A DNA stretch of 64,000 nucleotides from Anthoceros angustus. Taxonomy: Eukaryota > Plantae > Anthocerotophyta. The position numbers and the translations under genes were made by a program. The stretch lies in the NCBI GenBank assembly GCA_010909165.1, contig VJWM01000172.1, positions 434,001 through 498,000 on the forward strand, read 5' to 3'. The notes beneath the pieces were generated by a model, which was not told the origin of the DNA, ran no database searches, and saw only the letters and a list, made by a program, of their open reading frames with translations. Below, in pieces: positions 1 to 64,000 of the stretch; the first letter of the stretch is position 1, and each line of letters opens with the position of its first letter.

Positions 1-209
1 CCCAAGGCAAATGGTTTGACGGAGAACACGAATGGTTTGTTGTGTACAATCTTGACCAAGGTAATCACACTCACATGTATGATTGGGACACCAAATTGCA
101 TTCAGCTTTGTGGGCCTACAAAGGGAGAAGGTGACCACCAAGAAGACTCCTATTATTTAACGTAGAAGAGGGGCCTGATGTCGGGTGGTTCGATCCTCCC
201 CTTGAATTT
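1..209 (+). pseudogene. pol: Gypsy integrase C-terminal core (end of unit 1)
   Basis: PKANGLTENTNGLLCTILTK, YDWDTKL, KVTTKKTPYY, ILPLEF across frames. Confidence 0.85.
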
Positions 210-567
210 CCTCGACGCAAACCTCAACTCCTCATGAGTTTCGGATGCACAATCTAAATTCCATTGATCCTATGCCGACTTGTAATATATGGAGGAAGTC
301 GACCAGCACATGGTGTTTGACCCGAGGATGAACTAGCCGACTCCGTGGAGACAGAGATCCCTCGACCAAGCGCATCCAATATATCATATCGAACCACTTG
401 ATTTGTGAAATCATTTGAGTAATCCACCGATCTATTACAACATCTCGAAGACCAAGCGCTTTCAAAATCTCGATCGAATCACTTGAGTTGCCAAAGTATT
501 TGAGTACTCCATTTGATCCATCACAAAATATGAATGAGCTATGCATTTATAGTTGAAACTTGGGTAA

Positions 568-1169
568 ATATAGACTTGAAGATGGTTTTGTTCTCGATGA
601 TATATTATGAATTATCGATAAGTTTTTTTATTTTGTTAGTAAATTATAGTATATTTAATATTGATATTATAACAAAACATCATCATAAACATCACAAAAT
701 ATTTCCAAGAGATATTATGATAATCGTATAACGTTGTTTTACCATTAACTTATAGAATTATCAAAAACTATACCAAAGATAGACGTGGAAGATATATTAC
801 AAATAACCTTCTCGATCACTAGATAAAGAATGGAAGTAATTTGGCATAAAAGAAGGTAAACATAGTAAATATAGAAAGTGGATAAGAGTAAAAGTAATTA
901 ATGGGGTAGTTTAGGTAAATATAATGGGGCATGATAGAAGCAACAAGAACTCTTGGAGGTAGGATGGGCATCAGTAGCGTGTGGATCACCGACAAGTGCC
1001 CTATACAAATTCGTATGTCGCAAAATCTCTTGGAAATATTGTTTGTGATGTTTATGATGATGTTTTGTTATAATATCAATATGAAATATACTATAATTTA
1101 CTAACAAAATAAAAATTATCGATAATTCATAATATATCATCGAGAACAAAACCATCTTCAAGTCTATAT
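568..1169. repeat. Fold-back: ~145-bp inverted arms, ~310-bp loop
   Basis: 568-713 is the reverse complement of 1025-1169 with few mismatches. Confidence 0.92.
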
Positions 1170-1534
1170 ATGTATGGTCCCTACACACAAATCACAAATC
1201 TATCTTCATATATCTATTTCAATCTTAACTCTATTGATCCTATCGACTTGTAATATATGGAGGAAGTCGACCAGCACATGGTGTTTGACACGGAGGATGA
1301 ACTATTTGGGACTCTGAGCAGAGATCCCTCGACCAAGCGCATCCAATATATCATATCGAGCCACTTGATTTGTGAAATCATTTGAGTAATCCACCGATCT
1401 ATTACAACATCGGAAGACCAAGCGCTTTCAAAATCTCGGATCGAATCACTTGAGTTGCCAAAGTATTTGAGTACTCCATTTGATCCATCACAAAATATGA
1501 ATGAGCTATGCATTTATAGTTGAAACTTGGGTAA

Positions 1535-2140
1535 ATATAGACTTGAAGATGGTTTTGTTCTCGATGATATATTATGAATTATCGATAAGTTTTTTTATTT
1601 TGTTAGTAAATTATAGTATATTTAATATTGATATTATAACAAAACATCATCATAAACATCACAAAATATTTCCAAGAGATATTATGCATAATCGTATAAC
1701 GTTGTTTTACCATTAACTTATAGAATTATCAAAAACTATACCAAAGATAGACGTGGAAGATATATTACAAATAACCTTCTCGATCACTAGATAAAACTGT
1801 CGGAAGTAATTTGGCATAAAAGAAGGTAAACATAGTAAATATAGAAAGTGGATAAGAGTAAAAGTAATTATTGGGGTAGTTTAGGGTAAATATAATGGGG
1901 CATGATAGAAGCAACATAACTCTTGGAGGTAGGATGGGCCGCATTGGCGGTGGATCACCGACAAGTGCCCTATACAAATTCGTATGTCGCAAAATCTCTT
2001 GGAAATATTGTTTGTGATGTTTATGATGATGTTTTGTTATAATATCAATATGAAATATACTATAATTTACTAACAAAATAAAAAAATTATCGATAATTCA
2101 TAATATATCATCGAGAACAAAACCATCTTCAAGTCTATAT
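1535..2140. repeat. Fold-back inverted repeat (extra duplicated copy)
   Basis: Same arms as 568-1169. Confidence 0.92.
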
Positions 2141-2473
2141 ATGTATGGTCCCTACACACAAATCACAAATCTATCTTCATATATCTATTTCAATCTTACG
2201 AAAGGATTCTCATTTTGTTGTCTACAATGATTCCAAGTTTGCCGATCTATGGCTATGATGATGTTTGTGATGCTATCTTTGCTTAGCATCAATTTTGTGT
2301 CGCAAGATTGCTAAGAGGTATTATAATTCTTTTATATGTGTGTATTCCATGTATTAAAATTCCATTTTAGATATGTATATTATGTTGCTCTCAACTAGCT
2401 AGTTCTTTGAGATGTTGTTAAACTCGGTTTGATGTAGAAAAACAAAGGGAATTCGGACTACGTACTGGTCCCG

Positions 2474-2730
2474 ATCCCCATCCATCTCCCCATTTTCACC
2501 CTCCGCAGTGGACTACGTACTTCTGGTCTAGATCCTCATCCATCTCCCCATTTTTACCCTCCGCAGCCGGACTATGTACTTCCCGGTCCGGATCCTCATC
2601 CATCTCCCCATTTTTTCCTCCGCAGCCGGGACCACGACTTCCCGGTCCAGATCCTCATCCATCTCCCCATTTTTCCCTCGCAGCGGACTATGTACTTCTG
2701 GTCCGATCCTCATCCATCACCCCCAAATTT
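2474..2730 (+). repeat. ~58-60 bp minisatellite, 5 copies
   Basis: gatcctcatccatctccccattttt-ccctc(t)gca(aa)gccggactatgtacttc(c)ggtcc. Confidence 0.95.
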
Positions 2731-4882
2731 TGGTATCCCTCCCAAGAATAAGAAGTTGGTATAAGGGAGCACGTGAATGAAGATATCTATGGGAACGCAA
2801 TTGGCTAGATTGTCTATGTTAGCTCGTTGTTGGTAGGATTTCTACTTCCCTTTGTAGGGATTGTTATCCTTCTTCTCTGTTTGTGGTCTGCTCTTATGTG
2901 CAGCCCTAGTATATATTGTTGTGGGGATATGCTTGTGCCTCTCGATGGGGCTTTAGGAGGTGAAATTCTCTTCTTTTATAAAGCATTAAAAATTTGGTGT
3001 AACAAAAGTTACTCTCAACCTTACTTGCCTCTAATGCTCACGCATCACGAACAATGAGCACCGCCGCTGAACAAAGGAATGTAAGCATCGCGGCTCGCTT
3101 AGTCGAATGCTCCAACTCTTGGAATCCGACAACGGTGGTTGGCGTCTGCGGATGGATGCTAGCACATTCAAAATCCGTGAGAGATAAATCAATTCAAGAA
3201 GGATCCGCTTGAGCATACTCCTCTTACAATCGCATGTCACAACGAGTTATCCGAATGGCTAATAAGAGGCGGTAACTTATCCTAGCTAGCAAGCTTGTTC
3301 GAGTTCGCGATGTGTGCCCGGAGTACATGTAGCTCTAGAAGCATCTCCACAAGCCTTCACGAACCACAAGCATTTCAGGACCTTCCATATCAAGAACCTT
3401 TTGCGTCGACTCGTGAGATCGAACATCTTGGATTGTCAAAGAAACCAATTCAAGTGCAACATTTACATAGCGATTACTCACAATTGCTTGCTTGAAGCAA
3501 GAGCAAGGACTTCAAAGAAGAGCTTAACTAGTTGCACCTCCACAAGCCTTCAATGAGGCACGCACTTCAGGACCTTCCTCGCCAAGAAGCTTTTGCATTC
3601 CCGACTCTTGAGACTAAACATCCCGGATTGTTGTGCAACAAACCAATTCAAGTACAACATTTACATAGCGATTGTTCACAATTGCTTGAAGCAAGAAGGA
3701 CTTCAAAGAAGAGCGTAATTGGTTGCACACCCAATTACTACCATTCTACCCTCATGTGCAAGCTAAAGATGAATAAAGCGTGTATGCTCGATGATACATC
3801 GATGAAGTGGTTGACACCAAACCTTGTTGTCACGAGACATACCTCAACATCCGATTCTCACAAGCTGCCTACCGCCGCAGCTATTGCCCTAGGCTTGGAT
3901 TTTCAAGTTCATCAAGGATTTTGCCAAGAAGGCGGCCTCGCTGACCAGCTGACCAAGAAGGACATGCCCTTCAAATGATGGAGCCAAGGCATGAAGCCTT
4001 CGGCTTGAAGGATAGCTTGGTGAGCGCACCAACACTACAACCACCATTGGAAAAACCGTTCCATGTGTAGATGTATGCCTTATTGGGACTATCTTAAGCC
4101 GGAAGACGAGAAGAAGCGGATCATCCAATTTTCTATCGGGGCAACTTATGGATGCCGAGAGAAATTATTCAACCACCGAGAGGGAAGGTCTTAGCATCAT
4201 ATACTCTTGTAAGAAGTTTAGACACTACATGCTTGCTTGTAAGGTGACGTTCCATGTCGACCATTTTGTGTTAAAGTACCTTGTGAACAAGCTAGATTTA
4301 TCAGGAAGGATTGCTAGGTGGGTCCTGTTGCTGCAAGAGTTTGATTTTGATGTAGAAACCAGGCCAAGGAAGCAACATATGAATGCCAATTTTGTTTCCC
4401 GTCTGAAAATTGGAAAATGGAAAATGGATTGTGGCCACTGATGACGTCCCATTTCCCGACGAGGAGCTAGTAGCAGTAGCGCGGTTAGGGGGAGAGGATC
4501 GTGAGCAAAGTACACATTTGATTGAGGCTGGCAAAGAGAGGTACGGAAGGACCAAATGTCTGTGGAAGGGGTTTTAGAGGATTTCGCGGAGGACGATCTA
4601 GGAGTTCGAGATGAAGTAAAAGAGCAAAACATGGGTGCAAGGAGGAGCAAGGTATGCTCTTTAAGTGGAAGGGCTGCAAGTGGAGGCCACAACGCTGGCA
4701 AAAGGATGTGGAGAAACAAATAAGAAATTTGAAGGAAGGAGAGGTGGCACACAAAAATGGTGTGCCTCATGAGGAGGTGTGTGCGCTGGAGTCTAGGAGC
4801 GGGTAGCTCCGCATTGGTGTGTATATGGAGAAGGATTGTGGAGAAACCACACCTCAAAGAGTGCTTGCGTGAGCTGCCTAAA

Positions 4883-6957
4883 CATAGGGGTTATTCTCCA
4901 TTAAAGGGGTTTGGGTCCCTAAAGACCAAAAATGACCCCAAACGGGCCAAAATGCATCATCTTTAGCAAAACCACTCTTTAGACATGTAATCAAAGACAT
5001 TGACCATGTTATTTTCTCGTGAATACTTACGCTAATAGGTTGAAGCAAGAAGGTTCATGGATTTCACCTTCACAAGGAAGGGATTTCAAGGATTTTAATA
5101 GGTGCTAGGAATCCTAAACACCTCTTCGCAGCGATAGTACTTCCTAGCGGGGTGAGCAGAGGCAAACCAAACAAAATTAGTCCAGAGTTAAAGCTGGACG
5201 TCCGGCGCAACCAACACGCAGTAGCAATTGAAGCCGAAGAGAACTACGGACGTCCGAATTGTGAGAGAACATTAACCGATAGCTTGATCATGGCCATCTC
5301 GAGAGGACCAAACTACGACTCTAAAAGTAGCGGACGTGCATTTTGAGTACACAACCGGATCTCCATTGTTAGAGTGAAAACATAGAAGGAATTGGAACAA
5401 TGCGCCGGACGTCGCACATTGGCGAGTTGAAGCACCGGACGTCCGCATTTTCTGAGACCCCAATCTTGTGGGCGTCCAGAGATGGAAAATGGTGGAGTGG
5501 ACGTCCGCATAATGTATATTTATTGTTTGTCTTCTAGAAATATCCGCTGGGATAGGTGCACATAGACTCAATGGCGTAAGAACTCCAAGGTTAAGCACCC
5601 GGGTCGGATCAATACTGGATGGGGTGCTTGACTTTGGTGCTTTAGAATTTCGTTATGCACTTTGGGTCAAATTAGAACTAGGATGGCTTGCTTGTTTTTG
5701 GCGCTTTGAAAACTTTGTAACAACTCCATCATAGCAACCTAGAGGCGTATCAATACTAGGATGGAGTGTTGATTTTTAGTGGTTTGAAAAATTTGTAAAT
5801 CATCCCAGATCTAGGCGTAAAGTCATGAATATTATTTTTGAAAATCATTTGTTGGTTGATGTTATATTCCCACATTCGCTTTGTATACAACATGTAAACC
5901 TTTTGGCCTTACTCTATGTGCCCCTTCGATGACTTGCAATGGATCTCTTTGATTGGTGCGCCAAATGTCCGCTCATTCGAGTTTGATGCACGATAGATGC
6001 ATAGGCCTTGGTTTCTAGATGAGCTACATTTTCCAAAATTCGACATGTATGATGGTGGTTTCTAATGGCCAACCTTTTGAAGACGACAATGTTTCACAAT
6101 GTTTTGAGAAGCAAGAAAATAAATAGAATAGATGATTTGTCCTTGAGTAATGAAAGCCGCTTGATGAAACACAAGTATAAGAGAGCATCCGCTGCCACCG
6201 CGAGCCCTAGTGAGAGCCAGTATCGAAGAAAGAGGTCGCCCAGCCGGGGTTTTGACCAAATGGCGAGTATTTCGTGAGGCTCAAGGAGGACCTATCTATA
6301 CCCACCGTGACGCCCACATGTATGGGGCAAGTGTTCGAGTTAACTATAGCCAAGCTTCGCGTGAGATTTTGAATTTAAGATCCGACTTGCTCCATGTGCC
6401 ACCCATGGATAGATTAAGGTTGAAAGCGACGGACTTGACAAGAAGAAATGTAAGCTCAAGAGTTTGATCAAGAACGGTTGAGGAGGCCTCACCATCCTTT
6501 ACCTTGTCCAATTCTCACCATGGGCCCAATGCGCAGATCTAAGTGCGGCTTATCTCGACACGGAGGGGCCAGTCGTGGTATGCCCGTCTGGGATTGCTCA
6601 ATCACGGGGTTTGAAAAGAGAATTGATGTGAGTGTTGGTGCGGTGGCAAGTGTGCACAAGCAACTTGAACGAAAGTGCTTGCCTACACAAGTATTGACGC
6701 AACCTCTCCAAACCCGTGTATTGCACCTCTTTGGAGTATAAGTCGCGGACGTTGGTGCACTCCAGCTCTTTGGAGCATAAGCGCCACCATCCGCCACTTG
6801 GTACAAAAGTGTGTCCGCATTTGTGCGGACGGTGGGCACATTAGGTCTTCCTTGGGCTCGATGCATGGGCTATGGGTTCGCAAATCAGCGATGAAATGAG
6901 ACATGTGCATTTCTGGATGGTTGGGGCCAAAATGGGGTTCGGAGACAAACCCCTATG
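4883..6957 (+). mobile_element. Non-autonomous TIR DNA element (~2.07 kb), hAT-like termini
   Basis: Ends CATAGGGGTTATTCTCC vs reverse complement CATAGGGGTTTGTCTCC (15/17); clustered GGACGTCC palindromes; no transposase recognised; interrupts a unit. Confidence 0.75.
5579..5764 (+). other. Three tandem degenerate 5S rRNA internal control regions (box A, IE, box C)
   Basis: agaactccaaggttaagc..gggtcggatcaatactggatggg; agaattt..gttatgc..ttgggtc..tagaactaggatgg; aactcc..tagc..aatactaggatgg, vs plant 5S AGAACTCCGCAGTTAAGCGTGCTTGGGCGAGAGTAGTACTAGGATGGG. Confidence 0.75.
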
Positions 6958-8544
6958 CTGAGAAACACTGTTAGTGGAGCTGCAAGAAAGAGCGTCGACA
7001 GGTCCACGGTCGATTGCGTAAGTGGCTGCCAGGAAAACGCAGCAATGTGAGGAGATCAGAGCTGCGTCCGGGCTAGTCATGAGACTAGGCAGCATAGAGA
7101 TGAAGAGGCGGCGATGGCGCGAGAGATGAGCAGTGGCTGCAGTATTATGCCAGCAGCCGATCGCAGGAAGGAGCTGGTTTTGCAAGCCAAGTAGAGGGCG
7201 GGCAGTGGCCACAAAGACCGACATCCCTAGTGGGCAAACTAGAGGGGACGGCGAGGTGTACATGGGAAGAGGAGGTCGGGCGTGAAGGACTCCCATGTCC
7301 ACGGTATTTGCTAAACGCAGGTACTAAGATTCTTAGAGCACGGATCATGCCTAATGGTTTGTCAAGGAAGGCGTCTGTTGTTCCTTAAAATGCCGCCTTA
7401 TTGTCTGAGATGGGGTCTCATACAAGCTTGGTCCGGATGGGAAGATCCGAGGTTGTTTGGAAGAGAAGGAAGCTACTCTCATCATAGAAGCTTTGCATGC
7501 GTAAGAGGCCGGAGGCCATTATTTGGTACAAATTACGATGAAGGAGATCCTAGATGGTTTTGGTGGGCCACGATGCGAGTGATGTGGGATTTTGTTCGGA
7601 GGTGTGATGCATTCCAACGGGTTGGGAGGCCGACTTTGTCAACACAATGGCCTCATACTTATATCCTACCTTTGGCACCTTTCGAGAAGTGGGGCATAGA
7701 CTTTGTGGGTCCCATCAGCCGCCCACAAAATGGACAAGGCAGCAATATATTTTGGTGGATACGGACTCGCACAAAATGGCAGAGGTCAAGCAACAAGGAA
7801 GGATGATGCACCAAGAGGTGGCAAAGTTTCTCTTGAGAACATCATAACCCCAGATGGGTGTCCTTTGGAGCTGGCGATAGGGAACTCATTTTCTCAACTC
7901 GGTGATTGAGTCTTTTACCTCCTACCTCAATATCCTAAGACGAAAGACAACTCCTTACAATCCCAAGGCAAATGGTTTGACGGAGAACACGAATGGTTTG
8001 TTGTGTACAATCTTGACCAAGGTAATCACACTACATGTATGATTGGGACACCAAATTGTATCTGGGCCAGGGCCTAAGGTGATAAAGGGAGAAGGTGACC
8101 ACCAAGAAGACTCCTATTATTTAACGTCGTAGAAGAGGGGCCTGATGTCGGGTTGTTCGTATCCTCCCCTTGAATTTCCCTTGACGTCAAACCTCAACTC
8201 CTCATGAGTTTCGGATGCACAATCCAAAATTTCTCTATTGATCCTATGCCGACTTGTAATATATGGAGGAAGTCGACCAGCACATGGTGTTTGACCCGGA
8301 GGATGAACTAGCTGGGACTCCGTGGAGATGAGATCCTTGCCACCAAGCGCATCCAATATATCATATCGAGCCACTTGATTTGTGAAATCATTTGAGTAAT
8401 CCACGATCTATTACAACATCCGGAAGACCAAGCGCTTTCAAAATCTCGGATCGAATCACTTGAGTTGCCAAAGTATTTGAGTACTCCATTTGATCCATCA
8501 CAAAATATGAATGAGCTATGCATTTATAGTTGAAACTTGGGTAA

Positions 8545-9144
8545 ATATAGACTTGAAGATGGTTTTGTTCTCGATGATATATTATGAATTATCGATAAGT
8601 TTTTTTATTTTGTTAGTAATTATAGTATATTTAATATTGATATTATAACAAAACATCATCATAAACACAAAAATATTTCCAAGAGATATTATAATCAGAT
8701 AACGTTGTTTTACCATTAACTTATAGAATTATCAAAAACTATACCAAAGATAGACGTGGAAGATATATTACAAATAACCTTCTCGATCACTAGATAAAAG
8801 AACGGAAGTAATTTGGCATAAAAGAAGGTAAACATAGTAAATATAGAAAGTGGATAAGAGTAAAAGTAATTATTGGGGTAGTTTAGGTAAATATAATGGG
8901 GCATGATAGAAGCAACAAGAACTCTTCTGAGGTAGGATGGGCATCGTTAGTAGCGGTGGATCACCACAAGTGCCCTATACAAATTCGTATGTCGCAAAAT
9001 CTCTTGGAAATATTGTTTGTGATGTTTATGATGATGTTTTGTTATAATATCAATATGAAATATACTATAATTTACTAACAAAATAAAAAATTATCGATAA
9101 TTCATAATATATCATCGAGAACAAAACCATCTTCAAGTCTATAT
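8545..9144. repeat. Fold-back inverted repeat
   Basis: Same arms. Confidence 0.92.
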
Positions 9145-9484
9145 ATGTATGGTCCCTACACACAAATCACAAATCTATCTTCATATCTATTTCAATCTTA
9201 CGAAAGGATTCTCATTTTGTTGTCTAATGATTCCAAGTTTGCGCCGATCTATGGCTATGATGATGTTTGTGATGCTATCTTTGCTTAGCATCAATTTTGT
9301 GTCAGCAAGATTGCTAAGAGGTATTATAATTCTTTTATATGTGTGTATTCCATGTATTAAAATTCCATTTTAGATATGTATATTATGTTGCTCTCAACTA
9401 GCTAGTTTATGTTGTCGATGTGTTGTTAAATCCGTGGTTGATGTAGAAAAACAAAGGGAATTCGGACTACGTACTTCTGGTCCC

Positions 9485-9740
9485 GATCCCCATCCATCTC
9501 CCCATTTTCACCCTCCGCAGGACTACGACTTTCTCGGGTCTAGATCCTCATCCATCTCCCCATTTTACCCTCCGCAGGACTACGTACTTCGGTCCGGATC
9601 CTCATCCATCTCCCCATTTTTCCCTCCGCAGCCGGACTACGTACTTCTGGTCCAGATCCTCATCCATCTCCCCATTTTTCCCTCTCGCAGCGGACTATGT
9701 ACTTCTGGTCCAGATCCTCATCCATCACCCCCAAATTTTG
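9485..9740 (+). repeat. Minisatellite, 5 copies
   Basis: Counted catccatc cores. Confidence 0.95.
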
Positions 9741-11988
9741 GTATCCCTCCCAAGAATAAGAAGTTGGTATAAGGGAGCTGTGAATGAAGATATCTATGGG
9801 AACGCAATTGGCTAGATTGTCTATGTTAGCTACGGTTGTTGGTAGGGATTTCTACTTCCCTTTGTGTAGGGATTGTTATCCTTCTCTCAAGCTTCGTGGT
9901 CCATTGCTCTTATGTGCAGCCTAGTATATATTTGTTGTGGGATATGCTTGTGCCTCTCGATGGGGCTTTAGGAGGTGAAATTCTCTTCTTTTTATAAAGC
10001 ATTAAAAATTTGGTGTAACAAAAGTTACTCTCAACCTTATTTGCCTCTAATGTCACTGCACGGCAATCACGAGCAATCGTGCTGAACGGAACTACGTAAG
10101 CATCGCGGCTGCTAGTCGAATGCTCCAACTCTTGGAATCCCGACAACGGTGGTTGGCGTCTGCCGGATGGATGCTAGCACATTCAAAATCCGGAGAGATA
10201 AATCAATTCAAGAAGGATCCACTGAGCATACTCCTCTTACAATCGCATGTCACAACGAGTTATCTCGAATGGCTAATAAGAGGCGGTAACTTATCCTAGC
10301 CAAGAAGCTTGTTCGAGTTCGCGATGTGCCCGGAGTACATGTAGCTCTAGAAGCATCTCCACAAGCCTTCCGAACCACAAAGTTTCCTGTGACCTTCCAT
10401 ATCAAGAACCTTTTGCGCCCCGACTGTGAGATCGAACATCTTGGATTGTCGTAAAGAAACCAATTCAAGTGCAACATTTACATAGCGACTCACAATTGCT
10501 TGCTTGAAGCAAGAGCAAGGACTTCAAAGAAGAGCTTAACTAGTTGCACCTCCACAAGCCTTCGAACCGGAGGCACGCACTTCCAGGACCTTCCTCGTCA
10601 AGAAGCTTTTGCATTCGACTCTTGAGACTAAACATCCCGGATTGTTGTGCAACAAACCAATTCAAGTACAACATTTACATAGCGATTGTTCACAATTGCT
10701 AGCTTGAAGCAAGAGTGGACTTCAAAGAAGAGCGAATTGGTTGCACCTACACTCCAATTACCATTCTACCCTCATGTGCAAGCTAAAGATGAATAAAGCG
10801 TGTATGGCATGACAATCGATGAAGTGGTTGACACCAAACCTTGTTGTCACGGAGACATACCTCAACATCCGCTCACAAGCCTCGCTCACAGCCTATTGCG
10901 TTCTAGGCTTGGATTTTCAAGTTCATCAAGGATTTTGCCAAGAAGGCGGCCTCGCTGAGTTGACAAGAAGGACATGCCCTGGGCCGGACAGAGGGCATGA
11001 AGCCTTTCAAAGCAGCTTGAAGGATAGCTTGGTGAGCGCACCAACACTACAACCACCGATTGGGAAAAACCGTTCCATGTACGTAGATGTGTTCCGCTAC
11101 AGCTATTGGGACTATCTTAAGCCGGAAGGACGAGAAGAAGGGATCATCCAATTTTCTATGTGGCGGGCAACTTATGGATGCCGAGAAATTATTCAACCAC
11201 CGAGAGGGAAGGTCTTAGCATCATATACTCTTGTAAGAAGTTTAGACACTACATGCTTGCTTGTAAGGTGACGTTCCATGTCGACCATTTTGTGTTAAAG
11301 TACCTTGTGAACAAGCTAGATTTATCGTGAAGGATTGCTAGGTGGGTCCTGCTTGCAAGAGTTTGATTTTGATGTAGAAACCAGGCCAAGGAAGCAACAT
11401 ATGAATGCCAATTTTGTTGCCCGTCTGAAAATTGGAAAATGGAAAATGGATTGTGGCCATCGATGACGCCCCATTTCCGACGAGGAGCTAGTAGCAGAGG
11501 CTGTTAGGGGAGAGGATCATGAGCAAAGTACACATTTGATTGAGGCTGCAGAAGAGGCAAAGCGTATGACCAAATGTCTCGTGGAAGGGGTTGCGCAGTG
11601 ATTTGCTGCAGGAGTGACGATCTAGGAGTTCGAGATGAAGTAAAGAGCAGCAAAGATGGGTGCAAGGAGGAGCAAGGTATGCTCTTTAAGTGGAAGGGCT
11701 GCAAGTGGAGGCCACAACGCGTGGCAAAAGGATGTGGAGAAACAGCCAAGAAATCGCAATTTGAAGGAAGGAGAGGTGGCACACAAAATGGTGTGCCTCA
11801 TGAGGAGGTGTGTGCGCTGGAGTCTAGGAGCGGAGGTAGCTCCGCATTGGTGGTGGCATGGAGAAGGATTGTGGAGAAACCACACCAAAGAGTGCTTGCA
11901 AGTGGAGCTGAAGAAGAGCGTCGACAGTCCACGGTCATTGCATAAGTGGGTCACAGGTGAAAGCAATATCGGAGATCGCGCTAGAGCG

Positions 11989-14900
11989 TGGAACGAAAAG
12001 TTTGGGCAACCAGCCCAAAAGAGCCAAGACAACAAGTTTGATTTTTTTTGGCTAAGAACGATTGAAGAGGAACATGCAAGAAAAACTTCAAGATCTTGAA
12101 CCGAGTCAGGAATATTGTTAGGAAGGCAAAAGGATATCCCAGAGGAAAAACGGTCGACCGACCCCGCACGAGGCGTGTCAAAGGTTGGTAGGTTGGCAGA
12201 TCACCACCGTAGGTGCCACACCACGCCGTAGTCGAGAAGGAGCATCAGGTAAGCGCGCATCATCAGGGTAGACCGACAAATCTCGCTAAAAGGAAATTTA
12301 GAATAGAGGGGATATCCACTATATATGCTCACCAATAGGGAATAAATATATAGAGTAATTAGAAGAGATTAATTAGGATAGCGAGATAGGAAAATAGGTA
12401 GTTTAGATAGAATTAGGATTTTGGAATGATGAACCCAATCTAGGGTTGCGCCCTGTGGCCATCCAAAGAGGCAAAGTGGTTTTGGGCCAACTTCCTCTTC
12501 GAAGAGGTAAACTCACGAAGAGTCGAGCTGGAGCGTAAGAGCAAGAGGAGAGAGAAGCCGCCATCGCCATCGCCGAGCGAGTGCGCGGAGAGAAGGCATC
12601 GAGCGAAGGAGAAAACCCTAGGCAAGGAGGCGCCGAGCATCAAGGAGGCGAGGTTGGAAAGGCAAGGGAAGGAAGAGGAGGCGAGGTTGGGGAGGAGGCG
12701 AGGTTGGGAGCGTGAGCGCACAAGTGAAGAAATTGAGAGGAAAAGGAAGAGGAGGCCACCGAGCCTAACGTGGAATTGTGTGTTGGAAGTGGTGGCCCGA
12801 GAAGAAGGAGTTTGGAAGAGTGAGCCAAATTGGGAAGTAATTTCCTTCCAAGCACTTGAAGGAAGGTGCCATGCCTCGAGGAAAGGCAAGGGAAGGAGCC
12901 GCCTGCAAGGGCTCCTCGCGAGGAGAAAGGAAAGAAAGAGCAGGGCTACGCCGCCAGAGGAGGTGAACTTGTGATGCCCCAATTCACTTGCTTTTGGGCA
13001 GCTCAACCCCGAGATTTGGTTGATTTTGCAAGTAGGAGGAGGAGAACATCCAATTGGGATGGGTGTATGGCCGCCAATGGGCCTACACCAATTTGGAATT
13101 GATTGAGGAGTGTTACATCAACCTCCATCAATCGGAGCCGCTGCCACGGAAGGAATGCTAGAACGGATCCCCGCTGGACCGTAAGTATTCGTGTGGAAGA
13201 CCGGAGGAAGAGAGCTCGAATTGCTCTCTCGAAAGGTCCAATGGAGGAAGAGGACCTCTCCGACATCCCGCAGAGTTCCTTGACATGATGGATGGAGGAG
13301 TGAAGGCCCACGCCAAGAATGGCGGAAGACCGAGAGCATCAAGGAGTCAAGTGGAGGCTCTTCGCAAAGATTGTGCCGGGGTAAATTACCAACGCACTTT
13401 ATTTCAAAGACCAACTTCCTCCAATTTTGTGGAAGATTTCCATGGGAGCCAAGCCGATTGGGGACTATCATGTATGAAGGCCTACATACACCATCGAGAA
13501 GCTCAAGCCAAATTCGGATGAGGAAGGCCAAGGCCATGCTACTTAGCACCTATTTGGTGCATTTATGGGAAACCGAGGGACTCTCACAAGCAAGGAGCTT
13601 GAAGATGCATGGCATCCCTTTGAGGTCATCCATCTCCACCGAGGTTGGAAAGGCCTTTGCCTTTGCATTGCGAAGACGGTGGGAGGTCGACTCCACAATG
13701 CTAGAAGCAAGAGGAGAAGATGAGGCAACAAAGTTGCCGAGTGGGAATCCTTTCCCACAGTGAGCAAGCAAGGGAGAAGAGCTGAAGGCCGAGAAGGCCG
13801 AATGGTGGTCTATGAGAGAAGGACCACAGTGAGGGGTGACAAGGAGTGGGGAGTCCCCACCATCTCCTTTGTGCCTACGAGAGAGGCACCCGGCTCACTC
13901 CCAGAGGAGGCGCCCACCCAAGGGGTGGCACAGGGGGGCCCCACCATGGTAGGTAGGCATCACAGGGGAGCACCACGTAGGTGCACCCCACCAGCCTACG
14001 GCGGTGGAAGGAGAAGGAAGAAGCGAGCGGCGCCGAGGCCACCATCTCCGCTACTGGTGGGAGAGCGGATGGAGCGACGGTGAAGGACCACGCCGATGGC
14101 CCGGGGTGCGGTGAGAGCTGGAAATTTCAAAGAAGAAGTGAGGGGTGGAATTAGGACCCTAGGAGAATTGCCGGAGCTTGTGAAGCACTCACCGTGTGGA
14201 TTTGAAGGGGCTAGGGACTAGCAGCCTCCTTGTGGGCATGCCAAGAGGAAGTGAAATCTCAAGACATGGCCGGAAGAAGGTGGACCAATGGCAATTGGAG
14301 GCCATGGAGTCCGATGAAAAGGCAGCCAAATTGGAAAAGGTCAGGAGAAGCTCCACGACCTCATAGAAGCCAGAAAGCCCTGAGGAAGGTCTGTCAAGAA
14401 AGAGCCATTCGCAACAACCCAAAAGGATTCTTGGAGGCAAAAGGCGGAAGAGCATTTTGCCCAATGAGCAAGAGAGGAAAGCAAGGCCGAGGCACTAGGA
14501 AGGAGAAGGTAACTCAAAGAAGTGGCCGCACATGAGCAGTGATGGCTACTCAAGCTATCAAAATCCGGATATGGGAGAGGAGTTGAGAAGGACCCAGACA
14601 TTTGGAAGAGGAGCGCCGAGCGAGAAGCACAAGACCAAGTGGAGCGGAGCGCGAAAGAATGCTTGGCAAGCGGAGAAGAGGGGCTTGCCCAAAGAATTAG
14701 CGACGAGGAACAAAGGAGGTCTCAGGAGGAGGAGCGCCACAAGAAGGTGGTGCATGCACGTGGGTAGTGAGGAAGCGGCGATTTTGGCATTATGCCCTTC
14801 GTGCAAAATTGGCCAGCCATAAAGGAAGTGAGGGAGGAGAATGTAACCTCCATGTCAAGGTGGGAGAATTAACCACAAGAGATGCCTACAAGGTAGGTGA

Positions 14901-17016
14901 GGATGGAGAGTGGCCCACGAGATTGATGATCTCCAAATGCAGATCACAACTTGGGGCTCACCTCCACAACAGATCTTGAAGGCCAACAACGAAGTCTTAC
15001 TTGGCCAAGAGGAGGACATTGGGTCCTCATGATGATGAGGGAGCCGCAACAAGTGCAGAGGCCTCCGATTTTGATGAGGCCATCACGAAATGGACTCGAG
15101 GAACTGAGGAGTCGAGGTGAAGGAGCCACCACACCAAAGGGAGACGGCGGAGAGCAAGGAGGGGGACACCGCAGGGGTCACCTACCACGGGGTGACCACC
15201 CTACCATGGTAGTCCGCCAGACTACCGTGGGGACACCCACGCCGTAGTCCGCGACCACCGGAGGCAGTGCCGCGCGCTGGGAGTTGGCCAAGCCCAATCA
15301 AGATGGAAAGCCGGGGTGCAGTATACCCCCGAGGAGCAGCTGGGGTGGTGGGAGACAACCCCACCGGAGGAAACTAAGGACGGGGTCCGACCTGAGGAAG
15401 GAAGGGTGAGGAATTTATCCCGAGTAAGGGAGGAACCGGACCCGAGGAGGAGTCCAAAAAAAGGGCCCGAGAGATTAGAAAAATCCGATGGTCGATGGGG
15501 ATGAAGTTCTTTATGATAGGTATGGACAACCAAACAAGGCAAGAGCAATGAAGATCCCGACCAAGAAACCCTCACCGAGCGAGGAGGAAGGAAGAAGGAA
15601 GGAGAAGGTGACCACCCTACCATGGTAGTCGCCTACCCTTAGTCCGCCGACTACCGCGTAGGGTGCGATGAACGGGCGACCAGCGACGGAGATGGAGAAG
15701 GGCGCCCAGGTGCGCGGAAGCGCGATTGCCGGAGGCAGAGGAATCAGACGCCGCCCGCTGGAGATGGAGGAAGGGCAAGATTGTACTTGCCCCACACATT
15801 AGGAAGCGACAAAGGCTGGGAAGGGCAAGAGCAAAAGGAGGGCGAGGGAGCCAATCCACCACATGTCCCCACCCCAGGGTGAAGACTAGATATGGTCAAG
15901 GGCCATAAATGCTAGGTAGAAGAATAGGAAGGTGTGTGTAACCCGACATCCTTCGAGGATAGACTTAGGTGAAGTTGCTAGAATAGGATTTACCAAGAAA
16001 TGCATAATAGATTTAGGTGCCGTATTAAATGTCATGTAGGGAAAAGGTGACCGCAGAGGGTCACCCAAGGGAGGTTGTATGTGGAAGGCCTCCTATAAGA
16101 GGAGGAGGATTTCACAAAGTAAAGTATCATGTCTTGCGCCCACGCCCATCGAGTCCTTTGCCATTACAGAGGAATTTCGTGTACCGTGAGCCAACAGTCA
16201 TTCGTAGAGAGGAAGTCATGGTCTGAGTGTTGGTGGAGGACTTGCTCGCAAGTGCCTAAACGAGTTGCTCCCTTGTGAATGGTTGCTGAAATTGCTTTGC
16301 TTTGGGTGTGTGGCAAATGCCGAGAACTCTCGGCTTGAGGGTAGACTGTGGAAAGACTCGGAGGTTCTCACCGTGTCAAACTCATAGCAACCGCCCAAGG
16401 AAGAACTTGCCGGTGGAGGCGACCCTGTGCCAGCTGTAAGGGCGAGTCGAAACCAAGAAGCCCGAATCGAGGTTAGACTAGGAGGAAGAGGATGAGGAGA
16501 TGAGAAGATGAGTAGAGGATTAGAGGTGTAGGTGTTAGTGGAAGGCCACAGAGCCTAAGGGACGAATCCCAACTGCAAGTAAGAGCGCCCCGAGTGGAGA
16601 AGTTTGGTCTTAGAAGTAGGGACGAATCGCTGTGAACTGGGGTCCCCGGCGCCTGGTAGGCTCTTGTCACGAGGTGACCGCAATTGTGTTGTGTCCAGGT
16701 CAAGTTTGGTCTTAGAAGTAGGGACGAAATCGCTGTGAACTGGGGTCCCCGGCGCCCGTGGTAGGCTCGCCGAGGTGACCCGCAATTGTTTTGTGTCGCT
16801 AGGGTCGAGGGTTGGCGATTTTCGCAAAGGTGCGGTGCCGAGAGGGAGAGTAGGGCGCCTTGCTTGTTTAGAAGGCCGAGAGTGTGTGTGTAGCGATTGG
16901 TGACCACAAGGCCTCGAACTTTCACACAAGTCTCATGGGACGAAACCCAACGCACGGGCGATGGATAAGTGTGGCCGCTTATAGTGGGAGTGACCGGAGT
17001 GCTGCTCCCTACCACA
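11989..17016. mobile_element. Unclassified ~5.0-kb insertion (TE-like, purine-rich + strand, frameshifted charged ORFs)
   Basis: The unit sequence agagcgcgtcc is split around it; possible TG..CA ends; no RT, INT or transposase motif recognised. Confidence 0.6.
16600..16797 (+). repeat. Two tandem ~102-bp direct repeats inside the 5-kb insert
   Basis: aagtttggtcttagaagtagggacgaa..gaggtgacc..gcaattgt..tgtgtc at 16600 and 16702. Confidence 0.9.
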
Positions 17017-18626
17017 CGCGTCTGGGCTAGTCATGAGACTAGGCAGCATAGAGATGAAGAGGCGCCGATGGCGCCGAGAGATGAGCGATGGCCTGCAGAA
17101 GGCCGACGCCGCAGAAGGAGCTGGTTTTGCAAGCCAGAGGCGGTCGTGGCGAGACATCCCTAGTGGGCAAACCAGAGGGACGGCGAGGTGTACATGGGAA
17201 GAGGAGGTGAGCGTGAAGGACTCCCATGTCCACCAGATTTGCTAAACGGTGAGGTACTAAGATTCTTAGAGCACGGATCATGCCTAATGGTTTGTCAAGG
17301 GAAGGGCGTGCTGTTGTTCCTTACAAAACCGCCTATTGTCTCGAGATGGGGTCTCATACAAGCTTGGTCCGATGGGAAGATCCGAGGTTGTTTGGAAGAG
17401 AAGGAAGCTACTCATCATAGAAGCTTTGCATGCGTAAGAGGCCGAGGCCATTATTTGGTACAAATTACGATGAAGGAGATCCTAGATGCGGGGTTTTGGT
17501 GGGCCACGATGCGAGGGATGTGGGATTTTGTTCTGAGGTGTGATGCATTCCAACGGGGTTGGGAGGCCGACTTTGTCAACACAATGGCCTCATACTTATA
17601 TCCTACCTTTGGCACCTTTTAGAAAATTGCTGGGGTACTTTGTGGGTCCCATCAGCCGCCCACAAAATGGACAAGGCAGCAATATATTTTGGTGGATACG
17701 ACTGGACCATATCAAAATGGCAGAGGCCAAGCAAATAAGGAAGGATGATGCACCAAGAGGTGGCAAAGTTTCTCTTTGAGAACATCAGAACGCCTCCAAG
17801 CCATTTATAGGGGAACTCATTTTCTCAACTCGGTGATTGAGTCTTTTACCTCCTACCTCAATATCCGCATCGAAAGACAACTCCTTACAATCCCAAGGCA
17901 AATGGTCTAATTTGGAGAACACGTAATGGTTTGTTGTGTACAATCTTGACCAAGGTAACCGCCACTCACATGTATGATTGGGACACCAAATTGCATCTGG
18001 GCCAGGGCGTATAAAGGGAGAAGGTGACCACCAAGAAGACTCCTATTATTTAACGACGATGAAGAGGGGCACGATGTCGGGTTGTTCGTATCCTCCCCTT
18101 CGAATTTACGCCAAACCTCAACTCCTCATGAGTTTGGATGCACAATCTTAATGTACTTCTATTGATCCTATGTCACTTGTAATATATGGAGGAAGTCACA
18201 CACATGGTGTTTGACTGAGGATGAACTAGCTGGGACTCCGTGGAGACAAGAGATCCACTTGCACGCAAGCCGTGATCCAGTATCATATCGAGCCACTTGA
18301 TTTGTGAAATCATTTGAGTAATCCGTTCGACCCATGGCAAATATCCGGAACGTTCCAAGCGCTTCAAAAACTTCGCATCGAATCACTTGAGTTGCCAAAG
18401 TGCCCAGTAATCCACGATCCATCACAAAATAAGGAATGAGCTATGCATTTATAGTTGAAACTTGGCAAATATAGACTTGAAGTATTTTGGTTTTGCCCTC
18501 AGCGATATATTATGAATTATCGATAAGTTTTTTTTATTTTGTTAGTAAATTATAGTATATTTAATATTGATATTATAACAAAAACATCATCATAAACATC
18601 ACAAAAAATATTTCCAAGAGATATTG

Positions 18627-18771
18627 TGTCAAGTTCTAAGAAGAACATGGTTGAATTGATTTTCAGGAAAATACAACAAGGGTTTTAAAAGTGTTTTTCC
18701 TGAAACGTCATGACTATTCGCTAAATGGCTATTCGACTGACATGTGAAACGCTAATAATCGGTTTTCAACA
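18627..18771 (-). repeat. Copia 3' LTR (145 bp)
   Basis: tgtcaagttc...ttttcaaca; its first 80 nt on the + strand are identical to the other LTR. Confidence 0.9.
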
Positions 18772-19099
18772 CGCCCGAAGTTTAATCATTAGACAACGCG
18801 AGAGCGAATGAGAGAAACACTATTAACGCAGTGTGTCTGCCATCGCAATAATATACATCCTTCACCACACTAAAGAATGCGCTGCACGACGCAACTACAT
18901 CTTCGAAACACAAAGATAATGGAGAAGACGCATGATGGAGCAGAGATGGACAGCTGGATGGGAATCCAAATTGATGTGCATGTTGTAAAGCGGGAAAACT
19001 AATCATAGTTAAAACTGGAAGAGCAACTCAAACAAGAAATCAAGCAAGCAGCAGGATGTCTAAAGACGCCAAGCATGTAACACCGAGGACCCAGAAGAT

Positions 19100-22000
19100 T
19101 TTATCTACAGAGAGCTTCATCCGCCAAAGTCTGCAGTCACATAGCTGTCCAGTTATTATTGCGAGAGAAATCACAGTAGCCATATACAATATGTAGAGAG
19201 GAAGGCAGAAATTTTGTGAGCAGATCAGCAGGATTCTCCTCTGTAGGTATATACTCAATTTGTACTGCCTTCTCTTGCACAGAGTGGCGAATAAAATGGT
19301 GATGCACCTCGATGTGCTTAGTTCTCGCGTGAAATCGCGGATTGGCAGTCATAGCAATCGTGGACATATTGTCACACGAGATCACAGTGGGTTGAGATGG
19401 CAGAAACCCTAAACCAGAAGCTACGTTTAAATGGCCTCCTTAGATTTCCGGTCAAGGATTTTGCATTAGTCGAGAGGGCAACACTAGCTTGTTTCTTTGA
19501 CGTGATGCGCAATGACGGCAAAAGCGATTATCGAGGAGATGCTTGACGAGCATCGGGGATCGTGGTCGGCGCCAGCAAAACCACAGCACGATCCCGAGAT
19601 CGCCTTCCCAGCGGGCCCATATCTGAGTGCCTGGATGTGAAAATCACGTTTACACCCTCCAGTGCTCTTTTCCAGGATTGTCCATAAATTGAGAAACAAC
19701 ATACCAATCTGTATAAAGGCGAGTCCAAGGTGATGTAATTGAGACATATCTATGGCGATGGGCACCTTTGGAGACATAGCTTGCCGATCGGCATCGGTTA
19801 GGGGCATGCTGACTTAATCTAGGCTAGTAAGCAGCCAAGAATCAAGATAGAAATCGTCAAGAGTCTATGTATACTTAGCACGATGGAGAAAATGGTATAC
19901 GAGGTGGCTCACGAATCAACTGTACCCCCAAAACGAAAGTAAGTGGACCGATGTCTTTCATGTCATATTTGCTGTGCAACATCTGCTTCACCCAAGCTAG
20001 GAGTTCAGGGTTATTTGAAGCCAGAATAGCATCATCGACGTACAACGCCAAAATTACCAGTTTACCATCCTAGGAGTACAAGTAGACATTAGCATCACCG
20101 AGTTGCTTCAGTGGACTTAAGGTATTTGTCGATGGCCTTATACTCTTTGCCTGCTTTCGCAGCTAGATGGTTTCTTTAGCCAGAAAGCATTCACGGTGTT
20201 GGGATCCACAGCCCTCGCCGCATGTAAATATCCTCTTCTAACTAAACCATACGGGAATCGTCAGAGGGCTCCATTTGTTGAAGATCCCATTCATAGGCAG
20301 CAGCAAGAGCAATGATCATGCGTATGGATTGGGTTTTCACCGGACTAAAGGTTTCAGTAAAGTCCACACCAGGAATTTGGGTAAACCCACGAGCAACAAG
20401 GCGAGACTTGTATCTGAAAATCTGGCCTTCAGCGTTGAGTTTGTGTTTAAATACCCACTTGCAGCTAATAACTTTTCTGCCTGCTGGAAGAGGACAGAGC
20501 TCCCAAGTGGAATTCTTGATGAGTGAATTATATTCATCTTGAATGGACGGCTGCCAGTGATGTTTATCAGGTCCTGTAATGGCTTCAGTATATGTACGAG
20601 GTTCAGGCTTAGAAAAGAGTTGCTCAGCAGAATCCAGTAGAGCAACACCAGCTCTTGAACGACGAAAATCAATTGAGGCATAGGGTGGCTCCACCCACTC
20701 TGAAGGCGGTGGGTGGTCATAGCGAGGTATCTTGATTGATGGCAGGGAGGTGGTGTAATAATTACGCAGAACCTTGCATGGAGGCTCCTCAGGATGGCTC
20801 GTGGAGGAACATCTGAATGGTCATCAGATGTGGAGGATGAGGTAGGTATACCCGTCTCGGCTTGATTTTGCTCAGATGCATGTGACTGATCTAAAACATC
20901 AGCCATGCCAACTTGGGAACCAGCTTCCCTTTCTAATTGTGGTAAGTGAGTGGAGTCCTGCTCTTCAGAGAAAACTGCAGATGTATAAGGCCCCAAGGGA
21001 CCAGGCACTGAAATAGCAGGGGAATCATCTGAAGGATACTCTGAAACATCTTCATCATCAAAGGCATCGATATGTTCAACAAAAGAGATCAAGTTATGGG
21101 CAGAATCAGCAAGGCTTTAAGCAGAAGCACGAGCAAGGACTTTTGAAGGTTACACTTTGCCTCCACACAACGGCCTTCTTGGAAAAGGTATCAGGAGGCA
21201 GCGCTCTGTAGGCTTTCTCACCGTCAAAGCTTCTCCATATCTCTTGAGGCTAAATACAAGTGGCTTCGGCCTCCGCTTACAACATTTCCCCTTCCGCTTG
21301 TCCTTGGAATGTAGGCCCCAAGTTAAGAACCGTAAGACACGAAGGTGGAGGAGACTAGGGCTTTCGCTTCCGGCAGACAACCCATTCAAAGGTGTCCTTT
21401 ACCCTCACTGCTTTGTTAATGTATCGATTGATACAGCGTAGGTTGAGGTTACACAACGCCTTCGCCCAAAAAAGCTTTTACCTCAACTCGACCACTCAAG
21501 CATACCCTTTCGGTACTCCGTGACTCAAGCAGCCCTCGAGCTCTCCGGATTTTCAAGTTCATCAAGCGACCTGCCTGAAGCCGGCCTAGCAGGGAATTGA
21601 CCAATCAATCACTGAAGGACATGCGTCGTGGACTGCAGAAGGAACTATGGGCGAGAGGCATTAACTTTGTTCCCGGTTGTTTGATCGAAGAGAGGCACTT
21701 CAAGGAACACTACAACCTGGGCTTTGCTTCAACAACGTTCCATGTAGCCTACCCTTAAATATTATCGGCCTTTACGCTATCTGGGACTATCAAACCGAAG
21801 GGGTAAGTCCATGAATACCTGCTATAATCATCCCAAGTGTGGAAGTAGAATTATCCAGTCTTCCCAACCAGGGAATATGTATATCTTAACAGAGCATATC
21901 CCAAGCGATGCACCAGGGTCCTTCTAACTATAAGCGGCCACCCTTGTCAACGATGAGCAACCCCGATGTCCCAGGGGTGAGCCCCATGAGACTTGTTTAG

Positions 22001-22620
22001 CAACTACGCATGCGTCACACAAAGGAAGATCGTTACGGAACACATTTTTATGTGGGTTCAACCATAGCAAGTAAGGGGCACCCACTAGCTCATCGCCTTT
22101 TACTGGGCCACACTACAAGTAGCATGACCTAATCTGGCATGCCTACAACGACCTGCAATAGCAGTGCGAGAGACTTTCAGCGTGAGGAGCCTAATCCACA
22201 GTTGCGCCCGTCGGACCTATCCGTAAAGATCATGCACCACTTCACATCGCTAAGACCTCTTGTCTATTTCGACCTTTTACTAAATGACACAACACAGTGC
22301 GGAGGTCACGGAGCAAAGGAAGTATGTGCCAAGTCGATGTAAGGATAGAAGTCAAGTAAAGGAGATTCTAGGCCATGAGGAACATGCAACACATGATCCA
22401 AATGAAGGACTGAGCCATCAAGAAGACGAAACGGGCGCCACTTCTCGATGGATGTTCTTCAGGTGATTCATCACCCAAGAGGACCTTATCTCGTGAAGAT
22501 GAGGACCGGTAGTGAGTAAATAGCGATTTATCATTGCAAATGTGTGACGTTGCACCTGAATCTAGGTACCAAACGTGTAGAAGAGATGGGAGAGAAGAGG
22601 CCAGGCAAGCCGTCATCACA
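19100..22620 (-). pseudogene. pol: Copia pol: PR, INT (core garbled), RT, RNase H
   Basis: WYLDSGATSHICND (PR); HARLGH ~22125-22145; PSL.HLRV (INT C-term); WELCPLPAGRKVISCKWVFK..YKSRLVARGFTQIPGVDF.ETFSP (RT); LYVDD ~20035-20050; CDN.STIA..NP.FHARTKHIEV.HHFIR..NPADLLTK (RH). Confidence 0.92.
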
Positions 22621-22699
22621 ACGGGAGGTTTGCTGGAGAGGGAAGAAGAACGACCCGTTGCAAGGTATCGTGAGTTTCAAACTAAAGGTGCTCTCAACC

Positions 22700-23530
22700 G
22701 ACGGGCTATTTCTCCTACATTCTCTTCCTTCCTTGATACCGCACTTGCATGCACCCAGCTTGGAAGTTGAGGGTTCAAGTTGAAGCACTGTGTGAAAATC
22801 GGCAGTGTTCTGTTTCAGATATGAATGTGTCAAGTTTTGTACCGCCCCTGTAGCCGGGAACTCACTACGGCTTCTCTTGGCAAAGAAAGCACCCACCACA
22901 CTGCTGAAATTACGCAGGGGAGACCTAAGGCAACAGCCCGTCCACTGAGGGTAGATCCACAGCTGAAACGGCTGGTAGCCAGAGGCATCAGAAGTAATCG
23001 GATAAACAACATCCAAACGGAAACGATGAACCTGTATGGATCAATTGTCTCAAGTCGACTAAACAAGAATGTGGTGAGACTTTTCTCCTCTTTGAGTCGA
23101 GAGAAAGAGTCGCCTCACAAAGACACATGGTGAGAATGTTCTTTACTTCATAAGTTTGCAGCAGTTGATTCCATATGTCCTCAGCCTTAGAAATAAATGC
23201 CACATCTGGGAGGAGAACTTCATCGAGACCACTGATCAATACCGCACGAGCGACACTATTCAGGTTCTCCCACCTTAATTTCTCTTCTGATGTGGAAGTT
23301 ATGGACGGCCTCGTAATTGTTCCATCTACCACACCCCACACATGCCTTGCTTGCAGGGCTGCAGTCATACGAACACGCCAGCTTTCAAACTTGGTACCAT
23401 TGAAGCGATCACGCTCTTTGAATTCAGCAATATGGGAGGCTGAAAGATGAGGGAGCCTGAGGGGAGAACTGCCCTGAGGCCTGTGCCCCGCCACCACCTT
23501 CTCCAAAGCCTCCGCCCCGATCGAGACCAC
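22700..23530 (-). pseudogene. gag: Copia gag (frameshifted as given)
   Basis: FNGTKFESWRVRMTAALQARHVWGVVDG..ARAVLISGL..KAEDIWNQL; degenerate zinc knuckle CKCGIKEG near 22720-22755. Confidence 0.85.
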
Positions 23531-24284
23531 TTTGCCCTCGCCGCTTGGCCGATCGACATCGCACCGATTGTTAATCTGAGGGAGTAAAATGGGAGGTATG
23601 TCGATTGATCAGGCCGACAACCTCACATTGATCACCTCAGAGAGAAACAATCAGAAACATGGGATCAACAGCGCCAGAAAAACGGCAGATGTGCAAAACC
23701 GTCTTCGGGGAGGAATTAGCTGCAGGCGATCAGCAATCGCATGAAGCTAACCTTCTCGCTTGACGACTTCGTGATCCGCAAGACGGAGGGTTTTCATTCA
23801 TGAATTCGTGGATCGTGTGAGTTTGACCAAACCGTCGACGGTTGGAAGTCTGCAAGGAGGGAGCATCCAACAACGACACCAGCAAGCAAGAAGGCGCGTT
23901 CTCCAGAAAGCATCTTCGGAAATCTAGATGCCGAGACTGAAGAGAATTCCTCAAACGTCTGTCATGAAATCCAGCATGAAGTTGAGAACGGCTGCAGATC
24001 AGAGTGCAAATCGCCTTGACCCGCTTTGCGACAAAAAACGCAGCACAGACGGGCGCCTTGCTTGGCCGTTCGTTCTTGATGTCATGTCAGAAAGAACCAA
24101 CCGCCTTCGGGTTCATTCGAACGAAGCACATCCTCACCGCCGCGGTCGAAACGAGAACATTGTCTGGTCCCCTTTTGCACTATGTGCTCTCCTGAAGAGA
24201 GCGGCTAGGACCAGAGATTGTATGAGTGCCTTGTCTTCATTGTTATTGTAGCGGAAGGTGATAAAAGATTCAAGGATCAGATGA

Positions 24285-24296
24285 GCTCTGATACCA
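24285..24296 (-). promoter_or_regulatory. Primer-binding site for initiator tRNA-Met
   Basis: gctctgatacca is the reverse complement of TGGTATCAGAGC and directly abuts the LTR. Confidence 0.95.
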
Positions 24297-24457
24297 TGTC
24301 AAGTTCTAAGAAGAACATGGTTGAATTGATTTTCAGGAAAATACAACAAGGGTTTTAAAAGTGTTTTTCCTGAAACCCATGACTATTCAATGGCTACCCG
24401 CTTAATTCCGCTTACATGCGAAACGCCAGTCCCTAATCTGGGTTTATTTCTGCAACA
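24297..24457 (-). repeat. Copia 5' LTR (161 bp)
   Basis: tgtcaagttc...tgcaaca, adjacent to the PBS. Confidence 0.9.
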
Positions 24458-25170
24458 TATTGCTAGAATAATCAGATAATCTTGTTTTACCATTAACTTA
24501 TAGAATTATCAAAAACTATACCAAAGATAGACGTGGAAGATATATTACAACCTCTCATCACTAGATAAAACCGAATGAAGTAATTTTAAAAAATAGAAGG
24601 TAAACATAGTAAATATAGAAGTGGATAAGAGAAAAGAATTATTGTGGGTAGTTTAGAAAATATACTTGTGGATGTGGCTAAATGAATCCTTCTGGGAGGG
24701 ACCACCGGCAGGGTGGATCACCACATGTCTCTATACAACGTATGCTCCAAAACTTTGGAAATATTGTTACTTATTATGACGACAGTGTCCATCAATACGA
24801 ATATACTATAATTTACTTGAATTTGTATAACATAATACATCATCGGTAACAAAACTCTCAAGTCTTGTATGGTCCCACACACCACAAATCTCCAATATCT
24901 ATTTACTAAAGGATTCTCATTTTGTTGTCAATGATTCCAAGTTTCCATCCCGCGAGTATGGATGATGACAAGCCATGATGCTATCTTTGCATCAATTTCA
25001 CAAAGAAGACGCTAGAGGTATTATAATTCTTTTATATGTGCGTATTCCATGTATTAAAAGTTCGATTCTTGATATGTATATACGTTGCTCAACTAGCTAG
25101 TTTATGTATTGATGGTCATAAATCCCGCGTTGATGGTGAAAACAAAGGGAATCTTGGACTACGATGTCCC

Positions 25171-25427
25171 GATCCCCATCCATCTCCCCATTTTCACCCT
25201 CCGCACGGGATTACGACTCCGGCTCAGATCCTCATCCATCTCCCCATTTTTACCCTCCTGCAGTTTACCACTACTTCCTGGCCCAGCATCCTCATCCATT
25301 CCCCATTTTTCCTCTGTGCCGACCACGATTTCCCGGTCCAGACCCTGTCCATCTCCCCATTTTTTCCTCTCGCAGCCGGACTATGTACTTCCCCGTCCGT
25401 ATCTCATCCATCACTCCCCCAAATTTC
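25171..25427 (+). repeat. Minisatellite, 5 copies (noisy)
   Basis: Counted cores. Confidence 0.9.
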
Positions 25428-25470
25428 GTATCCTCCCAAGAATAAGAAGTTGGTATAAGGGCAAGAACAA

Positions 25471-28400
25471 GATATCTATGGAACCAATTGGCTAGATTGT
25501 CTATGTTAGCCTGCTGTAGGGATTTACTTTGTGTAGGAATGTTATCCTTCTTCTGCTTCGGTGGTCTCATTGCTCTTATGCAGCCCTAGTATATATTTGT
25601 TGTGATATGCTTGTTTCTTGTCATGGGGCTTTAGGAGGTGAAATTCTCTTCTTTTTTATAAAGCATTAAAAATTTGGTGTAATAAAAGTTACTCTCAACC
25701 TTACTTGCCTCTAATGCTCGCTGTAATTTGCTACGAATAATGTTGCATCACTGCTGATCAAAGGAACGGTCGCATACCTCGCTAGTCAATGCTCCAACTC
25801 TGGAATCTGGGCCAACGGTGTATATGCTCCTTGGATGGTGATGGAAATACTTCAAAAATCCAAGAGATAAATCAATTCAAGAAGGATCCGCTGAGCATAC
25901 CTCTTACAATCGTATGTCACAACGAGTTATGCTCGAATTAATAAGAGGCGAATTTATCCTATAGCAAGCTTGTTCGAGTTCACATGTGCCCGAGTACATG
26001 TAGCTCTAGAAGCATCTCCACAAGCCTTCGAACTACGTTATCAGGATCTTCCATATCAAGAACCTTTTGCGCCCCGACTGAGATCGAATATCTTGGATTG
26101 TCAAAAGAAACCAATTCAAGTGCAACATTTACATAGCTTATTATCACAATTGCTTGCTTGAAGCAAGAGCAAGGACTTCAAAGAAGAGCTTAACTAGTTG
26201 GCACCTCCAAGCCTTCCAACCGAGGCAGCCTCCGTGACCTTCCTGCCAAGAAGCTTATAGCCCCACTCTCGAGACTAAATATCCTTATCATGCAACAAAC
26301 CATTCAAGTACAACATTTACATAGATTGTTCACACTGTTAGCTTGAAGCAAGAGCAGTGGACTTCAAAGAAGAGCAGAATTGGTTGCAACTTACACTGCA
26401 CCACTACCATTCTACCCTCATGTGCAAGCTAAAGATGAATAAAGCGTGTATGCTCGCATGATACATCGATGAAGTGGTTGACACCAAACCTTGTCGCCAC
26501 TTTAGACATACCTCAACATCCAGCTCACGTCAGCCGCCGTTATTGCAGCCCTCAGGCTTGGATTTTCAAGTTCATCATGATTTTGCCAAGAAGGCGGCCT
26601 CGTTGACGCAACGCTGACCAAGAAGGACATGCCCTTCAATGGCTGACTGGCATGAAGCCGTAGCTGAAGGATATCGGGGTGAGCGATTCTAACCACAACC
26701 ACCAGATTGGAAAAACCGCTCCATGTGTAATGAGATGTACCGCTATTTATTGGGACTATCTTAAGCCGTAAGGACTAGAAGAAGTGATCATCCAATTTTC
26801 TATGTCAAGCAGTGCAAACTTATGGATGAGAGAAATTATTCAACCACCGAGAGGGAAGGTCTTGGCATCATATACTCTGTAAGAAGTTTAGACACTACAT
26901 GCTTGCTTGTAATGACGTTCCATGTCGACTCATTTTGCTAAAGTACCTTGTGAACAAGCTAGATTTATCGTGAAGGATTGCTAGGTGGGTCGTTGCTGCA
27001 AGAGTTTGATTTTGATGAAACCAAAGGCCAAGGCAACATATATGAATGCCAATTTTGTTGCCCGTCAAAATTGGAAAATGGAAAATGGATTGTGGCAATC
27101 GATGACGCCCCATTTTTCCGACGAGGAGCTAGTAGCGCCGGGTTGGGAGAGGATCATGAGCAAAGTACACATTTGATTGAGGTCAAGCAAGAGGTGTTGC
27201 GCGTAGCACCAAATGTCTGTGGAAGGGGTTTGTCAGGATGCGGCAGGAGGACGATCTAGGAGTTCGAGATGAAGTAAAAGAGCAGCATGGGTGCAAGGAG
27301 GAGCAAGGTATGCTCTTTAAGTGGAAGGGCTGCAAGTGGAGGCCACAACGCTGGCAAAAGGATGTGGAGAACAATGAAGAAATCGCAATTTGAAGGAAGT
27401 GAGAGGTGGCACACAAAATGGTGTGCCTCATGAGGAGGTGTGCTGGAGTCTAGAAGCGAGGTAGCTCCGCATTGGTGGTGTATATGGAGAAGGATTGTGG
27501 AGAAACCACACCTCAAAGAGTGCTTGCAGTGGAGTCATGAAGAAAGAGTCCACAAGTCCACTCGAACAAGGTAAGTGGTGCCAGGAAAACGCAGCAATGT
27601 GAGGAGATCGCTAGAGCGCTGTCCGGGGCTAGTGTGAGACTAGGCAGCATAGAGATGAAGAGGCCGATGGCGCTGAGATGAGCGGTGTCGATGGCCCAGT
27701 GAGTGCCAGCAGCTGGCCGACGCCAGGAAGGAGCTGGTTTTGCAAGCCAAGTAGAGGCGAGGCTGCACACGGCATCCGACATCCCTCAGTGGGCAAACCA
27801 GAGGGGACGGCGAGGTGTACATGGAAGAGGAGGCCTGGAGTGAAGGACTCCCATGTCCACGTATTTGCTAAACGGTGAGGTACGTAAGATTCTTAGAGCA
27901 TGGATCATGCCTAATGGTTTGTCAAGGGAAGGGGCGTACGTTGTTCCTTACAAAGCTGCGCCTTATTGTCTACGAGATGGGGTCTCATAGCTTGATCCGA
28001 TGGGAAGATCCAGGTTGTTTGGAAGAGAAGCTACTCTCACTAGAAGCTTTGCATGCGAGAGTGGAGGCCATTATTTGGTACAAATTACGATGAAGGAGAT
28101 CCTAGATGCGGTGGTTTTGGTGGGCCGGCTGAGGGATGTGTGGGATTTTGTTCGGAGGTGTGATGCATTCCAACGGGTTGGGAGGCCGACTTTCAACCAA
28201 TGGCCCCTCACTTATATCCTACCTTTGGCACCTTCGAGAAGTGGGGCATAGACTTTGTAGGTCCCATCGTACCCACAAAATGGACAAGGTAGCAATATAT
28301 TTGAGGATCACGGACTCCATAAAAATGGGAGGTCGAAGCAACAAGGAAGGATGATGCACCAAGAGTGTAAAAGTTTCTCTTTGAGAACATCGAATTTCAG

Positions 28401-29075
28401 ATGGGTGTCCTTGAGCCGCTGATAGGAGAACCTATTTTCTCAACTCGGTGATTGAGTCTTTTACCTCCTACCCAATATCCTAAGATCGAAGACAACTCCT
28501 TACAATCCCAAGGCAAATGGTTTGACGGAGAACACGAATGGTCGGTTGTGTACAATCTTGACCAAGGTAACTGTCACTCATATGTATGATTGGGACACCA
28601 AATTGTATTCCACTTTGTGGGTCCCATCGGGCCGCCCACAAAATGGACAAGGCGCAATATATTTTGGTGGATAGGACTCTCACAAAATGGTGAGGTCAAG
28701 CAACAAGGAAGGATGATGCACCGATGGTGGCAAAGTTTCTCTTTGAGAACATCGTAACTCGGTATGGGTGTCCTTTGAGCTGGCCGATAGAACTCATTTT
28801 CAACTCGGTGATTGAGTCTTTTACCTCCTACCTCAATATCCGATCGAAGACAACTCCTTACAATCCCAAGGCAAATGGTTTTGTGGAGAACACGAATGGT
28901 TTGTTGTGTACAATCTTGACCAAGGTAATCACACTCACATGTATGATTGGGACACCAAGGTATCTGGGCCAGGGCCTACAGATGCTGGAGAAGGTGACCA
29001 CCAAGAAGACTCTATTATTTAATGTCGAGAAGAGGGGCCCTGATGCTCCGTGGTTCGATCCTCCCCTTCGAATTT
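25471..29075 (+). pseudogene. pol: Decayed Gypsy pol, unit 4, with duplicated integrase core
   Basis: ORF 28724-29104 VAKFLFENIVTRYGCP..FNSVIESFTSYLNI..TTPYNPKANG; RH present ~26820-27070. Confidence 0.88.
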
Positions 29076-29441
29076 CCCTCACGCCAAACCTCAACTCCTC
29101 ATGAGTTTCGGATGCACAATCTTAACAGCTCCTATTGATCCTATGCTGACTTGTAATATATGGAGGAAGTCACCAGCACATGGTGTTTGACCCGGAGGAA
29201 GGAATCCAGCTTGGGACTCCGTGGAGACAGAGATCCCTACCACTGCCGCATCCAATATATCATATCGAGCCACTTGATTTGTGAAATCATTTGAGTAATC
29301 CACCGATCTATTACAACATCTGGAAGACCAAGCGCTTTCAAAATCTCGACGAATCACTTGAGTTGCCAAAGTATTTGAGTACCCATTTGATCCATCACAA
29401 AATATGAATGAGCTATGCATTTATAGTTGAAACTTGGGTAA

Positions 29442-30040
29442 ATATAGACTTGAAGATGGTTTTGTTCTCGATGATATATTATGAATTATCGATGTTTTTT
29501 TATTTTGTTAGTAAATTATAGTATATTTAATATTGATATTATAACAAAAACATCATCATAAACATCACAAAATATTTCCAAGAGATATTATGACAATCAT
29601 AACGTTGTTTTACCATTAACTTATAGAATTATCAAAAACTATACCAAAGATAGACGTGGAAGATATATTACAAATAACCTTCTCGATCACTAGATAAAAG
29701 CATGGAAGTAATTTGGCATAAAAGAAGGTAAACATAGTAAATATAGAAAGTGGATAAGAGTAAAAGTAATTATTGGGGTAGTTTAGGTAAATATAATGGG
29801 GCATGATAGAAGCAACAGAATCCTTCTGAGGTAGGATGGGCATCACAGTAGTATGGATCACCACAAGTGCCCTATACAAATTCGATGTCGTAAAATCTCT
29901 TGGAAATATTGTTTGTGATGTTTATGATGATGTTTTTGTTATAATATCAATATGAAATATACTATAATTTACTAACAAAATAAAAATTATCGATAATTCA
30001 TAATATATCATCGAGAACAAAACCATCTTCAAGTCTATAT
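29442..30040. repeat. Fold-back inverted repeat
   Basis: Same arms. Confidence 0.92.
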
Positions 30041-30376
30041 ATGTATGGTCCCTACACACAAATCACAAATCTATCTTCATATATCTATTTCAATCTTTAA
30101 AAGGATTCTCATTTTGTTGTCTACAATGATTCCAAGTTTGCGCCGATCTATGGCTATGATGATGTTTGTGATGCTATCTTTGCTTAGCATCAATTTTGTG
30201 TCACAAGATTGCTAAGAGGTATTATAATTCTTTTATATGTGTGTATTCCATGTATTAAAATTCCATTTTAGATATGTATATTATGTTGCTCTCAACTAGC
30301 TAGTTTATGCTTGATGTGTTAAATCCGTGGTTGATGTAGAAAAACAAAGGAATTAGGACTCACGACTTCTGGTCCC

Positions 30377-30637
30377 GATCCCCATCCATCTCCCCATTTT
30401 CACCCTCTCGCAAAGCCGGACTACGTACTTCCGGTCTAGATCCTCATCCATCTCCCCATTTTTACCCTCTGCAAAGCCGGACTACGATTCTCGTCCAGAT
30501 CCTCATCCATCTCCCCATTTTTCCCTCCGCAGCCGGACTACGACTTCCTCGGGTCCATCCTCATCCATCTCCCCATTTTTCCCTCCGCAGGACTATGTAC
30601 TTCTGGTCGATCCTCATCCATCACCCCCCAAATTTTG
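30377..30637 (+). repeat. Minisatellite, 5 copies
   Basis: Counted cores. Confidence 0.95.
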
Positions 30638-30686
30638 GTATCCCTCCCAAGAATAAGAAGTTGGTATAAGGGAGCACAGGAATGAA

Positions 30687-33600
30687 GATATCTATGGGAG
30701 CAATTGGCTAGATTGTCTATGTTAGCTCGTTGTTGGTAGGATTTCTACTTCCTTTGTGTAGGGATTGTTATCCTCTTCTCTGCTTCGTGGTCTCTTATGT
30801 GCAGCCCTAGTATATATTTGTTGTGGGGATATCTTGTGCCTCTCGATGGGGCTTTAGGAGGTGAAATTCTCTTTTTATAAAGCATTAAAAATTTTGGTGT
30901 AAAAGTTACTCAACCTTACCCTCTAATGCTCGCACGGCACGAACAATGAGCAGATCGTTGAACAAAGGAACTCGTTAAGTGCTGCTTAGTCGAATGCTCC
31001 AACTCTTGGAATCCCGATAACGGTGGTTGGCGCCCCAGGATGGATGCTAGTACATCTAAAAATCCAGAGAGATAAATCAATTCAAGAAGGATCCGGCTGA
31101 GCATACTCCTCTTACAATCGATGTCACAACGAGTTATCTCGAATGGCTAATAAGAGGCGGTAATTATCCTAGCTAGCAAGCTTGTTCAGATGTGTGGCTC
31201 GAGTACATGTGGCTCAAAGCATCTCCACAAGCCTTCCGAACCACAAGCATTTCCATGACCTTCCATATCAAGAACCTTTTGCAAATTCCGACTGTGAGAT
31301 CGAACATCTTGGATTGCCGTAAAGAAACCAATTCAAGTGCAACATTTACATAGCGACATTTCACAATTGCTTGCTTGAAGCAAGAGGGACTTCAAAGAAG
31401 AGCTTAACTAGTTGCACCTCCACAAGCCTTCGAGGAAAGGCACGCACTTCAGGACCTTCCTCACAAGAAGCGTGTAAATTCCACTCTTGAGACTAAACAT
31501 CCTGATTGTTGTGCAACAAACCAATTCAAGTACAACATTTACATAGCGATTGTTCATACTGCTAGCTTGAAGCAAGAGGTGGACTTCAAAGAAGAGCGAA
31601 TTGGTTGCACCTACACCCAATTACTACCATTCTACCCTGCAAGCTAAAGATGAAAAGCGTATGCTCGCATGATACATCGATGAAGTGGTTGACACCAAAC
31701 CTTGTTGTCACGAGACATACCTCAACATCCAGCCTCACAAGCTCGCTTACCGCAGCCTATTGCAGCTCTAGGCTTGGATTTTCAAGTTCATCAAGGATTT
31801 TGCCAAGAAGGCGGCCTGGACGCAGCTGACCAAGAAGGACATGCCCTTCAATGGACAGAGCCAAGGCATGAAGCCTTTTAGCTTGAAGGATAGCTTGGTG
31901 AGCGTTCAACACTACAACCAGATTGGAAAAACCGTCCATGTACGATGTACCGCTACTTATTGGGACTATCTGCCAAGGACGAGAAGAAGCGGATCATCCA
32001 ATTTTCTATTGGCAGCAACTTATGGATCGAGAGAAATTATTCAACCACCGAGAGGGAAGGTCTTAGCATCATATACTCTTGTAAGAAGTTTAGACACTAC
32101 ATGCTTGCTTGTGGTGACGCCCATGTCACCATTTTGTGTTAAAGGATTTTAACAAGCCAGATTTATCGTGAAGGATTGCTAGGTGGGTCCTGCAAGGCAA
32201 GAGTTTGATTTTGATGTAGAAACCAGGCCAAGGAAGCAACATATGAATGCCAATTTTGTTCTCGAAAATTGGAAAATGGAAAATGGATTGTGGCCACTGA
32301 TGACGTCTCCCATTTCCACGAGGAGCTAGTAGCAGAGCGGTTAGGGGAGAGGATCATGAGCAAGTACACATTTGATTGAGGCTCAGCAAGAAGAGGCGTG
32401 CTGTAAGGACCAAATGTGGAAGGGGTTTTCAGGATTTGGTCACAGGAGGACGATCGAGGAGTTCGAGATGAAGTAAAGAGCAGCAAAGATAAGGAGGAGC
32501 AAGGTATGCTCTTTAAGTGGAAGGGCTGCAAGTGGAGGCCACAACGTTGGCAAAGGATGAGAAACAAACAAGAAACGCAATTTGAAGGAAGGAGAGGTGG
32601 CACACAAAATGGTGTGCCTCATGAGGAGGTGTACGCTGAGTCTAGAAGTGAGGTAGTTATGGTGGTGTATATAAGAAGGACTGTGAGAAACCACACCTCA
32701 AAGAGTGCTTGCAAGTGGAGCTGCAAGAAAGAGCGCCGATGTGTCCACGGTCGATGGCACGCTGTGAAAACGCAGAATGTGAGGAGATCTCACTAGAGCT
32801 GCGGGTCTCGCTAGCGACTAGGCAGATAGAGATGAAGAGGGCTGGCGCGCTGAGAGATGAGTGTGTCGATGGGCAGACAAGTGCAAGCAGCTGCCCGCAG
32901 GAAGGAGCTGGTTTTGCAAGCCAAGTAGAGGGCGAGGTCAGTACACAAAGACCGACATCCCCAGTGGGCAAACTAGAGGGGACGCGAGGTACCGGGAAGA
33001 GGAGGTCGGGCGTGAAGGACTCCCATGTCCACTAGATTTGCTAAACTGAGGGGTAAGATTCTTAGAGCACGGATCATGCCTAATGGTTTGTCAAGGAAGG
33101 GCGCATGTTGTTCCTTACAAAGCCTTATTGTCTACTTAGATGGGGTCTCATATAAGCTTATCCCATGGGAAGAGGAGGTCGGGCGTGAAGGACTCCCATG
33201 TCCACAGTGTTGCTAAGCGGTGAGGACGAAGATTCTTAGAGCAGGATCATGCCTAATGGTTTGTCAAGGAAGGGCGTGCTGTTGTTCCTTACAAAGCTGC
33301 CTTATTGTCTACGAGATGGGGTCTCATACAAGCTTGGTCCGGATGGGAAGATCCGAGGTTGTTGGAAGAGAAGGAAGCTACTCTCATCATAGAAGCTTTG
33401 CATGCGTAAGAGGCCGAGGCCATTATTTGCAACAAATTAATGAAGGAGATCCTAGATGGTGGTTTTGGTGGGCCACTGCAGGGATGTGTGGGATTTTGTC
33501 TTGAGGTGTGATGCATTCCAACCAAGTTGGGAGGCCGACTTTGTCAACACAATGGCCTCATACTTATATCCTACCTTTGGCACCTTCGAGAAGTGGGCTA

Positions 33601-34060
33601 GACTTTGTGGGTCCCATCGTCACCTACAAATGGACAAGCTGAATATATTTTGGTGGATACGACACTGCACAAAATGGCGAGACAAGCAACAAGGAAGGAT
33701 GATGCACCAAGAGGGCAAAGTTTCTCTTTGAGAACATCGTAACTCGGTATGGGTGTCCTTTGAGCGCCGCCGAGGGAACTCATTTTCTCAACTCGGTGAT
33801 TGAGTCTTTTACCTCCTACCTCAATATCCTAAATCGAAGACAACTCTCATAATCCCAAGGCAAATGGTTTGACGGAGAACACGAATGGTTTGTTGTGTAC
33901 AATCTGACCAAGGTAATCACACCATGTATGATTGGGACACCAAATTGCATTCGCTTTGTGGGCCTACAGAGGGAGAAGGTGACCACCAAGAAGACTCCTA
34001 TTATTTAATGTACGAAGAGGGGCCTCGATGTCCGTGGTTCAGATCCTCCCCTTCGAATTT
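30687..34060 (+). pseudogene. pol: Decayed Gypsy pol, unit 5
   Basis: RH and INT motifs as in other units; extra ~170-bp duplication at 32993-33351. Confidence 0.88.
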
Positions 34061-34415
34061 CCTCGACCAAACCTCAACTCCTCATGAGTTTCGGATGCAC
34101 AATCTTAATAAAATTTCATTGATCCTATGTCGACTTGTAATATATGGAGGAAGTCGACAAAGACATGGTGTTTGGACCCGAGGATGAACAGCGACTCCCG
34201 GAGACAGAGATCCCTACGACTGCATCCAATATATCATATCGAGCCACTTGATTTGTGAAATCATTTGAGTAATCCACCGATCTATTACAACATCCGAAGA
34301 CCAAGCGCTTTCAAAATCTCGATCGAATCACTTGAGTTGCCAAAGTATTTGAGTACTCCATTGATCCATCACAAAATATGAATGAGCTATGCATTTATAG
34401 TTGAAACTTGGGTAA

Positions 34416-35002
34416 ATATAGACTTGAAGATGGTTTTGTTCTCGATGATATATATGAATTATCGATAAGTTTTTTTATTTTGTTAGTAAATTATAGTATA
34501 TTTAATATTGATATTATAACAAAACATCATCATAAACATCACAAAAATATTTCCAAGAGATATTATGTCTCCAGATAACGTTGTTTTACCATTAACTTAT
34601 AGAATTATCAAAAACTATACCAAAGATAGACGTGGAAGATATATTACAAATAACCTTCTCGATCACTAGATAAATCAACCCGGAAGTAATTTGGCATAAA
34701 AGAAGAGAAAAACATAGTAAATATAGAAAGTGGATAAGAGTAAAAGTAATTATTGGGGTAGTTTAGGTAAATATAATGGGGCATGATAGAAGCAACAGAA
34801 TTTCTGAGGTAGGATGGGCATCGAGTAGCTGTGATCACCAAGTGCCCTATAATTCTCGCAAAACTTTGGAAATATTGTTTGATGTTTATGATGATGTTTT
34901 GTTATAATATCAATATGAAATATACTATAATTTACTAACAAAATAAAAAATTATCGATAATTCAATATATCATCGAGAACAAAACCATCTTCAAGTCTAT
35001 AT
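34416..35002. repeat. Fold-back inverted repeat
   Basis: Same arms. Confidence 0.92.
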
Positions 35003-35329
35003 ATGTATGGTCCCTACACACAAATCACAAATCTATCTTCATATATCTATTTCAATCTTACTAAAGGATTCTCATTGTTGTTCATAATGATTCCAAGTTT
35101 GTGATCTATGGCTATGATGATGTTTGTGATGCTATCTTGCTTAGCATCAATTTTGTGCAAGATTGCTAAGAGGTATTATAACTTTATATGTGTATTCCAT
35201 GTATTAAAATTCCATTTTAGATATGTATATTATGTTGCTCAACTAGCTAGTTTATGTTGGCCGATGTGTTGTTAAACTCGTGGTTGATGTAGAAAAACAA
35301 AGGGAATCTTGATCACGTACTTCGGTCCC

Positions 35330-35582
35330 GATCCCCATCCATCTCCCCATTTTCACCTCTAAAGCCGGACTACGATTTCCGTCTAGATCCTCATCCATCT
35401 CCCCATTTTTACCCTCCGCAGCTTGACACGATTTCCCGGTCCGATCTCATCCATCTCCCCATTTTTCCCTCTCGCAAAGCCGACCACGACTTGTCCAGAT
35501 CCTCATCCATCTCCCCATTTTTCCCTCTCGCAGCTGCACTATGTACTTGGGTCCAGATCCTCATCCATCACCCCCAAATTTT
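35330..35582 (+). repeat. Minisatellite, 5 copies
   Basis: Counted cores. Confidence 0.95.
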
Positions 35583-35624
35583 GGGATCCTTCCCAAGAAT
35601 AAGAAGTTGGTAAAGAGCACAAGA

Positions 35625-37666
35625 TAGGGGTTTGTCTCAACCCCATTTTGGCCCCAACCATCCGTAAATGCACATGTCTCATTTCACTTTTGATTTGCGA
35701 ACCCACGCCCATGCATCCGAGCCCAAGGAAGACCTAATGTGCCCACCGTCCGCACAAATGACGGACACCTTTGTACCAAGTGGGATGATCATGACTTATG
35801 CTCCAAAGAGTGGAGTGCACCGGCGAGACTTATACTCCAAAGAGGTGCAATACACCGGGTTTGGAGAGGTTGCCAATACTTGTGTAGGCAAGCACTGCTC
35901 AAGTTGCTTGTGCACACTTGCCACCGCACCAACACTCACATCAATTCTCTTTTCAAACCCGTGATTCGAGCAATCCTGCACGGCAGCATACCGCCGACCC
36001 GGCCCCTCCGCGGAGATAAGCCGCACTTAGATCCGCAGATTGCCCCGCAGCGAGAATTGGACAAGGTAAAGGATGGTGAGGCCTCCTCAACCGCTCTTGA
36101 TCAAACTCTAGCTTACATTTCTTCTTGTCAAGTCCGCATCGCTTTCAACCTTAATCTATCCATGGGTGGCACATGGAGCAAGTCGATCTTAAATTCAAAA
36201 TCGCTAAGCTTGGCTATAGTTCGCCTCTGAACACCTTGCACACGTAGGGCGCCACGGGTATAGATAGTCCTCCTTGAGCCTCAGAAATACTCACCATTTG
36301 GTCAAAACCCCACCGGGCGACTTTCTTTCTTCAGATACTGGCTCACTAGGGCTCGCAGTGGCTGTGCAGATGCTCTCTTATGCTTGTGTACTACATCCGA
36401 TGTGCTTTCATTACTCAAGGAAAATCATCTATTCTATTTATTTTCTTTCTCGCAAAACATTGTGAAACATTGTCGCCTTCAAAAGGTTGGCCATTAGAAA
36501 CCACCATCATACATGTCAATTTTGGAAAATGTAGCTCATCTAGAAACCAAGGCCTATGCATCTATACGCATCAAACTCGAATGAGCGGACATTTGGCGCA
36601 CCAATCAAAGAGATCCAAATGCAAGTCATCGAAGGGGCACATAGAGTAAGGCCAAAAGGTTTACATGTTGTATACAAAGCGAATGTGGAATATAACATCA
36701 ACCAACAAATGATTTTCAAAAATAATATTCATGACTTTACGCCTAGATACCGGATGATTTACAAATTTTTCAAACCACTAAAATCAACACTCCATCCTAG
36801 TATTGATACGCCTCTAGGTTGCTTAACAAAGGAGTTGTTACAAAGTTTTCAAAGCGCCAAAACAAGCCATCCTAGTACTAATCGACCCAAGAGTGCATAA
36901 CCGAAGTTCTAGCACCAAAGTCAAGCACCCCATCCTAGTACTGATCCGACCCGGTGCTTAACCTTGGAGTTCTTATGCCATTGAGTCTATGTGCACCTAT
37001 CCCAAGGATATTTCTGAGAGACAAACAATAATAGCGCGGACGTCCGGCGCATCCACTCCACCATTTCCATCTCGGACGCCCACAAGATTGGGGTCTCAGA
37101 AATGCGCCGGACGTCCGGCGCAGTTTAGCAGACTCGCGCCAATGTGCGAACGTCCGCGCATTGTTCCAATTCCTTCTATGTTTTCACTCTAACAATGGAG
37201 ATCCCGGGTTGTGTACTCAGTGCACCGACGTCCAGCTACTTTTAGAGTCGTAGTTTGGTCCTCTCGAGATGGCCATGATCGCTATCGGTTAATGTTCTTC
37301 ACAATCGCCGGACGTCCCGTAGCTTGCTTTCGCTTAATTGCTACTTTGGTTGCGCGGACGTCCGCAGCTTTTGGCTTGCTGGACTAATTTTGTTTGGTTT
37401 GCCTACCGCTCACCCCGCTAGGAAGTACTATCGCTCGAAGAGGTGTTTAGGATTCCTAGCACCGTTAAAATCCTTGAAATCCCTTCCTTGTGAAGGTGAA
37501 ATCTGAACCTTCTTCGGCTTCAAACCGTAGCGTAAGTATTCACGAGAAAATAACATGGTCAATGTCTTTCAAGACATGTCTAAAGAGTGGTTTTGCTAAA
37601 GATGATGCATTTTGCCGGGTCATTTTTGGTCTTTAGGGACCCAAACCCTTTAATGGAGAATAACCC
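35625..37666 (-). mobile_element. Second copy of the same TIR element, inverted
   Basis: Reverse-complement match to 4885-6955 throughout; inserted at a different position of the unit. Confidence 0.8.
36792..36973 (-). other. Three tandem degenerate 5S internal control regions (copy 2)
   Basis: Reverse complement contains AGAACTCC..GTTAAGC..AGTACTAGGATGGG (14-nt exact), CTTGGGTCGATTAGTACTAGGATGG and AACTCC..GTTAAGC..ATACTAGGATGG. Confidence 0.8.
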
Positions 37667-37701
37667 TCCCAGAGAGTTGGTATAAGGAGCATGTGAATGA
37701 A

Positions 37702-40700
37702 GATATCTATGGGAACTAATTGGCTAGATTGTTTATGTTAGCTACGGTTGTTGGTAGGATTTCTACTTCCCTTTGTGTAGGGATTGTTATCCCTTCTTCT
37801 CTGCTTCGGTGGTCCGCTGTTCTTATGTGCAGCCCTAGTATATATTTGGGATATGCTTGTGCCTCTCGATGGGGCTTTAGGAGGTGAAATTCTCTTCTTT
37901 TTATAAAGCATTAAAATTTGGTGTAATAAAAGTTACTCTCAACCTTACGGTCTCTAATGCTCACGCATCAAACAATGAGCGAGCGTTGATTGAGGTCGTG
38001 CATCGTGCTAGTCGAATGCTCCAACTCTTGGAATCCACAATGGTTGCCTAGATGGATGCTAGCACATTCAAAAATGTGGAGAGATAAATCAATTCAAGAA
38101 GGATCCGGCGAGCATACTCTTACAATCGCATGTCACAACGAGTTATCTCGAATGGCTAATAAGAGGCGGTAACTTATCCTAGCTAGCAAGCTTGTTCGAG
38201 TTCGCGATGTGTGAGTACATGTAGCTCTAGAAGCATCTCCACAAGCCTTCACAACCACAAGCATTTGTGGACCTTCCATATCAAGAACCTTTTGCGTCGA
38301 CTCGTGAGATCGAACATCTTGGATTCTTGAGAAACCAATTCAAGTGCAACATTTACATAGCGATTACTCACAATTGCTTGCTTGAAGCAAGAGCAAGGAC
38401 TTCAAGAAGAGCTTAACTAGTTGCACCTCCACAAGCCTTCAACCGGAGGCACGCACTTCGGACCTTCCTCAAGAAGCTTTTGCGATGACTCTTGAGACTA
38501 AACATCCGGATTGTTGTGCAACAAACCAATTCAAGTACAACATTTACATAGCGATTGTTCACAATTGCTAGCTTGAAGCAAGAGCAGGACTTCAAGAAGA
38601 GCGAATGGTTGCACCTACACTCCAATTACCGGTCATTCTACCCTCATGTGCAAGCTAAAGATGAATAAAGCGTGTATGCTCGCATGATACATCGATGAAG
38701 TGGTTGACACCAAACCTTGTTGTCACGAGACATACCTCAACATCCAGTCACAAGTCGCCATGCAGCCTATTGCAGCCCTAGGCTTGGATTTTCAAGTTCA
38801 TCAAGGATTTTGCCAAGAAGGCGGCCTCGTTGATAGCTTGACCAAGAAGGACATGCCCTTCAAATGGACAGAGCCAAGGCATGAAGCCTTTCGTTGAAGG
38901 ATAGCTTGGTGAGCGCACCAACACTACAACCACCGATTAAAAACCGTTCCATGTGTACGTAGATGTGTTGCCACGCTATTGGGACTATCTTAAGCCGGAA
39001 GACGAGAAGCGGATCATCCAATTTTCTAGGGGCAACTTATGGATCCGAGAGAAATTATTCAACCACCGAGGGAAGGTCTTAGCATCATATACTCTTGTAA
39101 GAAGTTTAGACACTACATGCTTGCTAAGGTGACGTTCCATGTCGACCATTTTGTGTTAAAGTACCTTGTGAACAAGCTAGATTTATCGTGAAGGATTGCT
39201 AGGTGGGTCCTGTGCGCAAGAGTTTGATTTTGATGTAGAAACCGGCGAAGCAACATATGAATGCCATTGTCTCGAAAATTGGAAAATGGAAAATGGATGG
39301 CCAGCGACGCCCCATTTACGAGGAGCTAGGAGTTGAGTTAGGGGAGAGGATCATGAGCAAAGTACACATTTGATTGAGTCAAGAGAGGTGTATGACCAAA
39401 TGTCTCGTGGAAGGGTTTTGTGCGTGATTTGCCGCAGGAGGACGATCTAGGAGTTCGAGATGAAGTAAAAGCAGCGCATGGGTGCAAGGAGGAGCAAGGT
39501 ATGCTCTTTAAGTGGAAGGGCTGCAAGTGGAGGCCACAACGTTGGCAAAAGGATGTGGAGAAACAAATAAGAAATCGCAATTTGAAGGAAGGAGAGGTGG
39601 CACACAAAATGGTGTGCCTCATGAGGAGGTGTGTGCTGGAGTCTAGAAGCGAGGTAGCTCCGCATTGGTGGTGTATATGGAGAAGGATTGTGAGAAACCA
39701 CACTTAAAAGAGTGCTTGCGTGGAGTGCAAGAAGAGCCGAGTCCACGGTCGATTAAGTGCCGCTGAAAAAGCAATGTGAGGAGATCGCCAGAGCGCGTCC
39801 GGGCTAGTGAGACTAGGCAGCATAGAGATGAAGAGGCGCGATGGCGCCGAGATGAGGTGTCGATGGCCTCGCAGTGCTGCAGCCGACGCCGCAGAAGGAG
39901 CTGGTTTTGCAAGCCAAGTAGAGGCGCAGTGGCCACAGACCGACATCCCCTAGTGGGCAAACTAGAGGGGACGAGGTACATGGGAAGAGGAGGTCGAGCG
40001 TGAAGGACTCCCATGTCCACGATTTGCTAACGGTGAGGTACGAAGATTCTTAGAGCACGGATCATGCCTAATGGTTTGTCAAGGAAGGGTGCTGTTGTTC
40101 CTTACAAACTGCGCCTTATTGTCTACAGATGGGGTCTCATAAGCTTGGTCCGGATGGGAAGATCCAGGTTGTTTGGAAGAGAAGGAAGCTACTCTCATCA
40201 TAGAAGCTTTGCATGCGTAAGAGGCCGGAGGCCATTATTTTGTACAAATTACGATGAAGGAGATCCTAGATGCGGGTTTTGGTGGGCCAGAGGGATGTGT
40301 GTGGGATTTTGTTGAGGTGTGATGCATTCCAGCGGGTTGGGAGGCCGACTTTGTCAACACAATGGCCTCATACTTATATCCTACCTTTGGCACCTTTCGA
40401 GAAGTGGGGCAGACTTTGTGGGTCCCATCAGCCGCCACAAAATGGACAAGGCAATATATTTTGGTGGATACGGACATCGCACAAAATGGCAGGCCAAGCA
40501 ACAAGGAAGGATGATGCACCAAGAGAGTGGCAAAGTTTCTCTTGAGAACATCGAACGGTATGGGTGTCCTTTGGGTGGCCATGATAGGGGAACTCATTTC
40601 TCAACTCGGTGATTGAGTCTTTACCTCCTACCTCAATATCCTGATCGAAAGACAACTCCTTACAATCCCAAGGCAAATGGTTTGACGGAGAACACGAATG

Positions 40701-40869
40701 GTTTGTTGTGTACAATCTTGACCAAGGTAATCACACTCACATGTATGATTGGGACACCATCTGCTTTGTGGGCCTACAGATGGAGAAGGTGACCACCAAG
40801 AAGACTCCCTATTATTTAACGTCGTAGAAGAGGGGCCCGGGTTCGTTGTTGTATCCTCCCTTCGAATTT
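37702..40869 (+). pseudogene. pol: Decayed Gypsy pol, unit 6
   Basis: RH and INT motifs (PLAPFEKWG, DRGTHF). Confidence 0.88.
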
Positions 40870-41224
40870 CCTTGACGTCAAACCTCAACTCCTCATGAGT
40901 TTGGATGCACAATCAATACTCTATTGATCCTATCCGACTTGTAATATATGGAGGAAGTCGACCAGCACATGGTGTTTGACTGGAGGATGAACTACTGGGA
41001 CTCGTGGAGACATGAGATCCCTACCACCGCATCCAATATATCATATCGAGCCACTTGATTTGTGAAATCATTTGAGTAATCCACGATCTATTACAACATC
41101 CGGAAGACCAAGCGCTTTCAAAATCTCGGATCGAATCACTTGAGTTGCCAAAGTATTTGAGTACTCCATTTGATCCATCACAAAATATGAATGAGCTATG
41201 CATTTATAGTTGAAACTTGGGTAA

Positions 41225-41820
41225 ATATAGACTTGAAGATGGTTTTGTTCTCGATGATATATTATGAATTATCGATAAGTTTTTTATTTTGTTAGTAATT
41301 ATAGTATATTTAATATTGATATTATAACAAAACATCATCATAAACATCACAAAAATATTTCCAAGAGATATTATGCATAATCGGTATAACGTTGTTTTAC
41401 CATTAACTTATAGAATTATCAAAAACTATACCAAAGATAGACGTGGAAGATATATTACAAATAACCTTCTCGATCACTAGATAAAAGAACGGAAGTAATT
41501 TGGCATAAAAGAAGGTAAACATAGTAAATATAGAAAGTGGATAAGAGTAAAAGTAATTATTGGGGTAGTTTAGGTAAATATAATGGGGCATGAAGCAATG
41601 AACTCTGAGGTAGGATGGGCACTTAGTAGCGGTGGATCACCGACAAGTGCCCTATAAATTCAGATGTCGCAAAATCTCTTGGAAATATTGTTTGTGATGT
41701 TTATGATGATGTTTTGTTATAATATCAATATGAAATATACTATAATTTACTAACAAAATAAAAAAATTATCGATAATTCATAATATATCATCGAGAACAA
41801 AACCATCTTCAAGTCTATAT
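41225..41820. repeat. Fold-back inverted repeat
   Basis: Same arms. Confidence 0.92.
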
Positions 41821-42153
41821 ATGTATGGTCCCTACACACAAATCACAAATCTATCTTCATATATCTATTTCAATCTTACGAAAGGATTCTCATTTTGTTG
41901 TCTACAATGATTCCAAGTTTGCGATCTATGGCTATGATGATGTTTGTGATGCTATCTTTGCTTAGCATCAATTTTGTGTCGCAAGATTGCTAAGAAATTA
42001 TAATTCTTTTATATGTGTGTATTCCATGTATTAAAATTCCATTTTAGATATGTATATTATGTTGCTCTCAACTAGCTAGTTTATATTGCATGTGTTGTTA
42101 AATCGTGGTTGATGTAGAAAAACAAAGGGAATTCGGACTACGTTTCTGGTCCC

Positions 42154-42472
42154 GATCCCCATCCATCTCCCCATTTTCACCCTCGCAAAGCCGGACTACG
42201 TTTCGGTCTAGATCCTCATCCATCTCCCCATTTTTACCCTCCCAGCCGGACTACGTACTTCCGGTCCGGATCCTCATCCATCTCCCCATTTTTCCCTCTG
42301 CAGCCGGACTACGTACTTCGGTCCAGATCCTCATCCATCTCCCCATTTTTCCCTCTGCAAAGCCGGACTATGTACTTCCGGTCCGGATCCTCATCCATCT
42401 CCCCATTTTTCCCTCTGCAAAGCCGGACTATGTACTTCTGGTCCAGATCCTCATCCATCACCCCCAAATTTT
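42154..42472 (+). repeat. Minisatellite, 6 copies
   Basis: Counted cores. Confidence 0.95.
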
Positions 42473-42521
42473 GGTATCCCTCCCAAGAATAAGAAGTTGG
42501 TATAAGGGAGCACAGAATGAA

Positions 42522-45500
42522 GATATCTATGGGAACGCAATTGGCTAGATTGTCTATGTTAGCTCTGGTTGTTGGTAGGGATTTCTACTTCCCTTTGTGT
42601 AGGGATTGTTATCCCTTCTTCTCTGCTTCGGTGGTCTTGCTCTATGTGCAGCCCTAGTATATATTTGTTGTGGGGATATGCTTGTGCCTCTCGATGGGGC
42701 TTTAGGAGGTGAAATTCTCTTCTTTTATAAAGCATTAAAAATTTTGGTGTAACAAAAGTTACTCTCAACCTTACGGTCTCTAATGCTCACGACGGCACGA
42801 ATAATGAGGCGCCGTTGAAGGAACAGTCGTGCATCAGGTCTAGTCGAATGCTCCAACTCTTGGAATCCGACAACGGTGGTTGGCCCCCGGATGGATGCTA
42901 GCACATTCAAAAATCCGGAGAGATAAATCAATTCAAGAAGGATCCGCTTGAGCATACTCCTCTTACAATCGCATGTCACAACGAGTTATCCGAATGGCTA
43001 ATAAGAGGCGGTAACTTATCCTAGCTAGCAAGCTTGTTCGAGTTCGCGATGTGTGCCTCGAGTACATGTAGCTCTAGAAGCATCTCCACAAGCCTTCACG
43101 AACCACAAGCATTTCCAGACCTTCCATATCAAGAACCTTTTGCGACTCGGAGATCGAACATCTTGGATTGTCATGCAAAGAACCAATTCAAGTGCAACAT
43201 TTACATAGCGATTACTCACAATTGCTTGCTTGAAGCAAGAGGACTTCAAAGAAGAGCTTAACTAGTTGCACCTCCACAAGCCTTCGAACCCAGGCACGCA
43301 CTTCAGGACCTTCCTCGTCAAGAAGCTTTTGCCCGACTCTTGAGACTAAACATCACGGATTGTTGTGCAACAAACCAATTCAAGTACAACATTTACATAG
43401 CGATTGTTCACAATTGCTAGCTTGAAGCAAGAGGACTTCAAAGAAGAGCGTAATTGGTTGCACCTACACTCCAATTACCGTCATTCTACCCTCATGTGCA
43501 AGCTAAAGATGAATAAAGCGTGTATGCTGCATGATACATCGATGAAGTGGTTGACACCAAACCTTGTTGTCACGGAGACATACCTCAACATCCGTTCTCA
43601 CAAGCTCGCTTATGGCTATGTGCAGCCCTAGGCTTGGATTTTCAAGTTCATCAAGGATTTTGCCAAGAAGGCGGCCTCGTTAGCTTGATTTGACCAGAAG
43701 GACATGCCCTTCAAATGGAGAGCCAAGGCATGAAGCCTTTCAGTTGAAGGATAGCTTGGTGAGCGCTAACACTACACAACCACCGATTGGAAAAACCGTT
43801 CCATGTATGCGTAGATGTGAAACGCTATTGGGACTATCTTAAGCCGGATGACGAGAAGAAGCGGGATCATCCAATTTTCTATCTTTGGCGGGCAACTTAT
43901 GGATCCGAGAGAAATTATTCAACCACCGAGAGGGAAGGTCTTAGCATCATATACTCTTGTAAGAAGTTTAGACACTACATGCTTGCTTGTAAGGTGACGT
44001 TCCATGTCGACCATTTTGTGTTAAAGTACCTTGTGAACAAGCTAGATTTATCGGGAAGGATTGCTAGGTGGGTCCTGTTGCAAGAGTTTGATTTTGATGT
44101 AGAAACCGGCCAAGGAAGCAACATATGAATGCCAATTTTGTTGCCTCGAAAATTGGAAAATGGAAAATGGATTGTGGCCATGATGACGTCCCATTTCCGA
44201 CGAGGAGCTAGTAGCGATGGCGGTTAGGGGAGAGGATCATGAGCAAAGTACACATTTGATTGAGGTCAGCAAGAGGGTGTGTAAGGACCAAATGTGTGGA
44301 AGGGGTTTTGTGCGGATTTTGCTTTGGGAGGACGATCTAGGAGTTCGAGATGAAGTAAAGAGCAGCATGGGTGCAAGGAGGAGCAAGGTATGCTCTTTAA
44401 GTGGAAGGGCTGCAAGTGGAGGCCACAAGCGTTAAAAAGGATGTGGAGAAACAGCAAGAAATCGCAATTTGATTTTGAAGGAGAGGTGGCACACAAAATG
44501 GTGTGCCTCATGAGGAGGTGTGTGCGCTGGAGTCTAGAAGGAGGTAGCTCCGCATTGGTGGTGTATATGGAGAAGGATTGTGGAGAAACCACACTCAAAG
44601 AGTGCTTGCGTGGAGCGCAAGAAGAGCGTCGACAAGTCCACGGTCGATTGCGTAAGTGGCTGCCGTGAAAACGCAGCAATGTGAGGAGATCGCCAGAGCG
44701 CGTCCGGGGCTAGTCATGAGACTAGGCATAGAGATGAAGAGGATGGCGCGAGAGATGAGCGGTCGATGGCTGCAGGCACAGTGCGCCAGCCGACGCCGCA
44801 GAAGGAGCTGGTTTTGCAAGCCAAGTAGAGGCGAGGCTGTACAGACCGCATCCCTAGTGGGGCAAACTAGAGGGGACGGCGAGGTACATGGGAAGAGGAG
44901 GTCGGGCGTGAAGGACTCCCATGTCCACGGTATTTGCTAAGCGGTGAGGTCTGAAGATTCTTAGAGCACGGATCATGCCTAATGGTTTGTCAAGGAAGGG
45001 CGTCTTGTTGTTCCTTACAAATAGCGCCTTATTGTCTACGAGATGGGGTCTCATACAAGCTTGGTGGATGGGAAGATCCGAGGTTGTTTGGAAGAGAAGG
45101 AAGCTACTCTCATCATAGAAGCTTTGCATGCGAGAGGCCGGAGGCCATTATTTGGTACAAATTACGATGAAGGAGATCCTAGATGGGGTTTTGGTGGGCC
45201 ACGATGCGAGGGATGTGTGGGATTTTGTTGGAGGTGTGATGCATTCCAGCGGGTTGGGAGGCCGACTTTGTCAACACAATGGCCTCATACTTATATCCTA
45301 CCTTTGGCACCTTTCGAGAAGTGGGGCATAGACTTTGTGGGTCCCATCGGGCCCACAAAATGGACAAAGAATATATTTTGGTGGATACGGACTCGCACAA
45401 AATGGCGAGGAAGCAACAAGGAAGGATGATGCACCAAGAGTGGCAAAGTTTCTCTTTGAGAACATCGTAACTTCGGTATGGGTGTCCTTTGGGCTGATAG

Positions 45501-45794
45501 GGGAACTCATTTTCTCAACTCGGTGATTGAGTCTTTTACCTCCTACCTCAATATCCCAGATCGAAAGACAACTCCTTACAATCCCAAGGCAAATGGTTTG
45601 ACGGAGAACACGAATGGTTTGTTGTGTACAATCTTGACCAAGGTAATCATCACTCACATGTATGATTGGGACACCAAATTGCATTCGGGCCAGGGCCTAC
45701 AGAGGGAGAAGGTGACCACCAAGAAGACTCCCTATTATTTAACGACGTAGAAGAGGGGCGATGTCGGGTTGTTCGTATCCTCCCCTTCGAATTT
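42522..45794 (+). pseudogene. pol: Decayed Gypsy pol, unit 7
   Basis: ORF 43787-44128 PFHVCVD..KKRDHPIFY..ERNYSTTEREGL..QEFDF; ORF 45043-45429 DGKIRGCLEEKEATLIIEALHA..PLAPFEKWGIDFVGPI. Confidence 0.92.
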
Positions 45795-45809
45795 CCTCGA
45801 CGTCAAACC

Positions 45810-46106
45810 TCAACTCCTCATGAGTTTGGATGCACAATCTAATAATTCTATTGATCCTATCGACTTGTAATATATGGAGGAAGTCGACCAGCACATGGTG
45901 TTTGACACGGAGGATGAACTATGGGACTCCGTGGAGACAGATCCCTACGACCAAGCGCATCCAATATATCATATCGAGCCACTTGATTTGTGAAATCATT
46001 TGAGTAATCCACGATCTATTACAACATCCGGAAGACCAAGCGCTTTCAAAATCTCGGATCGAATCACTTGAGTTGCCAAAGTATTTGAGTACTCCATTTG
46101 ATCCAT
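45810..46106 (-). pseudogene. Antisense ~100-codon reading frame present in every unit (representative copy), possibly a LINE RT fragment
   Basis: Cross-unit consensus MDQMEYSNTLATQVIRSEILKALGLPDVVIDRWITQMISQIKWLDMIYWMRLVVGISVSTESQLVHP.VKHHVLVDFLHILQVG...MRS*; individual copies are frameshifted. Confidence 0.4.
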
Positions 46107-46152
46107 CACAAAATATGAATGAGCTATGCATTTATAGTTGAAACTTGGGTAA

Positions 46153-46764
46153 ATATAGACTTGAAGATGGTTTTGTTCTCGATGATATATTATGAATTAT
46201 CGATAAGTTTTTTTATTTTGTTAGTAAATTATAGTATATTTAATATTGATATTATAACAAAACATCATCATAAACATCACAAAAATATTTCCAAGAGATA
46301 TTCATAATCGGTATAACGTTGTTTTACCATTAACTTATAGAATTATCAAAAACTATACCAAAGATAGACGTGGAAGATATATTACAAATAACCTTCTCGA
46401 TCACTAGATAAAACTGTAACGGGAAGTAATTTGGCATAAAAGAAGGTAAACATAGTAAATATAGAAAGTGGATAAGAGTAAAAGTAATTATTGGGGTAGT
46501 TTAGAGTAAATATAATGGGGCATGATAAAAGCAACAGTAACTCTTCGGAGGTAGGATGGGCACTGTTAGTAGCGGTGGATCACCGACAAGTGCCCTATAC
46601 AAATTCAGATGTCGCAAAATCTCTTGGAAATATTGTTTGTGATGTTTATGATGATGTTTTTGTTATAATATCAATATGAAATATACTATAATTTACTAAC
46701 AAAATAAAAATTATCGATAATTCATAATATATCATCGAGAACAAAACCATCTTCAAGTCTATAT
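46153..46764. repeat. Fold-back inverted repeat
   Basis: Same arms. Confidence 0.92.
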
Positions 46765-47104
46765 ATGTATGGTCCCTACACACAAATCACAAATCTATCT
46801 TCATATATCTATTTCAATCTTACGAAAGGATTCTCATTTTGTTGTCTACAATGATTCCAAGTTTGCCCGATCTATGGCTATGATGATGTTTGTGATGCTA
46901 TCTTTGCTTAGCATCAATTTTGTGTCGACAAGATTGCTAAGAGGTATTATAATTCTTTTATATGTGTGTATTCCATGTATTAAAATTCCATTTTAGATAT
47001 GTATATTATGTTGCTCTCAACTAGCTAGTTTATGTTGCGATGTGTTGTTAAATCCGGTTGATGTAGAAAAAACAAAGGGAATTCGGACCACGATTTCCGG
47101 TCCC

Positions 47105-47408
47105 GATCCCCATCCATCTCCCCATTTTCACCCTCGCAAAGCCGGACTCACGTACTTCTGGTCTAGATCCTCATCCATCTCCCCATTTTACCCTCTGCCC
47201 GACTACGATTTCCCGGTCCGGATCCTCATCCATCTCCCCATTTTTGTACCACTTCTGGTCCGGATCCTCATCCATCTCCCCATTTTTCCCTCTGCAAAGC
47301 CGGACTATGTACTTCTGGTCCAGATCCTCATCCATCTCCCCATTTTTCCCTCCAAAGCCGGACTATGTACTTCTGGTCCAGGATCCTCATCCATCACCCC
47401 CAAATTTT
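47105..47408 (+). repeat. Minisatellite, 6 copies (one shortened)
   Basis: Counted cores. Confidence 0.95.
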
Positions 47409-47450
47409 GGTATCCCTCCCAAGAATAAGAAGTTGGTATAACGGAATGAA

Positions 47451-50400
47451 GATATCTATGGGAACAATTGGCTAGATTGTCTATGTTAGCTCGTTGTTGG
47501 TAGGATTTCTACTTCCCTTTGTGTAGGGATTATCCCTTCTTCTCTGTTCGTGGTCCATTGTTCTTATGTGCAGCCCTAGTATATATTTGTTGTGGGGATA
47601 TGCTTGTGCCTCTCGATGGGGCTTTAGGAGGTGAAATTCTCTTCTTTTATAAAGCATTAAAAATTTTGGTGTAACAAAGTTACTCTCAACCTTACGGCCT
47701 CTAATGCTCGCCGCACAAGTACGAACAATGAGCGCTCGCCGTTGAGCTGAACTGAGCTTTCGTGCTAGTCGAATGCTCCAACTCTTGGAATCCGACAACG
47801 GTGGTTGGCCCTGCCGATGGATGCTAGCACATTCAAAAATCCAGAGAGATAAATCAATTCAAGAAGGATCCGGCTTGAGCATACTCCTCTTACAATCGCA
47901 TGTCACAACGAGTTATCTCGAATGGCTAATAAGAGGCGGTAACTTATCCTAGCTAGCAAGCTTGTTCGAGTTCGATGCCTGAGTACATGTAGCTCTAGAA
48001 GCATCTCCACAAGCCTTCAACCACAAGCATTTCCAGACCTTCCATATCAAGAACCTTTTGCAGTCGACTCGTGAGATGAACATCTTGGATTGCCGTGCGA
48101 AACCAATTCAAGTGCAACATTTACATAGCGATTACTCACAATTGCTTGCTTGAAGCAAGAGCAAGGACTTCAAGAAGAGCTTAACTAGTTGCACCTCCAC
48201 AAGCCTTCGAACCCGGAGGCACGCACTTCGGGACCTTCCTCAAAGAAGCTTTTGGCCCGACTCTTGAGACTAAACATCACGGATTGTTGTGCAACAAACC
48301 AATTCAAGTACAACATTTACATAGCGATTGTTCACAATTGCTAGCTTGAAGCGTGGACTTCAAGAAGAGCGTAATTGGTTGCACCTACACTCCAATTACC
48401 AGTCATTCTACCCTCATGTGCTAAAGATGAATAAAGCGTGTATGCTCCGCATGATACGATGAAGTGGTTGACACCAAACCTTGTTGTCACGGAGACATAC
48501 CTCAACATCCAGTTCTCACAAGCTCCACAGACTATTGCAGCCCTAGGCTTGGATTTTCAAGTTCATCAAGGATTTTGCCAAGAAGGCGGCCTCTGACGCA
48601 GCTTGACCAAGAAGGACATGCCCTTCAAATGGGGAGCCAAGGCATGAAGCCTTTCGGATTGAAGGATAGCTTGGTGAGCACTCAACACTACAACCACCGA
48701 AAAACCGTTCCATGTATGCGTAGATGAATCGCTTACGCTATTGGGACTATCTTAAGCCGAAGGACGAGAAGAAGGGATCATCCAATTTTCTATCTTTGGC
48801 AGGCAACTTATGGATGCCGAGAGAAATTATTCAACCACCGAGAGGGAAGGTCTTAGCATCATATACTCTTGTAAGAAGTTTAGACACTACATGCTTGCTT
48901 GTAAGGTGACGTTCCATGTCGACCATTTTGTGTTAAAGTACCTTGTGAACAAGCTAGATTTATCGGGAAGGATTGCTAGGTGGGTCTGCTGTGCAAGAGT
49001 TTGATTTTGATGTAGAAACCACAAGGAAGCAACATATGAATGCCAATTTTGTTGCCGTCTGGAAAATGGAAAATGGATTGTTAATTGATGACGTCCCATT
49101 TCCGACGAGGAGCTAGTAGTGAGCGCGGTTAGGGGAGAGGATTGTGAGCAAAGTACACATTTGATTGAGTGTGTGGCAAGAGGTGTGGCGAAGGACCAAA
49201 TGTCTGTGGAAGGGTTTTGTGCAGGATTTCCGCAGGAGGACGATCTAGGAGTTCGAGATGAAGGAAAAAGAGCAGATGGGTGCAAGGAGGAGCAAGGTAT
49301 GCTCTTTAAGTGGAAGGGCTGCAAGTGGAGGCCACAACGTTGGCAAAAGGATGTGGAGAAACAGAAGAAATCGCAATTTGAAGGAAGGAGAGGTGGCACA
49401 CAAAATGGTGTGCCTCATGAGGAGGTGTGTGGCTGGAGTCTAGGCGGAGGTAGCTCCGCATTGGTGGTGTATATGGAGAAGGATTGTGGAGAAACCACAC
49501 CTCAAGAGTGCTTGCGGAGCGAAGAAAGAGCGTCGGCAAGTCCACGGTCGATGCGTAAGTGGCCGGGAAAACGCAGCAATGTGAGGAGATCGCTGCTAGG
49601 CGCGTCTCAGCTGCGAGACTAGGCAGCATAGAGATGAAGAGGCGCGATGGCGAGAGATGAGCGGTCGATGGCTGCGCAGGCTGCCAGCGGGCGCCCGCAG
49701 GAAGGAGCTGGTTTTGCAAGCGAGAGGCGCATGTGGCCAGAAGACATCCCTAGTGGGCAAACTAGAGGGGGACGCGAGTGTACATGGGAAGAGGAGGTCG
49801 GAGTGAAGGACTCCCATGTCCACAGATTTGCAAAGCGGTGAGGTCTGAAGATTCTTAGAGCACGGATCATGCCTAATGGTTTGTCAAGGGAAGGGCGTCT
49901 GTTGTTCCTCACAAAAGCGCTTATTGTCTGAGATGGGGTCTCATACAAGCTTGGTGGATGGGAAGATCCGAGGTTGTTTGGAAGAGAAGGAAGCTACTCA
50001 TCATAGAAGCTTTGCATGCGAAGAGGCCGGAGGCCATTATTTGGTACAAATTACGATGAAGGAGATCCTAGATGGGGTTTTGGTGGGCCACGATGCGAGG
50101 GATGTGTGGGATTTTGTTCGAGGTGTGATGCATTCCAAGCGGGTTGGGAGGCCGACTTTGTCAACACAATGGCCTCATATATCCTACCTTTGGCACCTTT
50201 CGAAGTGGGGCATAGACTTTGTGGGTCCCATCAGCCGCCCACAAAATGGACAAGCAATATATTTTGGTGGATACGGACTCGCACAAAATGGCGAGGCCAA
50301 GCAACAAGGAAGGATGATGCACCAAGAGTGGCAAAGTTTCTCTTTGAGAACATCGTAACTTCGATGGGTGTCCTTTGAGTCGGCCGATAGGGGAACTCAT

Positions 50401-50675
50401 TTTCTCAACTCGGTGATTGAGTCTTTACCTCCTACCTCAATATCCGATCGAAGACAACTCCTTACAATCCCAAGGCAAATGGTTTGACGGAGAACACGAA
50501 TGGTTTTGTTGTGTACAATCTTGACCAAGGTAATCACTCACATGTATGATTGGGACACCAAATTGCATCTGGGCCATCTGTGATGGGAGAAGGTGACCAC
50601 CAAGAAGACTCCTATTATTTAATGTACGAGAAGAGGGGCACGATGTCGGGTTGTTCAGTATCCTCCCCTTAATTT
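47451..50675 (+). pseudogene. pol: Decayed Gypsy pol, unit 8
   Basis: RH ORF 48810-49004; INT ORF 49876-50358 EEAGGHY..KWGIDFVGPI. Confidence 0.9.
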
Positions 50676-51027
50676 CCCTTGACGTCAAACCTCAACTCCT
50701 CATGAGTTTGGATGCACAATCTTAACTCTATTGATCCTATCGACTTGTAATATATGGAGGAAGTCGATACATGGTGTTTGACACGGAGGATGAACTAGGG
50801 GACTCCGTGGAGACAGAGATCCCTCCCAAGCGCATCAATATATCATATCGAACCACTTGATTTGTGAAATCATTTGAGTAATCCACCGATCTATTACAAC
50901 ATCCGGAAGACCAAGCGCTTTCAAAATCTCGGATCGAATCACTTGAGTTGCCAAAGTATTTGAGTACTCCATTTGATCCATCACAAAATATGAATGAGCT
51001 ATGCATTTATAGTTGAAACTTGGGTAA

Positions 51028-51620
51028 ATATAGACTTGAAGATGGTTTTGTTCTCGATATATTATGAATTATCGATAAGTTTTTTTATTTTGTTAGTAAT
51101 TATAGTATATTTAATATTGATATTAACAAAAACATCATCATAAACATCACAAAATATTTCCAAGAGATATTAGCGCATAATCGGTATAACGTTGTTTTAC
51201 CATTAACTTATAGAATTATCAAAAACTATACCAAAGATAGACGTGGAAGATATATTACAAATAACCTTCTCGATCACTAGATAAAACTGTAAGGAAGTAA
51301 TTTGGCATAAAAGAAGGTAAACATAGTAAATATAGAAAGTGGATAAGAGTAAAAGTAATTATTAGTAGTTTAGGGTAAATATAATGGGGCATGATAGAAA
51401 ACAAGAACTCTTGGAGGTAGGATGGGCATCAGCAGAGCGGTGGATCACCGACAAGTGCCCAGATAATTCATGTCGCAAAATCTCTTGGAAATATTGTTTG
51501 TGATGTTTATGATGATGTTTTTGTTATAATATCAATATGAAATATACTATAATTTACTAACAAAATAAAAATTATCGATAATTCATATATCATCGAACAA
51601 AACCATCTTCAAGTCTATAT
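51028..51620. repeat. Fold-back inverted repeat
   Basis: Same arms. Confidence 0.92.
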
Positions 51621-51955
51621 ATGTATGGTCACACACAAATCACAAATCTATCTTCATATATCTATTTCAATCTTACGAAAGGATTCTCATTTTGTTGTCT
51701 ACAATGATTCCAAGTTTGCGATCTATGGCTATGATGATGTTTGTGATGCTATCTTTGCTTAGCATCAATTTTGTGCTAAGATTGCTAAGAGGTATTATAA
51801 TTCTTTTATATGTGTGTATTCCATGTATTAAAATTCCATTTTAGATATGTATATTATGTTGCTCTCAACTAGCTAGTTTATGTTTGATGTGTTGTTAAAT
51901 CACATGGTTGATGTAGAAAACAAAGGGAATTCGGACTACGTACTTCCCTGGTCCC

Positions 51956-52259
51956 GATCCCCATCCATCTCCCCATTTTCACCCTCCGCAGGGACTACGA
52001 CTTCACGGTCTAGATCCTCATCCATCTCCCCATTTTACCCTCTTGCAGGACTACGTGCTTCTCGGTCCATCCATCTCCCCATTTCCCTCTGCAAAGCCGG
52101 ACTACGTACTTCGGTCGGATCCTCATCCATCTCCCCATTTTTCCCTCTCTGCAAGCGGACTATGCATTCTGGTCAGGATCCTCATCCATCTCCCCATTTT
52201 TCCCTCTGCAGGACTATGTACTTCACGGTCCGGATCCTCATCCATCACCCCCAAATTTT
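51956..52259 (+). repeat. Minisatellite, 6 copies
   Basis: Counted cores. Confidence 0.93.
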
Positions 52260-52305
52260 GGTATCCTCCCAAGAATAAGAAGTTGGTATAAGGGAGCAGA
52301 ATGAA

Positions 52306-55300
52306 GATATCTATGGGAGCATAATTGGCTAGATTGTCTATGTTAGCTACGGTTGTTGGTAGGGATTTCTACTTCCCTTTGTGTAGGGATTGTTATCCCT
52401 TCTTCTCTGCTTCTGATGTCTTATGCAGCCCTAGTATATATTTGTTGTGGGGATATGCTTGTGCCTCTCGATGGGGCTTTAGGAGGTGAAATTCTCTTCT
52501 TTTATAAAGCATTAAAATTTTGGTGTAACAAAAGTTACTCTCAACCTTACGGTCTTGCTGCAATCACGAACAAATGAGCGCTCGCTTCGTGAATGGATTG
52601 AGCCGTACCGTGCTTAGTCGAATGCTCCAACTCTTGGAATCCAACGGTGTGGTTGGCGTCAGGATGGATGCTAGCACATTCAAAAATCCAGAGAGATAAA
52701 TCAATTCAAGAAGGATCGCTTGAGGCATACTCCTCTTACAATCGCATGTCACAACGAAGTTATCCGAATGGCTAATAAGAGGCGGTAACTTATCCTAGCT
52801 AGCTTGTTCGAGTTCACATCAGTACATGTAGCTCAGAAGCATCTCCACAAGCCTTCACGAACCACAAGCATTTCCGGGACCTTCCATATCAAGAACCTTT
52901 TGCAGTCGATCAGATCATCTTGGATCTGAAACCAATTCAAGTGCAACATTTACATAGCGATTACTCACAATTGCTTGCTTGAAGCAAGAGCAAGGACTTC
53001 AAGAAGAGCTTAACTAGTTGCACCTCCACAAGCCTTCCAACGAGGCACGCCGTGGACCTCAAGAAGCTTTTGGTCGACTCTTGAGACTAAACATCCTGGA
53101 TTGTGCAACAAACCAATTCAAGTACATTTACATTGTTCACAATTGCTAGCTTGCCAAGAGCAGGGGACTTCAAGAAGAGCGTAATTGGTTGCACCTACAC
53201 TCCAATTACAGTCATTCTACCCTCATGTGCAAGCTAAAGATGAATAAAGCGTGTATGCTCATGATACAATGATGAAGTGGTTGACACCAAACCTTGTTGT
53301 CACGGAGACATACCTCAACATCCAGTTCTCACAAGCTGCCGGTTGCTATTCTAGGCTTGGATTTTCAAGTTCATCAAGTTTTGCCAAGAAGGCGGCCTCG
53401 TTGTGTGATTGACCAAGAAGGACATGCCCTTCAAATGGCCGAGCCAAGGCATGAAGCCTTTCCTGATTGAAGGATAGCTTGGTGAGCGCACCAACACTAC
53501 AACCACCTGATTGGGAAAAACCGTTCCATGTGTAATGCGATAGATGTGCCGCTATTGGGACTATCTTAAGCGATAAGGACGAAGCGGGATCATCAATTTT
53601 CTATGGCGGGCAACTTATGGATCTTTGAGAAATTATTCAACCAGGAGGAAGGTCTTAGCATCATATACTCTTGTAAGAAGTTTAGACACTACATGCTTGC
53701 TTGTAAGGTGGCGTTCCATGTCGACCATTTTGTGTTAAAGTACCTTGTGAACAAGCTAGATTTATCGGGAAGGATTGCTAGGTGGGTCTTGTCGCAAGAG
53801 TTTGATTTTGATGTAGAAACCAGGCCAAGGAAGCAATATATGAATGCCAATTTTGTTGCCCGTCTAAAATTGGAAAATGGAAAATGGATTGTGGCCACTG
53901 ATGACGTCCCATTTCGAGGAGCTAATGTGAGCGGTTAGGGGAGAGGATCATGAGCAAAGTACACATTTGATTGGTAATGGCAGAGAGGTGTTGCAAAGGA
54001 TGACCAAATATGCTCTGTGGAAGGGGTTTTGTGTGGGATTTTGCCGCGAGGACGATCTAGGAGTTCGAGATGAAGTAAAAGAGCAGCAACATGGGTGCAA
54101 GGAGGAGCAAGGTATGTCTTTAAGTGGAAGGGCTGCAAGTGGAGGCCTAGCTTGGCAAAAGGATGTGGAGAAACAAATAAGAAATCGCAATTTGAAGGAA
54201 GGAGAGGTCACAAAAATGGTGTGCCTCATGAGGAGGTGTGCGTCTGGAGTCTAGAAGCGGAGGTAGCTCCGCATTGGTGAGATATGGAAGGATTGTGGAG
54301 AAACCACACTTGAAGAGTGCTTGCGGTGGAGTCAAGAAGAGCGTCAAGTCCACGGTCGATTGCGTGAAGTGGGCGCCAGGAAAAGCAGCAATGTGAGGAG
54401 ATCGCCAGAGCGCGTCCGGGCTAGCCATGAGACTGGCAGCATAGAGATGAAGGCGGCGATGGGCGAGAGATGGCGGTCGATGGCATGAAGTGCCAGCAGT
54501 CGCTTTGCGAGAAGGAGCTGGTTTTACAAGCCAAGTAGAGGCTAGGCCACACCGACATCCCTAGTGGGCAAACCAGAGGGGGGCGAGGTGTACATGGGAA
54601 GAGGAGGGTCGGCGTGAAGGACTCCCATGTCCGCGGTATTTGCTAAGCTGAGGTACTGAAGATTCTTAGAGCAACGGGATCATGCCTAATGGTTTGTCAA
54701 GGAAGGCGTCTTGTTCCCTAAAAGCTAGCGCCTTATTGTCCTACGAGATGGGGTCTCATACAAGCATCGGATGGGAAGATCCAGGTTGTTTGGAAGAAGG
54801 AAGCTACTCATCATAGAAGCTTTCTAAGAGGCCGGAGGCCATTATTTGGTACAAATTACGATGAAGGAGATCCTAGATGGTTTTGGTGGGCCACGATGCG
54901 AGAGGATGTGGATTTTGTTCGAGGTGTGATGCATTCCAACGGGTTGGGAGGCCGACTGTCAACACAATGGCCTCATACTTATATCCTACCTTTGGCACCT
55001 TTAGGAAGTGGGGCATAGACTTTGTGGGTCCCATCAGCCGCCACAAAATGGACAAGGCGAATATATTTTGGTGGATACGGACTCGCACAAAATGGCGAAA
55101 GCAACAAGGAAGGATGATGCACCGGGTGGCAAAGTTTCTCTTTGAGAACATAGTAATTCGGTATGGGTGTCCTTTGGGTGACGATAGGGGAACTCATTTT
55201 CTCAACTCGGTGATTGAGTCTTTTACCTCCTACCTCAATATCAGAGCATCGAAGACAACTCCTTACAATCCAAGGCAAATGGTTTTGTGGAGAACACGAA

Positions 55301-55464
55301 TGGTTTGTTGTGTACAATCTTGACCAAGGTAATACCACATGTATGATTGGGACACCAAATTTATTTTGTGGGCCTACGGTGGAGAAGGTGACCACCAAGA
55401 AGACTATTATTTAACGCGTGGAAGAGGGGCGATGTCGGGTTGTTCGTATCCTCCCCTTGAATTT
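52306..55464 (+). pseudogene. pol: Decayed Gypsy pol, unit 9
   Basis: RH ORF 53603-53938; INT ORF 54877-55323 KWGIDFVGPI..DDRGTHFLNSVIESF..TTPYNP. Confidence 0.9.
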
Positions 55465-55826
55465 CCCTTGACGTCAAACCTCAACTCCTCATGAGTTTAC
55501 GGATGCACAATCTTAACAACTCTATTGATCCTACTTGTAATATATGGAGGAAGTCGACCGGCACATGGTGTTTGACTGGAGGATGAACTAGCCGGGACTC
55601 CGTGGAGACAGAGATCCCTACGACCAAGCGCATCCAATATATCATATCGAGCCACTTGATTTGTGAAATCATTTGAGTAATCCACTGATCTATTACAACA
55701 TCACGGAAGACCAAGCGCTTTCAAAATCTCGATCGAATCACTTGAGTTGCCAAAGTATTTGAGTACTCCATTTGATCCATCACAAAATATGAATGAGCTA
55801 TGCATTTATAGTTGAAACTTGGGTAA

Positions 55827-56419
55827 ATATAGACTTGAAGATGGTTTTGTTCTCATGATATATTATGAATTATCGATAAGTTTTTTTATTTTGTTAGTAA
55901 ATTATAGTATATTTAATATTGATATTATAACAAAACATCATCATAAACATCACAAAAATATTTCCAAGAGATATTGCAATCGTATAACGTTGTTTCCATT
56001 AACTTATAGAATTATCAAAAACTATACCAAAGATAGAGCGTAAGGAAGTTATATAAATAACCTTCTCGATCACTAGATAAAAGCATGGAAGTAATTTGGC
56101 ATAAAAGAAGGTAAACATAGTAAATATAGAAAGTGGATAAGAGTAAAAGTAATTATTGGGGTAGTTTAGGTAAATATAATGGGGCATGATAGAAGCAAGC
56201 AAAGAACTCTTAGTAGGATGGAGCTCTTAGTAGCGGTGGATCACATGCCCTATAAAAATTCAGATGTCGAAAATCTCTTGGAAATATTGTTTGTGATGTT
56301 TATGATGATGTTTTGTTATAATATCAATATGAAATATACTATAATTTACTAACAAAATAAAAAAAATTATCGATAATTCATAATATATCATCGAGAACAA
56401 AACCATCTTCAATCTATAT
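55827..56419. repeat. Fold-back inverted repeat
   Basis: Same arms. Confidence 0.92.
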
Positions 56420-56748
56420 ATGTATGGTCTACACAAATCACAAATCTATCTTCATATATCTATTTCAATCTTACGAAAGGATTCTCATTTTGTTGTCTAA
56501 TGATTCAAGTTTCGTTGATCTATGGCTATGATGATGTTTGTGATGCTATCTTTGCTTAGCATCAATTTTGTGTCACAAGATTGCTAAGAGGTATATAATT
56601 CTTTTATATGTGTATTCCATGTATTAAAATTCCATTTTAGATATGTATATTATGCTTGCTCTCAACTAGCTAGTTTATGTTGTGATGTGTTGTTAAATCA
56701 CTGTGGTTGATGTAGAAAAAACAAAGGAATTCGGACTACATTTGGTCC

Positions 56749-57063
56749 GATCCCCATCCATCTCCCCATTTTCACCCTCTGCAAGTGGACTCGCATTTCT
56801 GGTCTAGATCCTCATCCATCTCCCCATTTTACCGCAGCCGGACTACGTACTTCCTGGTCGGATCCTCATCCATCTCCCCATTTTTCCCTCTCAGCGGACT
56901 CGCATACTTCCCGGTCCAGGATCCTCATCCATCTCCCCATTTTTCCCTCTGCAAGCCGGACTATGTACTTCTGGTCCGGATCCTCATCCATCTCCCCATT
57001 TTTTCCCTCTGCAAAGCGGACTATGTACTTCGGTCGGATCCTCATCCATCACCCCCAAATTTT
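56749..57063 (+). repeat. Minisatellite, 6 copies
   Basis: Counted cores. Confidence 0.95.
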
Positions 57064-57110
57064 GGTATCCTCCCAAGAATAAGAAGTTGGTATAAGGGAA
57101 CATGAATGAA

Positions 57111-60100
57111 GATATCTATGGGAGCATAATTGGCTAGATTGTCTAGCTACGGTTGTTGGTAGGAGTTTCTACTTCCTTTGTGTAGGGATTGTTATCCCTT
57201 CTTCTCCTGCTTTGTTCTGCTTATGTGCAGCCCTAGTATATATTTGTTGTGGGGATATGCTTGTGCCTCTCGATGGGGCTTTAGGAGGTGAAATTCTCTT
57301 CTTTTTATAAAGCATTAAAAATTTGGTGTAACAAAAGTTACTCTCAACCTCACGGTCTCTAATGCTCATTTGGCAATCTAACAATGAGCGATCGCTGAGC
57401 AGGAACGGTCTTTGCGGCCTTGCTAGTCGAATGCTCCAACTCTTGGAATCCACAACAGCGGTGGTTGGCGTCTACTTGAGATGGATGCTAGCACATTCAA
57501 AAATCCAGGAGAGATAAATCAATTCAAGAAGGATCCGGCGAGCATACCTCTCATAATCGCATGTCACAACGGAGTTATCCGAATGGCTAATAAGAGCGGT
57601 AACTTATCCTAGCTAGCAAGCTTGTCGAGTTCGATGTGTGCACGAGTACATGTAGCTCTAGAAGCATCTCCACAAGCCTTCAACCACAAGCATTTCCGAG
57701 GACCTTCCATATCAAGAACCTTTTGCGGTCGACTCGTGAGATCAACATCTTGGATTGTCGCAAAGAAACCAATTCAAGTGCAACATTTACATAGCGATTA
57801 CTCACAATTGCTTGCTTGAAGCAAGAGCAAGGACTTCAAAGAAGAGCCCAACTAGTTGCACCTCCACAAGCCTTCGACCAGGAGGCACGCACTTCCAGGA
57901 CCTTCCTCGTCAAGAAGCTTTTGCGATCGACTTGAGACTAAACATCCCGGATTGTTGTGCAACAAACCAATTCAAGTACAACATTTACATAGCGATTGTT
58001 CACAATTGCTAGCTTGAAGCAAGAGGGGGACTTCAAAGAAGAGCGTAATTGGTTGCACCTACACTCCAATTACAGTCATTCTACCCTCATGTGCAAGCTA
58101 AAGATGAATAAAGCGTGTAGGCTCGTGCATGATACATGATGCTTGACAGTTGACCAAACCTTGTTGTCACGGAGACATACCTCAACATCCAGTTCTCACA
58201 AGGCTCGCTGCACTTGGCTGCAGCCCTAGGCTTGGATTTTCAAGTTCATCAAGGATTTTGCCAAGAAGGCGGCCTCGTTGTGTGATTGACCAAGAAGGAC
58301 ATGCCCTTCAAATGGGAGAGCCAAGGCATGAAGCCTTCGCTAGCTTGAAGGATAGCTTGGTGAGCGCACCAACACTACAACCACCGATTGGAAAAACCGT
58401 TCCATGTGTACGTAGATGCGCTTATTGGACTATCTTAAGCGGAAGGACGGAAGAAGCGGGATCATCCAATTTTCTATCTTTGGCGGGCAACTTATGGATC
58501 TTGAGAAATTATTCAACCACCGAGAGGAAGGTCTTAGCATCATATACTCTTGTAAGAAGTTTAGACACTAGCATGCTTGCTTGTAAGGTGACGCCATTTA
58601 TGTTGAAAGTACCTTGTGAACAAGCTAGATTTATGTGAAGGATTGCTAGGTCCTGCTTGCCGCAAGAGTTTGATTTTGATGTAGAAACCCAAAGCCAAGG
58701 AAGCAATATATGAATGCCAATTTTGTTGCCCTCGAAAATTGGAAAATGGAAAATGGATTTTAGCCACCGATGACGCCCCATTTCCCGACGAGCTAGTAGC
58801 AATGAGCGATTAGGGGAGAGGATTGTGAGCAAAGTACACATTTGATTGAGGTCAGGCAAAGAAGAGGTGTTGCGGAAGGACCAAATGTACATGGAAGGTT
58901 TTGCAGTGATTTGTCATAGAGGACGATCTAGAGTTCGAGATGAAGTAAAGAGCAGCAAAGATGGGTGCAAGGAGGAGCAAGGTATGCTCTTTAAGTGGAA
59001 GGGCTGCAAGTGGAGGCTACAAGCGTTGGCAAAAGGATGTGGAGAAACACAAGAAATCGCAATTTGAAGGAAGGAGAGGTGGCACACAAAATGGTGTGCC
59101 TCATGAGGAGGTGTGTGCGCCTGGAGCGGCGAGTAGCTCCATTGGTGGTGTATGGAGAAGATTGTGGAGAAACCATCCGAAAGAGTGCTTGCGGTGGACC
59201 GAAGAAAGAGCGTCGACAAGTCCACGGTCGATCACATGGCTGGAAAACGCAGCAATGTGAGGAGATCGCTGAGCTGCAGGGCTAGGCTGAGACCAGCATA
59301 GAGATGAAGAGGCAGCGGCGGCGCAGATGAGCAGTCGATGGCCCCAGTACAGTGCCAGCGGCCGACGCCCAGAAGGAGCTGGTTTTGCGCCAAGTAGAGG
59401 CGAGGCAGCAGACATCCCCAGTGGGCAAACTAGAGGGATCGAGGTACATGGGAAGAGGAGGTCGAGCGTGAAGGACTCCCATGTCCACGTATTTGCTAAA
59501 CGGTGAGGTACCAAGATTCTTAGAGCACGGGATCATGCCTAATGGTTTGTCAAGGAAGGGCGTTTGTTGTTCCTCCTCGCTACTTATTGTCTCTGAGATG
59601 GGGTCTCATACAGCTTGGTCCTATGGGAAGATCCGAGGTTGTTTGAAGAGAAGGAAGCTACTCTCATCATAGAAGCTTTGCATGCGGAGGCCATTATTTC
59701 ACAAATTACGATGAAGGAGATCCTAGATGGTGGTTTGGTGGCCACGATGCAGAGGGATGTGGGATTTTGTTGGTGTGATGCATTCCAACGGGTTGGGAGG
59801 CCGACTTTAACTTTGTCAACACAATGGCCTCATACTTATATCCCTTCTTGGCACCTTCGAAGTGGGGCATAGACTTTGTGGGTCCCATCAGCCCACAAAA
59901 TGGACAAGGCAGCAATATATTTTGGTGGATACTTGACTACAAAATGGCGAGGTCAAGCAACAAGGAAGGATGCACCAGTGGCAAAGTTTCTCTTTGAGAA
60001 CATCGTAACTCGGTATGGGTGTCCTTTGGAGTCGGCCGGTGATAGGGGAACTCATTTTCTCAACTCGGTGATTGAGTCTTTTACCTCTACCTCAATATCC

Positions 60101-60324
60101 TGATCGAAGACAACTCATACAATCCCAAGGCAAATGGTTTTGTGGAGAACACGAATGGTTTTGTTGTGTACAATCTTGACCAAGGTAACTCACACATGTA
60201 TGATTGGGACACCAAATTGCATTCGGTTTGTGGGCTTGATGCTGGAGAAGGTGACCACCAAGAAGACTCCTATTTAACGTGATGAAGAGGGGCACGGGGT
60301 TGTTCGTATCCTCCCCTTGAATTT
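57111..60324 (+). pseudogene. pol: Decayed Gypsy pol, unit 10
   Basis: LKDSLVSAPTLQPP (RT/RH connection); INT VAKFLFENIVTRYGCPLE..DRGTHFLN. Confidence 0.9.
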
Positions 60325-60677
60325 CCCTTGACGTCAAACCTCAACTCCTCATGAGTTTCGGATGCACAATCTTACTTTCTATTGATCCCGTCACTTGGTA
60401 ATATATGGAGGAATCGTCAGCACATGGTGTTTGACACGGAGGATGAACTAGGGACTCCGTGGAGATGATCCTCACGACCAAGCGCATCAATATATCATAT
60501 CGAGCCACTTGATTTGTGAAATCATTTGAGTAATCCACCGATCTATTACAACATCCGAAGACATCAAGCGCTTTCAAAATCTGATCGAATCACTTGACCA
60601 ACAAAGTATTTGAGTACTCCATTTGATCCATCACAAAATATGAATGAGCTATGCATTTATAGTTGAAACTTGGGTAA

Positions 60678-61249
60678 ATATAGACTTGAAGATGGTTTTG
60701 TTCTCGATGATATATGAATTATCGATAAGTTTTTTTTAGTAAATTATAGTATATTTAATATTGATATTATAACAAAACATCATCATAAACATCACAAAAA
60801 TATTTCCAAGAGATATTGATAATCGTATAACGTTGTTTTACCATTAACTTATAGAATTATCAAAAACTATACCAAAGATAGACGTGGAAGATATATTACA
60901 AATAACCTTCTCGATCACTAGATAAAAGCATAGTAATTTGGCATAAAAGAAGGAAACATAGTAAATATAGAAAGTGGATTGAGTAAAAGTAATTATTGGG
61001 GTAGTTTAGGGTAAATATAATGGGGCATGATAGAACAAAGAACTCTGAGGTAGGATGGGCATCAAGGCGGTGGATCCATGCTTCCATAAATTCGATGTCG
61101 CAAAAAATCTCTTGGAAATATTGTTTGTGATGTTTATGATGATGTTTTGTTATAATATCAATATGAAATACTATACAATTTAACAACAAAATAAAAATTC
61201 ATTAATTCATAATATATCATCGAGAACAAAACCATCTTCAAGTCTATAT
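60678..61249. repeat. Fold-back inverted repeat
   Basis: Same arms. Confidence 0.9.
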
Positions 61250-61574
61250 ATGTATGGTCCCTACACACAAATCACAAACTATCTTCATATCTATTTCAAT
61301 CTTTAGAAGGATTCTCATTTTGTTGTCTACAATGATTCCAAGTTTGGCTCTAGCTATGATGATGTTTGTGATGCTATCTTGCTTAGCATCAATTTTGTGT
61401 CCAAGATTGCTAAGAGGTATTATAATTCTTATATGTGTGTATTCCACTAAAATTCCATTTTAGATATGTATATTATGTTGCTCTCAACTAGCTAGTTTAT
61501 GTTGGTCCGATGTGTTGTTAAACTGGTTGATGTAGAAAAACAAAGGGAATTAGGACTACGATTTCACTAGTCCC

Positions 61575-61879
61575 GATCCCCATCCATCTCCCCATTTTCA
61601 CCCTCTCGCAGCTTTGGATCACGACTTCTGTCTAGATCCTCATCCATCTCCCCATTTTACCTCCAGTGCCGGACCACGCCGATTTCTGGTCGGATCCTCA
61701 TCCATCTCCCCATTTTTCCCTCTCGCAAGCCGATTTCCTGGTCCATCCTCATCCATCTCCCCATTTTTCCCTCCGCAGGACTATGTTCTCGGTCCGTGAT
61801 CCTCATCCATCTCCCCATTTTTCCCTCAGCCGACTATGTACTTCTCGGTCGGATCCTCATCCATCACCCCCCAAATTTT
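61575..61879 (+). repeat. Minisatellite, 6 copies
   Basis: Counted cores. Confidence 0.95.
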
Positions 61880-61922
61880 GGTATCCCTCCCAAGAATAAG
61901 AAGTTGGTGCGTGAATGCTGAA

Positions 61923-64000
61923 GATATCTATGGGAGCAATTGGCTAGATTGTCTATGTTAGCCAGTTGTTGGTAGGGACTTCCCTTTGTGTAGGGATTGT
62001 TATCCTTCTTCCTTCGGGTGGTCTGTTCTTATGTGCAGCCCTAGTATATATTTGTTGTGGGATATGCTTGTGCCTCTCGATGGGGCTTTAGGAGGTGAAA
62101 TTCTCTTCTTTTTATAAAGCATTAAAAATTTGGTGTAACAAAAGTTACTCTCAACCTTACGGTCTCTAATGCGCAAGTACGAACAATGAGCTCGTTGAAT
62201 GTGAAGTGGTACTCGCTTAGTCGAATGCTCCAACTCTTGGAATCCTCGACAACGGTGGTTACGCCCCTGCCGAGATGGATGCACATTCAAAAATCCGGAG
62301 AGATAAATCAATTCAAGAAGGATCCGGCTGAGGCATACTCCTCTTACAATCGCATGTCACAACGAGTTATCTCGAATGGCTAATAATAAGAGGCGGTAAC
62401 TTATCCAGCTAGCAAGCTTGTTCGAGTTCATGGCGGTGCCTGAGTACATGTAGCTCTAGAAGCATCTCCACAAGCCTTCCAACCACAAGCATTTCGGGAC
62501 CTTCCATATCAAGAACCTTTGCGCCCGACTGTGAGATCAACATCTTGGATTAGCAGCAAACCAATTCAAGTGCAACATTTACATAGCGATTACTCACATT
62601 GCTTGCTTGAAGCAAGAGGACTTCAAAGAAGAGTTTAACTAGTTGCACCTCCACAAGCCTTCGAACGGGAGCGCCGCACTTCCCTCGAAGCTTTTAGCCC
62701 GACTCGAGACTAAACATCCTGGATTGTTGTGCAACAAACCAATTCAAGTACAACATTTACATAGCGATTATCACAATTGCTAGCTTGAAAGAGTGGACTT
62801 CAAAGAAGAGGCGTAATTGCACCTACACTCCAATTACAGTCATTCTACCCTCATGCAAGCTAAAGATGAATAAAGCGTATGCTCCGCATGATATAATCGA
62901 TGAAGGTTGACACCAAACCTTGTTGTCACGGAGACATACCTCAACATCCGGTCACAAGCTGCTCACGGTAGCTATTGACTACTTAGGCTTGGATTTTCAA
63001 GTTCATCAAGGATTTTGCCAAGAAGGCGGCCTCGTTGGCTGGATTGACCAAAGGACATGCCCTTCAAATGAGAGCAGGCATGAAGCCTTTCAAAGATTGA
63101 AGGATAGCTTGGTGGCGCACCAACACTACAACCACCGATTAGGAAAACCGTTTCCATGTATGGATGTTCACGCTATTGGGACTATCTTAAGCAGGACGAG
63201 AAGAAGGATCCAATTTTCTGGCGCAACTTATGGATCTTGAGAGAAATTATTCATGAGGGGAAGGTCTTAGCATCATATACTCTTGTAAGAAGTTTAGACA
63301 CTACATGCTTGTAAGGTGACGTTCCATGTCGACCATTTTGTGTTAAAGTACCTTGTGAACAAGCTAGATTTATCAGGAAGGATTGCTAGGTGGGTCCACA
63401 TGCTGCAAGAGTTTGATTTTGATGTAGAAACCAGGCCAAGGAAGCAACATATGAATGCCAATTTTGTTGTCATTCAAAATTGGAAAATGGAAAATGGATT
63501 GTGGCGAGCCCCATTTCCATTTGACGAGGAGCTAGTAGCGAGGCGTTAGGGGAGAGGATCATGAGCAAAGTACACATTTGATTGAGGGCTGCGTGAAGAG
63601 GTGTTGAGCGTAAGGACCAAATGCATGGAAGGGGTTTTGTGCGTGAGTTTGCGGAGGACGATCTAGGAGTTCGAGATGAAGTAAAGAGCAGCAGCATGGG
63701 TGCAAGGAGAGGAGCAAGGTATGCTTTTAAGTGGAAGGGCTGCAAGGAGGCCACAACGTTGGCAAAAGGATGTGGAGAAAGCAAGAAATCGCAATTTGAA
63801 GGAAGGAGGAGGTGGCACACAAAATGGTGTGCCTCATGAGGAGGTGTGTGCTGGAGTCTAGAAGCAGGTAGCTCCGCATTGGTGGTGTATATGGAGAAGG
63901 ATTGGAGAAACCACACGTCAAAGAGTGCTTGCGTGGAGTGCAAGAAAGAGCGTCGACAAGTCCACTGGCCGACAGTAAGTGCGCGAAAACGCAGCAATGT
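61923..64000 (+). pseudogene. pol: Decayed Gypsy pol, unit 11 (runs off the window)
   Basis: RH ORF 63316-63549 FHVDHFVLKYLVNKLDLSGRIARW..LQEFDF. Confidence 0.88.

Follow-up and report, generated by a model that had tools for sequence, protein, structure and literature searches.

The 64,000-nucleotide stretch of Anthoceros angustus DNA analysed here (the window) is a head-to-tail array of composite units, quite probably a composite macrosatellite formed by DNA-level, head-to-tail copying of a dead ~4.9-kb stretch. A blastn comparison of one unit (unit J, 56743-61684) with the window, together with a map of offsets counted from that unit, gave nine complete units (B-J) and two partial units at the edges (A and K), a total of 11, the copy number and long-range order being taken from one visibly noisy assembly. 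All units have the same orientation, are colinear with unit J and share identical internal breakpoints, as the initial annotation had described. Its period of ~4.85 kb falls within the unit lengths of 4592-5185 bp observed after excision of insertions, but its count of ~12 units becomes 11 here. Hence, as in long-monomer satellites, one kb-scale monomer is repeated head to tail in a single orientation (11 colinear units of 4.6-5.2 kb). Both window ends cut through the array, which is at least 64 kb long. Rfam and tRNA scans over the window returned no matches.

1..64000, forward strand: tandem array of composite ~4.9-kb units, n = 11 (blastn with unit J as query, offset map)
1..2464, forward strand: unit A, partial (offset map)
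2465..9573, forward strand: unit B, split by insertion 1 (offset map)
9574..25170, forward strand: unit C, split by insertions 2 and 3 (offset map)
25171..30355, forward strand: unit D (offset map)
30356..35417, forward strand: unit E (offset map)
35418..42146, forward strand: unit F, split by insertion 4 (offset map)
42147..47192, forward strand: unit G, among the cleanest units (offset map)
47193..52039, forward strand: unit H (offset map)
52040..56742, forward strand: unit I (offset map)
56743..61684, forward strand: unit J, the offset reference (blastn against the window)
61685..64000, forward strand: unit K, partial, ended by the window edge (offset map)

Unit G served as the reference for unit anatomy, and its parts are given below.

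42134..42464, forward strand: 59/60-bp minisatellite, 5.7 copies (TRF)
42485..42502, forward strand: motif AAGAATAAGAAGTTGGTA, directly after the minisatellite (conserved in 9 units)
43080..43469, forward strand: 192-bp motif, 2.1 copies (TRF, blastn)
43575..44122, forward strand: Gypsy pol relic part 1, reverse transcriptase (RT) tail beyond the catalytic domain plus RNase H (tblastn)
44150..44950, forward strand: GC- and purine-rich stretch between RNase H and integrase (without protein similarity)
45085..45849, forward strand: second part of the Gypsy pol relic, with the zinc finger and catalytic core of integrase plus ~40 further residues (tblastn)
46153..46302, forward strand: fold-back left arm (self-comparison)
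46616..46764, reverse strand: fold-back right arm (self-comparison)

The only protein similarity found by tblastn is confined to unit offsets ~1360-2000 and ~2750-3800, the broken reading frames having been queried in separate pieces. Against 150 Gypsy proteins the similarity begins at offset ~1360-1430, past the RT catalytic domain, with no tblastn match upstream of ~1360. The first part of the relic is 50-55% identical to liverwort Gypsy proteins (tblastn). Its RNase H was recognised as Pfam PF17917 (E 1.5e-20), and PF17917/PF17919 match the corresponding segments in units B and H. When the RNase H piece was used to scan metagenomes, only three distant relatives of 35-39% identity emerged. 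In the second part tblastn did not detect the C-terminal part of integrase. The interval between RNase H and integrase exceeds a normal linker by ~0.6-0.7 kb, and this stretch gave no homologue in word searches and no protein similarity. RVT_1, protease (RVP) and gag families were absent from 100 non-pol pieces. Compared with an intact Ty3/gypsy element, the unit thus has RNase H and integrase, both broken, whereas gag, protease and the RT catalytic domain were not found, and no unit component is capable of autonomous retrotransposition. Of the protease end, RT, RNase H and integrase read in the initial annotation, the RT tail, the RNase H and the zinc finger and core of integrase hold, but the protease and the RT catalytic domain do not. 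Its absence of gag agrees with both tblastn and the 100 non-pol pieces. A whole pol is contradicted by the ~0.7 kb without protein similarity that parts RNase H from integrase and by the truncation of both ends.

Each unit carries a 612-bp fold-back composed of 150-nt arms of ~95% complementarity and a 313-nt loop, which has a folding energy of -160 kcal/mol versus -48 +/- 4.5 for shuffled sequences. The fold-back claimed for every unit is therefore real, and its 150-nt arms are the terminal inverted repeats expected of MITE or fold-back elements; judged by this structure it is MITE-like. Its flanks, invariant across all units, are TA/TATA, which in such AT-rich DNA is uninformative as a target-site duplication. 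TRF likewise found the expected minisatellite, with a period of 59 bp, in every unit at 2.5-5.7 copies. A 192-bp duplication is common to all units and ancestral to them. The antisense ORF of the earlier reading fared less well: its frame shifts between units, it belongs to no Pfam family and word searches found no homologue. For the 2.5 kb of non-pol sequence in the unit no origin was identified, which counts against the composite reading.

Four later insertions interrupt the units.

4870..6973, no strand assigned: insertion 1, a 2.1-kb element with terminal inverted repeats in unit B (flanks)
11987..17050, no strand assigned: insertion 2, a purine-rich insert of ~5.06 kb in unit C (sequence comparison)
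18627..24457, reverse strand: insertion 3, a Ty1/copia element in unit C (primer binding site, copia gag, RVT_2, target duplication, LTR ends)
35616..37670, no strand assigned: insertion 4, of the insertion 1 family, in unit F (identity to insertion 1)

Insertion 1 is flanked by a target duplication of ~8-10 bp and had no Rfam match at E <= 1. Insertion 4, an independent copy of the same family, is 88.7% identical to it and lies at a different site in the opposite orientation. Insertion 2 lies in the linker, and comparison showed the two to be unrelated. Insertion 3 is nested in unit C, at the inward-facing edge of its left fold-back arm, and carries copia gag and RVT_2, LTR ends, a 5-bp target duplication (TATTG) and an exact iMet primer binding site (PBS) at 24285-24296, the sole exact one in a PBS search of the window. 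Three units have private duplications that are 96.6-99.3% identical outside CG/CHG sites. An internal duplication of ~930 bp in unit A (1-1219 / 1220-2464) gives that unit two fold-backs, the copies being 99.3% identical outside CG/CHG; a 358-bp tandem duplication within integrase (28272-28958) is found only in unit D, and a 175-bp duplication at ~33000-33348 only in unit E.

Raw divergence between units is 6-16%. The differences cluster at and beside CG/CHG sites and include indels and neighbouring A/T sites; transitions make up only ~50% of them, and CG/CHG sites are likewise enriched in gaps. When columns near CG/CHG were left out, units were 90-98% identical and the unit tree became nearly star-like. 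The neighbour clades of the all-column tree (B-E, F-H and I-J), which might have recorded stepwise local duplication, mostly dissolved without those columns. Much of the 6-16% divergence thus looks like noise, and the CG/CHG-centred differences combined with 90-98% identity elsewhere suggest a methylated and fairly young array. This is a caution for the assembly, in which differences between repeat copies cluster at CG/CHG and resemble noise from the sequencing of methylated bases. Repeat ages, "decay" and broken frames in this genome should not be taken from the raw sequence.

Given this anatomy, the DNA-level amplification of a dead composite module proposed in the initial annotation is favored by the common truncation points, the 0.7-kb interruption and the fold-back with invariant flanks, all shared by the units. 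The founding stretch would already have held a Gypsy pol fragment truncated at both ends and split by a foreign stretch of ~0.7 kb, together with the 612-bp MITE-like fold-back insertion, the 59-bp minisatellite and the 192-bp duplication. Unequal exchange or replication slippage would be the most likely route of amplification, perhaps with the minisatellite as seed; rolling-circle amplification would be an alternative. The array went on to change: the number of minisatellite copies varies, internal duplications arose in three units and at least four transposons inserted. The founding junction lies outside the window, as do the array ends. Plants are known to have composite kb-scale satellites that include parts of transposable elements (PMC3648361, PMC9659126).

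The whole unit might instead derive from a single rearranged Gypsy element, either as an array of internally deleted, non-autonomous copies sharing LTRs or as an amplified 3' half comprising the pol tail, a 3' UTR with its tandem repeats and part of an LTR, comparable to maize CRM1TR and CRM4TR. We consider this unlikely. It draws on the AAGAATAAGAAGTTGGTA motif that follows the minisatellite in 9 units, which could be a polypurine tract then TG (polypurine/TGGTAT) or a degenerate iMet-type PBS, and tandem repeats such as those of 59 bp and 192 bp are frequent in the LTRs and 3' UTRs of Gypsy elements (PMC7004042, PMC3648361); an AATAAA is also located shortly upstream of the RT tail. This weak conserved motif was the only signal seen of LTRs with an adjoining PBS and polypurine tract, so that the LTR-less state given in the initial annotation is a possible one. 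However, the PBS match requires 2-3 mismatches or an indel, the motif is not preceded by CA, and near-matches to the iMet PBS across the window are at the chance level (4 found, 5 expected). Downstream of integrase, the scan for a polypurine tract with TG after it yielded nothing convincing, and the missing gag, protease and RT catalytic domain also count against a single element. An assembly artefact, in which the assembler wrongly joined or expanded one or a few units, is very improbable, the least likely of the explanations. The region is indeed noisy in the assembly, but a simple concatemer is argued against by the four different transposon insertions, which have target duplications and lie at different offsets in different units, and by the three different unit-specific duplications. 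Minisatellite copy number also differs among units, and private and shared variants persist among them outside CG/CHG.

If the dead-module reading is correct, the array is probably methylated, silent repeat DNA without coding function, and the CG/CHG-centred error pattern lends indirect support to the heterochromatin part of the heterochromatic satellite suggested earlier. That the repeat instead has a function, as a centromeric or pericentromeric satellite or as a hairpin-RNA or siRNA locus driven by the fold-back, seems very unlikely. The case for function is that a 160-bp stretch around the left arm (offsets 3880-4039) is nearly invariant and the least variable part of the unit, with four consecutive 40-bp windows having a diversity of <= 0.017 versus a median of 0.09; as context, the predicted centromeres of one liverwort, placed via tandem repeats, are Ty3/gypsy-enriched (PMC12885004). 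However, the left arm is ~20% G+C and its few CG/CHG sites, hence little noise, explain the low diversity, and arm complementarity is the same within units (94.1%) as across units (93.5%), so nothing suggests that pairing is under selection. On these grounds, selection acting on the hairpin was set aside. Moreover, the hairpin lacks pol sequence (minus-strand self matches in blastn are the fold-back arms only) and so could not target the Gypsy family. This weakens the proposed small-RNA source against that family, since the sole inverted repeat is an AT-rich fold-back without pol and all units face the same way. A functioning satellite, heterochromatic or linked to the centromere, in which hairpin RNA transcribed from the nearly invariant 150-nt fold-back would seed methylation of the entire unit, Gypsy relic included, through small RNAs, is if anything slightly more improbable still.

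As a dead composite module the array is fairly ordinary, such composite repeats being already known in plants. It adds a bryophyte example to the long-monomer satellites built from transposon debris, one in which the monomer carries pol coding sequence where LTR or UTR would be more usual. The maize CRM1TR and CRM4TR repeats (Sharma et al. 2013, PMC3648361) are likewise tandem repeats built from part of one Gypsy element, with nested retrotransposon insertions, but their monomers have only LTR and UTR sequence whereas the A. angustus unit includes pol coding sequence. Those arrays were dated by the nested elements, and the proposed origin was illegitimate recombination or deletion with growth by conversion (PMC3648361). 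Sobo of Solanum bulbocastanum (Tek et al. 2005), in the summary given by PMC3648361, has a 4.7-kb mosaic monomer of retrotransposon-derived, satellite and other genomic DNA. It is similarly a kb-scale mosaic amplified as DNA, at one locus, but its retrotransposon part is LTR, whereas that of A. angustus is RNase H and integrase coding sequence. The potato centromeric long-monomer satellites (Gong et al. 2012), as cited in PMC10984392, PMC9659126 and PMC3648361, also arose by amplification of retrotransposon-related sequence, with monomers reaching ~5 kb; they are CENH3-bound and megabase-sized, whereas the A. angustus array is known from the sequence of a 64-kb window. On the rye B chromosome, as PMC3648361 and PMC9659126 list them, E3900, a repeat of the 3.9-kb class, stems from a Ty3/gypsy element and includes gag coding sequence, and D1100 includes a rearranged MITE. 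Nothing points to a B or sex chromosome location for the A. angustus array, and E3900 differs in lineage (rye versus bryophyte) and in carrying gag where the A. angustus unit has pol. The A. angustus unit combines the ingredients of both rye repeats, Gypsy coding sequence and a MITE-like part.

Colinear plus-strand matches were returned across the full 64 kb when the repeat unit at 56743-61684 (unit J, within which unit offsets are counted) was compared with the window by blastn, and the head-to-tail, same-orientation array described in the initial annotation is real. The other unit borders were set by a base-by-base offset map of the window, unit J being the blastn query:

1-2464, unit A, partial
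2465-9573, unit B, full
9574-25170, unit C, full
25171-30355, unit D, full
30356-35417, unit E, full
35418-42146, unit F, full
42147-47192, unit G, full
47193-52039, unit H, full
52040-56742, unit I, full
56743-61684, unit J, full
61685-64000, unit K, partial

The array crosses both window ends, and full units are 4592-5185 bp long with insertions excised. TRF detected the predicted minisatellite once per unit (59 bp, 2.5-5.7 copies) together with a 192-bp motif of ~2 copies. Three units contain private duplications of ~930 bp (A), 358 bp (D) and 175 bp (E), and four inserts interrupt the array:

4870-6973, ins1, terminal-inverted-repeat (TIR) element in unit B
~11987-17050, ins2, purine-rich insert in unit C
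18627-24457, minus strand, ins3, Ty1/copia element in unit C
35616-37670, ins4, TIR element in unit F

The four insertions speak for an array that is present in the genome rather than a concatemer artefact, as do the private duplications and the variation in the minisatellite; the copy number comes from one noisy assembly.

The proposed unit anatomy held for the array itself and failed for the extent of pol. The "whole pol" was an overstatement: each unit carries an RNase H-integrase relic that is truncated twice and interrupted. RNase H (PF17917/PF17919) is the sole pol domain of the unit recognised by Pfam. When a complete set of 1.84 billion representative proteins was scanned with the RNase H piece, the matches were Gypsy polyproteins, the closest named relatives coming from two liverworts, Riccia sorocarpa and Marchantia polymorpha; among these, a Marchantia gene tagged Mp_Vg/MARPO_YB appears to be sex-chromosome-linked. 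When 150 Gypsy proteins from the scan were run against the units by tblastn, similarity was confined to two places per unit: offsets ~1360-2000, which encode the reverse transcriptase (RT) tail past the catalytic domain plus RNase H (50-55% identity), and offsets ~2750-3800, which encode the integrase zinc finger, the core and then ~40 residues more. The gap between RNase H and the zinc finger is 105-128 residues in the reference proteins versus ~320 codons in the unit. This surplus of ~0.6-0.7 kb is rich in GC and purines, and neither tblastn with the 150 proteins nor look-up found a protein relative of this linker. Upstream of offset ~1360 the N-terminal parts of the reference polyproteins, RVT_1 included, gave zero matches even at E <= 1, and none of 100 stop-free non-pol pieces, taken from both strands, matched a gag, protease or RT family in Pfam. 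Hence, the "PR-end/RT" segment is absent, and the reported lack of gag stands. The minus-strand "antisense ORF" was not upheld, as its reading frame differs between units and neither a protein family nor a homologue was found for it.

The truncation points, the interruption and the fold-back (a hairpin-forming insert) are common to all units and mobility genes are found in none, which shows that, as had been proposed, a dead module was amplified at the DNA level. Copying would have proceeded through unequal exchange or slippage, with the minisatellite as a possible seed, or in a rolling-circle burst; the near-star tree of the units does not separate these routes.

Raw pairwise identity between units is 84-94%, with transitions about as frequent as transversions, ~0.45 indel events per substitution and a patchy diversity of 0.011 to 0.21 per 40-bp window. 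Neutral decay of plant repeats would not be expected to give near-equal transitions and transversions, such an indel rate or such patchiness. We binned the alignment columns of units B-J by how far they lie from CG and CHG sites. Minor-allele frequency was 0.16 at CG sites, 0.12-0.13 at A/T sites one base away from CG/CHG, 0.07-0.09 two bases away and ~0.025-0.04 at eight or more bases, and gap frequency followed the same gradient. Inter-copy differences in these units, including indels and changes at neighbouring A/T sites, bunch within ~2-5 nt of CG/CHG. Deamination of methylcytosine gives nearly all transitions at the C itself, leaving neighbouring A/T unaffected and producing no indels; transitions made up 51% of the changes at CG sites. 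The private duplications, younger because they are unit-specific, had identities away from and near CG/CHG of 99.3% and 95.9% (A), 96.6% and 84.3% (D) and 98.9% and 88.3% (E), their gap columns being evenly split in D and mostly close to such sites in A and E. The pattern fits basecalling error at methylated cytosines. With columns <=5 nt from CG/CHG removed, unit identity was 90-98% (97-98% for the cleanest units, B, F, G and H), and the tree became nearly star-like, the neighbour clades of the all-column tree having mostly gone. The array is probably methylated, and probably younger and more uniform than the raw sequence implies; numerous broken frames in the units may not be genuine. As the differences have the look of sequencing noise at methylated cytosines, neither repeat ages nor broken frames can be relied on in this A. 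angustus assembly.

The hairpin reported for every unit was confirmed. In unit G its arms (46153-46302 and 46616-46764) are ~95% complementary around a 313-nt loop, with a folding energy of -160 kcal/mol versus -48 +/- 4.5 for shuffles. Because its flanks are identical across all units, the fold-back was a single ancestral insertion, or palindrome, copied along with the unit, and it is MITE-like in having long terminal inverted repeats between AT-rich TA/TATA flanks. There is no pol sequence inside it, so a hairpin RNA made from it could not target the Gypsy family, and blastn of the unit found no other inverted unit parts in the window; the suggestion of a small-RNA source against that family is weakened. 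Four consecutive 40-bp windows at offsets 3880-4039 (left arm, e.g. 46097-46260) have diversity <= 0.017 versus a median of 0.09, most simply a 160-bp stretch with few CG/CHG sites. The right arm is less uniform than the left, an asymmetry for which few CG/CHG sites may only partly account.

Repeat finding could not settle the LTR question, since a shared-LTR array would put one LTR in each unit. The lone lead from signal scans was a AAGAATAAGAAGTTGGTA motif conserved directly after the minisatellite in nine units (42485-42502 in unit G and the matching place in eight others), which may represent either a degenerate iMet primer-binding site or a polypurine tract with TG after it, possibly as a relic. 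Another TGGTATC occurs 26 nt upstream of the motif. Near-matches to the iMet site occur at chance frequency in the window, the signal scan gave no convincing polypurine tract plus TG after integrase, and a metagenome scan for relatives returned distant ones only. Given one weak motif, chance-level sites and distant relatives, the label "LTR-less" is unproven. It seems unlikely that a single rearranged element makes up the whole unit, be it a shared-LTR array or a pol tail with 3' UTR and part of an LTR (cf. maize CRM1TR). A composite satellite has precedents: PMC3648361, PMC9659126 and PMC10984392 document long-monomer satellites assembled from transposon pieces. These include Sobo, with a 4.7-kb monomer of LTR, satellite and genomic DNA (PMC3648361), the Gypsy-derived rye E3900, gag sequence included, and rye D1100, a rearranged MITE (both PMC3648361, PMC9659126), maize CRM1TR and CRM4TR (PMC3648361) and potato centromeric repeats, whose monomers reach ~5 kb (PMC10984392, PMC9659126, PMC3648361). 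Most of these cases arose from LTR or UTR sequence; a monomer with RNase H and integrase, like the present one, is less usual and belongs to the same kind. The Anthoceros angustus array is an example of this class.

Among the inserts, ins3 encodes copia-type gag and RVT_2. Its iMet primer-binding site (24285-24296) is exact, TATTG is duplicated at its target, and the element sits where the left fold-back arm of unit C has its inner edge. Over the first 93 bp its LTR ends differ at a single CG site; the remainder of the presumed ~160-bp LTRs aligns poorly. Ins1 and ins4 are copies of one ~2.07-kb TIR element, 88.7% identical and oppositely oriented, each in its own unit and at a different offset; they have ATAGGGGTT-type inverted ends and target duplications of ~8-10 bp. 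Around 5579-5764 in ins1 there was no Rfam match even at E <= 1 and no tandem repeat by TRF. Ins2 (~5 kb, G+C 0.54) has a strong plus-strand excess of A and G, long open pieces and a 102-bp x2 repeat at 16600-16797; it gave no Pfam family, terminal repeats or similarity elsewhere in the window. The unrelated ins1 and ins2 entered the purine-rich linker of different units at offsets no more than ~100 bp apart (offsets ~2450-2570; window ~4869 and ~11987), and either chance or a hot spot for insertion could explain this.

Follow-up and report, generated by a model that had tools for sequence, protein, structure and literature searches.

A tandem array of 5S rRNA-derived units inside a mobile, non-coding hornwort element with short inverted ends

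5S-derived Pol III promoters occur in the LTRs of Cassandra TRIMs and in SINE3. In a 2024 review of rDNA and transposable elements (TEs), Cassandra alone is listed among plant TEs with a 5S module (PMC10946416, Table 2), and no 5S-derived SINE is known in plants (PMC10946416). The same Table 2 holds only one DNA-transposon case from any organism, Pokey, which carries tandem repeats from the 45S spacer. A 2026 review on gene capture by plant TEs makes no mention of 5S, rRNA or Pol III, and a full-text literature search turned up no DNA-type element with a 5S module in any plant.

The hornwort element that we describe here resembles Cassandra (Kalendar 2008; Maiwald 2024, PMC10853983) in being a non-autonomous plant element with a ~70-bp core of the 5S internal control region (ICR), in which the C-box is kept, the sequence between the boxes is variable and a T-run follows the module. 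However, a Cassandra element consists of two LTRs with a single module in each, plus a PBS and a PPT, whereas the hornwort element has no LTRs and carries 3.5 head-to-tail units in one place, and the control-region identity of its units is 60-70%, as against 75-80% in Cassandra (PMC12486564). With SINE3 and other animal 5S-derived SINEs it shares the property of being a non-coding mobile carrier of 5S-derived sequence, but such a SINE is a short element of less than about 500 bp that opens at the 5′ end with its 5S head and closes with a LINE tail. The hornwort module, by contrast, is a tandem one without 5S +1..+25, situated 700 nt into an element of 2 kb. Pokey (a piggyBac element of Daphnia; PMC10946416) is likewise a TIR-type element with an internal rDNA-derived tandem array; its repeats, however, come from the 45S intergenic spacer rather than from 5S, and it is autonomous, targets rDNA and lives in an animal. 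Pack-type elements (Pack-MULEs and others) are also non-autonomous and hold a host-derived fragment between their ends, and one of our two copies has a MULE-like duplication of 9-10 bp. Yet Pack elements carry fragments of protein-coding genes between long MULE TIRs, whereas the hornwort element has short ends, a duplication of non-constant length and a cargo from a Pol III gene. Lacking LTRs, not being a SINE and having short inverted ends, the hornwort element is a carrier of another kind than the known plant TEs with a 5S module.

Throughout the window, by which we mean the whole 64-kb stretch of DNA that was analysed, monomers of ~4.85 kb follow one another in tandem; there are at least 12 of them, 4.8-4.98 kb apart. 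The monomers carry a broken RNase H-type frame (...NYSTTEREGLSIIYSCKKFRHYML...ARWVLL.QEFDF) with many stops and 1-nt indels, presumably the pol of a Ty3/gypsy-like retrotransposon. The array looks like a retrotransposon-derived satellite, and is perhaps centromeric or heterochromatic. Two unit spacings are enlarged, to ~7.0 kb and ~6.8 kb, and each contains one insertion of 2.07 kb. A third irregular spacing, of 20.9 kb, corresponds to a large interruption of the array (about 12000-28000 of the window), where a copia-type gag is found.

The two insertions are copies of one element, with 88.7% identity over 2133 columns (blastn), and the core common to both begins GGGTTATTCTCC and finishes GAGACAAACCCCTAT. 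The flanks of each copy are contiguous in other monomers, with at least eight empty sites per insertion; the uninterrupted site of copy 1 (...GCGTGGAGCTGCAAG...) is present in eight other monomers. Since the insertion points are ~2.1 kb apart in monomer coordinates and the orientations are opposite, the two insertions are independent events. The 2-kb carrier is therefore mobile, with different sites, opposite orientations and empty sites in other monomers. A preliminary description of this DNA had spoken of a 2-kb TIR element, which is borne out in part: the insertion is discrete and mobile, and copy 1 has an inverted repeat of 16 nt with 14/16 matching, but in copy 2 the 5′ arm is degraded.

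The junctions are irregular. Copy 1 is flanked on both sides by GTG(G)AGCTGC, a duplication of 9-10 bp. Copy 2 is bounded by AGTTGGTA at 35605-35612 and 37675-37682, and its duplication is probably colinear with the empty site over about 16-18 nt. The two target duplications differ in length, with 10 bp in copy 1 vs 8-18 bp in copy 2, and neither abuts both arms. On the 5′ side, the 8 nt before the core in each copy match neither the other copy nor the adjacent target; on the 3′ side, core and duplication are separated by 17 unmatched nt in copy 1 and, according to how far the duplication is taken to extend, by 3-11 nt in copy 2. The 17 nt in copy 1 have a weak likeness to the target 20-40 nt upstream, which was equalled by 83 of 2000 shuffles; if this likeness holds, the copy 1 duplication would be ~39 bp long with an internal deletion. 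We also noticed that a monomer motif, CTTCTTATTCTT (35595-35606, and at the same monomer position elsewhere), directly adjoins the copy 2 insertion.

Table 1. Positions, in the 64-kb window, of the two element copies, their 5S-derived units, ends and junctions, and of features of the surrounding array
Feature	Position	Strand	Remarks
Element copy 1, core common to copy 2, 2069 bp, non-coding	4888..6956	+	blastn and alignment
Element copy 2, at another site of the array monomer, opposite orientation	35624..37666	-	
5S-derived unit 1	5567..5644	+	5S about +26..+100; nhmmer 12.7 bits
5S-derived unit 2	5645..5721	+	5S about +40..+87; T5 at 5695-5699; nhmmer 8.3 bits
5S-derived unit 3	5722..5800	+	box-A side damaged in copy 1; T5 at 5773-5777; nhmmer 2.2 bits
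Fourth, half unit, like the 3′ half of unit 3	5811..5853	+	local alignment, 1/1000 shuffles as good
Copy 2, three 5S-derived units	36792..36987	-	nhmmer
Copy 2 unit 1	36929-36987	-	25.5 bits
Copy 2 unit 2	36866-36910	-	15.2 bits
Copy 2 unit 3	36792-36837	-	11.9 bits
5′ inverted-repeat arm, ATAGGGGTTATTCTCC	4884..4899	+	degraded to GGGAGGGTT... in copy 2
3′ inverted-repeat arm, GGAGACAAACCCCTAT	6941..6956	+	inter-copy homology stops exactly here
Copy 1 target duplication, left, GTGAGCTGC	4869..4877	+	
Copy 1 target duplication, right, GTGGAGCTGC	6974..6983	+	
Copy 1 unmatched 17 nt	6957-6973		like neither copy 2 nor the adjoining target
Copy 2 target duplication, low-coordinate side	35605..35620	+	AGTTGGTA certain
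Copy 2 target duplication, high-coordinate side, AGTTGGTATAAGGAGCA...	37675..37692	+	
Six or seven palindromic CGGACGTCCG motifs, clustered	5195..5508	.	copy 2: 37036-37365
GCGGACG half sites near the 3′ end, 130-210 nt from it	6745, 6825		copy 2: 35747
Monomer unit starts, examples	near 8331, 41011, 45939, 50814, 55613		
Copia-type gag	ORF 22991-23530	-	Retrotran_gag_2, E 4e-10

No reading frame is open in both copies, and a Pfam search gave no match in the element, so the element is non-coding and non-autonomous. The terminal inverted repeat of copy 1 can be extended to arms at 4878-4899 and 6941-6962, with 18/22 positions matching (82%). In copy 2 the 5′ arm has three mismatches, and 3-17 unmatched nt lie outside the arms. 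Motifs repeated near the ends are a further feature of the element. The 10-bp palindrome CGGACGTCCG occurs six or seven times within 310 bp and is confined, in the 64 kb, to the two copies. Allowing at most one mismatch, GGACGTCCG has 22 matches in the window (5.2 expected), all of them in the two copies, where they lie at a distance of 300-620 nt from the 5′ end, and exact GCGGACG has 10 (2.0 expected), 10/10 inside the two copies. These subterminal motifs (CGGACGTCCG and GCGGACG) are found in both end regions and, within the window, only in the two copies; the palindromes may serve for the binding of a transposase, or may form an array of ACGT-core factor sites.

Several known layouts were considered for the carrier and set aside. 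The Cassandra TRIM/LTR layout was rejected, with no long or terminal direct repeats of LTR type in 4860-6990 and all 5S units within 300 bp. A 5S-derived SINE of the SINE3 type was rejected as well, since the units begin 690 nt from the 5′ end of the 2069-bp element and there is no 5′ head; tRNA-like sequence was not found in the element either. Duplications of 8 bp (hAT-type) or TA adjoining TAGGGG...CCCCTA are absent. For a Helitron, a 3′ hairpin GGGGTT...AACCCC is present, but the CTRR end is lacking and target duplications exist.

Searches for relatives of the element gave little. An element 24-mer had no match in metagenome, genome or viral contigs, a 22-mer from block 1 had none in genome contigs, and ten exact ORF look-ups for further copies were blank. 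A blastn comparison of the element with 488 kb of fetched loci found likeness only to 5S genes. The box-A string gave, in viral contigs, five chance matches and one eukaryotic 5S gene.

To characterize the 5S-like blocks, reference sequences were collected with the pattern GAACTCC, three free bases, GTTAAGC, a gap of 12-24 and then TACTAGGATGG, which retrieved 104 metagenome stretches whose matches are canonical land-plant 5S sequences; six of these reference loci were checked with RF00001, giving 37 matches of 64-114 bits. From the metagenome loci we built an nhmmer profile of 97 distinct 120-nt plant 5S genes; profile position p corresponds to 5S position p-2 (locus L030). The six best nhmmer matches in the 64-kb window are the six blocks, three in each copy, with 25.5, 15.2, 12.7, 11.9, 8.3 and 2.2 bits (E of 3.3e-7, 5e-4, 2.9e-3, 5.2e-3, 0.069 and 5.2, respectively), and the next match has 2.0 bits. 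This agrees with the preliminary description, which had placed three blocks resembling box A, IE and box C in both copies; in copy 1 they extend from the first GAACTCC at 5580 to the last GGATGG at 5764, and in copy 2 over 36792-36973 on the minus strand. The top score in 51 control windows, either reversed or block-shuffled, was 7.7 bits, which five of the six blocks exceed, so that the 5S likeness also held against shuffled controls. Unit 1 spans 5S about +26..+87 and units 2 and 3 about +40..+87, with a weaker likeness to about +100. None of the blocks has any likeness to +1..+25 or past about +100, and the absence of both 5S ends, which had been remarked on before, is thereby confirmed. 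The Rfam model RF00001, which the preliminary description had proposed for checking the blocks, found nothing at its gathering threshold, nor at E<=10 on stretches of 551 nt and 106 nt. Such a blank is expected for half a gene with 60-70% identity whose ends and pairing partners are missing. A U4 Rfam match of 15 bits in both copies (threshold 46 bits) was taken as chance.

The units are arranged head-to-tail in both copies, with starts 64-66 and 77-78 bp apart, in line with the ~65-80 bp first estimated. Units 2 and 3 finish in TTTGAAAA.TTTGTAA, and unit 3 has 80% identity to unit 2 over 44 nt. Matching units are 96-98% identical between the copies, while different units inside one copy are 75-85% identical; the array is therefore older than the divergence of the two copies, and is a feature of the family. 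Unit 1 contains a perfect 16-bp hairpin, in which 5585-5600 pair with 5622-5637 (copy 2: 36915-36967). Its arms, CCAAGGTTAAGCACCC and, on the far side of the C-box, GGGTGCTTGACTTTGG, form 14 Watson-Crick and 2 G-U pairs, the 21-nt loop holds the C-box and outer pairs lengthen the stem. This hairpin is not a 5S helix, and its sequence is identical in both copies. Folding of the 160-nt region, compared with shuffles, gave z values of -4.1 (copy 1) and -2.8 (copy 2), and the predicted hairpin could be a source of small RNAs.

With the control region taken as +50 to +89 (PMC12486564) and the C-box AGGATGGGTG (PMC10853983) corresponding to +80..+89 in the consensus, we summed identities over the six blocks against a plant 5S consensus that is derived from the metagenome loci. 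The C-box agrees at 55/60 positions (92%), +73..+79 at 34/42, the +40..+49 stretch before the A-box at 45/60, the A-box at 55/90 (61%), the IE at 18/36 (50%) and +90..+100 at 30/66. The A-box and IE are no closer to 5S than their flanks are; only the C-box is well kept, and mostly with a 1-nt insertion (GGATGGGGTG, GGATGGAGTG). Between GTTAAGC and TACT, unit 1 lacks 3 nt relative to 5S in copy 2 and 2 nt in copy 1, and unit 2 lacks 1 nt, while unit 3 lacks none and alone has the native spacing. Runs of T4-T5 lie 13-15 nt past the C-box of units 2 and 3. Because of these runs, a Pol III transcript, if there is any, would be 90-160 nt long and unable to span the element, and the position of the blocks, ~700 nt inside the element, makes them unable to drive a full-length transcript. 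In copy 1 the projected start for unit 1 is preceded, at a distance of 16-25 nt, by a TATA-like run (5515-5524), which is weaker in copy 2. Measured against a type-1 Pol III promoter, with A-box, IE and C-box at native spacing, the units fall short. The claim of three working internal promoters is thus unsupported by the sequence, with an A-box and IE in this state and spacings 0-3 nt short, and it is unlikely that the array works as a type-1 Pol III promoter. The units may nevertheless offer weak TFIIIA-type binding sites, and the far better preservation of the C-box zone than of its surroundings in all six blocks could reflect past or present selection.

Inter-copy identity falls with rising CpG count (Spearman -0.61, p 0.004). 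It is 88.6% in the blocks, 84.2% as the element mean and 95.8% in the CpG-poor stretch 5806-6110. With two copies compared, the blocks are no better conserved than other CpG-poor parts; 88.6% is below the 95.8% of the CpG-poor stretch, and the comparison gives no hint that the blocks are under constraint today. Conservation is highest in the ~300-bp AT-rich stretch at 5806-6110, which follows the units; this stretch contains no ORF and has no Rfam match, and low CpG content may explain its conservation. CpG-rich stretches collect mismatches and 1-nt indels, both between the copies and between array monomers, a pattern that would fit decay driven by methylation, or else miscalled bases at methylated cytosines of a long-read assembly. 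The true divergence of the copies may be nearer to 2-4%, as in the CpG-poor stretch 5788-6087.

Which explanation fits these observations best depends on what the blocks are and what carries them. If the 5S resemblance were due to chance or low complexity, the RF00001 blank would be understandable. However, the six top nhmmer matches are exactly the six blocks, five of them above all 51 control windows, and within the window an 11-12-nt C-box string is found only in the element. The shuffle controls refute chance, to which we give practically no weight; the blocks derive from 5S sequence. As to the carrier, the preliminary description had called it a DNA transposon. The inverted ends, the motifs near both ends, the 9-10-bp duplication of copy 1 and the location of the copies 30 kb apart favour class II (TIR), and we lean slightly towards this assignment. 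The short TIR and the subterminal motifs agree with the earlier wording, but the unequal duplications and the 3-17 unmatched nt at the junctions fit standard cut-and-paste transposition poorly. These same irregularities could suggest a LINE-mobilised retroposon placed by target-primed reverse transcription: the duplications differ in size and may be long (copy 1 has 10 bp, or ~39 bp if a deletion is assumed, and copy 2 up to 16-24 bp), the exact 3′ end (...CCCCTAT) is common to both copies and the 5′ core of each copy is preceded by 8 nt without homology. Such a retroposon, however, would have to be reconciled with the absence of a poly(A) or simple-repeat (CTT) tail at the element end, with inverted-repeat termini (14/16) and motif clusters near both ends, and with a 2-kb element that holds T4-T5 runs and has no 5′-terminal promoter. 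Furthermore, two copies 30 kb apart in opposite orientation suit local hopping. We consider the retroposon reading rather unlikely.

The explanation that we prefer, and think probable, is a non-autonomous TIR-type element with a decaying passenger array of 5S-derived units. An element of ~2.07 kb would have taken up a 5S fragment, roughly +26 to +100, from a 5S gene or from the 5S-derived head of a retroelement, and a sub-fragment of ~77 bp would have multiplied in place to give a short tandem array of 3.5 units, before the divergence of the window's two copies. Two independent insertions into the heterochromatin-like array of 4.85-kb monomers followed. The 5S array, which lies 700 nt from the end, would be a decaying passenger that is not needed for movement; the 2024 review sees rDNA modules as being reshuffled into non-autonomous TEs mostly without benefit to the TE (PMC10946416). 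It has also to be asked whether the units could instead be working type-1 Pol III promoters or landing sites for TFIIIA/TFIIIC, from which short non-coding RNAs terminated at the T-runs would arise, or which would form a chromatin boundary in the satellite-like array. The well-kept C-box core, the native box spacing in unit 3, the T-runs after the C-box, which are also found in the Cassandra 5S domain (PMC12486564), the TATA-like run that precedes unit 1 in copy 1, and the unusual stability of the predicted unit-1 RNA would all be consistent with this. On the other hand, the IE and A-box are no better kept than the flanks, the spacing is short in units 1 and 2, most C-boxes carry a 1-nt insertion, ICR identity is below that of Cassandra, no extra conservation is seen between the copies and RF00001 is blank, so working promoters seem decidedly unlikely to us. 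A further step would be to suppose a TIR-type DNA transposon family, in a hornwort-like plant, that disperses 5S control regions in triple arrays which are still functional; this is more doubtful again, and we regard it as very improbable. A different matter is the donor of the module, which may have been a retroelement using a 5S promoter (a 5S-headed SINE or a Cassandra-like LTR element) rather than a 5S gene directly; this concerns the origin only, and is compatible with the passenger reading. All units depart alike from 5S in the 3′ half of the A-box and in the IE zone, so the ancestral unit was already diverged there, with its C-box kept. Such uneven decay would be expected with a retroelement donor of this sort. 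A kept C-box with the rest diverged is the Cassandra pattern (PMC10853983), and T-runs follow closely behind the C-box in Cassandra 5S domains too (PMC12486564). However, the window holds no SINE copy, the box motifs are confined to the element, and a search of the window for SINE copies by a CTT-repeat tail matched only a monomer motif. We treat a retroelement donor as a tentative possibility.

The passenger reading still leaves a ~70-bp core of the 5S control region, tandemly multiplied, in a mobile element of a non-seed plant. Dispersed copies of such an element could pass for extra 5S loci in hybridisation studies, and provide a natural experiment on the extent of control region that TFIIIA still requires. 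If the functional reading were true, the element would be seeding new TFIIIA/TFIIIC/Pol III sites, with short RNAs or chromatin boundaries, in heterochromatic satellites, and would be a class II counterpart of Cassandra, of which none is listed for plants (PMC10946416).
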